In this document: positions 1-40,275 of the stretch, piece by piece
Layout: each line of letters begins with the position of its first letter
Numbering within the stretch: position 1 is the stretch's first letter
NCBI GenBank assembly: GCA_047445235.1
Contig: JBLGEO010000045.1
Location: 1 to 40,275 of the forward strand
Direction: 5' to 3'
DNA from: Candidatus Dojkabacteria bacterium
GTDB taxonomy: Bacteria; Patescibacteriota; Dojkabacteria; J137
DNA: 40,275 bases
Notes under the pieces: model-generated
The model's input: the letters and a program-made list of their open reading frames with translations, nothing else
Databases searched by the model: none
Told to the model about the DNA's origin: nothing
Translations under genes and position numbers: made by a program

Positions 1-2
1 TT

Positions 3-1268
3 GTTCAAGATAAATATGATATTAATGATGATTCTGGAAGGTTTATTGAGATTGGTAATAATGTGTTTATGCAAAATAAATTAGATGCAAATCTAAAGTG
101 GCAAACTCTTCCACAAAAAAACATAGATTTTGGTGGAGGTTTTGAAAGAGTTGTAATGATTGCACAAGGTAAAACAGATATTTACGAAACAGATATTTAC
201 CAACCAATTATAAAAAGTATTGAAGGTGTTTCTGGAAAGAATTACAAATCTACAGACTTGTCATCCCGAGCGGAGTCGAGGGATAACGAATTTACGGCAG
301 CATTTAGAGTTATAGCTGACCATGGTAGAGCAGCAGCATTTATACTCGCTGACGGTGTAACACCTTCTAATAAAGATCAAGGCTACATTTTAAGGCGGTT
401 TATTAGAAGACTTGTAAGGTTTGGTAAAAAGTTGGGAATCGAAGAGGATTTTACTTCAGAAGTTGCAGAAGTTGTAATAGAGACAATGGGATATGCTTAT
501 CCTCATTTGGAGACAAATAGAGAAGCAATACTTGAAAAGATCGAAAAAGAAGAAAAAGTATTTAAGCAAACTTTAAATAAAGGTTTAAAGTTCGTTGAGA
601 CATTTAAAGGTAAAGGAATTAGTGGTGCAGAAGCATTTAACCTATATGAGACTTATGGATTTCCATTAGAGTTAACTCTTGATGAATTAAAAATTGACGA
701 AAAAACTGCAGAAAAGATTACAGAAGATTTTAAATCAGAAGAAAAGAAACATAGAGAGAATTCTAGAGCAGGTGCAGAGCAAAAGTTTAAAGGAGGTTTG
801 GCAGATAGTTCTAGAGAAACGACTAAACTGCATACTGCACACCATTTACTATTATCTGCATTACAGAGGATTGTAAATCCGAATATTAAACAAAGAGGAA
901 GTAATATTACCGCAGAAAGATTAAGATTAGATTTTAATCTAGATAGGAAACTCAGTGACGAAGAATTAAAGGAAGTTGAAGACTTGGTTAATAAAAAAAT
1001 TGAGGAAGAACTTCCTGTAACCAGACAAATGATGAACAAAGAGCAGGCAGAAAAGATAGGAGCTCAAATGGAATTTGGACAAAAGTATGGTGATGTTGTT
1101 TCAGTTTACTTAATGGGTAAGGGCGACGAGTATTTCTCAAAAGAATTCTGTGGAGGCCCACATGTAGAAAACACTAAGGAACTTGGGGAAGGTGGGAAGG
1201 AATTTAAAATTATTAAAGAGGAAAGTAGTGGCTCTGGCATTAGGAGAATAAAAGCAGCATTAGTTTAA
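3..1268 (+). CDS. alaS: Alanine--tRNA ligase, short form lacking the C-Ala domain (5' end lies outside the window)
   Basis: The frame is open from base 3 (VQDKYDINDDSGRFIEIGNNVFMQ). Motifs: IADHGR, GVTPSNKDQGYILRR, LYETYGFP, and editing-domain Zn motifs HTAHH and EFCGGPHV. The protein ends right after GIRRIKA. Confidence 0.95.
   Translation, partial: VQDKYDINDDSGRFIEIGNNVFMQNKLDANLKWQTLPQKNIDFGGGFERVVMIAQGKTDIYETDIYQPIIKSIEGVSGKNYKSTDLSSRAESRDNEFTAAFRVIADHGRAAAFILADGVTPSNKDQGYILRRFIRRLVRFGKKLGIEEDFTSEVAEVVIETMGYAYPHLETNREAILEKIEKEEKVFKQTLNKGLKFVETFKGKGISGAEAFNLYETYGFPLELTLDELKIDEKTAEKITEDFKSEEKKHRENSRAGAEQKFKGGLADSSRETTKLHTAHHLLLSALQRIVNPNIKQRGSNITAERLRLDFNLDRKLSDEELKEVEDLVNKKIEEELPVTRQMMNKEQAEKIGAQMEFGQKYGDVVSVYLMGKGDEYFSKEFCGGPHVENTKELGEGGKEFKIIKEESSGSGIRRIKAALV
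259..284 (+). repeat. TGTC-tagged REP-like palindromic element inside alaS
   Basis: TGTCATCCCGAGCGGAGTCGAGGGAT is 25/26 identical to the reverse complement of intergenic 37556-37581. It is a GC-rich island in an AT-rich gene and translates as LSSRAESRD. Confidence 0.9.
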
Positions 1269-1270
1269 AA

Positions 1271-1798
1271 ATGAATCTAAAATTATTTAACTCAAGTCCT
1301 TTAGAAGTAGGAGAGATAAATCTAAAAAAAAAATTCGATCTCAGTGATGATGAAATAGTAGAATTAGATAGGTGCCTAATGCTCGAATCAATGAATTTAG
1401 AAGATTTAATATGTCTTTTTGATAAAGAGATTTTAACTAGTGAAAATACCCTTGCACTAGGACTATGGAATATATTTTCTAAAAATAATCCAGATATATC
1501 AGTATTTAATCTCTTAAAAAAAAGACTTGGTTTTAAAGATATTGAAGATGTTTATAGTGAATCTTCAATTTTTATAAGCATTAGAGAATATATTTGGGGT
1601 TGTGATAGTATAGAAGACGCAATTGAGAGAAGGATTAAGTGGAAGAAAAATATAATAGTATTTTTACCAAACGATTTATTTTCTTACTACAATAAAAAAG
1701 ATCATATTGGTATAACTGCTAGTGAAGTTTACAGGATTTTAGAATGTACTAAAATTATAAATGGGAATGTTTATTTTGTCAGAGGAGTATATGATTGA
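1271..1798 (+). CDS. Hypothetical protein
   Basis: 175-aa ORF starting 2 nt after the alaS stop and overlapping the next start. No recognised motif. Confidence 0.65.
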   Translation: MNLKLFNSSPLEVGEINLKKKFDLSDDEIVELDRCLMLESMNLEDLICLFDKEILTSENTLALGLWNIFSKNNPDISVFNLLKKRLGFKDIEDVYSESSIFISIREYIWGCDSIEDAIERRIKWKKNIIVFLPNDLFSYYNKKDHIGITASEVYRILECTKIINGNVYFVRGVYD

Positions 1799-2093
1799 AT
1801 ACAAAGCAATAGCAGCAATCTACGGATTTATATTTGGATGCATTATAGGAAGTTTTCTAAGCTTAGTCTTAGATAGACTTCCTCGAGGCGAATCCATTAT
1901 TTCTCCGTCATCTCATTGCCCTAAATGTAATACACCATTACGATGGTATGATAATATTCCAGTTTTTGGATATATTCACTTACATGGGAAGTGTAGAAAC
2001 TGTGGGTCAGAGATACCTTTGAGAGACTTCTTAGTTGAAACTGGATTCGGATTTATTTTTGCTATTCTTGCCTTCTTAGTATTATTCAATTAA
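1791..2093 (+). CDS. Prepilin peptidase A24 N-terminal (Zn-binding) domain protein, lacking the catalytic region
   Basis: GSFL...RLPRGES...SHCPKC...WYDNIP...GKCRNC...VE. The ATG at 1791 is preceded by AGAGGAG and is preferred to 1761. About 100 aa. Confidence 0.85.
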   Translation: MIEYKAIAAIYGFIFGCIIGSFLSLVLDRLPRGESIISPSSHCPKCNTPLRWYDNIPVFGYIHLHGKCRNCGSEIPLRDFLVETGFGFIFAILAFLVLFN

Positions 2094-2182
2094 TTACTTT
2101 AAAAGAGCGATAGCACTGGAGTGTGCAAAATAACAAAGAGTGATCATGGATCTACAATTGATGATGGTAACAGCTCCGCTGT

Positions 2183-3064
2183 CTAAAGATTTACAATCAT
2201 AATACTCCTTTCATGACCATGCTTCTGATAGTCTAAATTTGCTAACTCTGCATCTAGTTTTTCCAAAGATGCCAAAGAATTCTCTTTTGAACAAGTTTTT
2301 AAAACCTCTGGGAATTTTTCAGTATTCATTGTTTTTATAAAACCGTCAGAATAAATTACAATTGTGTCAGTCTTACTTATATATACATTACCAAAGTATA
2401 GAAAATTTAATGAAATTGGCTCTCCTGTTAGTGAACCGAATCCAACACACTCATCATTTTGAACCTGTTTAGGATTATTTCTAAATTGTTTTCTAACCAA
2501 AATTCTACCCTCAGGTTTATTCCAATTAAAAGTCTTTAAGTATGGATTAGTATCACTAAAAAAATATTTCTCAAAAACATCTACCGAGTTGGGAGTATTA
2601 AATTTCATATTCCAGTTTTCATCATAGACTCTAACACCACAATCTCCAATTGCTCCCCATAAGAGGCTATGTTCGTTTATAACAACTCCAGTTGCAACAC
2701 AAGCCCAGAAGTCATGGTCTAAATAGTCTGGTTTTGGATTATTGGTTTCGTTTAATTCTTGAATTTTTCTATTTGCAGTTACAAAGGCTGTTTCGACATT
2801 ATCTAAAGAAACTTCTTCTTTACTACCCAAGCTATATACAAAACTTTGAGTAAAAGTATTTGCAGATATTCTTGCAGGACTTGGTTTTGGATATGCTTTT
2901 TGCTGTTCCTCAATTGAAACTGCTGAGAAATCAGGGATACCTATTGGATCTCTTGTAATTCCATCCGCAATGGCAAAGATATTGCCCTCATGGCGAATAG
3001 AGTCTTCTTGCTCTTTCAGCTCTTTATATTTAAAGTCCGGAAGTTGTAGTTTTAAAACTTGCAT
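2183..3064 (-). CDS. PP2C/PPM-family phosphatase-like protein
   Basis: Motifs FAIADG, GAIGDC and IVIYSDG appear in PPM order. Confidence 0.75.
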   Translation of the reverse strand: MQVLKLQLPDFKYKELKEQEDSIRHEGNIFAIADGITRDPIGIPDFSAVSIEEQQKAYPKPSPARISANTFTQSFVYSLGSKEEVSLDNVETAFVTANRKIQELNETNNPKPDYLDHDFWACVATGVVINEHSLLWGAIGDCGVRVYDENWNMKFNTPNSVDVFEKYFFSDTNPYLKTFNWNKPEGRILVRKQFRNNPKQVQNDECVGFGSLTGEPISLNFLYFGNVYISKTDTIVIYSDGFIKTMNTEKFPEVLKTCSKENSLASLEKLDAELANLDYQKHGHERSIMIVNL

Positions 3065-3067
3065 ACA

Positions 3068-4300
3068 CTATTGTAACCTTTCTGCAGCTTGTTTGGATTT
3101 ATCTAATTCGTATTTACTCGGAGTTGCGCTTGTGTAAATGATTTGCCTATTTCTTTTTTGAAATTCTTCAAATTTTAGAGGTCTGTTATCTAATGCAGAT
3201 CTCATTCTAAAACCGTAGTCTACCAGATTTGTTTTTCGAGATAAATCACCATTAAACATTCCTCCTATCTGTGGAACTGTTATATGTGACTCATCAATAA
3301 TCGTCATATAGTCATCTGGAAAGTAGTCTAGTAGGGTGGAAGGAGCTGTTCCAATAGGTCTTCCATCAATATATCGAGCGTAGTTTTCAATTCCCTTGCA
3401 ATAACCAGTTTCTTCAAGCATTTCCAAATCGTAATTCACTCTTTGTTTCAATCTAGCTGCCTCAATCATTTTTCCTCTATCGTTAAAATCTTTAACTTCT
3501 TTTTCTAGATCGTCTCTAACTATTCCAATAGCTCTTTTAAGTTTTTCTTCTGGACTTACATTATGTTTAGCAGGAAAAATTGTGATTTTATCTACTTTAT
3601 CCAAAAGTTCTCCGCTAATTGGATTTATTAATCTGATTGATTCTAATTGTTCTCCAAAGAATTCCAACCTAACAGCCCTATCGTCTGAAGTTGTAAGGTT
3701 AATATCCACACTATCCCCTCTAACTCTATACGTTCCTGTAGCAAAGTCGTTATTAGTTCTATCGTATTGCATATCTCTTAGTCTTGTTAAGACTTTCTCC
3801 CTATTAAATTCTTTTCCTACTTCTAAATCGACGCTCATAGATTCGTAATCGTCCGGATTACCTAAACCATAAATACAGCTGACTGTTGCAACAATAATTA
3901 CATCTTTTCGAGATAAAAGCATTTGAGTTGCAGAGTTTCTATAACGCTCTATAACTTCGTTAATATCTGAGTCTTTTTCTATATATAAATCTCTTGATGG
4001 AACATATGCTTCTGGTTGGTAATAATCGTAGTAACTTACGAAGTATTCCACTGCATTTTCTGGAAAGAACTCCTTGAACTCAGAGTAGAGCTGCGCTGAA
4101 AGTGTTTTGTTGTGTGACAGAATTAATGTTGGCTTTTGAATATTTTGAATAATATTTGCCATTGTGAAAGTCTTTCCTGTTCCAGTAGCTCCAACTAAAG
4201 TTTGATGTTCTAAGCCTGCTTCAATCCCTGCACTTAGTGCTTCTATAGCATTTGGCTGATCTCCTCCTGGTTTGTAGTTTGAGTGAAGTTTAAAATTCAT
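3068..4300 (-). CDS. uvrB: Excinuclease ABC subunit B, N-terminal part only (410 aa; split or truncated)
   Basis: GDQP, Walker A GATGTGKT, beta-hairpin YFVSYYDYYQPEAY, GIENY, DESH, DNRPL, SATP. It stops shortly after SATP, whereas full-length UvrB is about 660-670 aa. Confidence 0.92.
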   Translation of the reverse strand: MNFKLHSNYKPGGDQPNAIEALSAGIEAGLEHQTLVGATGTGKTFTMANIIQNIQKPTLILSHNKTLSAQLYSEFKEFFPENAVEYFVSYYDYYQPEAYVPSRDLYIEKDSDINEVIERYRNSATQMLLSRKDVIIVATVSCIYGLGNPDDYESMSVDLEVGKEFNREKVLTRLRDMQYDRTNNDFATGTYRVRGDSVDINLTTSDDRAVRLEFFGEQLESIRLINPISGELLDKVDKITIFPAKHNVSPEEKLKRAIGIVRDDLEKEVKDFNDRGKMIEAARLKQRVNYDLEMLEETGYCKGIENYARYIDGRPIGTAPSTLLDYFPDDYMTIIDESHITVPQIGGMFNGDLSRKTNLVDYGFRMRSALDNRPLKFEEFQKRNRQIIYTSATPSKYELDKSKQAAERLQ

Positions 4301-4334
4301 AAAATAATTATACTACATAGTGCAAGTAAGCGCT

Positions 4335-4850
4335 TTAAGCATTAACTCTTACACCTAAATCTTTAAAGAGAAAGTCCTCAGCTTTCTTTTTTAATTCCTT
4401 GATTGAACCATTATTTTCAATTTGAAGATCGTATTTGAACTTTTTAACTTGAGTATCTGCTCGATTAAACAATTCATCCACTTTCTCTCTAGTAATTTCT
4501 AACAAAATAGTTTGAGGAAAAGACTTCTTGAACTTAACCGCCTCGTCAACTTCTCTAATATGAATAAAAAATACACCATCACCTTTTGAATTGATCTCAT
4601 TGGTTAGATAATTAAATGGACCGTCATTAAGCTTAACCCAGGCCATTTTGATGTCATACCAAAACTCTCTAACAGCATCTGTTTTTGTTTCTCTAGGTAC
4701 ACCTAGAACTATCCCAGCGTCTTTTACTGGGTCAATTGAAGAGATATTATAAACAGGTACATTTAACGGTTGTAGAACTTCTTTACAAAGCCCTACAAAG
4801 GTATCTTTACCGGAACGACCAATGCCGTTAATTATTACAATATATTTCAT
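4335..4850 (-). CDS. P-loop protein, deoxynucleoside-monophosphate-kinase-like
   Basis: N-terminal INGIGRSGKDT Walker A, FIHIRE, and C-terminal YDLQIENNGSIKEL typical of dNMP-kinase-like proteins. Confidence 0.65.
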   Translation of the reverse strand: MKYIVIINGIGRSGKDTFVGLCKEVLQPLNVPVYNISSIDPVKDAGIVLGVPRETKTDAVREFWYDIKMAWVKLNDGPFNYLTNEINSKGDGVFFIHIREVDEAVKFKKSFPQTILLEITREKVDELFNRADTQVKKFKYDLQIENNGSIKELKKKAEDFLFKDLGVRVNA

Positions 4851-4927
4851 AAGGTTAGTGGAAAAAATATCTTCAAAATACTAATGTAAAAGCAGATAGT
4901 TTTCAACTAGGTACGTTGTCAACTTCG

Positions 4928-4956
4928 TTGACAGATATTGGTGACAGGGCTATAAT
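4928..4956 (+). promoter_or_regulatory. Consensus sigma70 promoter
   Basis: TTGACA (4928-4933), 17-nt spacer, TATAAT (4951-4956), about 70 nt upstream of the ORF at 5028. Confidence 0.85.
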
Positions 4957-5027
4957 CTTTACAGATATATATTTTCAAAAAACGATAGGTATAGTAGAAT
5001 AATACTATTACCTTTAAATTAAAAACT

Positions 5028-5507
5028 ATGTTAAAAGCACCGACATTAAATCACAGTTTAGATAACAATTCAGGAGAGTTTAAAATTGAAGCAGAGAAAG
5101 TTCAGGAAATTTTTGAATCCACAACTGCTAATCTTTTAGCTGCTGCCACATTCGACAATGTTCAAGATACAGTAACCTTTGTTTCAGAAGAACAAACCTC
5201 CCATCTAACAAGCTTAAACGATGTTATTGCCCAATCTGCTTTGCGAAACCAGTCTGCAGTTCTAATTCTAAAAGTACTTTATGCACAAATTAAAGGCATC
5301 AGTTTTACAGAAGTAGATTCAAGTGCTTTCTTAAATCAAGAAGTAATGAATACGATATTAGAAAAATTTGGAGATAAATTTTTCTTTACAGATGAAGAAG
5401 GCGATGATATCTTTGTTCAATCTAAGGAAATTCCTGCTGTTGAGCAGAACCCCGAGACAAGTGCAATATCTAATTTTCTAGTAAGAGGTGCAAAAAAAGC
5501 AGCTTAG
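5028..5507 (+). CDS. Hypothetical acidic protein
   Basis: 159-aa ORF downstream of a consensus promoter. No recognised domain. Confidence 0.7.
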   Translation: MLKAPTLNHSLDNNSGEFKIEAEKVQEIFESTTANLLAAATFDNVQDTVTFVSEEQTSHLTSLNDVIAQSALRNQSAVLILKVLYAQIKGISFTEVDSSAFLNQEVMNTILEKFGDKFFFTDEEGDDIFVQSKEIPAVEQNPETSAISNFLVRGAKKAA

Positions 5508-5517
5508 TAAATAATGT

Positions 5518-6696
5518 ATGCCAGAAAGTTACGAAGGTTTTGACAGAAAAGCTGAAGAAGTTGCTAAGAATGTTATTAGGGTTTTCGATTCTATTGGACT
5601 ACAATATGCTGCACCTTCGTTAAAAGTATTTACTGAACCTGCCAATACACTAAGAGTAGACGTTCCCATTTTTTTTGATATTAAACAGACGCCAAGCTTA
5701 GATATGTTTGGTGGAAATCTTGCACCTTATTTTTCAAATGCAAGTTCTGTAACATTAATGTTAAAGCGAAGGTATGACGTTGGAGTTGCTCTTCACAATA
5801 TTCTTTTAAACTTTGGGCCAATTGGCGAGGATTTCAAAATGAAATCAACAAGTGAGTTAGTAAGAATATTTGAAGGATTTGCTGTCGCAAATAATATAAA
5901 AATTTCTAGAGAAGATTTGCTTGATTACTTTTCTGTAAAGAGTCAGAAGATTGTTATACTTTTGAATTCTCTTAGAGAGGGTACGATTATTGTTCCTTTC
6001 AGCTTTATTTGTTTTGTCCCTGAGAATCCTGCAGATACTGAATACTATTTCAGTATTAATGAGTATATGGACAGACGAAATGCAGAATATATTCTTGGGC
6101 CAACAATGATAAGGCATGACCAAGCCATGGAACCAAGTTTTGTAATGCCAGATGGAGTTCCAGTTGAGCAACTAAAGAATCTTTTCAAGATACTTGAAAG
6201 TAAAGATGAAGTTAAACCTAATGCAATAATTACACAGTTTCTACAAGGCCTTGCAGTGTTGCAAACGAAAAACAATCTAACAATAGGCCCATTGTTAAAT
6301 AGTGCACAGTTAGTTGAAGCTACAATTACAACAAGACAGTCAGATCCTAGAGTAAAGAAAATTATCCAATTAGCTGATCCACATTTTATAAGGTACTTTA
6401 ATCTTCCAAGCAATATGTCTGCACTACAAATAGCTTCTATAGAGGCCGATGACGAGCATGGGATAAGTATTAAACAATACATTCTGAGTCTAAATGAAGA
6501 TATTAATTACTTACGACAGTTTCTCGAAACTATTAGAAATAATTCTCCTAGATTAGAACATGCAGAGTTTCTTGAACTACAAACAGGCTTAACTAAATAT
6601 GTGCGAGCAATAATTAATAAAGTATCCCCATTTTCTAAAAAGTTTGAGAACGAATACAAAATGCTTTATTCAAATACCGCACAGCTTTTGGTTTAA
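5518..6696 (+). CDS. Hypothetical protein
   Basis: 392-aa ORF 10 nt after the previous stop. No recognised domain. Confidence 0.75.
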   Translation: MPESYEGFDRKAEEVAKNVIRVFDSIGLQYAAPSLKVFTEPANTLRVDVPIFFDIKQTPSLDMFGGNLAPYFSNASSVTLMLKRRYDVGVALHNILLNFGPIGEDFKMKSTSELVRIFEGFAVANNIKISREDLLDYFSVKSQKIVILLNSLREGTIIVPFSFICFVPENPADTEYYFSINEYMDRRNAEYILGPTMIRHDQAMEPSFVMPDGVPVEQLKNLFKILESKDEVKPNAIITQFLQGLAVLQTKNNLTIGPLLNSAQLVEATITTRQSDPRVKKIIQLADPHFIRYFNLPSNMSALQIASIEADDEHGISIKQYILSLNEDINYLRQFLETIRNNSPRLEHAEFLELQTGLTKYVRAIINKVSPFSKKFENEYKMLYSNTAQLLV

Positions 6697-7370
6697 GACT
6701 TCTTTTTTAGATCTTCCATTTCCTTAACGCACCCACAAATCTTACTCCATTCTGGGTCGTCAATACATTTTGGATTTCTAGCGGTGCACATAAATCTTCC
6801 GTGAAATACTAATCTTAATCCCCAGTCGTTCCATTCTTTTTGAGGGAAAAGTTTCATTAAGTCCTGTTCAACTTTGGCTGGATCATCTCCGCCATTACTC
6901 AAGCCGAGTCTTCGCGAAGTTCTTAATACATGCGTATCTACAACAAATCCTACTGGAAGTATCCCTAGTTTTGGTGCAAACCATTCGTTAATTACAACAT
7001 TTGCAGTCTTTCGTCCTATTCCAGGAAGTTCTGTAAGTTCTTCCATTGTGTTTGGTACATCACCTTTATATTTATCCCTAACCATTTGAGCAAGCTTTAT
7101 TAAATTTCTTGATTTAGTTTTATAGTAATTAATTCCACCAAGAAACTTTTCAACATCTTCTACTTTTGCATTCGCTAAATCCTCAATCGTTTCATATTTT
7201 TCAAATAGTGCTGGTGTCTTTTTATTTACAGTTGTGTCTAAAGTTTGAGCAGCAAGCATGACAGCTACAAGCAGCTGGAAAGCTGACTTGTGATGAAGTG
7301 GTGTCTCTACACTTGGATAATCTCTATGGAGTAATTCTTTAATCTTTTGTAGTTTTTCTTTGGAAACCAT
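6693..7370 (-). CDS. nth: Endonuclease III (HhH-GPD DNA glycosylase)
   Basis: FQLLVAVMLAAQTLD, HhH motif LPGIGRKTANVV with catalytic Lys, VDTHVLR with catalytic Asp, HGRFMCTARNPKC. Confidence 0.93.
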   Translation of the reverse strand: MVSKEKLQKIKELLHRDYPSVETPLHHKSAFQLLVAVMLAAQTLDTTVNKKTPALFEKYETIEDLANAKVEDVEKFLGGINYYKTKSRNLIKLAQMVRDKYKGDVPNTMEELTELPGIGRKTANVVINEWFAPKLGILPVGFVVDTHVLRTSRRLGLSNGGDDPAKVEQDLMKLFPQKEWNDWGLRLVFHGRFMCTARNPKCIDDPEWSKICGCVKEMEDLKKKS

Positions 7371-7447
7371 AGATTAATTATCTCTAAAAATTTTAGAAAA
7401 GAGAAGCTTTAAAGCTGTTATTACAATTTAGTAAGAAAACTTAATTA

Positions 7448-7456
7448 TGCTATGAT
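7448..7456 (+). promoter_or_regulatory. Extended -10 promoter candidate
   Basis: TGcTATGAT about 27 nt upstream of the ATG at 7484. Confidence 0.45.
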
Positions 7457-7483
7457 ACTTTTACTAAATAATATCATTACCAC

Positions 7484-7858
7484 ATGGGCAATAAGGCATT
7501 CATAAACGACAAAAATCTAGTTGAAATAAAAATGGAGAATGAGATTAAATACTACAAGCTAGTTAATTTCTTTATTTCTATAGCAGCATTATCTAATTCT
7601 CTGGATGCTTCAAAAAAAGATATCCTTATTTTGGTTGATTTATCCGAAGCAATATCGTTAGAAGGTATGGCTAAGGGGTTAATTACAACTATGTTTAGTA
7701 TTTCAATTTTTGACCGATTAGCATTTTTTGGTGCAAACGATATATTGAATAAAGATATGCTTGATGTCGCCAAAAATGCGAATAGAGCAGATAAGGTGAA
7801 AGGATTTAAAACTAGGGAAGAAACAGAGGAATGGCTTTTGTCACACAAAATAAGATAG
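7484..7858 (+). CDS. STAS/SEC14 (SpoIIAA-like) domain protein
   Basis: 124 aa. ILVDLSE, RLAFFG and C-terminal FKTREETEEWL match the SpoIIAA-like pattern. Confidence 0.7.
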   Translation: MGNKAFINDKNLVEIKMENEIKYYKLVNFFISIAALSNSLDASKKDILILVDLSEAISLEGMAKGLITTMFSISIFDRLAFFGANDILNKDMLDVAKNANRADKVKGFKTREETEEWLLSHKIR

Positions 7859-7932
7859 AAATTCAATACTGTCTGATAATTTGACTGTACATATCACATC
7901 TTATTTATTATAATTGACAGCATTCGATACGT

Positions 7933-8008
7933 GCTAGGGTAGCTCAGCTGGTAGAGCACTCGCCTGAAGAGCGAGGTGTCGGCAGTTCAAGTCTGCCCCC
8001 TGGCACCA
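7933..8008 (+). tRNA. tRNA-Phe (GAA), CCA encoded
   Basis: Acceptor stem GCTAGGG/CCCTGGC, D-arm GCTC..GAGC, anticodon stem CTCGC/GCGAG with loop CTGAAGA, T-loop GTTCAAG, 3' ACCA. Confidence 0.97.
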
Positions 8009-8311
8009 AATTTCAACTTCATCAACAACCCATCAAATAAAATACCTTATTTCTTTTATGTAGTTTTGTATAAATTTACAAAAAACTACCGTTCTCTTCA
8101 TTTTTGTCAAAAAAGTAAGACAGAAGGCCTCTCCCTAAGTTAAAGAAAACATCTTCGCGATATCTTAGTTTAGTATTTTTTTGCGATCTAAAACTTGTAA
8201 CAAAATTTACATAAAAAACGCTTAAAATAGTTTAAAAATATAGCAATTGGTTAAAAAATTCATTATTATGAGATAGGGAATTATCAACATTAACAAAGAC
8301 TTTTCAATAAG

Positions 8312-11300
8312 ATGAAAAAGTTAAATTTACTTAAAAATAATTTCGTCGCTCAAATAAGAAATTTTGTCCAAAAACTTAAAAATGGTTTGAGTAACTTTAG
8401 AGGAATTCTTAACAAAGAGTTTTTATTAAGACACTATAAGGTACTTTCCTTTCTAGTTGTAGTTCTTGTAGCTAGTTTACTAGTGTTCATATTTAGACCA
8501 AAGACACCAGTTAATTTAGATTTTAACTTTACAGATAAACCAATTGCATTCAGTGATATTAAAAAGTCTGCATCAGTAGAGTTAACTGAAACTGAAAATC
8601 AATATGTAGCTCATCCAAATGGAGATTTGGTGCAGTATTCAAAATCCGGTCAATCTACAAACGGTAGTGTATCTCTTTTAAATTTAAACGCTAAAAATAA
8701 ACCATCTTTAGGAATTCACTTTACAAGCAGTGATAATTTAAATTCTACTTTAGATGGATCTAATGTAAGTTATCAAGGTATAAATTACACAATAAAATAT
8801 TCCACTTTCGATAAATTCATAAAGGAAGATATTGTTTTATTAAATCCAAACTCGGCAAAAGAATTTAAATTTGAATTAACTTCTTCAGAAGATTTAACTT
8901 TAACAAAGACGAACGATGGAGGTATCAATGTAGAACAAAATGGCAATTTGGTTTATTACATTTATCCGGCAACTGCTAAAGACTCCAACGATAAGCAAAT
9001 TGATTATACTTACGAAGTTGATGGTAAATCGATTACGTTAAAGCCATTAACATTAGCTCAATTTGAAAATGCAAAATATCCAATTACTATAGACCCTACA
9101 ATAGCTTGGTCTTTTTCAACATCAGTTGAATATACATTATCTGACGAAGCTAAAATTGAAATACAGAGTGGCTTAGTTAGATTAAAAGATAATTCTGGAT
9201 ATGCAACAGATGATCCTTATGTAATAAATAATAATGGTGTTACATACAATACTTTATCCGGCTTTAGCGAAATACTTGGGGGGAATAATCAAGGTAGTAT
9301 CCAATATCAATTAACTAATAACGGTACTGATTGGTATTGGTGGAATGGAAGCGCTTGGACGGTAACGGTTGCTGGATTTAGTGAATCTAATACAGCAGCA
9401 GTTGTTAATACAAATATTTCAACTTTTCCTACAGATATAGGAATAGGTAAACTACAATTTAAAGCATTTTTGCATGCAGCAACATCTGCAACTCAGGTTG
9501 AACTTTCAAACGTAAATATTATTTACTTTTCTAGCACAGCTCCAACAACTACTTCGCTATCACAAAATTCTGGAAGTTCCGTTGGTGGAAATGACATAAC
9601 AATTAATGGCTCTAACTTTGATGATGCATTAAAGACAAGTACATTCACATATACCGGAGCTGATCAAGCATATACAGTTCCTGCTGGTGTAACATCTATT
9701 CATGTAAAAATGTGGGGAGCTGGAGGAGGTGGTGGTACCAGAGGATCAGGTTGGGATTTCGGTTACGATGGTGGTGCAGGTGGTTATACAGAAGCAGATA
9801 TTGCAGTAACACCTGGTCAAACATTAAATGTAATGGTCGGAGGAGGTGGTTTTAGTGGTTTAACTACCGCAACAGGATATAGTTACGGAGGCGGAGGGCG
9901 AAACTGTGGAGGATCTGATTGTTCTTATGGTGGACAAGGAGGAGGAAGATCTGCTATTCAGATTTCAAGTGAAGATATTCTAACTGCAGGTGGTGGTGGT
10001 GGTGGTGGTTCTAGTGTTACTTCATATACAGAAGGTTTTGGTGGTGCTGGTGGTGGAACTACAGGGCAAGACGGAGTAGAAGTTGGGAATGCTACTACAG
10101 CTGGTACTGGTGGAACACAAAGCGCCGGTGGTACTGGTGGTGTAACTAATGTAGGCTATCCTGGAACTGCCGGTTCTAAATATTTAGGTGGTTATGCAGC
10201 TGGACAATCATATGGATCAGGTGGTGGTGGTGGATGGTATGGAGGAGGTGGTGGTGGTTACTTAAACAGTTTTATGGGTGGCGGAGGAGGTGGTTCAAGT
10301 TACATTGCAGGAGCAGGAGTAAGTAATGCAAGTACTATTGCAGGAAATTTGAACAACCAACCTAAAAGTGATGACTTTGATAACAGTGGTGCTGGAAAAG
10401 GAGGAGCAACGAGAGTAGATGGTTCTCATGGTAGAGTCATTATTAATGCGATTACTAAATCTGTAAAATTTGGGAATACAGAAGCACATAACATAAGGGT
10501 GACAGACTCAAATACTTTGATAGTAACTGTGCCTCAACATACACCTGCAACTGTGGACGTAACTGTAACAAATTCCGATGGGCAAATTGCGACCCTTAGT
10601 AATGCCTATACTTTTAATGCACCTTCTATTACTTCACTATCTAGTACTTCTGGTTCAAGTGCTGGAGGTAATGATGTAACGATAACTGGTACAGACTTTG
10701 ACTCTAAAGTAGCTAGTCAAACATTTACGTATACTGGATCAGATCAAATTTATACAGTTCCACAAGGTGTTACCTCAATTCGTGTAAAGATATGGGGAGG
10801 TGGAGGAGCTGGCGGTAATCCTGGTTCTTGGACTCAAGGATACCCAGGTGGTGGCGGTGGATATACAACAGCAGATATAGAAGTTACTCCAGGTCAGAAC
10901 TTAAACGTTATGGTGGGAGCAGGTGGTTCACATACAGCCAACAGTTTATATAATTATGGTGGTGGTGGGCCAAACTGCGGAGGTACTGATTGCCAATACG
11001 GTGGACAAGGAGGAGGAAGATCTGCTATTAAATATAATAATCAAGATCTCGTTACAGCCGGCGGTGGTGGTGGTGGTGGATCTTCTTTGCAACACAACTA
11101 TAGTGAGAATGGAGGTGCAGGAGGAGGGCCTACTGGAGATAATGGTTTAAACGGTGAAAATTCAACCTCTGGTGGTAGAGGTGGTACTCAGAGTGCAGGA
11201 GGTGCAGGAGGTGTTGCAGGTAATATAGGTGCACAACCTGGTCAAAAATATACTGGTGGAAGACCAAATTCACCTTACTCTTATGGAGGATCTGGTGGTG

Positions 11301-14300
11301 GTGGTTACTTTGGAGGTGGAGGCGGAGCATATTATAGTACAACTATGGGTGGTGGTGGTGGTGGTTCTGGTTACATTGGTGGATCTGGAGTAAGTAATGG
11401 TACTACAATTATTGGTACCTCTAAAGTGCAGGCGAATCCTGAGGATCCATTAAATAGCGGAGCCGGTGGTGGTGGAAATCAGTCTGTAGATGGCACATCA
11501 GGGAAAGTTGTAATTGACATCTTACCTAAATCAGTAACTTTTGGTGGCGTACCAGCAACAAATATTAGATATACAAATGCTACTACGATTGTTGCAACTG
11601 TACCTATTCATGCAGCGGGAACTGTAGATGTAGTTGTAACAAACCCAGACGGACAAAGTTCTACAATAACAAATTCGTATACATTTATTGGACCGATTGG
11701 AACATCAGTATCTCCTAATACAGGTTCTACTGTTGGAGGAACAGATGTAACAATAACTGGGACGAATTTTAGTAAAAGTGTTTCTACTATGACATTCTCT
11801 TTCAGTGGTGGTGATCAGACTTATACAGTTCCTGAGGGAGTAACATCGATTAAAGTAAAGGTATGGGGAGCAGGTGGAGCTGGTGGAAAAGTTGGAGGTT
11901 GGGGATATGGAGCACCTGGAGGTGGAGGTGGATATACAACAAGTGATATTACAGTAACGCCTGGTCAGACATTAACCGTAATGGTTGGAGGTGGTGGTTC
12001 TGCAGCCGGTATTGATCTTGATACTTACGGTGGTGGTGGACGTACATGTACTAGAGCAGAGTGTGTTTATGGATCTCAAGGTGGAGGTAGATCTGCAATA
12101 AGAGTAAGTGGTGAAGATATTTTAACTGCTGGAGGAGGTGGTGGTGGTGGTTCTACACGAACACCAAGTTATAGTATGGCTGGAGGAGCTGGAGGTGGAG
12201 ATGTTGCACAAACAGGTTTCTCAGATGAATATGCATCTGGCGCAGGTAAAGGGGGAACGCAAATAGCTGGTGGAGCTGGTGGTGTTACACCTTCCGCAAC
12301 AGGTGACGCTGGTTATAAATATTCTGGTGGATGGGGAGCACTTGGTTTTCCTTATGGAGGATCTGGAGGTGGTGGATGGTATGGTGGTGGAAAAGGAGAA
12401 TACTACGAGCCAAATACAATGGGTGGTGGTGGTGGTGGTTCTGGGTATATTGGTGGCGCTGGGCTTGTTAATCCCTATATGTATACTGGGGATAAAACTA
12501 CCCAAGCATTCTCAACAGATCCTGATAACGGTGGGGCTGGTGCAGGAGGTGCTGCGTCTACTGATGGACAAAATGGAAGGGTAGTTATTTATGCATTGCC
12601 TGTAAAAGTAAAAATAGGTGGTGTAGAGGCAACTAATATAAACTATGTAAACTCAACAACTATTACTGCAACTTTGCCACAGGGAACACTTGGTGCAAAG
12701 GATGTAGAAGTAATAAACCCTAATGGAGATTCTTCGACAATAACGAATGGTTTCACATATGCATCACCTAATCCAACATCTGTCACTCCATCAACGGGAT
12801 CAACTTTTGGAGGAGAAACAATTACTATTACAGGGACAAATTTTGGGAATTTAACGCCAAAAACTTATATATCAACTGGAACAGATCAATCCTATACAGT
12901 TCCTGCCGGAGTGACTTCTATCAGAGTCAAAATGTGGGGAGCAGGTGGAGGTGGAGCGGGGATTGGAAGTTGGAACTTCGGGTATTCAGGTGGAGGTGGT
13001 GGATACACTACAGCGGATGTCGCTGTTACCCCTGGAGACGTATTAACAGTTGTTGTTGGTGCAGGGGGTATTGATGGTCAATTAGGAGCTACAGGTAACA
13101 TGTATGGAGGCGGAGGAGCTGCATGTATTAGTAGCGATTGTAGATATTCTGCTGCGGGAGGTGGACGATCATCGATAAGATTTGGTGGTGAAGATATATT
13201 AACTGCAGGTGGTGGTGGTGGTGGTGGTTCTGCAAGAGCATTGGATGTTAGCCAGAGTGGTGGAGGTGGAGGTGGTACTTATGGTGAAAATGGAAAGTCA
13301 GACTATCCAACTGCCAATGGTCTTGGTGCAACTATTCTAAATGGAGGACTCGGTGGAATTGCTAATACTGCAAATGGTAACTCAGGTACTAAATATCAAG
13401 GAGGAGCAACTCAATTAAATTCATATGGAGGAGGTGGTGGTGGTGGATACTACGGTGGTGGGGCTGGAGGTTTCTTTGAAATTGCTAGTTCTAGTCGAAT
13501 GGGTGGTGGTGGCGGTGGTTCCGGATATATTGATGGGACTGGTGTATCAAAAGGTTTAATGATTGCTGCGATTGGAACTACTCAAGCAAATTCTTCAGAT
13601 GTTGACAATGGAGGTGCTGGACTGGGTGGTGCACAGTATACTGCAGGAAAACATGGAAAAGTAATCATTACACCTTTGGGTATAAATGTTTCTGTTGGTG
13701 GTGTTACAGCAAGAGATATAAGATTTGTTAGTTCTACAACCCTAACTGTAGTAACACCTACCAATTCACCTGGTGTTAAAGATGTTGTAGTTACTAGTCC
13801 TGACGGATATTCTTCAACACTTGTTGGTGGATATACATATGTGGGTTCAAGTTTAAATTCAATCACTCCTAACTTTGGTACAACTAATGGAGGAACAAAC
13901 GTAACAATTGATGGAGATAATTTAAGTGCAGGCCTCGAGACAAAAACTTATGACTTTACTGGAAGAGATCAGATCTTTATTGTTCCTGAAGGAATAACAT
14001 CGGTATTTGTAAAAGAGTGGGGAGCAGGAGGAGGTGGTGGCGATAATTTAAATTGGGGGTATGGTTATGCGGGAGGTGCAGGTGGATTTACAACGAGTGA
14101 AGTTACTGTTACACCTGGTCAACAACTTACAGTTATGGTTGGTTCTGGAGGTGTACCTGGTAGAACCTCAAATGCCTATAGTTTCTATGGAGGCGCAGGA
14201 AATAACTGTGTAGCAGACTGTAATTACGCTGGGCAAGGAGGAGGAAGATCTGCAATTAGAGTTAGTGGTGAAGATATTTTAACTGCTGGTGGAGGTGGAG

Positions 14301-17300
14301 GTGGAGGTACTAGTCGTTCTAACATACTTAGACAAATTGGAGGAGCCGGCGGTGGACTTTTAGGTCAAGATGGTATATCTGACTCAGTTTTAACTGCTGG
14401 TGGTAAAGGTGGTACTCAAAGTTCTGGTGGTTCAGCTGGAGTTGCAGGAGGTGGAAATGGTACTGCAGGTTCAAAATATACTGGAGGGAATAGTTACTCA
14501 GCTTACGGTGGATCAGGTGGAGGAGGTTGGTATGGTGGAGGAGCTGGATCTTATCAAGAACCAAATACAATGGCAGGAGGAGGAGGAGGTTCTGGATATA
14601 TTGGCGCACCCGGGTTAGTTAATCCGTTTACAATAATGGGTGATTACAATGTTCAACCATTCTCAACAGATACAGATAATTCTGGTGCAGGAGCTGGAGG
14701 AGCTGCTAATGTTGCAGGTAAACCAGGAAGGGTTGTAGTTACAACAGCACCAAGTTCTCTATATTTTGGTTCTGAAAAGGCAATAAATCTAAAATTGGTT
14801 GATGTGCATACTCTAACCGGTACTACTACACCAAATACAGCTGGTGCTAAAGATGTTTCTTTATTCTTGCCTGACGGAAACTCAGCAACTTTGAGTAATG
14901 GATTTACATTTATACCACCACCAGTTATAACTTCAATTAACCCTGCATTTGCAGCTGAAGCAGGCGGTACACAAATTGTTATTACTGGAACTGGCTTTAT
15001 AGATACACCAACAATTACATTTGGTGGCGTATCTGCAACATCAGTTACTTTTGTTAGTTCAACTACCTTAAACGTAGTTGCTCCAGCTCACGCATTAGGA
15101 AACGTAGATATTGTAATTGCCAACCCAGATGGAACTTCGAGTACATTCACAAATGGGATCCAATATATAGTAGCTCTTTCTAAAATTACATCAATTGATC
15201 CAACAGTAAGTCCTGTAGGTGGTGGCACAAATGTAACAATTACTGGTGAAAACTTTGGCCCAGCGATCAGTAGTTTAAAGTTTGGTAATACTGATGCAAT
15301 TAATCCTGTGTACGTGAATTCTACAACAATTACTGCAACAACACCTGCCCATTCACTTGGCCTTGTTGATGTGGTACTAAATCAGGAAGATGGTCAAACG
15401 TCAACACTTGCTAATAGCTTTACTTTTGCAAATCCACCAGTCATAACCAATATTAGTCCTACCAATGTAATAAAAACTGGCGGTTCAACAATAACAATCA
15501 CTGGTACAAGCTTTGAGCAAACACCGCAAGTTAAATTTGGTGGAGTGAATGCGACCTCTGTATTATATGTAAATAGTACAACTCTAACAGTTGTAGCTCC
15601 TGCACACTTTTTAGGACTAACTGATGTTCAAGTTATTAATCCAGATACTTTAGCTGTGACTTACACGAATGGAGTTAACTATGTAGAGGCACCTCCATCT
15701 ATAACGAGTGTTACGCCAAATTCAGGTCCAACTTTAGGTGGAACAGATGTAACAATTAGTGGAACAAATTTTTTAAATGGGCAAGGTACAGTTGGCAATG
15801 GTAGAGATGGTTCTGTAATAGTAGCTTCTAACAAGAATATAAATACTGATATAATCTCAGGATCAAGAACTTGTGCTGATGCAATTAACTATTCAGTAAC
15901 TGGATTAAGCTCTACACAGGCCACACTTTCAACTTCTCCTACAAATGATTGCTTAGCAGTTGACGATGAAGTGATGCTAATAAATTTACAAGGGACTAAT
16001 TCAAACAATACTAATGTAGGTAATTACGAATTCTTTTATGTATCTGCAATTACTGGGAACTCAGTAGAATTTTCAAATATAAAAACTAAATTTTACGGTG
16101 ATGGTGCAAATGATGACAATAATATAGGTACAGCTTCAACTAACCAAAAGGTAATGTTACAAAGAGTTCCTAACTACCAAAATGTTGCTGTTAATGTAGG
16201 TTCTACACTTACTTCAAGTGGTTGGGATGGCACAAAAGGTGGAGTGCTCTTTTTTAGAAATAATGGTACTCTAACAATAAATGGCTCAATTAGTGCTTCA
16301 GGAAAAGGTTATAGAGGAGGACAAGGACTAACAAATGGTTCAGATTATACTCAAGGAGAAAGTTATACCGGAGTAGGTAGTGCCGCAACTACAGCTAATG
16401 CTGGTGGGGGTGGAGTTGGTACAGGTGAAGGATCTGTTTTTAACGGAACTTCTTCTTCAGGTGGTGGAGGTGGTTCTTACGGAACTGCTGGGACAGACGG
16501 TTTTCAGGCAAGTGGAACTACTCAAGGTAGTGCTGGTAATACATATGGTACTAATACATTGGATAAATTATTCTTAGGATCAGGAGGTGGTGGAGGTGGT
16601 GCAGTAAATTTTGGTTCAGGTTCAGGAACTTTTGGTGGAAATGGTGGAAATGGAGGAGGGATAGTAATGATAAATTCTGCAAACATTGGCATAGGTGGAA
16701 CTATAGGCTCAAATGGATCAAATGGTATTAATGGTAATTCCAATGGTGGTTACGGAGGCTCTGGTGGTGGAGCTGGATCCGGAGGAAGTATCTTCATAAG
16801 TTCTTCTTCTTTAGATTTGGGTAGTTCTAACGTAATTGCAAATGGTGGTTCAAAGGGTATCGGTGGTGCTGCTGGCGAAGCAGGTACAGATGGTGGAGAT
16901 GGTGGTGCGGGTAGAGTTGCAGTATATTCAGATTCGATTACTGGTTCAACTAGTCCAAGTGCTTATCAAGGTTCGATTGGAAATAGTATTTCTAGCATAG
17001 CTGTAGATTTTGACGGAGTGTCGGCAACAAACATTACGTATGTAAATTCAACTACTTTAACTGCAACTACACCAGCAAATGCAGGTGGTCCAGCAGATGT
17101 AAAAGTTACGAATACTGATGGTCAATCGGATACTTTACACAATGGATTCTTGTACGCATCGGATAGATATTCATTTATCTCTCCAGTATTAAACATTAGG
17201 GCAACTGAACCTGGAACAATGGTAGTCCAAGCTCAAGACGTATTAGGAAACCCAATACTTGTAGACACAGATACTACTCTAAGTTTATCTTCAACTAGTA

Positions 17301-20300
17301 CCTCTGGCTTTTTTGCAATTGACTTAAACGAAAATGAATCAACAAGATGGGATTACAATTCAGTTGTAATACTTGCTGGAACATCTACATCAACGTTCTA
17401 TTACAAAGATAATCAAAAAGGAACCCCAACAATTACTGCGGAGCCTACTGAAGGAGCTATTAGTATCCCAGCAACACAAAATGCCGCGATCAAAAGTAAA
17501 TTTCAACTTTTACTTACAGGAATCAGTGATCCAATAAAAGTTGGAGTACCTAGTTCTGTAACTGTAATCAGCGTTGACTACTTAGGTAATCCACAACATG
17601 ATTATCAAGGAACTGTTCAGTTCAGTTCTACAGATCCAGCTACGTTGTTTCCAGCAAACTTTACATACCAGTTGTCAATGCTTGGTGAACATACTTTCGT
17701 TAATGGAGTCACACTAGTAACTCAAGGAGACTTCTGTGTATCTGTAACAGACGTTGATGATGCTGATATTACGGGTAGTCAATGTAATATTACAGTTGAT
17801 CCACCGGACGTTGGTACAATTGCTAAACTAAAAATACTAAACGGAACTCAAACAATTCCTCTAGATGGAATTACAACAGAAATTACAGTTCAAACTCAAG
17901 ATACAAATGGAACTGCAATTCCTGTTGGTGTTATAACACCTATTTACTTTTACACAAATTCGAGCACAGGTGAATTCTCAACAGATGGAGTGACTTGGTC
18001 CAATGGTCCATTTACATCACAAATATCGGCTTATGCAACATCAAAGAATTTCTTTTACAGAGATCCAACACTTGGTGCACACATAATAGTTGTTAGAGAC
18101 GATTCAGTTGGAAACAGTAATGGTACAGGTACAAATGTTGGCTGGGAAAACGATACCGCAACAATAACAACTGCAGTTGGATCTGCAAATAAATTAGCAC
18201 TATATGGTGTTCCAACATCGTTAACAGCTGGAGATGTAAGCAGTGCAATTAGTATTTCAATGCAAGATGTAGATGGAAATAACCTAACAGCAACTCAAGA
18301 TAAAACAGTTTATTTGACTGCAAATCCAAATACAATACTATTTTCTGTAGATGGAGTGAGTAGTTTTACCAATAGTCTTTCTACAAAGATCAAAACAGGA
18401 GACTTGCTAACACAAGTTTATATTAAAAGTTTAGTAAAGGGATCAACAGATATTACTTTATCAGATGCTAATCCAGCAGACGGAGATACTGGCTTAGTGG
18501 ATAGTGTTAAAAATATAACAATAAATGCTGCTGCTGCAAATAAACTTATTCTAATAGATGGACCTTCACAAGTTATTGCTGGTGATGTTTCAAATGTATT
18601 TACAGTACAATTACAGGACATTTATAACAACCCTGTTAGTCCAATAAGTAACTTTCCAATTTACCTATCAACAAACAATTCAGATGGAGTATTCTCTGCA
18701 ACATCATTTGGAACAACAATTACAACATTAAATATTCCAGCAGCAAGTGACAGTGTTAACTTCTACTTTAAGCAAAATAAATACTTTACTACTCAAACAA
18801 TTAATATTGCTGACACGATAGGTGGATTCGGTGCAGGAGGATTAACAGATGCACAAACAACAATAGATATATTGCCAGGAACAATTTCTCAATTAGGAAT
18901 TCTTGAGAGTTCACCATATTCCGCAGTAGCAGGAGTTGAAGCTGGGCCATTCACAGCAGTTATAAAAAATACGTTTAATGTAGAAGTGCCAACTAGCCAA
19001 GATATTCAACTTTACTTATATACAAATTCAGTAGCAGGAACAAAAGAATTCTCTATATTGAGTAGTCCTTGGACTCCTATTACAAGTTATTTATTACCAA
19101 CTTCACAAAGTAGATTTACTTTCTTCTATAAAGATACAAAGGCTGCAACTACAACAATAAAAGTATCCGATGATAATAACCCTTCATTTGAATTCGGGTT
19201 AACCAATGCTTCAATAGATTTAGCGATTGCAGCAGCTACACCAAGTGCAGTTAAGTTTACATCTAGTCCACAAACAGCTGACGCTGGAGTAGCTACAGGA
19301 GCAATCACAGTAAGCCTTTATGATCAATATAATAACGTAGCAAAATCAGCAGCAGGAACAACAGTTAATTTGGCAAGTACCTCTGGAACAGGAAGATTTG
19401 ATACTGCAAGCAATGGTGCATTTGATGGTAGTATTACAAGCGTAAATGTAAATACAGATCAAAGTGTTGCAACTTTCTACTATAAAGATACAACTGCAGG
19501 AACGCCAACAATCACATTAACTTCAAGTGGTTTAAGTGGCGACACTCAAGATCAAACTATTGTTTATGGTAATGTAACTAGCTTTAACTTATCGAGTGTA
19601 AGTTCTACCGTAACTGCTGGTGTAAGTTCAAGTGCAATAACTCTAAAGACTTTCAACGCTGGTAATGTTAATGTTCCTGTGCCTTCAGACTTTACAGTTA
19701 ACATAGCAAGTAATAACATAACTGGCAAATTTGATACAGCATCGAACGGCGGCTTCTTAGGAGTAGTTACAAGCGTAACTGTGTTGGCAAATCAAAGTTC
19801 AGTAGATTTCTATTATAAAGATTCATTAGCTAGTAATGTAACTATTACTGCTAGCAAAAATACTTTCACGAATGCAACATTTAACTTAGCAGTGACAGCA
19901 GCAGCAGCAAGCAAGTTAGCATTTAAAGACTCAAGTCTAGCTGCATTAAATCTTGGACAACAGAGTGCTGCAATATTTATTCAAAGTCAGGATTCTTTTG
20001 GAAATCAGTCAGTAGTTACAACAGATACAAATGTATATTTACATTCTAATTCTGCTAATCACCAATTTTTTAACCAATCTAATTCTGTAGTAACAAATGT
20101 TGTCTTAACAAATGGAAGTTCAGAAACTCAATTTAGTTACAAAGATTTTGTAATAGGGACATATACAATTACATTGAGTGATTTTACTTATCCAGACTCA
20201 CCTGATGTAGGTTTAACTAACGCTTCAAAGGATATAACTATTACAAATGGAGCACCTGCTAAATTTCAACTAACAAAACTTTCTCAAGACTTACTAGTTG

Positions 20301-23300
20301 GTACACCTGAATTAGTAACATTGAAATTATTAAATGCATATGACCAAGAAGTTCCTGCTACGTCAGATACTCAAGTTAATTTATCTTCAACATCTGGAAC
20401 GGGATCGTTTGATACTGTAAGCAATGGAAGCTTTAACCTAAACTCAGTAACAGTTTTGAACGGAGATTCAACTGCAACTTTCTATTACAAAGACACAACA
20501 GTAGGAACCCCAACAGTAAGCGCGGCTCGAAATGGATTCACAACAGGAACAACAACATTTAACTTGCAACCAAGTACAGTATTTAGATTAGTATTCGATT
20601 CTGTGCAGCAAAGTGTTGTTGCTGGAGTATCCTCCAACGTATATATTATTAAATTTAGAGATCAGTACGGGAATTATACTGTCCCACAAAGTCCATTTAC
20701 TATTAACTTAGCTTCACAAGAAGCAACTGCACAATTTGCAACTTCTAATGTTGGCCCTTGGAATGTTACGTCAATAGATGTAAATATAAACGATTTAGAT
20801 GCTAGATTCTTTTATAAAGATACAGTTGCTGGAATAAAGACTTTAACCGCTTCTTCAAACTTACTACAAAGTGGAACCCAAAATGTAACTATAACAGCAA
20901 ATACTCCTACAACAATGAAATTTGTACCAAACGTTGGACAAACTGTAGCAGGTCAAATTGCATCAGGAGCTATTACAGTTGTACTTTACGATCAATACAA
21001 TAACATTGCTAAACCATCAAGTAGTGTAACTTTGAACTTGACATCTGATAGTAGTCACTATGAGTTTTCAAAAACTGTAGTTCCTTGGACACCAGTTACA
21101 AGTGTAGATATTACAAGTTCAGAATCACAATCGGTGTTCTATTACAAAGATTGGATAGTTGGAACACCAACAATCACTGTTACAGATAACGCAAATGTTA
21201 TTGACCCTATTAACTTACAATTTACAATAATTGCTAGTGATGCATCTAAATTAGTAATTAGTACAGCACCACAAACAACCATTATTAATACTCCAACAAA
21301 CAATATTACATTCTTTGTGGCAGACATAAATAATTACAAGACAGCATTTAACAGCGATTCACAGGTGTTTGTATCTAGTGATAGTGTTGGCGGACAGTTC
21401 TCAAAAGACAATGGAGAAACTTGGACTACAACTCTAACATTTGATATTCAGGCAAGCACAGATACAGAACGAAGTTTTATATATGTAGATTCGGTAGAGG
21501 GTAACCCACAAATAACAATTTCTAGTTCAGGTTTAACATCTGCTACACAAATTGAAACAATGATAACTGGAACAATTAATAAAGTTGTAATAGGTGGAGA
21601 TGGAAATGTTGCGGCCGGAACTCCACTTGCTTTAAATATTCAGACCTTAAATAATGCTGATTTAGCTGTCTCTGTAAATGAAGATACAATATTAACTCTA
21701 TTATCAACAAGTACAACTGGTGAGTTCTCACTATCAAACTCAGTCTGGACTCCAATTACAGAATTTACATTAGTTAAATGGCAGAATCAAAAAGTAATCT
21801 ACTATAAAGATACTATCTCTGGTACAGCTACTATTACAGTTAACGCTAAGATTAGTCAAGGGTGGACTGATGGCACAAAACTTATAGATGTAACTTCAGC
21901 TGCATATAGTAGAATAATATTCTTACAACATCCCGCTAGTGTAGTTGCAGATACTTTATCAACCCAATTTACTGTCCAAACAGTTGATCAGTTTGGTAAT
22001 TTAGTTGGGACATCAGACAGAACAGTTTACATTTATGTTCCAGCATCTGGAAACATAAGTTTAAACGGGACTACTTTTGTCGGGACAACAACGGCATTAA
22101 CATTACTTGATGGTGATTTTAGTGGAAGCTTTTATTATAAAGATGTACTACCTGGGAATAAAGTTATTACTGCAAGCGACCAAACACCTTTAGATGCACC
22201 AGATACAGGAGTTATTAATGCTACTGCTAACATTAATGTATTAGGCCAAACTGTTGCAGGTATAAGAGTGACAACTACTGCTCAGACTGGTTCATTAAAA
22301 TTAACAGCTGGTCAAATTAGTAGTGTAATAACAATTGAGGCGTACAAAGCAAATAACTCCGCTGCTATTGTCGGTACACCATTACAAATCGACCTTTCTG
22401 CTATACCATCTTCAGTTGGTAAATTTACAGCAACATCTGATGTTAGTGCAAATGCAATTACATCTGTAACAATTTCAACTGGTTCTACAACAGCTAACGT
22501 TTACTTTACAACAAACGTTGCTAATACATATACATTAAACTTTGATTCAACTGCAATAACTGGGGATACTCAACAAATTGAGTTCCAGGCAGCAACTGCA
22601 AGTAAGTTAGTATTCCGAACATCTGTACAATCTAAAGGTGCAGGAGTAGAGTCCGATCAATTTAGAGTTAGTTTACAAGATCAATTTGATAACTTAGCTA
22701 CAGAAGCTACAGACACTACGTTAATATTAAGTTCTACCAGTAGTACTGGATTATTTTCTGTTCTAAATGGATTAGCCTGGGTTGATACAAACCAAATTAC
22801 TTTAAGTGCTAGTACATCCGATATTTACTTTTACTATAAAGATACTGTTGCTGGTACTTCTGTATTAACAGTAGATGAGACTCCAAGTCTAGGAATTACT
22901 GCAGCTACTCAAAACTTTACAGTTACATCTGGTAGTGTTGCATCCATTAGATTCTTAACAACCACAAATACTTTACAAGTAAATCAGCCTTCTAACGCAA
23001 TGACAGTTTCTGTATATGATGTATTTGGTAACCAAACAACAACACAAAGTGACTTAAATATTTACTACTATTCAACTTCTGGCACAGGATCTTTTGCATC
23101 AAGTAATTTATTTAGTTCCACAATTACAAGTGCAATAATTACTGCAGCAACATCAAGTTCAACATTCTATTACAAAGATACAACAAGTAATAATCCAGTA
23201 ATTACAGTAAGTGATCAACCAAGTTTAGATAGTCCTGATATTGGAATTACAAATGCTACTCAAACTCAAACAATTATCTTAGGTGCAGTAGCTAAGTTAA

Positions 23301-26300
23301 GATTTGTTAACTCAAATTCATCCGTTCAGTCTGGAGATGTAAAACAATTACAACTAAGACTTCTAAACGCATATGATGGACTAACTCAGACTCCTGGTCA
23401 GTTAACAGTTTATTTCTCTACCACATCAAGTGGATTATTCTCATTAGGTCAGACCTTTGGAGTGGGGGAGTCAATTGATGCATATTCAATTCCTGAAAAT
23501 CAGAGTGGAGTAGACTTATACTATAAAGATATCCAAGCAGGTAGTGTAACAGTTACTGCTTCAGATTTTTCAACTCCTGCAGAGATTCCAGACACAGGAA
23601 TTACAAATGCTACTCAAACATTCACAGTACAATCGGCTAATTTACAAAATTTGGTATTTATAACTACAGCACAAAGTTTAGTTGTAGGACAAACATCAAA
23701 TGTTATGACTGTTCAAGCTAGAGATGTATTTGGTAATATTGCAACTGTTACAAATATAACACCATTTTACTTGTATACTAATTCTGTAACAGGTCAATTC
23801 TCATTAAGCACAGACTTTAGTGCAGGTCATTTGGTTACTCAATCATCTATGTCTGCAGGAACTTCATCGGTTTCGTTCTACTATAAAGATTTAACTTATG
23901 TTGCACCAAGTTCTAATCCAACTATTACAGTAAGTAATCAATTTCCTAAACCAGTAAGTGATGATTCTATTATCGATGCAGTTCAAATCGAAACAATTAA
24001 TGCAGGTAACATATCTCAAATTACTTATACATCTTCCGATTTAGGTACAACAATTGCAGGTACACCAGCTGCACCAATTACTGCAATATTTAAAAATCAA
24101 TATAATGTAGAAATTCCATTAACATCTACTAAAACTCTTTACTTCTTTAGTTCGTTAGGAGGAGGGCAGTTTGCAAGTTGGAACGGAAGTTCTTGTGGTA
24201 GTTTTGGAATTAGTTCAATAGACATTACAGCACCAAACTCAAGATTTATATTCTGTTATAAATCTTCACAAAGTGGAAGTTCAACAGTTACTGTTTCAGA
24301 TACTAATGTTGTAACACCAGATACCGCTTGGACAAATGCAACTGGAGTGATTGTTGTTGACCCTGGAATAATTACTCAAATAGTATTTAATAATACAAAC
24401 CCACAAGAGATTGTAGCAAGACATACTTCTGCAGAATTAAAGATAGAAACTAGAAATCAATATGGTAATGCTACAGCAGTTACATCTAACAAAACTATTT
24501 TCTTGAGGTCTTCATCTTCAACTGGAGAGTTTGCATTATCGCCTGGTGGTTCTTGGGGAATTAATTTTGCAACAATTCCAAACGGACAGAGTGGAGTTTC
24601 TACTTACTATAGGGACTCAACAGCTACAACTGGAACTCCACTAACAATTACTGCAGCAGATTCTCTTCCATTAATTCCAGACACTGCTTGGACAAATGGA
24701 ACTCTAAATATAAATATTTCTCAACAAGTAGTTCAAAACTTTTTGGTAACAAACATTTCAGATCCACAAGTACAAGGTAATTCTAGTTCCGTAATTGTAG
24801 TTGCAAGAGATTCGGAAAACTTTACAGTAGATTGGTATACAGGTACTATTCACTTTACATCTTCAGATTCAAACGCAATTTTACCTGCTGACTATACATT
24901 CACAGCTGCAGATAAAGGCTTAAAGACTTTTGTTAATGGAGTTGCATTCGCAACAATTGGTGAGCAATACGTAAGGGTTACTGATGGCAATGGCGTAACT
25001 GGTGAACAAATAAACATAACTGTGAATACAAACCCAGCTGGACCAATAACTCAAGTTAGATTTAAAGATGCTACATCACCAACAATAGTACAAACTAATG
25101 TTGCCTCTACACCATTTACTGTTCAATTAAGAGACTCTAATGGGCAGGGTGCTAATGCTGGAGTTGGAGGATTCCAAATACGAGTAAGTTCAACATCTGG
25201 TACAGGACAGTTCTCATCTAGTGCAAGTGGGCCATGGAGTAGCTCTGGAGTGTTTACAATTCCTCAAAACTTTAGTGTAGTAAATGTTTATTATAAAGAT
25301 TCAGCATCAGGTAACTTTACATTAACTGCAAGTGATTGGATTTCAAATACAGATGATATTGGAATATCTAATGACACGTTATCTATAATATCAAATACAG
25401 TTCTAGTTATAGTAAATACACAATTGCAAGTTAACAATAACTCACACCAATATGTAAACTCACCAGTAATATTTGCAAAAGATGATAGCGGAAGTTTTAC
25501 TGCAAAGTCTGATTTTCAAATTTCAACTACAGATGCACTTGCTGGTACTCCTAAAGCATCTAATCTAACAATCAATTGGAAAAACCCAGCAGGCGTAACT
25601 GTTCAAACAGGTACTGTTACAAATACAAGCTCTACAGTATTTACAGTTCCTGAATTTACAGGAACAGTTGCTACTGGAAACTATACTTTAGAAATTGTTG
25701 CTGCAACAGTAGATACAAGCTTCAATGTAACAAGTAGTACAAATGTACCAGTGTCTGGTTGGACTGCAAGTGTTAATTATAATCCAAACAATATAAACCT
25801 AGGACAACCAGTGGCTTTTACTATTCAAACAAAATTAGATGGAGTATTTACAGATCCTACAAACTTAACTGTAAATGTAAAAGATAATAACGGAACAGAT
25901 GTTGTTGGCGCAGCGTATTCAAAAAATCTTTCAGAATTAACCAAAGATTCGACAGGCAATTACTCTGGAACATTAACTTCAGTTAATTTATTAGCTGGAC
26001 AAGCATACTACTTATATACAAGAATATTTGATTCAAATACATTAGCTGAAGATAATAATAACGATATATTCTTCCAGAATAATCCAACAATAGCACCAAA
26101 GAACTTTAGAATCGCAAAGACTTTAACTTCAACAGCTCCTGATGCAGAAACTTATAACTTAAACTTTAACTGGGATCTATCTGATTTCGCAATAACTTAT
26201 AACTTATACAGAAGCACTAATAAATTTAATGTACTATTTTCAGATACTTGTTCATTAGACGATATTAAATTTGGCCATAGGTTCGGCGAAGTTGGTGCAA

Positions 26301-27157
26301 TAACACCATTCTGCGAAACAACTATTAGTCAAAATGTAAATGTAGACGATGCGACATCATGGGTAGAAATGGCTACAATAAATAATCCAACTAATAGCTA
26401 CGCTATTGATTGGTCAACAGTTCAATCAACTCTAAGTTCTGGAACTTATTACTATGTACTAAGAGCTAATAATGCAGCTGGCGAGAGTGCTTACTCAACA
26501 ATGGTATTTTCATCAAGAAGGAATTACAACTTTAATGCTACTCTTGCAAATACTAACTGGATTTCAATTCCATACGAATCTGTTTATTCGAAAGCATCTG
26601 ATATTGTTAACGAAATTGAAGGTGGTACTGGTTCAGGTACAAATAAAAAAATAAATACTGTTACATTATGGAGACCTACTCCTCAAGATGTTGAATCTTA
26701 TAAGTACAATCCATTACTAGCAAAGTGGGTGGGAACAGACTTTAATATTAGTCCTGGAGATGGAATTTCATTAATACTTTCTGGTACTACTCAAAATTTT
26801 GATTGGACAGTTGCAGGAAACGATGTTGTTCAGCAAAAAACATTTACATTCAATGCTGACAACACAAATAGAAATTGGTTATCTATTCCATATTCAACAA
26901 AATTTGCAACAGCTTCAGATATTGTAAAAGACTTAGAAGGTAGTTTAGGATCAAGTACTAATCAAAAGATTACTTCGATTAACGTATGGGATTCATCAAC
27001 ACAAACCTTAAATACATATTCATACAGTAGTGGTTTAGGTTCTTGGACAGGTTCAAACTTTACGATAAACCCTGGCGATGGAATTTCAATAAATTTATCT
27101 GGGAATTCGTCAGGTGTTAACTGGACACCTTACTTAATAATTAATCCAAATAAGTAG
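8312..27157 (+). CDS. Giant (6281 aa) putative surface/adhesin protein with IPT/TIG, ALK/LTK-like glycine-rich and Ig-like repeats
   Basis: Uninterrupted 18.8 kb ORF. Basic N-terminus followed by one hydrophobic segment (VLSFLVVVLVASLLVFIF). T/S/G/N/V-rich. IPT signatures GG..VTITG.NF and VDV.V.NPDG, Gly-rich units, FYYKD repeats. Confidence 0.93.
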   Translation: MKKLNLLKNNFVAQIRNFVQKLKNGLSNFRGILNKEFLLRHYKVLSFLVVVLVASLLVFIFRPKTPVNLDFNFTDKPIAFSDIKKSASVELTETENQYVAHPNGDLVQYSKSGQSTNGSVSLLNLNAKNKPSLGIHFTSSDNLNSTLDGSNVSYQGINYTIKYSTFDKFIKEDIVLLNPNSAKEFKFELTSSEDLTLTKTNDGGINVEQNGNLVYYIYPATAKDSNDKQIDYTYEVDGKSITLKPLTLAQFENAKYPITIDPTIAWSFSTSVEYTLSDEAKIEIQSGLVRLKDNSGYATDDPYVINNNGVTYNTLSGFSEILGGNNQGSIQYQLTNNGTDWYWWNGSAWTVTVAGFSESNTAAVVNTNISTFPTDIGIGKLQFKAFLHAATSATQVELSNVNIIYFSSTAPTTTSLSQNSGSSVGGNDITINGSNFDDALKTSTFTYTGADQAYTVPAGVTSIHVKMWGAGGGGGTRGSGWDFGYDGGAGGYTEADIAVTPGQTLNVMVGGGGFSGLTTATGYSYGGGGRNCGGSDCSYGGQGGGRSAIQISSEDILTAGGGGGGGSSVTSYTEGFGGAGGGTTGQDGVEVGNATTAGTGGTQSAGGTGGVTNVGYPGTAGSKYLGGYAAGQSYGSGGGGGWYGGGGGGYLNSFMGGGGGGSSYIAGAGVSNASTIAGNLNNQPKSDDFDNSGAGKGGATRVDGSHGRVIINAITKSVKFGNTEAHNIRVTDSNTLIVTVPQHTPATVDVTVTNSDGQIATLSNAYTFNAPSITSLSSTSGSSAGGNDVTITGTDFDSKVASQTFTYTGSDQIYTVPQGVTSIRVKIWGGGGAGGNPGSWTQGYPGGGGGYTTADIEVTPGQNLNVMVGAGGSHTANSLYNYGGGGPNCGGTDCQYGGQGGGRSAIKYNNQDLVTAGGGGGGGSSLQHNYSENGGAGGGPTGDNGLNGENSTSGGRGGTQSAGGAGGVAGNIGAQPGQKYTGGRPNSPYSYGGSGGGGYFGGGGGAYYSTTMGGGGGGSGYIGGSGVSNGTTIIGTSKVQANPEDPLNSGAGGGGNQSVDGTSGKVVIDILPKSVTFGGVPATNIRYTNATTIVATVPIHAAGTVDVVVTNPDGQSSTITNSYTFIGPIGTSVSPNTGSTVGGTDVTITGTNFSKSVSTMTFSFSGGDQTYTVPEGVTSIKVKVWGAGGAGGKVGGWGYGAPGGGGGYTTSDITVTPGQTLTVMVGGGGSAAGIDLDTYGGGGRTCTRAECVYGSQGGGRSAIRVSGEDILTAGGGGGGGSTRTPSYSMAGGAGGGDVAQTGFSDEYASGAGKGGTQIAGGAGGVTPSATGDAGYKYSGGWGALGFPYGGSGGGGWYGGGKGEYYEPNTMGGGGGGSGYIGGAGLVNPYMYTGDKTTQAFSTDPDNGGAGAGGAASTDGQNGRVVIYALPVKVKIGGVEATNINYVNSTTITATLPQGTLGAKDVEVINPNGDSSTITNGFTYASPNPTSVTPSTGSTFGGETITITGTNFGNLTPKTYISTGTDQSYTVPAGVTSIRVKMWGAGGGGAGIGSWNFGYSGGGGGYTTADVAVTPGDVLTVVVGAGGIDGQLGATGNMYGGGGAACISSDCRYSAAGGGRSSIRFGGEDILTAGGGGGGGSARALDVSQSGGGGGGTYGENGKSDYPTANGLGATILNGGLGGIANTANGNSGTKYQGGATQLNSYGGGGGGGYYGGGAGGFFEIASSSRMGGGGGGSGYIDGTGVSKGLMIAAIGTTQANSSDVDNGGAGLGGAQYTAGKHGKVIITPLGINVSVGGVTARDIRFVSSTTLTVVTPTNSPGVKDVVVTSPDGYSSTLVGGYTYVGSSLNSITPNFGTTNGGTNVTIDGDNLSAGLETKTYDFTGRDQIFIVPEGITSVFVKEWGAGGGGGDNLNWGYGYAGGAGGFTTSEVTVTPGQQLTVMVGSGGVPGRTSNAYSFYGGAGNNCVADCNYAGQGGGRSAIRVSGEDILTAGGGGGGGTSRSNILRQIGGAGGGLLGQDGISDSVLTAGGKGGTQSSGGSAGVAGGGNGTAGSKYTGGNSYSAYGGSGGGGWYGGGAGSYQEPNTMAGGGGGSGYIGAPGLVNPFTIMGDYNVQPFSTDTDNSGAGAGGAANVAGKPGRVVVTTAPSSLYFGSEKAINLKLVDVHTLTGTTTPNTAGAKDVSLFLPDGNSATLSNGFTFIPPPVITSINPAFAAEAGGTQIVITGTGFIDTPTITFGGVSATSVTFVSSTTLNVVAPAHALGNVDIVIANPDGTSSTFTNGIQYIVALSKITSIDPTVSPVGGGTNVTITGENFGPAISSLKFGNTDAINPVYVNSTTITATTPAHSLGLVDVVLNQEDGQTSTLANSFTFANPPVITNISPTNVIKTGGSTITITGTSFEQTPQVKFGGVNATSVLYVNSTTLTVVAPAHFLGLTDVQVINPDTLAVTYTNGVNYVEAPPSITSVTPNSGPTLGGTDVTISGTNFLNGQGTVGNGRDGSVIVASNKNINTDIISGSRTCADAINYSVTGLSSTQATLSTSPTNDCLAVDDEVMLINLQGTNSNNTNVGNYEFFYVSAITGNSVEFSNIKTKFYGDGANDDNNIGTASTNQKVMLQRVPNYQNVAVNVGSTLTSSGWDGTKGGVLFFRNNGTLTINGSISASGKGYRGGQGLTNGSDYTQGESYTGVGSAATTANAGGGGVGTGEGSVFNGTSSSGGGGGSYGTAGTDGFQASGTTQGSAGNTYGTNTLDKLFLGSGGGGGGAVNFGSGSGTFGGNGGNGGGIVMINSANIGIGGTIGSNGSNGINGNSNGGYGGSGGGAGSGGSIFISSSSLDLGSSNVIANGGSKGIGGAAGEAGTDGGDGGAGRVAVYSDSITGSTSPSAYQGSIGNSISSIAVDFDGVSATNITYVNSTTLTATTPANAGGPADVKVTNTDGQSDTLHNGFLYASDRYSFISPVLNIRATEPGTMVVQAQDVLGNPILVDTDTTLSLSSTSTSGFFAIDLNENESTRWDYNSVVILAGTSTSTFYYKDNQKGTPTITAEPTEGAISIPATQNAAIKSKFQLLLTGISDPIKVGVPSSVTVISVDYLGNPQHDYQGTVQFSSTDPATLFPANFTYQLSMLGEHTFVNGVTLVTQGDFCVSVTDVDDADITGSQCNITVDPPDVGTIAKLKILNGTQTIPLDGITTEITVQTQDTNGTAIPVGVITPIYFYTNSSTGEFSTDGVTWSNGPFTSQISAYATSKNFFYRDPTLGAHIIVVRDDSVGNSNGTGTNVGWENDTATITTAVGSANKLALYGVPTSLTAGDVSSAISISMQDVDGNNLTATQDKTVYLTANPNTILFSVDGVSSFTNSLSTKIKTGDLLTQVYIKSLVKGSTDITLSDANPADGDTGLVDSVKNITINAAAANKLILIDGPSQVIAGDVSNVFTVQLQDIYNNPVSPISNFPIYLSTNNSDGVFSATSFGTTITTLNIPAASDSVNFYFKQNKYFTTQTINIADTIGGFGAGGLTDAQTTIDILPGTISQLGILESSPYSAVAGVEAGPFTAVIKNTFNVEVPTSQDIQLYLYTNSVAGTKEFSILSSPWTPITSYLLPTSQSRFTFFYKDTKAATTTIKVSDDNNPSFEFGLTNASIDLAIAAATPSAVKFTSSPQTADAGVATGAITVSLYDQYNNVAKSAAGTTVNLASTSGTGRFDTASNGAFDGSITSVNVNTDQSVATFYYKDTTAGTPTITLTSSGLSGDTQDQTIVYGNVTSFNLSSVSSTVTAGVSSSAITLKTFNAGNVNVPVPSDFTVNIASNNITGKFDTASNGGFLGVVTSVTVLANQSSVDFYYKDSLASNVTITASKNTFTNATFNLAVTAAAASKLAFKDSSLAALNLGQQSAAIFIQSQDSFGNQSVVTTDTNVYLHSNSANHQFFNQSNSVVTNVVLTNGSSETQFSYKDFVIGTYTITLSDFTYPDSPDVGLTNASKDITITNGAPAKFQLTKLSQDLLVGTPELVTLKLLNAYDQEVPATSDTQVNLSSTSGTGSFDTVSNGSFNLNSVTVLNGDSTATFYYKDTTVGTPTVSAARNGFTTGTTTFNLQPSTVFRLVFDSVQQSVVAGVSSNVYIIKFRDQYGNYTVPQSPFTINLASQEATAQFATSNVGPWNVTSIDVNINDLDARFFYKDTVAGIKTLTASSNLLQSGTQNVTITANTPTTMKFVPNVGQTVAGQIASGAITVVLYDQYNNIAKPSSSVTLNLTSDSSHYEFSKTVVPWTPVTSVDITSSESQSVFYYKDWIVGTPTITVTDNANVIDPINLQFTIIASDASKLVISTAPQTTIINTPTNNITFFVADINNYKTAFNSDSQVFVSSDSVGGQFSKDNGETWTTTLTFDIQASTDTERSFIYVDSVEGNPQITISSSGLTSATQIETMITGTINKVVIGGDGNVAAGTPLALNIQTLNNADLAVSVNEDTILTLLSTSTTGEFSLSNSVWTPITEFTLVKWQNQKVIYYKDTISGTATITVNAKISQGWTDGTKLIDVTSAAYSRIIFLQHPASVVADTLSTQFTVQTVDQFGNLVGTSDRTVYIYVPASGNISLNGTTFVGTTTALTLLDGDFSGSFYYKDVLPGNKVITASDQTPLDAPDTGVINATANINVLGQTVAGIRVTTTAQTGSLKLTAGQISSVITIEAYKANNSAAIVGTPLQIDLSAIPSSVGKFTATSDVSANAITSVTISTGSTTANVYFTTNVANTYTLNFDSTAITGDTQQIEFQAATASKLVFRTSVQSKGAGVESDQFRVSLQDQFDNLATEATDTTLILSSTSSTGLFSVLNGLAWVDTNQITLSASTSDIYFYYKDTVAGTSVLTVDETPSLGITAATQNFTVTSGSVASIRFLTTTNTLQVNQPSNAMTVSVYDVFGNQTTTQSDLNIYYYSTSGTGSFASSNLFSSTITSAIITAATSSSTFYYKDTTSNNPVITVSDQPSLDSPDIGITNATQTQTIILGAVAKLRFVNSNSSVQSGDVKQLQLRLLNAYDGLTQTPGQLTVYFSTTSSGLFSLGQTFGVGESIDAYSIPENQSGVDLYYKDIQAGSVTVTASDFSTPAEIPDTGITNATQTFTVQSANLQNLVFITTAQSLVVGQTSNVMTVQARDVFGNIATVTNITPFYLYTNSVTGQFSLSTDFSAGHLVTQSSMSAGTSSVSFYYKDLTYVAPSSNPTITVSNQFPKPVSDDSIIDAVQIETINAGNISQITYTSSDLGTTIAGTPAAPITAIFKNQYNVEIPLTSTKTLYFFSSLGGGQFASWNGSSCGSFGISSIDITAPNSRFIFCYKSSQSGSSTVTVSDTNVVTPDTAWTNATGVIVVDPGIITQIVFNNTNPQEIVARHTSAELKIETRNQYGNATAVTSNKTIFLRSSSSTGEFALSPGGSWGINFATIPNGQSGVSTYYRDSTATTGTPLTITAADSLPLIPDTAWTNGTLNINISQQVVQNFLVTNISDPQVQGNSSSVIVVARDSENFTVDWYTGTIHFTSSDSNAILPADYTFTAADKGLKTFVNGVAFATIGEQYVRVTDGNGVTGEQINITVNTNPAGPITQVRFKDATSPTIVQTNVASTPFTVQLRDSNGQGANAGVGGFQIRVSSTSGTGQFSSSASGPWSSSGVFTIPQNFSVVNVYYKDSASGNFTLTASDWISNTDDIGISNDTLSIISNTVLVIVNTQLQVNNNSHQYVNSPVIFAKDDSGSFTAKSDFQISTTDALAGTPKASNLTINWKNPAGVTVQTGTVTNTSSTVFTVPEFTGTVATGNYTLEIVAATVDTSFNVTSSTNVPVSGWTASVNYNPNNINLGQPVAFTIQTKLDGVFTDPTNLTVNVKDNNGTDVVGAAYSKNLSELTKDSTGNYSGTLTSVNLLAGQAYYLYTRIFDSNTLAEDNNNDIFFQNNPTIAPKNFRIAKTLTSTAPDAETYNLNFNWDLSDFAITYNLYRSTNKFNVLFSDTCSLDDIKFGHRFGEVGAITPFCETTISQNVNVDDATSWVEMATINNPTNSYAIDWSTVQSTLSSGTYYYVLRANNAAGESAYSTMVFSSRRNYNFNATLANTNWISIPYESVYSKASDIVNEIEGGTGSGTNKKINTVTLWRPTPQDVESYKYNPLLAKWVGTDFNISPGDGISLILSGTTQNFDWTVAGNDVVQQKTFTFNADNTNRNWLSIPYSTKFATASDIVKDLEGSLGSSTNQKITSINVWDSSTQTLNTYSYSSGLGSWTGSNFTINPGDGISINLSGNSSGVNWTPYLIINPNK
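9539..14910 (+). repeat. Five tandem ~1.07 kb units, each an IPT/TIG domain with an inserted ALK/LTK-like glycine-rich domain
   Basis: Each unit reads ITG.NF, then (S/T)G.DQ.(Y/F).VP.G(V/I)TS..VK.WG.GG, C-x3/4-C, GGGRS.I, TAGGGGGGG, GGGG.S.YI, G(R/K)V, then V.FG...DV.V..PDG. Approximate starts 9539, 10619, 11690, 12765, 13845. Confidence 0.9.
17160..25390 (+). repeat. About 22 degenerate ~115-130-aa Ig-like repeats ('FYYKD' modules)
   Basis: Recurring order: L.F....Q....G..S, then (Q/Y)D.(F/Y).N, L.S.S.TG.F, FYYKD...G, T(N/D)A.Q. About 22 copies counted by eye. Confidence 0.85.
26522..27130 (+). repeat. Tandem duplicated ~100-aa C-terminal domain
   Basis: Two copies of FNA....NW(I/L)SIPY......ASDIV...EG..GS.TN.KI.....W...Y.Y......W.G..F.I.PGDGIS..LSG......WT. 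Confidence 0.9.
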
Positions 27158-27253
27158 AAAATTTATGAGCAAAAAAACCGTAAACAGTCATCCAAATTGT
27201 AATCCGAACTTAATTCTGATATATTATTTTGATAAGGCTAAAACTGCATTAGT

Positions 27254-28234
27254 ATGAAGTTATTAAAATTCTTCTACATATCTTTGATTGCAACACTAGC
27301 TCTCACTGCATCTTTAAGTGTAAAGGTTAACGCTGCTTCACCAGTATCGTTTGCATCTGCACCTCTTGCAATAACTTTAACTAATCCAGCCCAAGGGCAA
27401 ATAATAATAACTAGTAGCTTACTGTTTACAGGTCAGGCACCAACTGGAGTAATAGTAACCGTAACTATCCAGGATGAAGACTATCAAAAATCTTTTCAAG
27501 TTCACGAAGCAAATTTAATAATAAATGGTACTACAACTAGCGATAGAAAAGGTGATTGGGTTTACGTTCCTTCAAAGAATTTAGTACCTGGTAAGTATTC
27601 GATAGTTGCAGCATTTCAAAATGAAAATAACGGAAGTATTAGTACAGATAAGGTATTTTTTACTGTTGCAGATGAGAACGGATTAACTTCTTGGTTTAGT
27701 ATTCCTGGTGTGACACTAGTTCTTGTTATAGCAGTAGTAATAGCTGCACTAGTATTTATACTTATGAAATTGATGAATGGCAGGAAGAGAACATTTATGT
27801 TGCATACAACAGCTGGTGATATTCCAGTAAGGGAAATTATTGATGAACATAATAATGTTGAGATTGTGCCAGTAACCGAACCTATGATCAATTTAGGTTC
27901 TTCTGTGCAGCAAACATTCGTACAACCCACAGTTCAACCTACAGTTTATCCCCAACCTCAACAAGTTTTTATTCAACAACCACCTGAAACTGCTTTACCA
28001 GCTCGAAGTATTCAGCAAGTAATAAACGAGAAAAGAGCAGACGTCCAGCTTTCTTCACCTAGTTTTTTACGACCAACAAACGTTCAACTTGTTGGTCCAC
28101 CTTTACAAGAAACAACAAATACTGATGCGACTGTACAATCAAACCCTGTAACTCAACCGCCTAGTGTACCAAATATAGATAGTCAACAACCGACTACTAC
28201 GCCAATTGTAAATAATGTGCCACCACAAATTTAA
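27254..28234 (+). CDS. Type I membrane protein: signal peptide, Ig-like domain, TM helix, Pro/Gln/Thr-rich tail
   Basis: MKLLK...VNA signal peptide. Ig-like TTSDRKGDW...LVPGKYSI. TM VTLVLVIAVVIAALVFIL followed by RKR. Low-complexity P/Q/T/V tail. Confidence 0.8.
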   Translation: MKLLKFFYISLIATLALTASLSVKVNAASPVSFASAPLAITLTNPAQGQIIITSSLLFTGQAPTGVIVTVTIQDEDYQKSFQVHEANLIINGTTTSDRKGDWVYVPSKNLVPGKYSIVAAFQNENNGSISTDKVFFTVADENGLTSWFSIPGVTLVLVIAVVIAALVFILMKLMNGRKRTFMLHTTAGDIPVREIIDEHNNVEIVPVTEPMINLGSSVQQTFVQPTVQPTVYPQPQQVFIQQPPETALPARSIQQVINEKRADVQLSSPSFLRPTNVQLVGPPLQETTNTDATVQSNPVTQPPSVPNIDSQQPTTTPIVNNVPPQI

Positions 28235-31200
28235 TGAACATATTTAACAGAAATAAAATTTTAAAGATAACTCAAAAACTAATAATATATAGTTTTGGGT
28301 TCTTTTCATTTTTTTCTCTCTTTAATTTAAGTGCACTGCATATCTCAGCTGATTCGATTTTTAATCTAATGGGATTGGTAAAGTACTCTGATGGAAATGC
28401 TACCCAAGGTGGGAACGCATCCAGTCCAAATAGTTTTGCAATCGCAAGAGCTTATCGAAGTAATATAGATGGAAATATTAAGAACTCAAATAAACCAAGT
28501 GATGGTCGAATATATCCTGCTGGTTATACAGGAGTGAGTGATCCAGCATACTTTCTTTTTGATGTTGGTAGTTCGGCATGGAATCCAGCACCAAATGCCG
28601 GTGATATCTCCATTACCGTATTAGAAACTTATACGGGGCAAAATGGTTGGAATGGCCCAAGTTATGTTGCAGGGGTAAAATCTATATTAACCCAAGATGA
28701 TTTAAAAGCTAACGGTCTAGACTACAATACTAGTAACGCGGTAATGGAACAGATACCTACACCTACTTTAGTAACAAGGAGTCTTTCTACGATAGAAGTT
28801 GGATGGAATGGTCTATGGGATAACAATTCTGGACTTTCCGGAGGCGCAGACAATAATACAGTTACAGGTTATTCAGTATATAGAAGTGATAACCAAGCAG
28901 CTTACGTGTTAGTTGGATCAGCAAATCAAACAGCAGGGCAGAGTGTTAGCTACGAAGACTCAAGTGTGGTACTTGGGCATTCGTATACATATAAATTAAA
29001 AGTGAGATTTGAATGGAGTGCACATTCTCCTGCGTATTACGAAAGTATTGCAGAAGGTTCTGCATCTGCACAAATATCACCTGAAACACCTAATCCAGAC
29101 AGGATTGCATTCACAACTGGAGAGCAAAGTATAACAGCTGGTACAAAATCTAATGTCATGATAATTCAAAGTAGGGATGTGGGTGGAAATGACACACCTG
29201 TGCTATCCGATACAACAATTGATTTATCTTCAAATTCAAATTCTGTAAATAAACATTTTTACTCAGTAGATCAAGCCTTATGTACTAATAATGTGATTAG
29301 CAGTGTAGTCATTACATCTGGAAATTCAACTGCCCAATTTTGCTACTACGATGAATCAGCAAATTCATCTGGCTGGACTTTAACAGCACATAAAACAAAT
29401 CCACCAGAGGGAAGTTGGTTAGATGGTACACAAAATATTGTTGTAAACCCAGCTGCAATAGCTTCATTCCAAATGAGTTTAACTTCTCCTCAAAGTAATA
29501 AGACAGCATTTAGCGGTGTAAATACATTAACTGCTTTTGATACATATGGGAATATTAAAACAAATTTTAATGCCGCAACCGATAATATAACCTTTAGCTT
29601 TAGCCCAATAGACGGAACACTTTCAGGTTTGGCTGGTGCATCTTCTAATCTTTTGAATAATATTTCTGATTTCACAAGCGGAGTTGCTAATGTGACTAGT
29701 AGAATAATATTCTCTGGTACATCTGGTAATCATACATTTACTGCAACATCATCTACTGGAAAAACAATAACAAGTAATTCTATATTCATACAACCAGCAA
29801 CTGCAACACATCTAAGTGTTATAGTGCCTGCTAGTATAACGGCTGGAACACAGTTTAATATAACAACTATTACAGCACTCGATGAATTTAATAATATAGA
29901 TACTAATTATAATGGTAACTACGTTGTAAATTATTCTGGTCCTCAAAATAGTTCACTTGGGAATTCACCAGCCTATACATCACCTGTAAACTTTACTAAT
30001 GGAGTTTCTACAACAGCCTTATCTACAACACTTGTTAAGTCAGAAACTACTTCTATTAATGTTACAGTTGGTGGTTTAACAGGAGTTTCAAATCAATTTA
30101 CAGTACAACCAGAAGCTGCAACAAGTCTTAATGTTAGCGCACCAGCAACTGTAACCGCAGGTGTAGATTTTAATATCAACCCAATTACTGCTTACGACCA
30201 ATTTGGAAATATAGATACTAATTACACTGGAACAAAAACATTAAATTATTCTGGTCCTAGTACTGGTCCAACTTCAGGCTCACCAAGATATACAACTCAA
30301 GTAGCTTTTGTAAATGGTTCGAGTACTACAACTTTAGTAACTCAATTAGTTAAAAGAGAAGTAGTTGCGATTACAATTGGCGATGGGAATATTAATGGTG
30401 TAACTTCAAGTATTAATGTAAGTGCTGGTCAAGTAGGAACCATTAGTTATGTATCTGGTAATAATCAAACAGCAACAATAAATACATTCCTTGCAGATCC
30501 ATTTATAGTTGAGGTAAAAGATATTTTTGGTAACTTAAAAAACAATTACCCTGTACCTTTTGTTATTACAAAGAGTAATGGATTCTTATCAATTAGCAAT
30601 CCTTTAACAGCAAGTGATGGTAGAGCATCTCAAAGTTTTAGATTAGGTTCAGTTGCTGGAGTAGACTCAGATGAAGTTCAAGTACAAATAGATGGGGCAG
30701 TAGGATCACCAATTATATTTAAAGCAACTGCAACTCCAACAGGACTGGCTAATTTGCTTGTTTCAGCACCAAACACTGCTACTGCAGGAGTACAATTTAA
30801 TTTAAGCCTTTCCTTAGTAGATGCTCAAGGTAATTTGATTAGCGATTTTACTGGTACAAAAGTAATTTCGTATTCTGGTGCTAGTAGTAGTCCTAGTGCA
30901 GATACACCTAATTACACTACATCAGTTGATTTTACAAATGGAACTGCAAGTGTTCCAACAACACTTGTAAAAGTTGAAAGTGTAGTGCTTTCATTAAATA
31001 TTGCTGCAGATAATTTAACTGGGACATCAAACCCTATCCTTGTAAACCCTGCAACTACAATGAACTTTACAGTTGTTGCACCCACCACAGTACAATCTGG
31101 AGTTAGTTTCAATTTAGTTTCAATTAAAACTATTGATCAATTTGGTAATTTTTCTACAGACTACAATGGAGAAAAAACCTTAGTCTATTCCGGTCCTGGC

Positions 31201-32727
31201 GTTGATCCTGTAACTGGAAGCTCACCAACTTACACAACTTCAGTTAACTTTGCTAATAGTGAAGCAACAACAATATTGGCTACAAAATTATTTAAGGCTG
31301 AATCTGTAAGCATAAGAGTAAAAGATGGTGTAATAGAAGGAACATCTAATTTTGTTTCAGTAAGCTACGCTGATTATGTTATCTACTATGTCTCGGGAAA
31401 TGCACAAACTGGAGTAGCAGGCCAGCAGTTAGCAAACTCAATTAAAGTTATTGTACTAGATAGTCAGGGTAATCCAGCCTTAGACAAAACTGTGATATTT
31501 ACTGTTACAACAGGAGGAGGCTCAGTCGTATCTCCAAATACAGTAGATCAAACTACAGGAGAAGTAAGTACAACTTGGACGCTAGGTACTGCGGTGGGCA
31601 CTCAAAGTGTTGTTGCATCAGTTGATGGGTTGAGTACAACGATTACATTTACTGCAAGTGCTGTTTCAGATTCTGCTTCAATTATTACGGTTAGCCCACC
31701 AACAATAAGTACGTTCGAAAATTACTCCACTGAAGAAATTAATATATGTCTACAGGATCAATTTGGAAATCGAGTTGTTACAAATTTAGATAGAGCAATT
31801 AACTTGAATTCAACTTCCAGTACGGGAGAATTTGCTACATTAGTATCCGGGCCTTGGGGAATCCACACTGTAAACATTGTTACAGGTCAATCTTGTGCAA
31901 ATGTATTCTATAAAGATTCTACTGCTGGTAGTTATACATTTACTGCATCAGCAAACTCATTAACATCTGGAACAATCTCAATAACGGTAGCTGCATTAAT
32001 ACCAACATCAATTATAGTTTCGCCAGCTAACTTTACAATTAACGAAAATAATAGCCAACAAATGAGTGCAGTGGTGTACGATCAATTTAATCATTCAATG
32101 ATTAATATAAATTTAACTTGGGAAATGAACGATGCAAATGCAGGAACAATAACTCCAAATGGTCTTTACTCTCCAACGCATACTATAGGTACGTATACTA
32201 ACGCAATTAAAGTAAGTTATTCAGGATTAATTGCGTATTCTACACCTACAGTAACTACTCAGCCAGTTGAAGTAGTACCTACACCAGTAGTAGTGCCTGT
32301 ACAACCACAAATTACGCCAAGTGTACCTTCCACACCGACTGCACCAGTTGTTATTAACGTTGATCAAAATTACTTTAGCGATAACGGCGGAACTATTCCT
32401 GTAACAGTAGAGGTGCCAGTTGTGGCTGTACTGTCACCAAAGCAAGGAGCAGTAATTTTGAGTAACGGCCATATTAGTATTTCTGGGACTTCAATTCCAG
32501 ATCAAATAATTACTGTAAAAGACGGACAGAATAATACTTTAGGTTCTGTAACTTCGGATAAGAATGGTTACTGGAAGTTATTTTTGGGAAGAAATAAGTT
32601 TCCAACAGATCAAGGTACAATTAAGGCAACAGTATTCAACACAAGTGCTTCAACAACACCATTAACATTTGATTTTGCTCCAAGATCTATAGTTGAATAT
32701 GTATACGATTTAATTTTCAATAATTGA
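28234..32727 (+). CDS. Large secreted Ig-like repeat protein (1497 aa)
   Basis: N-terminal signal sequence. FN3-like region (GYSVYRS...YED...YTYKL), two FYYKD-type modules, YVSGN.QT invasin/Big_1-like modules, P/V/T linker. TAATG overlap with the upstream stop. Confidence 0.88.
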   Translation: MNIFNRNKILKITQKLIIYSFGFFSFFSLFNLSALHISADSIFNLMGLVKYSDGNATQGGNASSPNSFAIARAYRSNIDGNIKNSNKPSDGRIYPAGYTGVSDPAYFLFDVGSSAWNPAPNAGDISITVLETYTGQNGWNGPSYVAGVKSILTQDDLKANGLDYNTSNAVMEQIPTPTLVTRSLSTIEVGWNGLWDNNSGLSGGADNNTVTGYSVYRSDNQAAYVLVGSANQTAGQSVSYEDSSVVLGHSYTYKLKVRFEWSAHSPAYYESIAEGSASAQISPETPNPDRIAFTTGEQSITAGTKSNVMIIQSRDVGGNDTPVLSDTTIDLSSNSNSVNKHFYSVDQALCTNNVISSVVITSGNSTAQFCYYDESANSSGWTLTAHKTNPPEGSWLDGTQNIVVNPAAIASFQMSLTSPQSNKTAFSGVNTLTAFDTYGNIKTNFNAATDNITFSFSPIDGTLSGLAGASSNLLNNISDFTSGVANVTSRIIFSGTSGNHTFTATSSTGKTITSNSIFIQPATATHLSVIVPASITAGTQFNITTITALDEFNNIDTNYNGNYVVNYSGPQNSSLGNSPAYTSPVNFTNGVSTTALSTTLVKSETTSINVTVGGLTGVSNQFTVQPEAATSLNVSAPATVTAGVDFNINPITAYDQFGNIDTNYTGTKTLNYSGPSTGPTSGSPRYTTQVAFVNGSSTTTLVTQLVKREVVAITIGDGNINGVTSSINVSAGQVGTISYVSGNNQTATINTFLADPFIVEVKDIFGNLKNNYPVPFVITKSNGFLSISNPLTASDGRASQSFRLGSVAGVDSDEVQVQIDGAVGSPIIFKATATPTGLANLLVSAPNTATAGVQFNLSLSLVDAQGNLISDFTGTKVISYSGASSSPSADTPNYTTSVDFTNGTASVPTTLVKVESVVLSLNIAADNLTGTSNPILVNPATTMNFTVVAPTTVQSGVSFNLVSIKTIDQFGNFSTDYNGEKTLVYSGPGVDPVTGSSPTYTTSVNFANSEATTILATKLFKAESVSIRVKDGVIEGTSNFVSVSYADYVIYYVSGNAQTGVAGQQLANSIKVIVLDSQGNPALDKTVIFTVTTGGGSVVSPNTVDQTTGEVSTTWTLGTAVGTQSVVASVDGLSTTITFTASAVSDSASIITVSPPTISTFENYSTEEINICLQDQFGNRVVTNLDRAINLNSTSSTGEFATLVSGPWGIHTVNIVTGQSCANVFYKDSTAGSYTFTASANSLTSGTISITVAALIPTSIIVSPANFTINENNSQQMSAVVYDQFNHSMININLTWEMNDANAGTITPNGLYSPTHTIGTYTNAIKVSYSGLIAYSTPTVTTQPVEVVPTPVVVPVQPQITPSVPSTPTAPVVINVDQNYFSDNGGTIPVTVEVPVVAVLSPKQGAVILSNGHISISGTSIPDQIITVKDGQNNTLGSVTSDKNGYWKLFLGRNKFPTDQGTIKATVFNTSASTTPLTFDFAPRSIVEYVYDLIFNN

Positions 32728-32752
32728 CAAATAAACTAAATAAGAATACTCT
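32724..32752 (+). promoter_or_regulatory. Sigma70 promoter candidate for the TPR gene
   Basis: TTGACA (32724-32729, overlapping the upstream TGA stop), 17-nt spacer, TACTCT (32747-32752). Confidence 0.55.
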
Positions 32753-32778
32753 TTATTTAAATACTTAATTAAAATCAA

Positions 32779-33417
32779 ATGGAAAAGAAAACAAAAATAA
32801 TTATTGCCGTTGTTTCTTTAGTAGGATTTGTTGTAATAGTATTGGTAGCATTATTTATTCGAAATTCGACCCAGAATTCTCAAAAACCAGCGGTGGGTAA
32901 TCCCATCATTGAATCTTACAAAAATAATCTTCCCGATTTAGCAGCCAAAGCTACAAATTCTACAGATCCTAAAGCAATAAGAAATTATGCAGTTGCACTT
33001 TATGCTACTGGGGATTTGGAAAGTGCTAAGACGCAGTATCTAAGAGAAAAAGAGCTTAATCCTAATGATGCCATTCTTTATAATAATTTAGGAAATATTT
33101 ACCGAGATAGTGGTGAGTATCAAAATGCTGTGGATGCTTATCAGAAATCAATTGATTTAGATAAATCTCAACTAAATGTTTATATAAATCTAGCAAACCT
33201 ATATATTTATGTCTTACAAAAACCAGATTTGGGTTATGGTGTTTATCTAAAAGGAATTGAAAACAGCCCAAATAATAAAGAAGCATTATTACTACCTTTA
33301 GCTAATGCATATAAAGATGCAGGCCTAAAACAAAAAGCAATAGATACATATAATCAAATTCTTGCAATCGACCCTAGCAATGCTGCTGTAAAAGCTATTC
33401 TTGAAGGTCTAAAATAA
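32779..33417 (+). CDS. Membrane-anchored tetratricopeptide repeat protein
   Basis: N-terminal TM helix. TPR signatures LYNNLGNIY..SGEYQNAVDAYQKSI and LANAY...G....AIDTYNQILAIDP. Confidence 0.9.
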   Translation: MEKKTKIIIAVVSLVGFVVIVLVALFIRNSTQNSQKPAVGNPIIESYKNNLPDLAAKATNSTDPKAIRNYAVALYATGDLESAKTQYLREKELNPNDAILYNNLGNIYRDSGEYQNAVDAYQKSIDLDKSQLNVYINLANLYIYVLQKPDLGYGVYLKGIENSPNNKEALLLPLANAYKDAGLKQKAIDTYNQILAIDPSNAAVKAILEGLK

Positions 33418-33460
33418 GATAAGAAGTTAGGGCAGTTTATAACATTACTTGTTCCTGATT

Positions 33461-34450
33461 TTATTTAACCACCGGGAAAGTTGCAGTTGTTGTCTTTTTC
33501 TTTTCTTTATCTTTTTTTCTCATTTTTAGCTCATACCTAACCAACGCGATAAACATATATATCATTCCTAAAATGCTTATTTCGTATTCCAAAGCAACTT
33601 TATCTATTAGTGCTAACATGGCATCTCTATCTTTAATTATAGGTAGTTCATCCTTATTAATTCTTTTATATATCCATTCTATATATGCTGGTGGAACTTT
33701 ATCTGGTGTTAGATAATATCTGACATTTTCAACTGTTGAAGCAGCTATTTCTAAGGACGGATTTATATTCATGTCTTTATAGTCTACTTGATGCAACTTA
33801 AATGTCGGATTACTATAATCACTTTCATTATAAAACTTTTGAATTTGTTCAAAAGTTTGATCTTTAAAGATTCCATTGTAGCTCCTACTATAATAGCCAG
33901 CACTGACATCTCCAATTACAATTGATCTAGTAATTTCGTAAAATTCTGGATATAGTTTTCTTAATTTATCAATTGAGTCAACACCTTCAACTGAAGCAAA
34001 CTCAGCAATATCTAAAGCAAAATCCTTAACTAATGTTTCGGGAAGTTCAAGATCATAAACATGTGTATATTCATGTACCATATTTGAAATCAGAGTATCT
34101 ATTTCTTCAGTGCTAGGATTGGAGTCTCTAATTTCAATTATATTATCTTTATCGTCAACCCTGCCTGCTGCACTTGAACTATCACTTAACTTACGAAAAC
34201 CATTTATATAACTTACAAGCTCATCAGACATACCTAAAACTTTTGCCATTTCTGAATAAAGTTTTATTTTTTCTTCCTGGGTTAAGTTTTCATTTAGTTT
34301 CAAATTATCACCTACAATTAATTCTAATGGGATTTTATAATCATTTGCCAGATAAAATTTATCCAATTGCATAGAATCTACTTTCCCAAAAGCTAATGCC
34401 GCAAGGGTACCAATTACAGGGAGCATTTTTATTGCCTTTTCTATCTTCAT
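33461..34450 (-). CDS. Hypothetical membrane protein with an HExxH motif (possible zinc metallopeptidase)
   Basis: N-terminal hydrophobic segment, MVHEYTHVYD, and a C-terminal TM followed by a Lys-rich tail. Confidence 0.6.
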   Translation of the reverse strand: MKIEKAIKMLPVIGTLAALAFGKVDSMQLDKFYLANDYKIPLELIVGDNLKLNENLTQEEKIKLYSEMAKVLGMSDELVSYINGFRKLSDSSSAAGRVDDKDNIIEIRDSNPSTEEIDTLISNMVHEYTHVYDLELPETLVKDFALDIAEFASVEGVDSIDKLRKLYPEFYEITRSIVIGDVSAGYYSRSYNGIFKDQTFEQIQKFYNESDYSNPTFKLHQVDYKDMNINPSLEIAASTVENVRYYLTPDKVPPAYIEWIYKRINKDELPIIKDRDAMLALIDKVALEYEISILGMIYMFIALVRYELKMRKKDKEKKKTTTATFPVVK

Positions 34451-34526
34451 AAATTTAAGTATATCGATATATTTGCAAAAAGAATATCGAATTAATTAAG
34501 TTAAGAGTTGTGTCTGACTTGCTCAT

Positions 34527-35819
34527 TTACAATCTCATACCAAAACCTTCCTCTCTAATTTGATCTTCTTTTAATCCCATACCTCTAAACTGCTTTAGTA
34601 GAGCTTTCGCCATTCCTACTGGACCACAAATCATTATTGCAGCATCATTTAAACTTCCGACTTTTTTTTCAATATATTTTGCAGTTATAAAACCATCTCT
34701 CACATCGTAATGATGGTAAAGCTTTACTTTACTACCTTTAGTTAGTTCATCTAATTCAGTATTATATTCACATTCAGATTCATTCTTTTCTACATAAAAT
34801 AGACTAATCTCCTTTTCACTTTTTGTTTCTATTGCATACTTAAGCATACTCAAAAATGGTGCTACACCAATCCCTCCTGCAATCCAAACTTGCTTTTTGT
34901 ATTTAGAAACACTATCCCAGTTAAAATCTCCGTGTGGACCCCAAATATGTACAGTATTACCTGGCTTTATAAGACCAGCTCTTTTTGTATAATCTCCCAA
35001 AGCTTTTATAGAAACTCTAATATTATTATCGTTAACACTTGATGTAATTCCAAATGGATGAGCTTCGTTTGGTAACTCTTTACTATCCATTACAGACATA
35101 AAAATATATTGTCCCGGAATAAAATTTAACTTTCCTTTTTCTGGCTCCATATATACTTCTGTTACTAATCCGATAGGATTAACCTTTACAACTTTAAATT
35201 TCTTAGCAAGGAATGGATAAACTAATTCTTTGTATAGAAGTGAAATTATTCCGATTAAGATTATTGTTAACATCCATCCTTCTCTAAATGAAATTCCTGG
35301 AGATCTTTGTGAGTTAGTATAGTCTAAGAAAACATGATAAGAAGCGAATAGATAAACTACAACCATAAGAAGGTGTGTAAATTTCCACCACCTGTAAGAC
35401 ATTTTTACAAATAAAGTAAGTATTACTAAAAGTAGTAAAAGCCAAAATGCATATATTCCCCAACTAAAAAATTCGATTGAACCTGGTAGAAAGTATCTTT
35501 TTATAGTATCAATACCTGCAAATTTTTGTAGCATTAACAATGTAGGGTGAGCAAGTATTATCATTGCACCTAACTTACCAATGTAACTATGAAATCTGTA
35601 AACAACATCCAAACCTCCAGAAAACTTTTCAAATATTTTTAATCTTGTGGAAGAGATAAACTCAAAACTCATTAGAGTTATTGCAAGAATTCCAGCTATT
35701 GCTCCAATATAAGTTGGAATATTTGCAGTGGTAAATTGTCCTTCGTCCATTACCCAAAGTATTATTGAAAATGCTGCAACGATAAATACTAGAAGAGTAG
35801 GCCTATCAAAAAGCTTCAT
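34527..35819 (-). CDS. Ferric reductase-like / bacterial NOX-type flavocytochrome (TM heme domain plus FNR-type FAD/NAD(P)H domain)
   Basis: About six TM helices with H-x13-H and H-x12-H pairs. FIPGQY, HPFGITS, GPHG, IAGGIGVAPF, CGP. Confidence 0.9.
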   Translation of the reverse strand: MKLFDRPTLLVFIVAAFSIILWVMDEGQFTTANIPTYIGAIAGILAITLMSFEFISSTRLKIFEKFSGGLDVVYRFHSYIGKLGAMIILAHPTLLMLQKFAGIDTIKRYFLPGSIEFFSWGIYAFWLLLLLVILTLFVKMSYRWWKFTHLLMVVVYLFASYHVFLDYTNSQRSPGISFREGWMLTIILIGIISLLYKELVYPFLAKKFKVVKVNPIGLVTEVYMEPEKGKLNFIPGQYIFMSVMDSKELPNEAHPFGITSSVNDNNIRVSIKALGDYTKRAGLIKPGNTVHIWGPHGDFNWDSVSKYKKQVWIAGGIGVAPFLSMLKYAIETKSEKEISLFYVEKNESECEYNTELDELTKGSKVKLYHHYDVRDGFITAKYIEKKVGSLNDAAIMICGPVGMAKALLKQFRGMGLKEDQIREEGFGMRL

Positions 35820-35943
35820 AGGGAGTATTAATAATTATTTACAGTTAGTATATTCCTAATTAAGTAAGAATTGTATATTGCTTATGTCTATGTAATATTT
35901 GTTCAGAAATAGACCCACAAACCCTATCATCACTCATTAATTC

Positions 35944-35952
35944 TGATATAAT
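35944..35952 (+). promoter_or_regulatory. Extended -10 promoter
   Basis: TGaTATAAT 26 nt upstream of the ATG at 35979. The same TTCTGATATAAT precedes tRNA-Val. Confidence 0.65.
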
Positions 35953-35978
35953 TTTGTATTATTTTATTTCTCTAAATT

Positions 35979-36704
35979 ATGAAGAAAGGTATTTTAATTG
36001 GACTAGGACTACTCTTAGTTTGCTGCTGCTGTTCTGTAGTAGTTGGTAGTATATTATTATTCACAAGTGCAAGTGGTTATGTCGAATTTAATGGTAGATG
36101 TGTGCATAAAGGTTTAAATGCTAATCCAACAACTGGACCATGCGCAACAATGATGGGTGATTTAGACCCAAAGACAACAACAGTACCTCCAATGATGGGA
36201 ACAACACCTACACCAGTCCCACAGCCTCAAACTAGTGGTACAAAAACTTATACAGGAAAGAACGTAGCTGATTATTCGTTTACATATTCAGATAAATTTT
36301 TCTTGGATGACTCCGGAGCGATTGTTTATGTATACAAGAAAGATCCAAAACTAAATGTTTCTGGAGACTTTAATGATAATCTAAACATTACTTCTGCAGA
36401 TACTGCTTTAGTAGTTACCCAAACAAGCTGTACTTCTTATGCAAACGATCTAATTGCAAGTATTGGTTCTAGTTTAAATGTTGATGAAAGTTCTTTAGAA
36501 ACTAAGGTTGATACAATCAACGGATTAAAAGTCTGTGGAGTAAGATGGAATGCAAGTATTAATGGAACAGATTTTAAACAAGAACAGTATGTGTTCTCTG
36601 ATACTAAGAATGATAAGAATTATATCCTTACTGTTTCTTTAGCAGACTCAAGTACGAACGGAAGTTTGTTTGCTGATATCGTTAATTCGTTTGAAACTAA
36701 ATGA
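35979..36704 (+). CDS. Membrane-anchored protein with a CCCC motif, Pro/Thr linker and PsbP-like C-terminal domain
   Basis: MKKGILIGLGLLLVCCCCS, a PTP-rich linker, then YSFTYS...DNLNI...INGL...YILTV...IVNSFE. Confidence 0.7.
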   Translation: MKKGILIGLGLLLVCCCCSVVVGSILLFTSASGYVEFNGRCVHKGLNANPTTGPCATMMGDLDPKTTTVPPMMGTTPTPVPQPQTSGTKTYTGKNVADYSFTYSDKFFLDDSGAIVYVYKKDPKLNVSGDFNDNLNITSADTALVVTQTSCTSYANDLIASIGSSLNVDESSLETKVDTINGLKVCGVRWNASINGTDFKQEQYVFSDTKNDKNYILTVSLADSSTNGSLFADIVNSFETK

Positions 36705-36747
36705 TAAATCTTAGCGAGTCCGCCTAAGGCGGACGAGCTTTAGATTT
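36705..36747 (+). repeat. Palindromic element (second family) with inner GTCCGCC-TAA-GGCGGAC hairpin; possible terminator role
   Basis: Begins directly after the stop codon. Both outer arms match the reverse complement of 37689-37721 at 13/14. Confidence 0.7.
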
Positions 36748-36752
36748 CCTTT

Positions 36753-36780
36753 ATCCCGAGGAACGAAGTGATCTCGGGAT
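36753..36780 (+). repeat. REP-like hairpin ATCCCGAG-N12-CTCGGGAT
   Basis: Perfect 8-bp stem. Shares ATCCCGAG and GGGAT with the alaS element but has a different loop. Confidence 0.65.
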
Positions 36781-36834
36781 CTTGATTCTTTTGTCAAGTT
36801 TAGACTTGAAATTGAGTACAAGATGAGTTTTTTC

Positions 36835-36843
36835 TGATATAAT
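36835..36843 (+). promoter_or_regulatory. Extended -10 promoter for tRNA-Val
   Basis: TGaTATAAT 18 nt upstream of the tRNA 5' end. Confidence 0.65.
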
Positions 36844-36861
36844 CATTCCACGTTAGGTTTA

Positions 36862-36935
36862 GGGCGCTTAGCTCAGCTGGTTAGAGCATCTCGTTTACAC
36901 CGAGGGGGTCGGGGGTTCGAATCCCTCAGCGCCCA
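36862..36935 (+). tRNA. tRNA-Val (TAC), CCA not encoded
   Basis: Acceptor stem GGGCGCT/AGCGCCC plus discriminator A, anticodon loop TTTACAC, T-loop GTTCGAAT. Confidence 0.97.
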
Positions 36936-36955
36936 TTAATTAAAACTTTTGATTA

Positions 36956-37546
36956 ATGGCAACTTCAATTAAATCTACTAAACAATACCCAGAGAAGATC
37001 TTTATAACACAATCTGACTTTATAGATTGGATGGAGAAAAACCATGATAAAGAAGATGGTGTTTGGATAGTAATGTATAAAAAAGCATCTGGAAAACAAT
37101 CAATTAATTATGACTTGGCTCTTGAAGTTGCTCTTTGCTACGGATGGATTGATGGAGTTTCAAATAGAATTGATGAAGAGAAATATAAACAAAAATTTAC
37201 TCCCCGAAGAGAAAAAAGTATTTGGTCTAAAGTAAACCGAGAAAATATAGCAAGGCTAACAAGCGAAGGCAAAATGAAGCCATCAGGAATTGCAGAAGTT
37301 GACAGAGCTAAAGCAGATGGGAGATGGGATGCCGCTTACGATTCTTCTGTAACAATGAAAGCTCCTGAAGATTTTTTAAAAGAACTTTCTAAGGATAAAA
37401 AAGCTGAAGAGTTTTATAAGACTCTAAGTAAAACAAATCTCTACGCAATTCACTTCAGATTACAAACCGCAATAAAGCCAGAAACAAGAGCAAATAGAAT
37501 GAAAATACTTCTAGAAATGCTTAATAAAGGAGAGAAGTTCCACTAA
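36956..37546 (+). CDS. YdeI/OmpD-associated family protein
   Basis: ALEVALCYGWIDG, FTPRR..SIWSKVN, G.M.PSG, DGRWDAAY, KPETRANR. Confidence 0.92.
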   Translation: MATSIKSTKQYPEKIFITQSDFIDWMEKNHDKEDGVWIVMYKKASGKQSINYDLALEVALCYGWIDGVSNRIDEEKYKQKFTPRREKSIWSKVNRENIARLTSEGKMKPSGIAEVDRAKADGRWDAAYDSSVTMKAPEDFLKELSKDKKAEEFYKTLSKTNLYAIHFRLQTAIKPETRANRMKILLEMLNKGEKFH

Positions 37547-37555
37547 CCTATAATC

Positions 37556-37612
37556 ATCCCTCGACTCCGCTCGGGAAGACACGACGTGTCATGGTGAGCG
37601 GAGTCGAACCAT
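37556..37612. repeat. Inverted dimer of TGTC-tagged REP-like elements
   Basis: Minus-strand copy at 37556-37581 (TGTCTTCCCGAGCGGAGTCGAGGGAT) and plus-strand copy at 37587-37612 (TGTCATGGTGAGCGGAGTCGAACCAT), 5 nt apart. Confidence 0.9.
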
Positions 37613-37688
37613 GGTTGTTTTTCACTAATCTTACGCCACTCTGTTTTCTTTATAACTAGCTATGAATATAGGTGGGCATTGCCAACCA

Positions 37689-37721
37689 AAATCTAAATCT
37701 CGGTACGCTCTCTAAGATTTA
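37689..37721 (-). repeat. Second copy of the AAATCT...AGATTT palindromic element
   Basis: The reverse complement TAAATCTTAGAGAG-CGTAC-CGAGATTTAGATTT matches the arms of 36705-36747. Confidence 0.7.
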
Positions 37722-37850
37722 AGGCTGTAACCGCCGTGCGGTAATATGTACCCCGATTTTCACTATAATATATAGATTTAATATAAAAGCTAGTATAATA
37801 AGTTGCTATTCAACTGTTAACTATGAACTATTAACTTTTAACTTGAAATT

Positions 37851-39131
37851 ATGTCTTCATTAGTAATAGAAGGTGGTCACCCATTAAAAGGTACTGTGAC
37901 ACCTATGCCAAATAAAAATTCCATTTTAAAGATTATTCCTGCTGCTGTTTTAGCAGATGCACCGGTAATTATCCACAATGTTCCAAAGAGTACTTCTGTT
38001 AGAGTTCTTCTACAGATTTTTAAACAGCTCGGAGGAAAAGTTGCATATCTAAAAGACAATACTATTAGGTTAGATGGAACAACTATAGATACTTCTGCAG
38101 TCGATGAGGTATTAGCCGGAAAGGAAAGATCTTCTTTCTTATTCTTGGGCCCATTGGTTTCTAGATTTGGAAAAGCTTCAATTAGAGATGGAGGTGGATG
38201 TAAATTAGGAAACAGACCACTCGACACCTTATTCCAAGGTCTAAGAGGTTTGGGAGTTGAGGTTGATAGTGGAGATGGGTATAAGATTAGTGCAAAAGAA
38301 TTAAGAGGAGATAAGATATGGCTATTAGAAGCTTCTGTTACTGGAACTGAAAATCTTGTTCTTGCTGCTGTTAAAGCAAAAGGAACTACAGTAATTTACA
38401 ATGCTGCCTGTGAACCACATACTCAAGATCTTTGTAATTTCTTAGTTTCAGTTGGTGCAAAAATTTCTGGAATTGGAACTAATCAATTAACTATAGAGGG
38501 TGTTGATAACCTAAGTGGAGGAGAATGGACTATTATTTCTGACCATGTAGATATTGGAGGTTTGATAGTTACGGCTCTAGTTACTGATGGTGAAATAACA
38601 ATTAAGAACGCAATTCCTCAGCACATGACTCAAATTATTAATTACTTTAGAAAGTTAAACGCAAAAATTAAAATCCAAGGTGAGGATATCTTTATCCCAA
38701 GCGGACAGAATCTTGTTGCAAAGAAGAATATAAAAGGCGACATGGATAAAATTAATGACCTTCCATGGCCAGGATTCCCTGTAGATTTAATTCCACAGGC
38801 TTTAGTTTTAGCACTTAAAGCAAAAGGAGAGATTAGAGTTTACTCAACTCTATACGAGGTTCAGTTAATTGAATTATTCTCTGAGTTATTTAAGATGAAT
38901 GCAAAGATGACAATGGGTAATCCAAACATGATTATTACTTATGGACCAGTAGATTTTGTTGGGACAAAGGTAAATTCTTCTACGATTTTGCAATGTACTC
39001 ATGCATTAGTCCTTGCCGCTCTTGCTGCAAAAGGTAAGACTACAATTGATAATGCAGATATTATATATAGAAGATTCCCAGAGATTGTCCAAACTTTAAC
39101 TGCACTTGGTGCAAAAATAGAGAAAGCATAA
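37851..39131 (+). CDS. murA: UDP-N-acetylglucosamine 1-carboxyvinyltransferase
   Basis: IEGGHPLKG, NKNS (catalytic Lys), GGCKLGNRPLD (Cys115-type loop), SVTGTEN, NAACEPH, PWPGFPVD. Confidence 0.95.
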   Translation: MSSLVIEGGHPLKGTVTPMPNKNSILKIIPAAVLADAPVIIHNVPKSTSVRVLLQIFKQLGGKVAYLKDNTIRLDGTTIDTSAVDEVLAGKERSSFLFLGPLVSRFGKASIRDGGGCKLGNRPLDTLFQGLRGLGVEVDSGDGYKISAKELRGDKIWLLEASVTGTENLVLAAVKAKGTTVIYNAACEPHTQDLCNFLVSVGAKISGIGTNQLTIEGVDNLSGGEWTIISDHVDIGGLIVTALVTDGEITIKNAIPQHMTQIINYFRKLNAKIKIQGEDIFIPSGQNLVAKKNIKGDMDKINDLPWPGFPVDLIPQALVLALKAKGEIRVYSTLYEVQLIELFSELFKMNAKMTMGNPNMIITYGPVDFVGTKVNSSTILQCTHALVLAALAAKGKTTIDNADIIYRRFPEIVQTLTALGAKIEKA

Positions 39132-39688
39132 TGCAAGAGCAGATTACTCAACCACAACAACCGAAGGAAGTTGTTATTGAGAAATATTTTGGTACAAAAT
39201 ATTTCCTAAGGAAACCTGTAAAACTTTCCGATGGGGATGTTACTTTAGTAGAACCACTTTCCCTTCAAGAGTTCGAAAAAGAAGTATCTCAAACAATTAA
39301 GGAGATGCTTTTGCCACTAGGTTTTACTTTTCCAGATACATATCCAATTCTTTGGCTTTATTGCTCTTATGCAAATCCAAGTCTTTTAAGAAAGGCCTAT
39401 TTTAAGAATAACTACCCGCATACACTACAGAACCTATTGATTAAATACTACAAACAAGAGGATGGAAGAAATGTTGTTGAAGTCTCTGGAATATTCGGTC
39501 ATAACGTTGCAGTTGGTAAATTTTACTTTGATGATAATAGTGAAAATTTAGGGAAAGAACTGGCCGTTGAGTCAATTGCTCAGACAGATGAAGAAGAACT
39601 TTTGGCAGATCTTTCTAGAAGACAAGCCCATTGGATTGCGTATATGGAACAAATGAGACCTTTACATTTTGGCTCAATTTTTGACTAA
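39131..39688 (+). CDS. Hypothetical protein translationally coupled to murA
   Basis: 185-aa ORF with a TAATG stop/start overlap. Confidence 0.7.
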   Translation: MQEQITQPQQPKEVVIEKYFGTKYFLRKPVKLSDGDVTLVEPLSLQEFEKEVSQTIKEMLLPLGFTFPDTYPILWLYCSYANPSLLRKAYFKNNYPHTLQNLLIKYYKQEDGRNVVEVSGIFGHNVAVGKFYFDDNSENLGKELAVESIAQTDEEELLADLSRRQAHWIAYMEQMRPLHFGSIFD

Positions 39689-39773
39689 TAAAATATATGA
39701 AGTTAATTTTAGAGAAATTGGTAGTTATAAGCCACAAGCGTTAGAATTGTTAAATACTTATAAATAAAAGTCT

Positions 39774-40275
39774 ATGAAAAATTTACGAGATGCTCCAGCA
39801 GTTGTAATAGCATTTGTATATATGTTGGTAAGCCTACCGAATATGATTTTCTCAATACCAGGATTATTTTCTTCAATTAATTTTTCTGGTTTTAGAATTA
39901 GCTTTGACCTTGGATCACCTATTTCGTCTTTGCTTTCTTTTGTTAGTCTAATTAGTAAATTTGGATTAATCTTACCAGTAATGTTTTTTATAGTGTCGCT
40001 TATATTCTGTATTATATTTAGCGCTAGAAAAGTAAATAGTTTAATTGTTTATTACATAATTTCTATCTTTGTAATAATTTTTGCAGACATGGATATATTC
40101 CTATTCACCTCCGGAAGGGGATATATAAATTATGCTGATACACTGGGTGGATCTTTATACACAAATTACCCCGTAATTAATAGTTCAGAAATACTTACAC
40201 TATTAACATCTATAACCTCAATTATCTTTATGATAACTGTTATCTATTTCCTAAGCAGGTATAAAAACTTAGGTA
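39774..40275 (+). CDS. Hypothetical multi-pass membrane protein (runs off the window end; not in the ORF track)
   Basis: Frame from the ATG at 39774 (MKNLRDAPAVVIAFVYMLVSLP...) is open to the window end, with about four hydrophobic segments. Confidence 0.65.
   Translation, partial: MKNLRDAPAVVIAFVYMLVSLPNMIFSIPGLFSSINFSGFRISFDLGSPISSLLSFVSLISKFGLILPVMFFIVSLIFCIIFSARKVNSLIVYYIISIFVIIFADMDIFLFTSGRGYINYADTLGGSLYTNYPVINSSEILTLLTSITSIIFMITVIYFLSRYKNLG

Follow-up and report, generated by a model that had tools for sequence, protein, structure and literature searches.

The window, meaning the whole stretch of 40,275 nt analysed here, opens within an alaS gene. Identification of the gene product was based on its own database entry (PF01411 and PF07973), on relatives named alanyl-tRNA synthetase, and on the match to solved AlaRS structures (E = 5.6e-45). 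The gene contains the 26-mer TGTCATCCCGAGCGGAGTCGAGGGAT (unit 1). The first-pass annotation had reported a second copy, identical at 25 of 26 positions and 37 kb away, and this copy (unit 2) was confirmed on the minus strand, 37.3 kb from unit 1, in the gap between ORFs 36956–37546 and 37851–39131. It forms one half of a dimer that starts 10 nt past the stop codon of the first of these ORFs, an OmdA-like gene. Unit 3, the other half, had been overlooked in the earlier annotation. Coordinates of all features are given in Table 1.

Table 1. Positions of alaS and of the repeat units in the window.
Feature	Position	Strand	Remarks
alaS, C-terminal 421 codons of alanyl-tRNA synthetase	3..1268	+	open at the 5' edge of the window; ORF list and translation
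Unit 1 (tag-arm-core-arm): TGTC-ATCCC-GAGCGGAGTCGA-GGGAT	259..284	+	in frame in alaS, encodes (L)SSRAESRD
Units 2 and 3 as a head-to-head dimer, with 5 nt between the central tags, then TTGTTTTT	37556..37622		from the sequence
Unit 2 (tag-arm-core-arm): TGTC-TTCCC-GAGCGGAGTCGA-GGGAT	37556..37581	-	intergenic, 25/26 identical to unit 1
Unit 3: TGTC-ATGGT-GAGCGGAGTCGA-ACCAT	37587..37612	+	core as in units 1 and 2, arms different yet perfectly complementary

The reading frame of alaS continues across unit 1 with no stop codon (...EGVSGKNYKSTD-LSSRAESRD-NEFTAAFRVIADH...). It is still open because the change in length is a multiple of three and five of the six frames of the 26-nt unit are free of stops; the coding strand of the gene is the TGTC strand of the unit. 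The peptide had previously been placed between SGKNY and FRVIADH with the frame intact. The frame is indeed kept, but these flanks are only approximate, since KSTD intervenes before the peptide and NEFTAA after it. No target duplication is visible in the sequence at unit 1.

When TGTCATCCCGAGCGGAGTCGAGGGAT was searched with up to three mismatches, the whole window gave one further match (unit 2, one mismatch), and none of 100 dinucleotide-preserving shuffles contained even a single match. The 12-nt core occurs exactly three times; with up to two mismatches allowed, four matches were obtained against 0.34 expected, a number reached in none of 100 shuffles. A covariance model trained only on units from other genomes, and then run on the window, scored unit 1 at 45.4 bits (257–286), unit 2 at 40.1 and unit 3 at 38.0, with E values from 1.7e-10 to 2e-8, and no other part of the window exceeded 11.9 bits. 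The gathering score of Rfam was reached in the whole window by two tRNAs only, and around the dimer (E up to 10) the best matches lay far below threshold and gave no family. Tandem Repeats Finder returned nothing for the giant ORF.

In the alignment of AlaRS relatives, the segment concerned has 38 residues in 114 of 119 relatives (56–74% identical) versus 45 in the window protein, and its standard, uninterrupted form reads ..SGKxYK-T-DG-KDNEFTAAFRVIADH. The closest relatives are about 74% identical, and the insert is also missing from more distant AlaRS proteins. One named relative, from Candidatus Dojkabacteria, has 65% identity and supports the assignment of the host. Judged from these alignments, the LSSRAESRD peptide is evidently a lineage-specific insertion in AlaRS, as had been proposed. 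Compared with close relatives, the segment is longer by 21 nt (7 codons) and not by 26, which means that the insertion was not clean or that its ends have been altered since.

The segment had also been described as variable in length, and this was borne out by inserts at the same turn in three other proteins. Within the same clade, only P0135 (+8, RQAQGDKE) and P0182 (+15, PVVTDVIASEAKQSL) carry inserts of at least six residues there besides the window protein; P0022, which is distant, has 30-odd additional residues at this place. In P0135, VLRQAQHDN-L-CHPEPVEGQ stands ahead of the true start MKTSQQIR, so that the peptide is present twice, as expected of a repeat translated in frame. The inserts of P0182 and P0022 may be read as resembling unit translations. 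Back-translation of inserts in search of the tag-stem-core-stem plan was rejected as too permissive, with 285 matches in 178,959 ordinary AlaRS residues, and the P0135 case therefore rests on the repeated peptide instead. In the alignment with chain 3htz_A, the insert of unit 1 falls between residues 258 and 260. This alignment, together with the hydrophilic, Gly/Asp/Asn-rich and length-variable character of the turn, suggests that the insert lies in a surface turn, and the inserts of P0135, P0182 and P0022 point to a turn that would be permissive or preferred for insertion.

Recurrence of inserts at one turn, and retention of an insert in an essential gene, would also be expected if the peptide had been kept as an adaptation, giving AlaRS a new property such as contact with tRNA or another protein. 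This is nevertheless quite improbable. Neither sequence nor length nor apparent orientation is shared among the peptides (LSSRAES, RQAQGDKE, VIASEAKQS), which have only their site in common, and 114 of the 119 relatives have no insert at all. Most likely, the inserted peptide would be a neutral, tolerated passenger in a permissive surface turn.

The family was followed into other genomes by a scan of reference genomes, one per species, with a pattern in which the tag TGTC and the core GAGCGGAGTCGA were fixed. At least 166 units in at least 127 loci were obtained, mostly in Bacteroidota and in about ten other phyla; no genome of Patescibacteria was present among the 127 loci listed. For 47 of these loci, the flanks comprised only 300 nt. 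Together with the two additional units of the window, the scan established that the motif has further genomic copies. Both outcomes that the first-pass annotation had named as refuting, a peptide conserved in relatives that lack the repeat and a motif with no further copies, were thereby contradicted by the data. A literal literature search for the core 12-mer, its complement and the RNA forms returned only papers with unrelated titles. Chance similarity, or an ancestral AlaRS segment from which the intergenic copies were derived, was refuted by the shuffles, by the occurrence of the unit in at least 127 loci of other phyla, and by the 114 of 119 relatives that do not have the peptide; the probability left to either reading is practically nil.

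As the tag and the core were required by the scan pattern, their constancy in the 166 listed units is not independent evidence. The arms were free to vary. All five arm positions were complementary in 62 of the listed units, four in 75, and three or fewer in 29. Stem pairs 2–5 were of Watson-Crick type in 141, 148, 158 and 155 of the 166 units, respectively, with several pair types at each and 100 distinct arm pairs overall. At the level of sequence, this demonstrates that the stems covary around the TGTC tag. Position 5 was A in 149 of 166 listed units (the tag is usually TGTCA), and the base 3' of the stem was C in 59, A in 47, T in 42 and G in 18. Among 39 adjacent unit pairs in the listed loci, 16 were arranged tail to tail, 12 head to tail and 11 head to head.

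Folding energies were calculated for single units and for the dimer. Single units folded no better than shuffles, either as RNA (z −0.73, +0.08 and −0.02) or as DNA (z from +0.57 to −0.56). With the energy of a lone unit being unremarkable, the case for the hairpin is one of covariation and not of energy. The Vienna fold of a unit contains an additional inner helix of 2 bp (CG/CG) with a GAGU loop. The 81-nt region of the dimer (37545–37625) gave −36.4 kcal/mol as RNA (z −5.05, none of 200 shuffles as good) and −17.9 as DNA (z −3.75). From its hairpin and T-run, the dimer may serve as a terminator; a simple terminator scan did not call it.

In other genomes, units were rare in long open frames, being found there in 12 of 90 cases versus 57% of 450 control positions. 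Of ten such frames, eight were recognisable proteins with the unit in their interior: a type I methylase, a MeaB-mutase fusion, GT1, an FAD protein, DnaG, PurL, an amino-acid permease and FdhD. The first-pass annotation had proposed a small mobile repeat family that adds peptide to essential proteins in this lineage. The family itself was substantiated, but it is not special to the lineage, as it occurs in many phyla, and within the window it affects one protein only; its mobility, like the enzyme responsible, is inferred.

A search for a linked GIY-YIG nuclease or RAYT/IS200-like transposase had also been suggested, and the nuclease was found, in other genomes. A small GIY-YIG gene (about 100 aa) adjoins units in 6 of the 127 listed loci, and in five of these six it lies between two inverted units. 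In L014, L034, L078 and L089, the gene between the inverted units matched PF01541 with E values from 4e-17 to 9e-20; a profile search added L097, where the gene is cut by the locus edge, and a bracketed, frameshifted copy in L061. Among 120 homologues of the L034 nuclease, 29 have terminal extensions that hold core-diagnostic peptides, and no such peptide occurs in 11,744 body residues. For the unit-flanked nucleases, NCBIfam provides no name and Pfam gives PF01541 only; the best solved relatives are the UPF0213 proteins 1zg2 (E = 3.5e-14) and 1ywl. Within the 40-kb window, Pfam found no GIY-YIG or transposase gene in 19 ORFs, and a GIY-YIG profile search of all six frames gave no match.

An alternative reading would make the unit a classical REP that owes its spread to a RAYT (an IS200/IS605-type Y1 transposase) instead of a GIY-YIG nuclease. 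The look of the unit would suit such an origin: the hairpin carries a 5' tetranucleotide tag, dimers are inverted, and most units lie between genes. GTAG REPs with RAYT (REPtrons, REPINs) are likewise short tagged hairpins with inverted dimers, and the enzyme gene is flanked by its own repeats. RAYT-flanked REPs are the established model for this class (PMC3733652). However, neither Y1 nor any other transposase family was seen in 150 of the 376 listed flank ORFs (L001–L043), nor any transposase in the window ORFs, whereas units of the same sample bracket GIY-YIG genes and carry the tag TGTC instead of GTAG. Judged from these flank and window ORFs and from the bracketed nuclease genes, spread by a RAYT is very improbable.

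Closer counterparts are found in the CGTC super-family of REPs, to which Neisseria dRS3 as well as RPE-4 and RPE-6 of Rickettsia belong (PMC3733652). Its tag is an unpaired 5' CGTC with variants TGTC and CCTC, and CGTC is described as "changed to TGTC" in many repeats. Stems of 8–9 bp that start with AT, as complementary A-T and T-A pairs, enclose loops of 4–5 nt and are followed by a short unpaired 3' tail, mostly CCA; head-to-head dimers predominate, and several phyla are represented (PMC3733652). These REPs occur occasionally inside genes, tRNA synthetase genes included, which agrees with the earlier statement that they are known to enter coding sequences, and no dedicated enzyme was found for them (Di Nocera, De Gregorio and Rocco 2013, PMC3733652). 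All three window units share the unpaired 5' TGTC; the stems of units 1 and 3 begin with AT and that of unit 2 with TT. The presence in many phyla and the insertion inside a gene are further points of agreement. The pair at 37556–37612 is head to head, an arrangement shown by 11 of the 39 adjacent pairs in the listed loci. In contrast, the core enclosed by the 4–5-bp window stem has 12 nt, and in place of CCA there are tails of AACG, GATT and GGTT. The inner helix of the Vienna fold would bring the loop to 4 nt; it also implies an internal loop, a feature absent from the family description.

The second counterpart is the NTS/SRM-Ssn system (Chenal et al. 2025, PMC11893778). Its nuclease SsnA consists of a single GIY-YIG domain and acts specifically on single-stranded DNA, where it binds the NTS hairpin and makes its cut upstream of this hairpin; the locus has an NTS-ssnA-NTS architecture. 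Strand-specific cleavage just upstream of the repeat was shown only for the Neisseria and Wolbachia enzymes (PMC11893778). Common to both systems are a multicopy tagged hairpin, a wide distribution and, in other genomes only and not in the window, a gene for a single-domain GIY-YIG protein of about 100 aa between two inverted repeats. The published SRM search motif, HGTCWYN(0-2)YYVSBRHN(0-5)WNVSBRGN(0-2)RNCYNB, however, fits none of the three window units and none of the 166 listed units, although both NTS consensus instances used as a control match. In Supplementary Data 4 of PMC11893778, the rows for two Flavobacterium, two Chryseobacterium and one Hymenobacter give an SRM enrichment of about 0.6–2 fold with a cd10448-type homologue present. 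In the part of the Minerva preprint (10.64898/2026.09.22.753630) that concerns them, SsnA-NTS loci serve as a benchmark only.

Transformation is modulated by NTS through SsnA cleavage of single-stranded DNA (PMC11893778), and in alaS the TGTC tag lies on the coding strand. Both facts would suit a unit that acts in alaS as nucleic acid, either as a nuclease site in single-stranded DNA affecting recombination or uptake, as NTS in Neisseria, or as a hairpin in the mRNA. Such a role is considered very unlikely, as NTS are rarely intragenic (2% in N. meningitidis 8013, PMC11893778), the folding energy of a single unit is unremarkable, and no nuclease gene was found in the 40-kb window.

A palindromic repeat that enters the ORFs of a small genome and leaves the frame unbroken also recalls the Rickettsia palindromic elements. 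Most of these are longer, roughly 100–150 bp, whereas the window unit has 26 nt and adds 7 residues. Their insertion in frame in protein genes is mentioned in the relevant passages of PMC3733652. By its architecture, the window unit is best placed, as a variant, among CGTC/TGTC-tagged REPs and Ssn-related motifs.

Taking these observations together, it is considered highly probable that the 26-nt element is a TGTC-tagged hairpin repeat unit inserted in frame into the AlaRS turn, its peptide likely being a tolerated passenger. The plan of a unit comprises the tag TGTC, a stem of 4–5 bp whose sequence is free provided that the arms pair, and the core, which does not differ among the three window units. 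In other genomes, the partner of such repeats is a single-domain GIY-YIG nuclease of about 100 aa, encoded between two inverted units with their tags outward, and the host genome presumably has such a nuclease. One unit would have entered alaS at the hydrophilic turn YK-T-DG-KDNE, ahead of the conserved FRVIADH helix, with a net gain of 7 codons. Its arrival may have depended on a nuclease-driven process on single-stranded DNA, like that proposed for NTS-ssnA-NTS.

A bolder proposal, offered tentatively and held to be rather unlikely, is that units with the GAGCGGAGTCGA core and the small GIY-YIG gene form an active, transposase-less mobile element, acting on single-stranded DNA and overlooked by published SRM censuses. 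That Bacteroidota and a Dojkabacteria-like bacterium of the candidate phyla share one 12-nt core would then reflect recent spread across phyla. Small-genome lineages, at least three or four of them, would have been hit at the AlaRS turn in independent events, pointing to a target preference beyond tolerance.

When considering the wider meaning, REPs and RPEs in genes (tRNA synthetase genes included) and the pairing of repeat and nuclease have already been published, so the present result extends known work and opens no new field; the alaS insertion neatly illustrates a phenomenon that is known and not new. Tagged hairpin repeats tied to small GIY-YIG nucleases exceed the reach of the published motif, both in sequence and in host range. 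The Flavobacterium and Chryseobacterium rows of the SRM census, in which the nuclease family is present and the motif is not enriched (PMC11893778), are a case in point. For annotation, read-through into units gives spurious protein tails and heads, such as the GFDSAQPD tails of GIY-YIG proteins; P0135, with its false N-terminus, is another case. The alaS unit itself represents a clean, datable case of an essential protein that a short repeat has made longer, in a genome of very small size.

The 26-nt element placed within alaS by the first-pass annotation (unit 1) lies inside the alanyl-tRNA synthetase (AlaRS) frame, which reads ...SGKNYKSTD-LSSRAESRD-NEFTAAFRVIADH... with no interruption. 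For comparison, 119 AlaRS relatives of near-query length (mostly 633 residues; 56–74% identity) were aligned across the site. The segment, 45 residues long in the window AlaRS, comprised 38 residues (..SGKxYK-T-DG-KDNEFTAAFRVIADH) in 114 of the 119, 39 in two, and 36, 46 and 53 in one each, the last two being the database entries P0135 and P0182, respectively. The suggestion of a lineage-specific insertion was borne out by these lengths, and by alignment the peptide LSSRAESRD represents such an insertion, in frame. In distant AlaRS sequences (about 50% identity or less), the insert was absent and the turn varied in length.

The net gain over close relatives was 7 codons, versus 26/3 for a clean unit insertion, and the last GAT of the unit is the codon of the conserved Asp in KDNEF. 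Either the insertion ends would have been remodelled, or the alignment would mask a small replacement; no target duplication was visible around unit 1. When aligned to the solved Aquifex enzyme (chain 3htz_A), the site fell between residues 258 and 260, immediately ahead of the conserved RVIADH helix, at the presumed boundary between the catalytic domain and the helical tRNA-recognition domain.

Repeat units and other features of the window
Feature	Position	Strand	Description
alaS	3..1268	+	open frame, C-terminal 421 codons of alanyl-tRNA synthetase
Unit 1	259-284	+	26-mer TGTCATCCCGAGCGGAGTCGAGGGAT, inside the alaS frame
175-codon frame	1271-1798	+	matches no family
110-codon frame	1761-2093	+	PF06750, overlaps the preceding frame
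Frame next to uvrB	2183-3064	-	weak PP2C-like match, E 0.003
uvrB frame	3068-4300	-	
6281-codon frame	8312-27157	+	one open frame
Unit 2	37556-37581	-	copy of TGTCATCCCGAGCGGAGTCGAGGGAT with one mismatch
Unit 3	37587-37612	+	tag and 12-nt core as in units 1 and 2; arms ATGGT/ACCAT
Non-coding stretch	37623-37850		about 230 nt, hairpin dimer to murA-like gene
murA-like gene	37851-39131		

The intergenic copy, described earlier as 25/26 identical, was confirmed as unit 2, and shuffling the window 100 times with dinucleotides preserved gave no match to the 26-mer at up to three mismatches. The earlier inventory of two units stood, with unit 3 having been overlooked. The arms of units 1 and 2 are (A/T)TCCC/GGGAT, unlike those of unit 3. 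Units 2 and 3 lie head to head with 5 nt between their TGTC tags; the pair starts 10 nt past the stop codon of an OmdA-like gene, and TTGTTTTT comes next. Unit G+C is 58% by letter count; window G+C is 28–45%, mostly about 33%. The head-to-head pair folded unusually stably (z −5.05 for RNA, −3.75 for DNA), and the intergenic dimer may help to terminate transcription of the upstream gene. The folding energy of a lone unit was unremarkable as RNA and DNA alike. No Rfam family was matched by the units, in either the window search or that around the dimer, and the adjoining non-coding stretch likewise matched none at E ≤10.

Other parts of the window were also noted. The uvrB frame matches residues 5–410 of UvrB structures of about 660 residues very strongly (536 bits) and then ends. 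Downstream there is no C-terminal helicase half, and the neighbouring frame, separated by 3 nt, has only its PP2C-like match; uvrB may be split or truncated. The 110-codon frame holds only the prepilin peptidase N-terminal domain, with no peptidase A24 domain after it, and this gene may be truncated or frameshifted. In the 6281-codon frame, the part at 10–17 kb has 43–45% G+C (about 33% in the rest of the window) with a strong G-over-C skew (about +0.3), and Tandem Repeats Finder gave no arrays at score ≥100.

One genome per bacterial or archaeal species was scanned with the pattern TGTC-N5-GAGCGGAGTCGA, the five bases 3' of the core being left free. At least 127 loci with at least 166 units were found, and the invariant tag and core of this 166-unit sample are a consequence of the pattern. 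In the 166 units listed, arm complementarity extended to 5/5 positions in 62, 4/5 in 75 and three or fewer in 29. An A directly followed the tag in 149, and the next four stem positions were Watson–Crick in 141, 148, 158 and 155. Each stem position used two to four common pair types, and 100 distinct arm combinations occurred. Since the arms vary yet pair, these comparisons document a repeat family whose unit is, on comparative evidence, a hairpin with a paired but sequence-free stem of 4–5 bp round a fixed core.

Core-variant hairpins with a [TC]GTC tag were present in the same loci (GAGCGAAGTCGA six times, GAGCGCAGTCGA three times, and others, among the matches listed). A covariance model trained on 61 distinct units from other genomes gave 45.4, 40.1 and 38.0 bits for units 1–3, and scores elsewhere in the window stayed at or below 11.9 bits; as the 61 had been chosen for a fully paired inner stem, the model itself is no test of covariation. 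Inner arms are common to units 1 and 2. Among the units listed, they were alike in 725 of 13,627 cross-locus comparisons (5.3%), versus 14 of 39 within-locus neighbours. Because such sharing is rare across loci, an origin of units 1 and 2 by copying inside the genome is mildly favoured.

By record name, Bacteroidota made up the majority of the 127 loci listed (Flavobacterium, Chryseobacterium, Pedobacter, Algoriphagus, Dyadobacter, Polaribacter and others). The remaining listed hosts included Verrucomicrobiota, Acidobacteriota, Eremiobacterota, Planctomycetota, Chloroflexota, Ignavibacteriota-like bacteria, Kiritimatiellia, Neomarinimicrobiota and Cloacimonadota, and single bins of Alphaproteobacteria and Desulfovibrionales; no Patescibacteria genomes were among the matches listed. 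Two G+C-rich Actinomycetota matches, L082 (Nonomuraea) and L084 (Nanopelagicales), are probably chance background of the 16-base pattern, because their arms paired at 0/5 and 2/5 positions. In some genomes, the units cluster locally, with four separate loci (L122–L125) inside 6 kb of Polaribacter sp. MF5-112 (contig positions 496–502 kb), six units in 320 nt at locus L049, and longer repeats of about 125–195 nt at L022 and L047, one unit in each repeat.

Where listed loci had full flanks, long open frames held 12 of the 90 units versus 57% of 450 control positions, so the units are chiefly intergenic. Those 12 occupied 10 frames, nine with Pfam domains. The unit was internal to the protein in eight: type I methylase, MeaB–mutase fusion, DnaG, PurL, amino-acid permease and FdhD, plus two proteins with a pair of units apiece (GT1 glycosyltransferase, FAD protein). 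For the ninth frame, RNase HII at L010, a position upstream of the real start is probable. Such insertions survive because five of the six reading frames of the unit are stop-free.

In the AlaRS proteins of the clade, four or five sites carried inserts of at least six residues. The three inserts located at this turn all resemble translated units, and those elsewhere do not. In P0135 the insert was RQAQGDKE, and an extension, VLRQAQHDN-L-CHPEPVEGQ, preceded the evident true start MKTSQQIR. The peptide therefore occurs twice, once in DNA that is necessarily upstream, which fits a dispersed repeat read in frame. The P0135 gene call starts 26 residues early, within the upstream unit pair. The insert of P0182 was PVVTDVIASEAKQSL, and the distant P0022 carried SRCHCEGEARGNPVTTRNEPDNGIATLRSAPLAMT at the same place; in our own reading, both resemble unit translations. 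A back-translation test of the inserts was dropped as too permissive (285 matches in 178,959 residues). The alignments thus document recurrence at one turn, and since the inserted peptides have no common sequence, the pattern points to a site that is tolerant or preferred rather than to a peptide under selection.

Searching the 261 kb of listed loci with a loose motif and then with Pfam yielded four small GIY-YIG genes (PF01541, E 4e-17 to 9e-20). Three were bracketed by inverted units, plus-strand to the left and minus-strand to the right, tags outward, at a few to 91 nt; at L014, the right-hand unit was present and the left side degenerate. A profile from the four genes added one at L097 (clipped by the locus edge), a frameshifted copy between inverted units at L061 and otherwise one weak match. 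The linked GIY-YIG gene proposed as a check is thus associated with units in other genomes and, by this profile, absent from the window. Transposase families were not detected in the 150 flank ORFs scanned of 376 listed. The nearest solved structures to the unit-flanked proteins were UPF0213 proteins, and NCBIfam held no model for them.

At L034 (a Sphingobacteriales bin, contig 1989 nt), four units lay head to tail at 1449–1554, spacer-free with a 26–27-nt period, just upstream of the GIY-YIG gene, and two more lay downstream. For the L034 protein, 120 database homologues were compared; in 29 of them, short terminal extensions contained core-specific peptides (such as ..FDSAQPD.. or ..LSGVE..), which were absent from 11,744 residues of homologue domain bodies. 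Their confinement to the extensions is indirect evidence that the gene may abut the unit in many further genomes. Many GIY-YIG entries (P0255–P0353) carry ..GFDSAQPD..-type tails; these tails and the early P0135 start are annotation artefacts from repeat read-through. Many close homologues were on contigs of about 0.5–3 kb, as expected where a multicopy element breaks assemblies.

CGTC-tagged REPs are described in the available text of Di Nocera et al. (2013, PMC3733652) as often bearing TGTC instead and as having AT-initial stems of 8–9 bp, loops of 4–5 nt and a CCA tail. Head-to-head dimers predominate, five phyla are covered, members include Neisseria dRS3 and Rickettsia RPE-4 and RPE-6, REPs within genes, including tRNA synthetase genes, are reported, and no dedicated enzyme is described in that text. 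The available text of Chenal et al. (2025, PMC11893778) presents SsnA as a 94-aa single-domain GIY-YIG protein that binds NTS/SRM repeats and cuts just upstream, on single-stranded DNA only, its gene typically lying between such repeats. The present unit resembles these systems in tag, hairpin, dimers and repeat–gene–repeat layout. Its stem, loop and tail differ from those described for CGTC REPs (PMC3733652); unlike SRM, none of the 166 units listed fit the published search motif, which the NTS consensus matches as a control. Five supplementary rows (two Flavobacterium, two Chryseobacterium, one Hymenobacter; PMC11893778) have a cd10448-type homologue marked present and SRM enrichment of only about 0.6–2 fold. 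This fits the use of the present unit instead of the published motif in these genomes, an indication rather than a count, the table being very large and these five rows a part of it. A literature search (literal motif; palindromic elements in candidate-phyla bacteria), in which subscription journals were thinly covered, returned nothing on the unit.

The initial interpretation was good, and element and phenomenon are both of a known kind. New are the core variant outside the published search motif, the presence of the unit in a candidate-phyla genome and the repeated use of the same AlaRS turn. A nuclease-driven route in this organism is a tentative proposal, somewhat short of an even chance: an Ssn-like nuclease would recognise the tag and hairpin in single-stranded DNA, thereby driving the spread of units, and the window genome would encode such a nuclease. 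It is quite probable that alaS took up a unit of this repeat family in frame and tolerates it as a passenger, and the inserted AlaRS peptide would then be neutral.

Follow-up and report, generated by a model that had tools for sequence, protein, structure and literature searches.

A conserved four-gene cassette of Dojkabacteria, a candidate builder of a giant modular adhesive fibre at the cell surface

Four adjacent genes in a Candidatus Dojkabacteria genome (G000) form a conserved, laterally moving cassette that most likely builds a giant modular adhesive fibre on the cell surface, a reading that we favour with modest confidence. The genes encode the proteins P1 to P4 and lie within the window, i.e. 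the 40,275-nt stretch of contig JBLGEO010000045.1 that was analysed; the features are itemized in Table 1. Partner recognition by the ultrasmall bacteria of the candidate phyla is largely obscure beyond the type IV pili of a few cultivated Saccharibacteria (excerpts of PMC10633639), and the cassette offers a concrete, conserved and testable attachment candidate, based upon a putative giant fibre protein with nested modules that are swapped between variants. It includes modules that lie outside Pfam and NCBIfam (the FYYKD Ig-like repeat, and a C-terminal Fn3 plus double module with 303 representative clusters), the unnamed families of P2 and P3, and bacterial ALK-type glycine-rich domains in a new arrangement, nested inside TIG domains. 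A candidate-phyla bacterium with a tiny genome spends about 2% of its DNA (2.2% of 1.14 Mb) on four linked genes. The cassette is not described in the term-matched passages of PMC10633639, and no description was found in the literature on the cassette itself, on giant proteins or on the envelope and S-layer of these bacteria, supplements aside.

All four open reading frames lie on the forward strand with exactly the coordinates first assigned to them, and the TAATG coupling of P2 and P3 described in the initial annotation is present in the sequence; this one-base stop/start overlap is also kept in two orthologous loci (G021 and G024). All four proteins had been taken as exported or membrane anchored. 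A Kyte–Doolittle scan gives membrane or export signals across the set, with transmembrane (TM) segments in P1, P2 and P4; the hydrophobic N-terminus of P3 falls below the threshold, yet is conserved in the orthologues. The reported lack of LPxTG, RTX, autotransporter and T9SS signals was borne out by regular expression for the first two and by Pfam for the others. LPxTG is absent from all four proteins, and P1 and P3 lack a hydrophobic C-terminus, so that sortase anchoring is not indicated. The RTX motif GGxGxD occurs once, inside the fifth glycine-rich unit of P1, and tandem C-terminal nonapeptides are absent. There is no match to ABC, MFP or TolC-type T1SS genes in the window, and no autotransporter or T9SS family in Pfam at E ≤ 0.01; CHU_C was present as a sub-threshold match (E = 0.17, 12.4 bits against a cut-off of 27). 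Pfam searches of the four proteins found neither SLH nor any other family known to anchor S-layers, and neither Pfam nor NCBIfam recognized a carbohydrate-binding or enzyme family in them. Scans for promoters and terminators did not exceed the shuffle expectation.

Table 1. Features of the cassette and of the island that contains it (window coordinates)
Feature	Position	Strand	Description
tRNA-Phe	7933..8008	+	ARAGORN; left edge of the ~28-kb island holding the cassette
P1 gene (giant)	8312..27157	+	ORF, 6281 aa, 643 kDa, pI 4.5; collinear orthologues of 4375–6928 aa
P1 aa 1–61	8312..8494	+	42-aa basic N-tail and one TM helix, aa 43–61 (hydropathy)
P1 aa 62–411	8495..9544	+	N-terminal domain(s); no Pfam or NCBIfam match
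P1 aa 412–2201	9545..14914	+	Five ~357-aa units, each a TIG split by a nested ALK/LTK-type glycine-rich domain
P1 aa 2203–2460	14918..15691	+	Three intact TIG domains; custom TIG HMM E 4e-41 to 2e-45; PF01833
P1 aa 2461–2949	15692..17158	+	Ninth TIG domain, interrupted at aa 2491–2896 by a glycine-rich insert of ~406 aa
P1 aa 2954–5674	17171..25333	+	22 tandem FYYKD Ig-like modules of ~104 aa (HMM, alignment)
P1 aa 5675–5933	25334..26110	+	Sub-threshold Pfam leads only (MG2, E 0.013)
P1 aa 5934–6281	26111..27154	+	Fn3 domain, then a tandem pair of ~105-aa domains; AF2 pLDDT 89.7
P2 gene	27254..28234	+	ORF, 326 aa, predicted type I membrane protein
P3 gene	28234..32727	+	ORF, 1497 aa, putatively secreted Ig-repeat protein
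P4 gene	32779..33417	+	ORF, 212 aa, TPR protein with predicted N-terminal membrane anchor
Rest of island	33461..35819	-	329-aa ORF without family match and 430-aa ferric-reductase-like membrane flavoprotein

Starting at its N-terminus, P1 has a basic tail that leads into a single TM helix, both conserved in frame in G021 and G024. From the hydropathy and the conservation of the tail this is likely to be an uncleaved signal anchor. The chain continues as an N-terminal region (48–49% identity to G024 and G021) at the position of which orthologues have DUF2341 or DUF7948, and then passes into the five split units. These are 53–59% identical to the first of them, with TIG half-matches on either side of each insert. 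The five inserts belong to the ALK/LTK glycine-rich family PF12810 (140.2 bits against a cut-off of 24.5, E = 1.5e-40, five stretches), the best stretch covering model positions 12–226 of 243; the orthologue in G024 reaches 194.6 bits, and PF21722 is also matched in this region in Pfam. No ALK/LTK chain in the PDB was found by phmmer or by a profile of the five units, for which low-complexity filtering may account. P1 as a whole matches IPT/TIG PF01833 with 308.9 bits against a cut-off of 20.9 (E = 4.8e-94, 12 stretches). The custom TIG HMM resolves nine TIG domains, six of which are split, five by ALK/LTK-type domains and one by a different glycine-rich insert. The TIG split by the latter is the ninth, with its halves at residues 2461–2490 and 2897–2949, and its insert is retained in G001 and G061. 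The insert scores 62.8 bits against NF047640 AgmC_N of NCBIfam, below the cut-off of 275, a match that probably reflects its richness in glycine.

The FYYKD array that follows is broken by two other modules of ~110 aa (residues 3045–3155 and 5450–5564). With an HMM built iteratively from the four proteins, the 22 copies in P1 have domain E values of 1e-20 to 1e-33, and P3 has two full copies and eight weaker Ig-like matches, so the module noticed at the outset as common to these two proteins is indeed found in both. All 24 strong matches genome-wide lie within the P1 and P3 genes, and the copy number in P1 is 22 in G000, G021 and G024 alike (the type A genomes). AF2 folds the module confidently into a seven-stranded beta-sandwich (pLDDT 93.1). 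The best fold matches of this model, all weak, are Ig-like domains from surface proteins and glycosidases. These include the S-layer protein SbsC (PDB 4uid, 4uj7 and 5ftx; E = 0.036–0.14), and SbsC 4uid_A is also the sole PDB sequence match of the FYYKD profile below E 0.01 (E = 0.0081). Foldseek matched the model to intimin D00-D0 with E = 0.035; judging from the model, the FYYKD module and Big_1 (intimin/invasin type) have an Ig-like fold class in common, with no indication that the module belongs to that family. The module has no Pfam family, and Pfam at E ≤ 10 gave nothing for the N-terminal domain of P1, the two odd Ig modules or the N-terminal domain of P3.

Beyond the array, residues 5675–5933 probably form two further Ig-like modules, from their sequence pattern, and the chain terminates in the Fn3 domain and double module. 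This C-terminal module belongs to no Pfam or NCBIfam family, and an Atlas comparison gave unnamed clusters only. Its Fn3 part is recognized by VIA (Z = 8.8) and was alone matched in a PDB profile search; the Fn3 part also dominates the results of Foldseek (PDB and BFVD) and VIA on the model (TM ≤ 0.22), the VIA matches being confined to model residues 1–135. No part of P1 is more conserved than the C-terminal module (69–73% identity to G024 and G021). It is found in 303 representative proteins at E ≤ 1e-3, from bacteria and archaea, and lies within 20 aa of the protein C-terminus in 137 of the 149 matches listed. In other organisms it terminates proteases, beta-helix proteins and Kelch/Big_5 proteins, some of them archaeal; among 400 genomes sampled in the phylum the double module occurs in just one other. 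An anchoring or docking role fits the module as well as that of a binding head. P1 is its sole carrier in the genome, which rules out a genome-wide sorting signal.

In P2 a signal-like N-terminus is followed by a single Ig-like ectodomain and a TM segment (residues 153–171), beyond which lie a conserved cytoplasmic motif next to the membrane and a tail rich in P and Q. P2 has no Pfam or NCBIfam match, and its family consists of 14 unnamed protein clusters. P3 begins with a conserved N-terminal domain and Fn3-like part (residues ~40–290), with beta-sandwich leads from the Atlas (under 0.9) at the N-terminus. After this come the two FYYKD modules and ~8 related Ig modules, and the chain ends with an Ig-like domain that has a conserved tail. 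Its family has 10 unnamed clusters of 1452–1589 aa, one of which is the window's own protein with a different start. Big_1 scores 27.7 bits in P3 against a cut-off of 34.9, and Big_6 is likewise below its Pfam cut-off. An Ig-like domain had been proposed as common to P2 and P3; the similarity is marginal (BLASTP E = 0.10; hhalign E = 0.0086, probability 4.7%, over 83 columns), leaving it plausible and not established. The TPR character assigned to P4 is firm, with E values for TPR families down to 7e-17, TPR_2 at 60.6 bits against a cut-off of 27, and 19 TPR-type families matched. P4 has a TM segment at residues 7–25 (Kyte–Doolittle), and basic N-flanks, clearest in G061, indicate that the TPR part probably faces the outside of the cell. 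The orthologues in G021 and G024 are 69% identical. A second P4-like gene in G024 lies away from giant or P3-like genes, a second copy in G021 is on another contig, and in G590 there is a weaker match with a neighbour that is not P3-like. Given the P4-like genes outside the cassette in G024 and G590, the linkage of the TPR gene is not exclusive.

The four genes are conserved as a unit, which supports the initial annotation in treating them as one locus. A synteny check found six loci (G000, G001, G021, G024, G061 and the metagenome contig L034), and the genes for P1, the 1500-aa protein P3 and the TPR protein P4 are adjacent in all six. The P2 gene is present in each of the five loci where it would be visible, located between the P1 and P3 genes in three and directly upstream of P1 in two, giving two gene orders. 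No flanking genes are common to the loci, and no other ORF of the window was matched in the other cassette loci. The cassette is found at GC contents of 34, 49 and 56%, with protein identities of about 40–70% between loci, and P1 has collinear orthologues in four other genomes. At the place where G000, G021 and G024 have glycine-rich domains, G001 and G061 have Kelch repeats, while the stalk and C-terminus are kept across both variants.

The genes might nevertheless co-travel and make separate surface proteins that form no complex, for example two independent adhesins and two unrelated membrane proteins kept together by co-transfer or co-regulation. The mobile position of P2, the P4 paralogues outside the cassette and the marginal similarity of the P2 and P3 domains are consistent with this. 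We consider it rather improbable, given the retention of all four genes at every visible locus despite such divergence and a 22-point range of GC, the conservation of the one-base overlap in three loci, and the restriction of FYYKD to P1 and P3 within the genome.

At the syntenic tRNA-Phe site in G001 and G002, of the same genus, the conserved flanks lie close together and the island is lacking. The 329-aa ORF and the flavoprotein have no DNA match in either genome and do not lie beside the other cassettes, placing them outside the conserved cassette. A search of the window for an att-like copy of the tRNA-Phe 3′ end found none. The P3 tree places G000 with genus g15, in a 10-row clade with 100/100 support that leaves out its congener G001. 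MurA gives the opposite relationship, with 84% identity of G000 to G001 against 73–74% to g15, and the housekeeping relatives are labelled Ca. Dojkabacteria. The FYYKD module is found in 3 of 60 relatives searched, a set that already contains all 26 genomes of a family-level search. Most of these relatives are without the cassette, which is thus not a core requirement of the lineage. The clean presence or absence of the island in sister genomes could be correlated with partner range; we know of no host identified for Dojkabacteria, nor of an established lifestyle.

A surface-exposed, adhesin-like architecture, as first suggested, is supported by the TIG, glycine-rich and Ig-like domains and by the membrane and export signals. 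In the adhesive fibre that we favour, P1 would be exported and would stay attached to the membrane of the producing cell through its N-terminal signal anchor. Its ~38 beta-sandwich domains (9 TIG, 22 FYYKD, about four other Ig-like, one Fn3 and two C-terminal, from HMMs and AF2) would form, when extended, a filament of roughly 100–150 nm, estimated at about 4 nm per Ig-type domain. Ligand would most likely be recognized by the modules nested in TIG, that is five glycine-rich domains here and Kelch propellers in the other gene-order variant, and the C-terminal Fn3 and double module may also bind ligand. P3 would be a second secreted Ig chain, made partly from the FYYKD module. The strict gene linkage suggests that P2 and P4 may tether, space or help to assemble P1 and P3. 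Candidate targets for adhesion are the envelope of a host cell, another microbe, or a plant or soil surface. The division into binding heads, stalk and anchor put forward originally is uncertain: the tip of an adhesin would be expected far from the membrane anchor, yet here the variable modules adjoin it and the C-terminal module is the most conserved, and this position of the variable modules counts against the fibre-adhesin reading.

A bolder proposal makes the cassette an organelle of candidate-phyla bacteria dedicated to attachment from cell to cell, with specificity conferred by exchangeable TIG-nested modules of polyglycine or Kelch type, passed laterally between Dojkabacteria- and Saccharimonadales-labelled lineages, and having a C-terminal docking module in common with Thermoplasmatota-type archaeal surface proteins. 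We regard it as unlikely; if true, the attachment organelle would be a portable determinant of host range for episymbionts.

Among known systems, giant Ig-repeat surface adhesins of monoderms are exemplified by the 7651-residue adhesin of Mobiluncus mulieris (excerpts of PMC10619420) and staphylococcal Embp (excerpts of PMC9302970). P1 is like them in being by far the largest protein of its proteome, with an acidic pI, a stalk of tens of tandem Ig-like domains, and non-repeat modules at the ends. It differs in its N-terminal TM anchor in place of LPxTG, in having a repeat that is a Pfam-less module, and in its strict linkage to three conserved partner genes. A further parallel is the RTX/T1SS type of fibrillar adhesin (excerpts of 10.1101/2025.09.30.679566). 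LapA, SiiE and ice-binding adhesins are of this type. These adhesins and P1 alike are anchored at the N-terminal end, extend through a long Ig-like region, and have non-repeat modules close to the C-terminus with the potential to bind ligands. In contrast to them, P1 has a single chance nonapeptide match in a glycine-rich domain, no nearby T1SS genes, and variable modules that are N-proximal; in addition, we know of no outer membrane in the organism.

Glycine-rich polyproline-II bundles are present in the receptor-binding tip of phage S16 gp38 and in the ligand-binding region of ALK/LTK (PDB 7N00, 7NX1 and 6F45), and the PF12810 polyglycine-II helices are hexagonally packed in 7N00 and 7NX1 (excerpts of PMC13243192). 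The five strong PF12810 sequence matches relate P1 to these bundles, each of which is a part of a region that binds a ligand or receptor. Unlike them, the domain in P1 is nested in a bacterial TIG and repeated five times, in neither a kinase nor a phage context. Cultivated Saccharibacteria attach to their hosts by means of type IV pili and of essential envelope proteins that contain VCBS, dockerin and FnIII domains (excerpts of PMC10633639). Investment of candidate phyla in extracellular adhesive proteins and domains of Fn3 type are found in both cases; the present candidate cassette differs in being absent from most relatives searched.

A giant adhesin could also be directed at an abiotic or plant-derived surface or a biofilm matrix, such as root or soil polysaccharide, and not at a host cell. 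The only sequencing runs that match window positions 25500–33500 are four DNA runs of one rhizosphere metagenome study, with no RNA run among them, but their support for such a target is weak since they may come from the source sample itself. Carbohydrate-binding proteins commonly contain Fn3, Kelch and beta-sandwich modules, some of the fold matches are to glycosidase-associated Fn3/Ig domains, and the C-terminal module also terminates archaeal proteases and beta-helix proteins. Set against this, the four proteins have no recognized carbohydrate-binding or enzyme family. Small candidate phyla radiation genomes, such as this one of 1.1 Mb, are expected to depend on other cells. The source for such dependence concerns Saccharibacteria only (excerpts of PMC10633639). 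On this evidence a target other than a host cell seems improbable.

It is distinctly doubtful that the structure is directed at the cell's own envelope, as an S-layer-like coat or sheath: a layer of P1 and P3 that would serve for protection or spacing, with P2 and P4 to anchor and assemble it. SbsC as the only sub-0.01 PDB sequence match of FYYKD, the behaviour of the C-terminal module as a generic terminal module on many passenger proteins, and the stable number of 22 modules in all three type A genomes would all fit such a layer. Yet the SbsC matches are weak and to a generic Ig-like fold, and the cassette is without an SLH or other known S-layer anchoring domain. A basic layer would be expected in most relatives, whereas 3 of 60 have the cassette, which here is located in an island. 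Moreover, a 6281-aa chain with nested binding-type modules is, to our knowledge, unlike the lattice-forming S-layer proteins.

That the giant ORF is a repeat assembly artefact or a decaying gene is extremely improbable, for although the P1 gene is highly repetitive and the independent contigs, short and thinly covered, have two weak joints in repeat regions, there is no stop across 18.8 kb, two of the four genomes with collinear orthologues have the equal count of 22 modules, and the matching contigs have zero mismatches. These contigs are short unitigs, blind to long-range structure. The best of the four runs covers 29 of 30 bins, and the long-range gene order is backed by the collinear orthologues.

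The cassette consists of four ORFs in the same orientation, at exactly the coordinates of the initial annotation (Table), within a window that is one complete contig of 40,275 bp. The source genome comprises 1.14 Mb in 95 contigs (GC 33.6%, estimated completeness 91.5%). They encode the giant protein P1, the membrane Ig protein P2, the Ig-repeat protein P3 and the TPR protein P4. The P2 and P3 ORFs overlap by one base in the sequence TAATG, which the initial annotation read as translational coupling. All four proteins had been taken as exported or membrane-anchored. A hydropathy scan predicts membrane or signal-like segments in P1 (a single TM helix at aa 43-61, preceded by a 42-aa basic tail), P2 (a signal-like segment and a TM helix at aa 153-171) and P4 (TM helix at aa 7-25); the N-terminus of P3 is more weakly hydrophobic, and its hydrophobic character is kept in the orthologues. 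The four proteins contain no LPxTG motif or RTX array in a regular-expression scan and no autotransporter or T9SS domain matching Pfam, in agreement with the earlier reading. The P3 entry in the public protein collection (P0156) has 1452 aa, beginning 45 codons downstream (28369 vs 28234). The 1497-aa form retains the hydrophobic N-terminus common to the orthologues.

Features of the cassette, its island and neighbouring ORFs
Feature	Location	Strand	Description
P1 ORF	window 8312-27157	+	6281 aa
P2 ORF	window 27254-28234	+	326 aa
P3 ORF	window 28234-32727	+	1497 aa
P4 ORF	window 32779-33417	+	212 aa
Five split TIG domains	P1 aa 412-2201		TIG model
Three intact TIG domains	P1 aa 2203-2460		TIG model
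Ninth TIG domain	P1 aa 2461-2949		TIG model; split by a different glycine-rich insert of ~406 aa
22 tandem FYYKD modules	P1 aa 2954-5674		~104 aa each; domain E 1e-20 to 1e-33
Island	window ~8009-35918		~28 kb, beside tRNA-Phe; absent at the syntenic site in G001 and G002
UvrB-like ORF	window 3068-4300	-	410 aa
ORF with weak PP2C lead	window 2183-3064	-	293 aa
A24 N-terminal domain ORF	window 1761-2093	+	110 aa

In P1, Pfam families match only within the N-terminal half: TIG at E 4.8e-94, PF12810 (the ALK/LTK glycine-rich domain) in five stretches at E 1.5e-40, and Gly_rich_2. An HMM built from the three intact TIG copies was used to dissect this region. Each of the first five TIG domains is interrupted past its first ~30-40 residues by a glycine-rich domain of ~260 aa, and the TIG/glycine-rich units have 53-59% identity to the first of them. 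The sole family lead for the ~406-aa insert is the N-domain of Myxococcus AgmC, which is sub-threshold (62.8 bits vs 275). There follows the array of FYYKD modules, Ig-like repeats that have this motif at their end, broken by two other modules of ~110 aa. No Pfam family matches the FYYKD module. AlphaFold2 predicts a seven-strand beta-sandwich (pLDDT 93.1, 24-copy alignment). The highest-ranking matches are weak and to Ig-like domains of a generic kind: in Foldseek those of GH2 beta-galactosidases (E 0.012), intimin D00-D0 (E 0.035) and SbsC (E 0.036), and in a profile search of the PDB again SbsC (E 0.0081). The last 348 residues are predicted to form an Fn3 domain and then two similar domains of ~105 aa, the double domain at aa 6065-6281 (pLDDT 89.7); the Fn3 part gives VIA Z 8.8 and a profile match to 3mpc (E 1.8e-8). 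The sequencing runs listed as containing DNA of the locus come from rhizosphere samples, with no RNA run among them. Contigs from short reads have weak joints and loose ends at a few places (window ~10240-14575 and 19829-21472; side 21, depth 2.6-4.6), inside the FYYKD repeats and the glycine-rich ones. These are probably due to repeat collapse in short-read unitigs, with copy-number variation within the population a possible alternative.

In P3, two complete FYYKD modules are accompanied by some eight related Ig-like ones. Its N-terminal region (aa ~40-290) is conserved, as is the tail of its C-terminal Ig-like domain. The FYYKD module is common to P1 and P3 as proposed (22 and two full copies by HMM). 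The Ig-like domain thought to be shared by P2 and P3 is marginal, with a BLASTP E of 0.10 and an hhalign E of 0.0086 (probability 4.7%, 83 columns aligned). P2 comprises one ectodomain, the TM helix, a conserved juxtamembrane cytoplasmic motif and a P/Q-rich tail. Protein clusters number 14 for the P2 family and 10 for that of P3. P4 is small and matches TPR in Pfam, consistent with the assignment as a membrane-anchored TPR protein; the basic N-terminal flanks of the helix, clearest in the G061 orthologue, suggest that the TPR part faces outwards.

The cassette is rare. In its own genome all 24 FYYKD profile matches fall in the P1 and P3 genes. Of 60 related genomes, three have matches: one of the two congeners (G001) and, in a second genus of the same family, two genomes out of four (G021 and G024). 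The 34 genomes from beyond the family gave none. Scanning species-representative genomes for the pattern located a further locus in G061 (56% GC), and a metagenome contig (L034, 49% GC) carries another. G021 and G024 have the same order of genes (giant, ~344, ~1502 and ~214 aa) with the same one-base overlap, and identities to P1, P2, P3 and P4 of 63, 54-58, 64 and 69%. In G001 a P2-like gene lies directly upstream of the giant, followed by P3-like and P4-like genes (36-52% identity to the window proteins). The G061 locus encodes 282, ~6928, 1513 and 236 aa (~40-48% identity for the C-terminal half of P1, the N-terminal part of P3, and P4), and that of L034 a 5′-truncated giant, 1500 and 228 aa (~41-46%). 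From these gene orders and that of the window, the giant, P3 and P4 genes are adjacent in six of six loci, and the P2 gene is present in all five where the relevant DNA is covered. The synteny that the initial annotation put forward for checking in candidate phyla radiation genomes is conserved across these loci. None of the other window ORFs was matched in the five additional loci.

The linkage of P4 carries a caveat, since P4-like membrane TPR genes exist outside the cassette. G024 has a second such gene (G024:C1:1008693-1009322; L042 12627-13325; 44% identical) whose surroundings include neither a giant nor a P3-like gene, and G021 has one on another contig (G021:C30:3212-3844). A weaker match (39% identity) is found in G590 (G590:C153:523-1164), where the neighbour is not P3-like. 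In G024 (L016) and G021 (L013) the conserved N-terminal tail and TM helix of the giant extend in frame upstream of the first ATG, GTG or TTG. There is a CTG at the position of the ATG of the window gene, and these orthologues may start with CTG.

The giants are of two types that differ by swapping of modules. Those of type A (the window genome G000, G021 and G024) have 22 FYYKD modules each, with five glycine-rich units in G000 and G024, and one of the five partly deleted in G021. Type B giants have 15 FYYKD modules in G001 and 23 in G061, and Kelch repeats replace the glycine-rich domains; in both giants, one or more of the Kelch blocks lie between TIG halves. Compared with G024 and G021, the C-terminal double module of P1 is the most similar region (69-73% identity), and the stalk (64%) is also among the highest; the N-domain has 48-49% identity, and the second glycine-rich insert 32-34% in a region that aligns only partly.

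The flanks of the cassette (an HhH-GPD glycosylase, tRNA-Phe, a PsbP-like gene with tRNA-Val, and MurA) lie close together without it in the congeners G001 and G002, with about 0.7 kb between tRNA-Phe and the PsbP-like gene in G002. The intervening DNA is therefore an island, in which the cassette is accompanied by a ferric-reductase-like gene and an ORF of 329 aa. No att-like repeat was found at the island, and no integrase family matches in the window. MurA identity is 90 and 84% with the congeners, compared with 73-74% with the genus of G021 and G024, whereas the cassette proteins have the opposite pattern. In the P3 tree G000 clusters with G021 and G024, while G001 lies outside a 10-row clade (support 100/100). 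Lateral transfer would fit this conflict, as would differential sorting of ancient cassette types among lineages.

The C-terminal Fn3 and double module is found in 303 representative proteins (HMMER, E<=1e-3). Among the matches listed it ends within 20 residues of the C-terminus in 137 of 149. The proteins are 113 to 7116 aa long, and roughly 13 of those listed are giants of at least 3000 aa, one of them labelled Ca. Moraniibacteriota. In a Pfam scan (E<=1e-5) of 40 mid-length carriers, 23 have some Pfam family (Big_5 in 15, Kelch in 8, Subtilase and Beta-helix/NosD in 2 each, Clostripain and PEGA in 1 each) and 17 have none. Looking up ten carriers gave a source name for four and a named organism for three: from Ca. 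Moraniibacteriota a 'glycine-rich domain-containing protein' of 4204 aa, and from archaea one protein each of Ca. Thermoplasmatota and Euryarchaeota. The module has no family in Pfam or NCBIfam. P1 is its sole carrier in its own genome, and of 400 further genomes drawn from across the phylum only one has the double module. It is thus an undescribed cross-domain terminal module that serves many different passengers. Docking of proteins to a component of the envelope is one possible role, and binding of a common ligand another.

On balance we lean towards reading the four genes as a unit that makes a giant modular adhesin or fibre. With about 38 beta-sandwich domains the fibre would be ~100-150 nm long. 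Architecture, linkage, island status, module swapping and rarity are observed; the topology, the fibre length, which end is distal, what P2 and P4 do, and the target are inferred. That the system specifically serves to attach to a host cell is a plausible but tentative reading. The known experimental studies of attachment concern only Saccharibacteria (PMC10633639), and the passages of that paper retrieved by term search contain no description of the cassette. Glycine-rich polyproline-II bundles are described for phage gp38 and ALK/LTK (PMC13243192), a possible parallel for the glycine-rich domains of P1, which match the ALK/LTK family by sequence. The closest named MurA relatives and the G001 contig are labelled Ca. 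Dojkabacteria, and the records of G021, G024 and G061 Ca. Saccharibacteria, Patescibacteria group and Ca. Saccharimonadales respectively. Such labels on metagenome-assembled genomes are loose, yet all indicate the candidate phyla radiation.

Elsewhere in the window, the short UvrB-like ORF has ResIII and UvrB interaction domains and no helicase C-terminal match in Pfam. The 293-aa ORF lies 4 bases beyond it and has a weak PP2C lead (E 0.0029); the pair could represent a split, fused-away or truncated uvrB. The 110-aa ORF matches prepilin peptidase A24 in its N-terminal domain only (E 1.4e-31) and has no peptidase domain. It overlaps with the 175-aa ORF before it, at the end of the latter.
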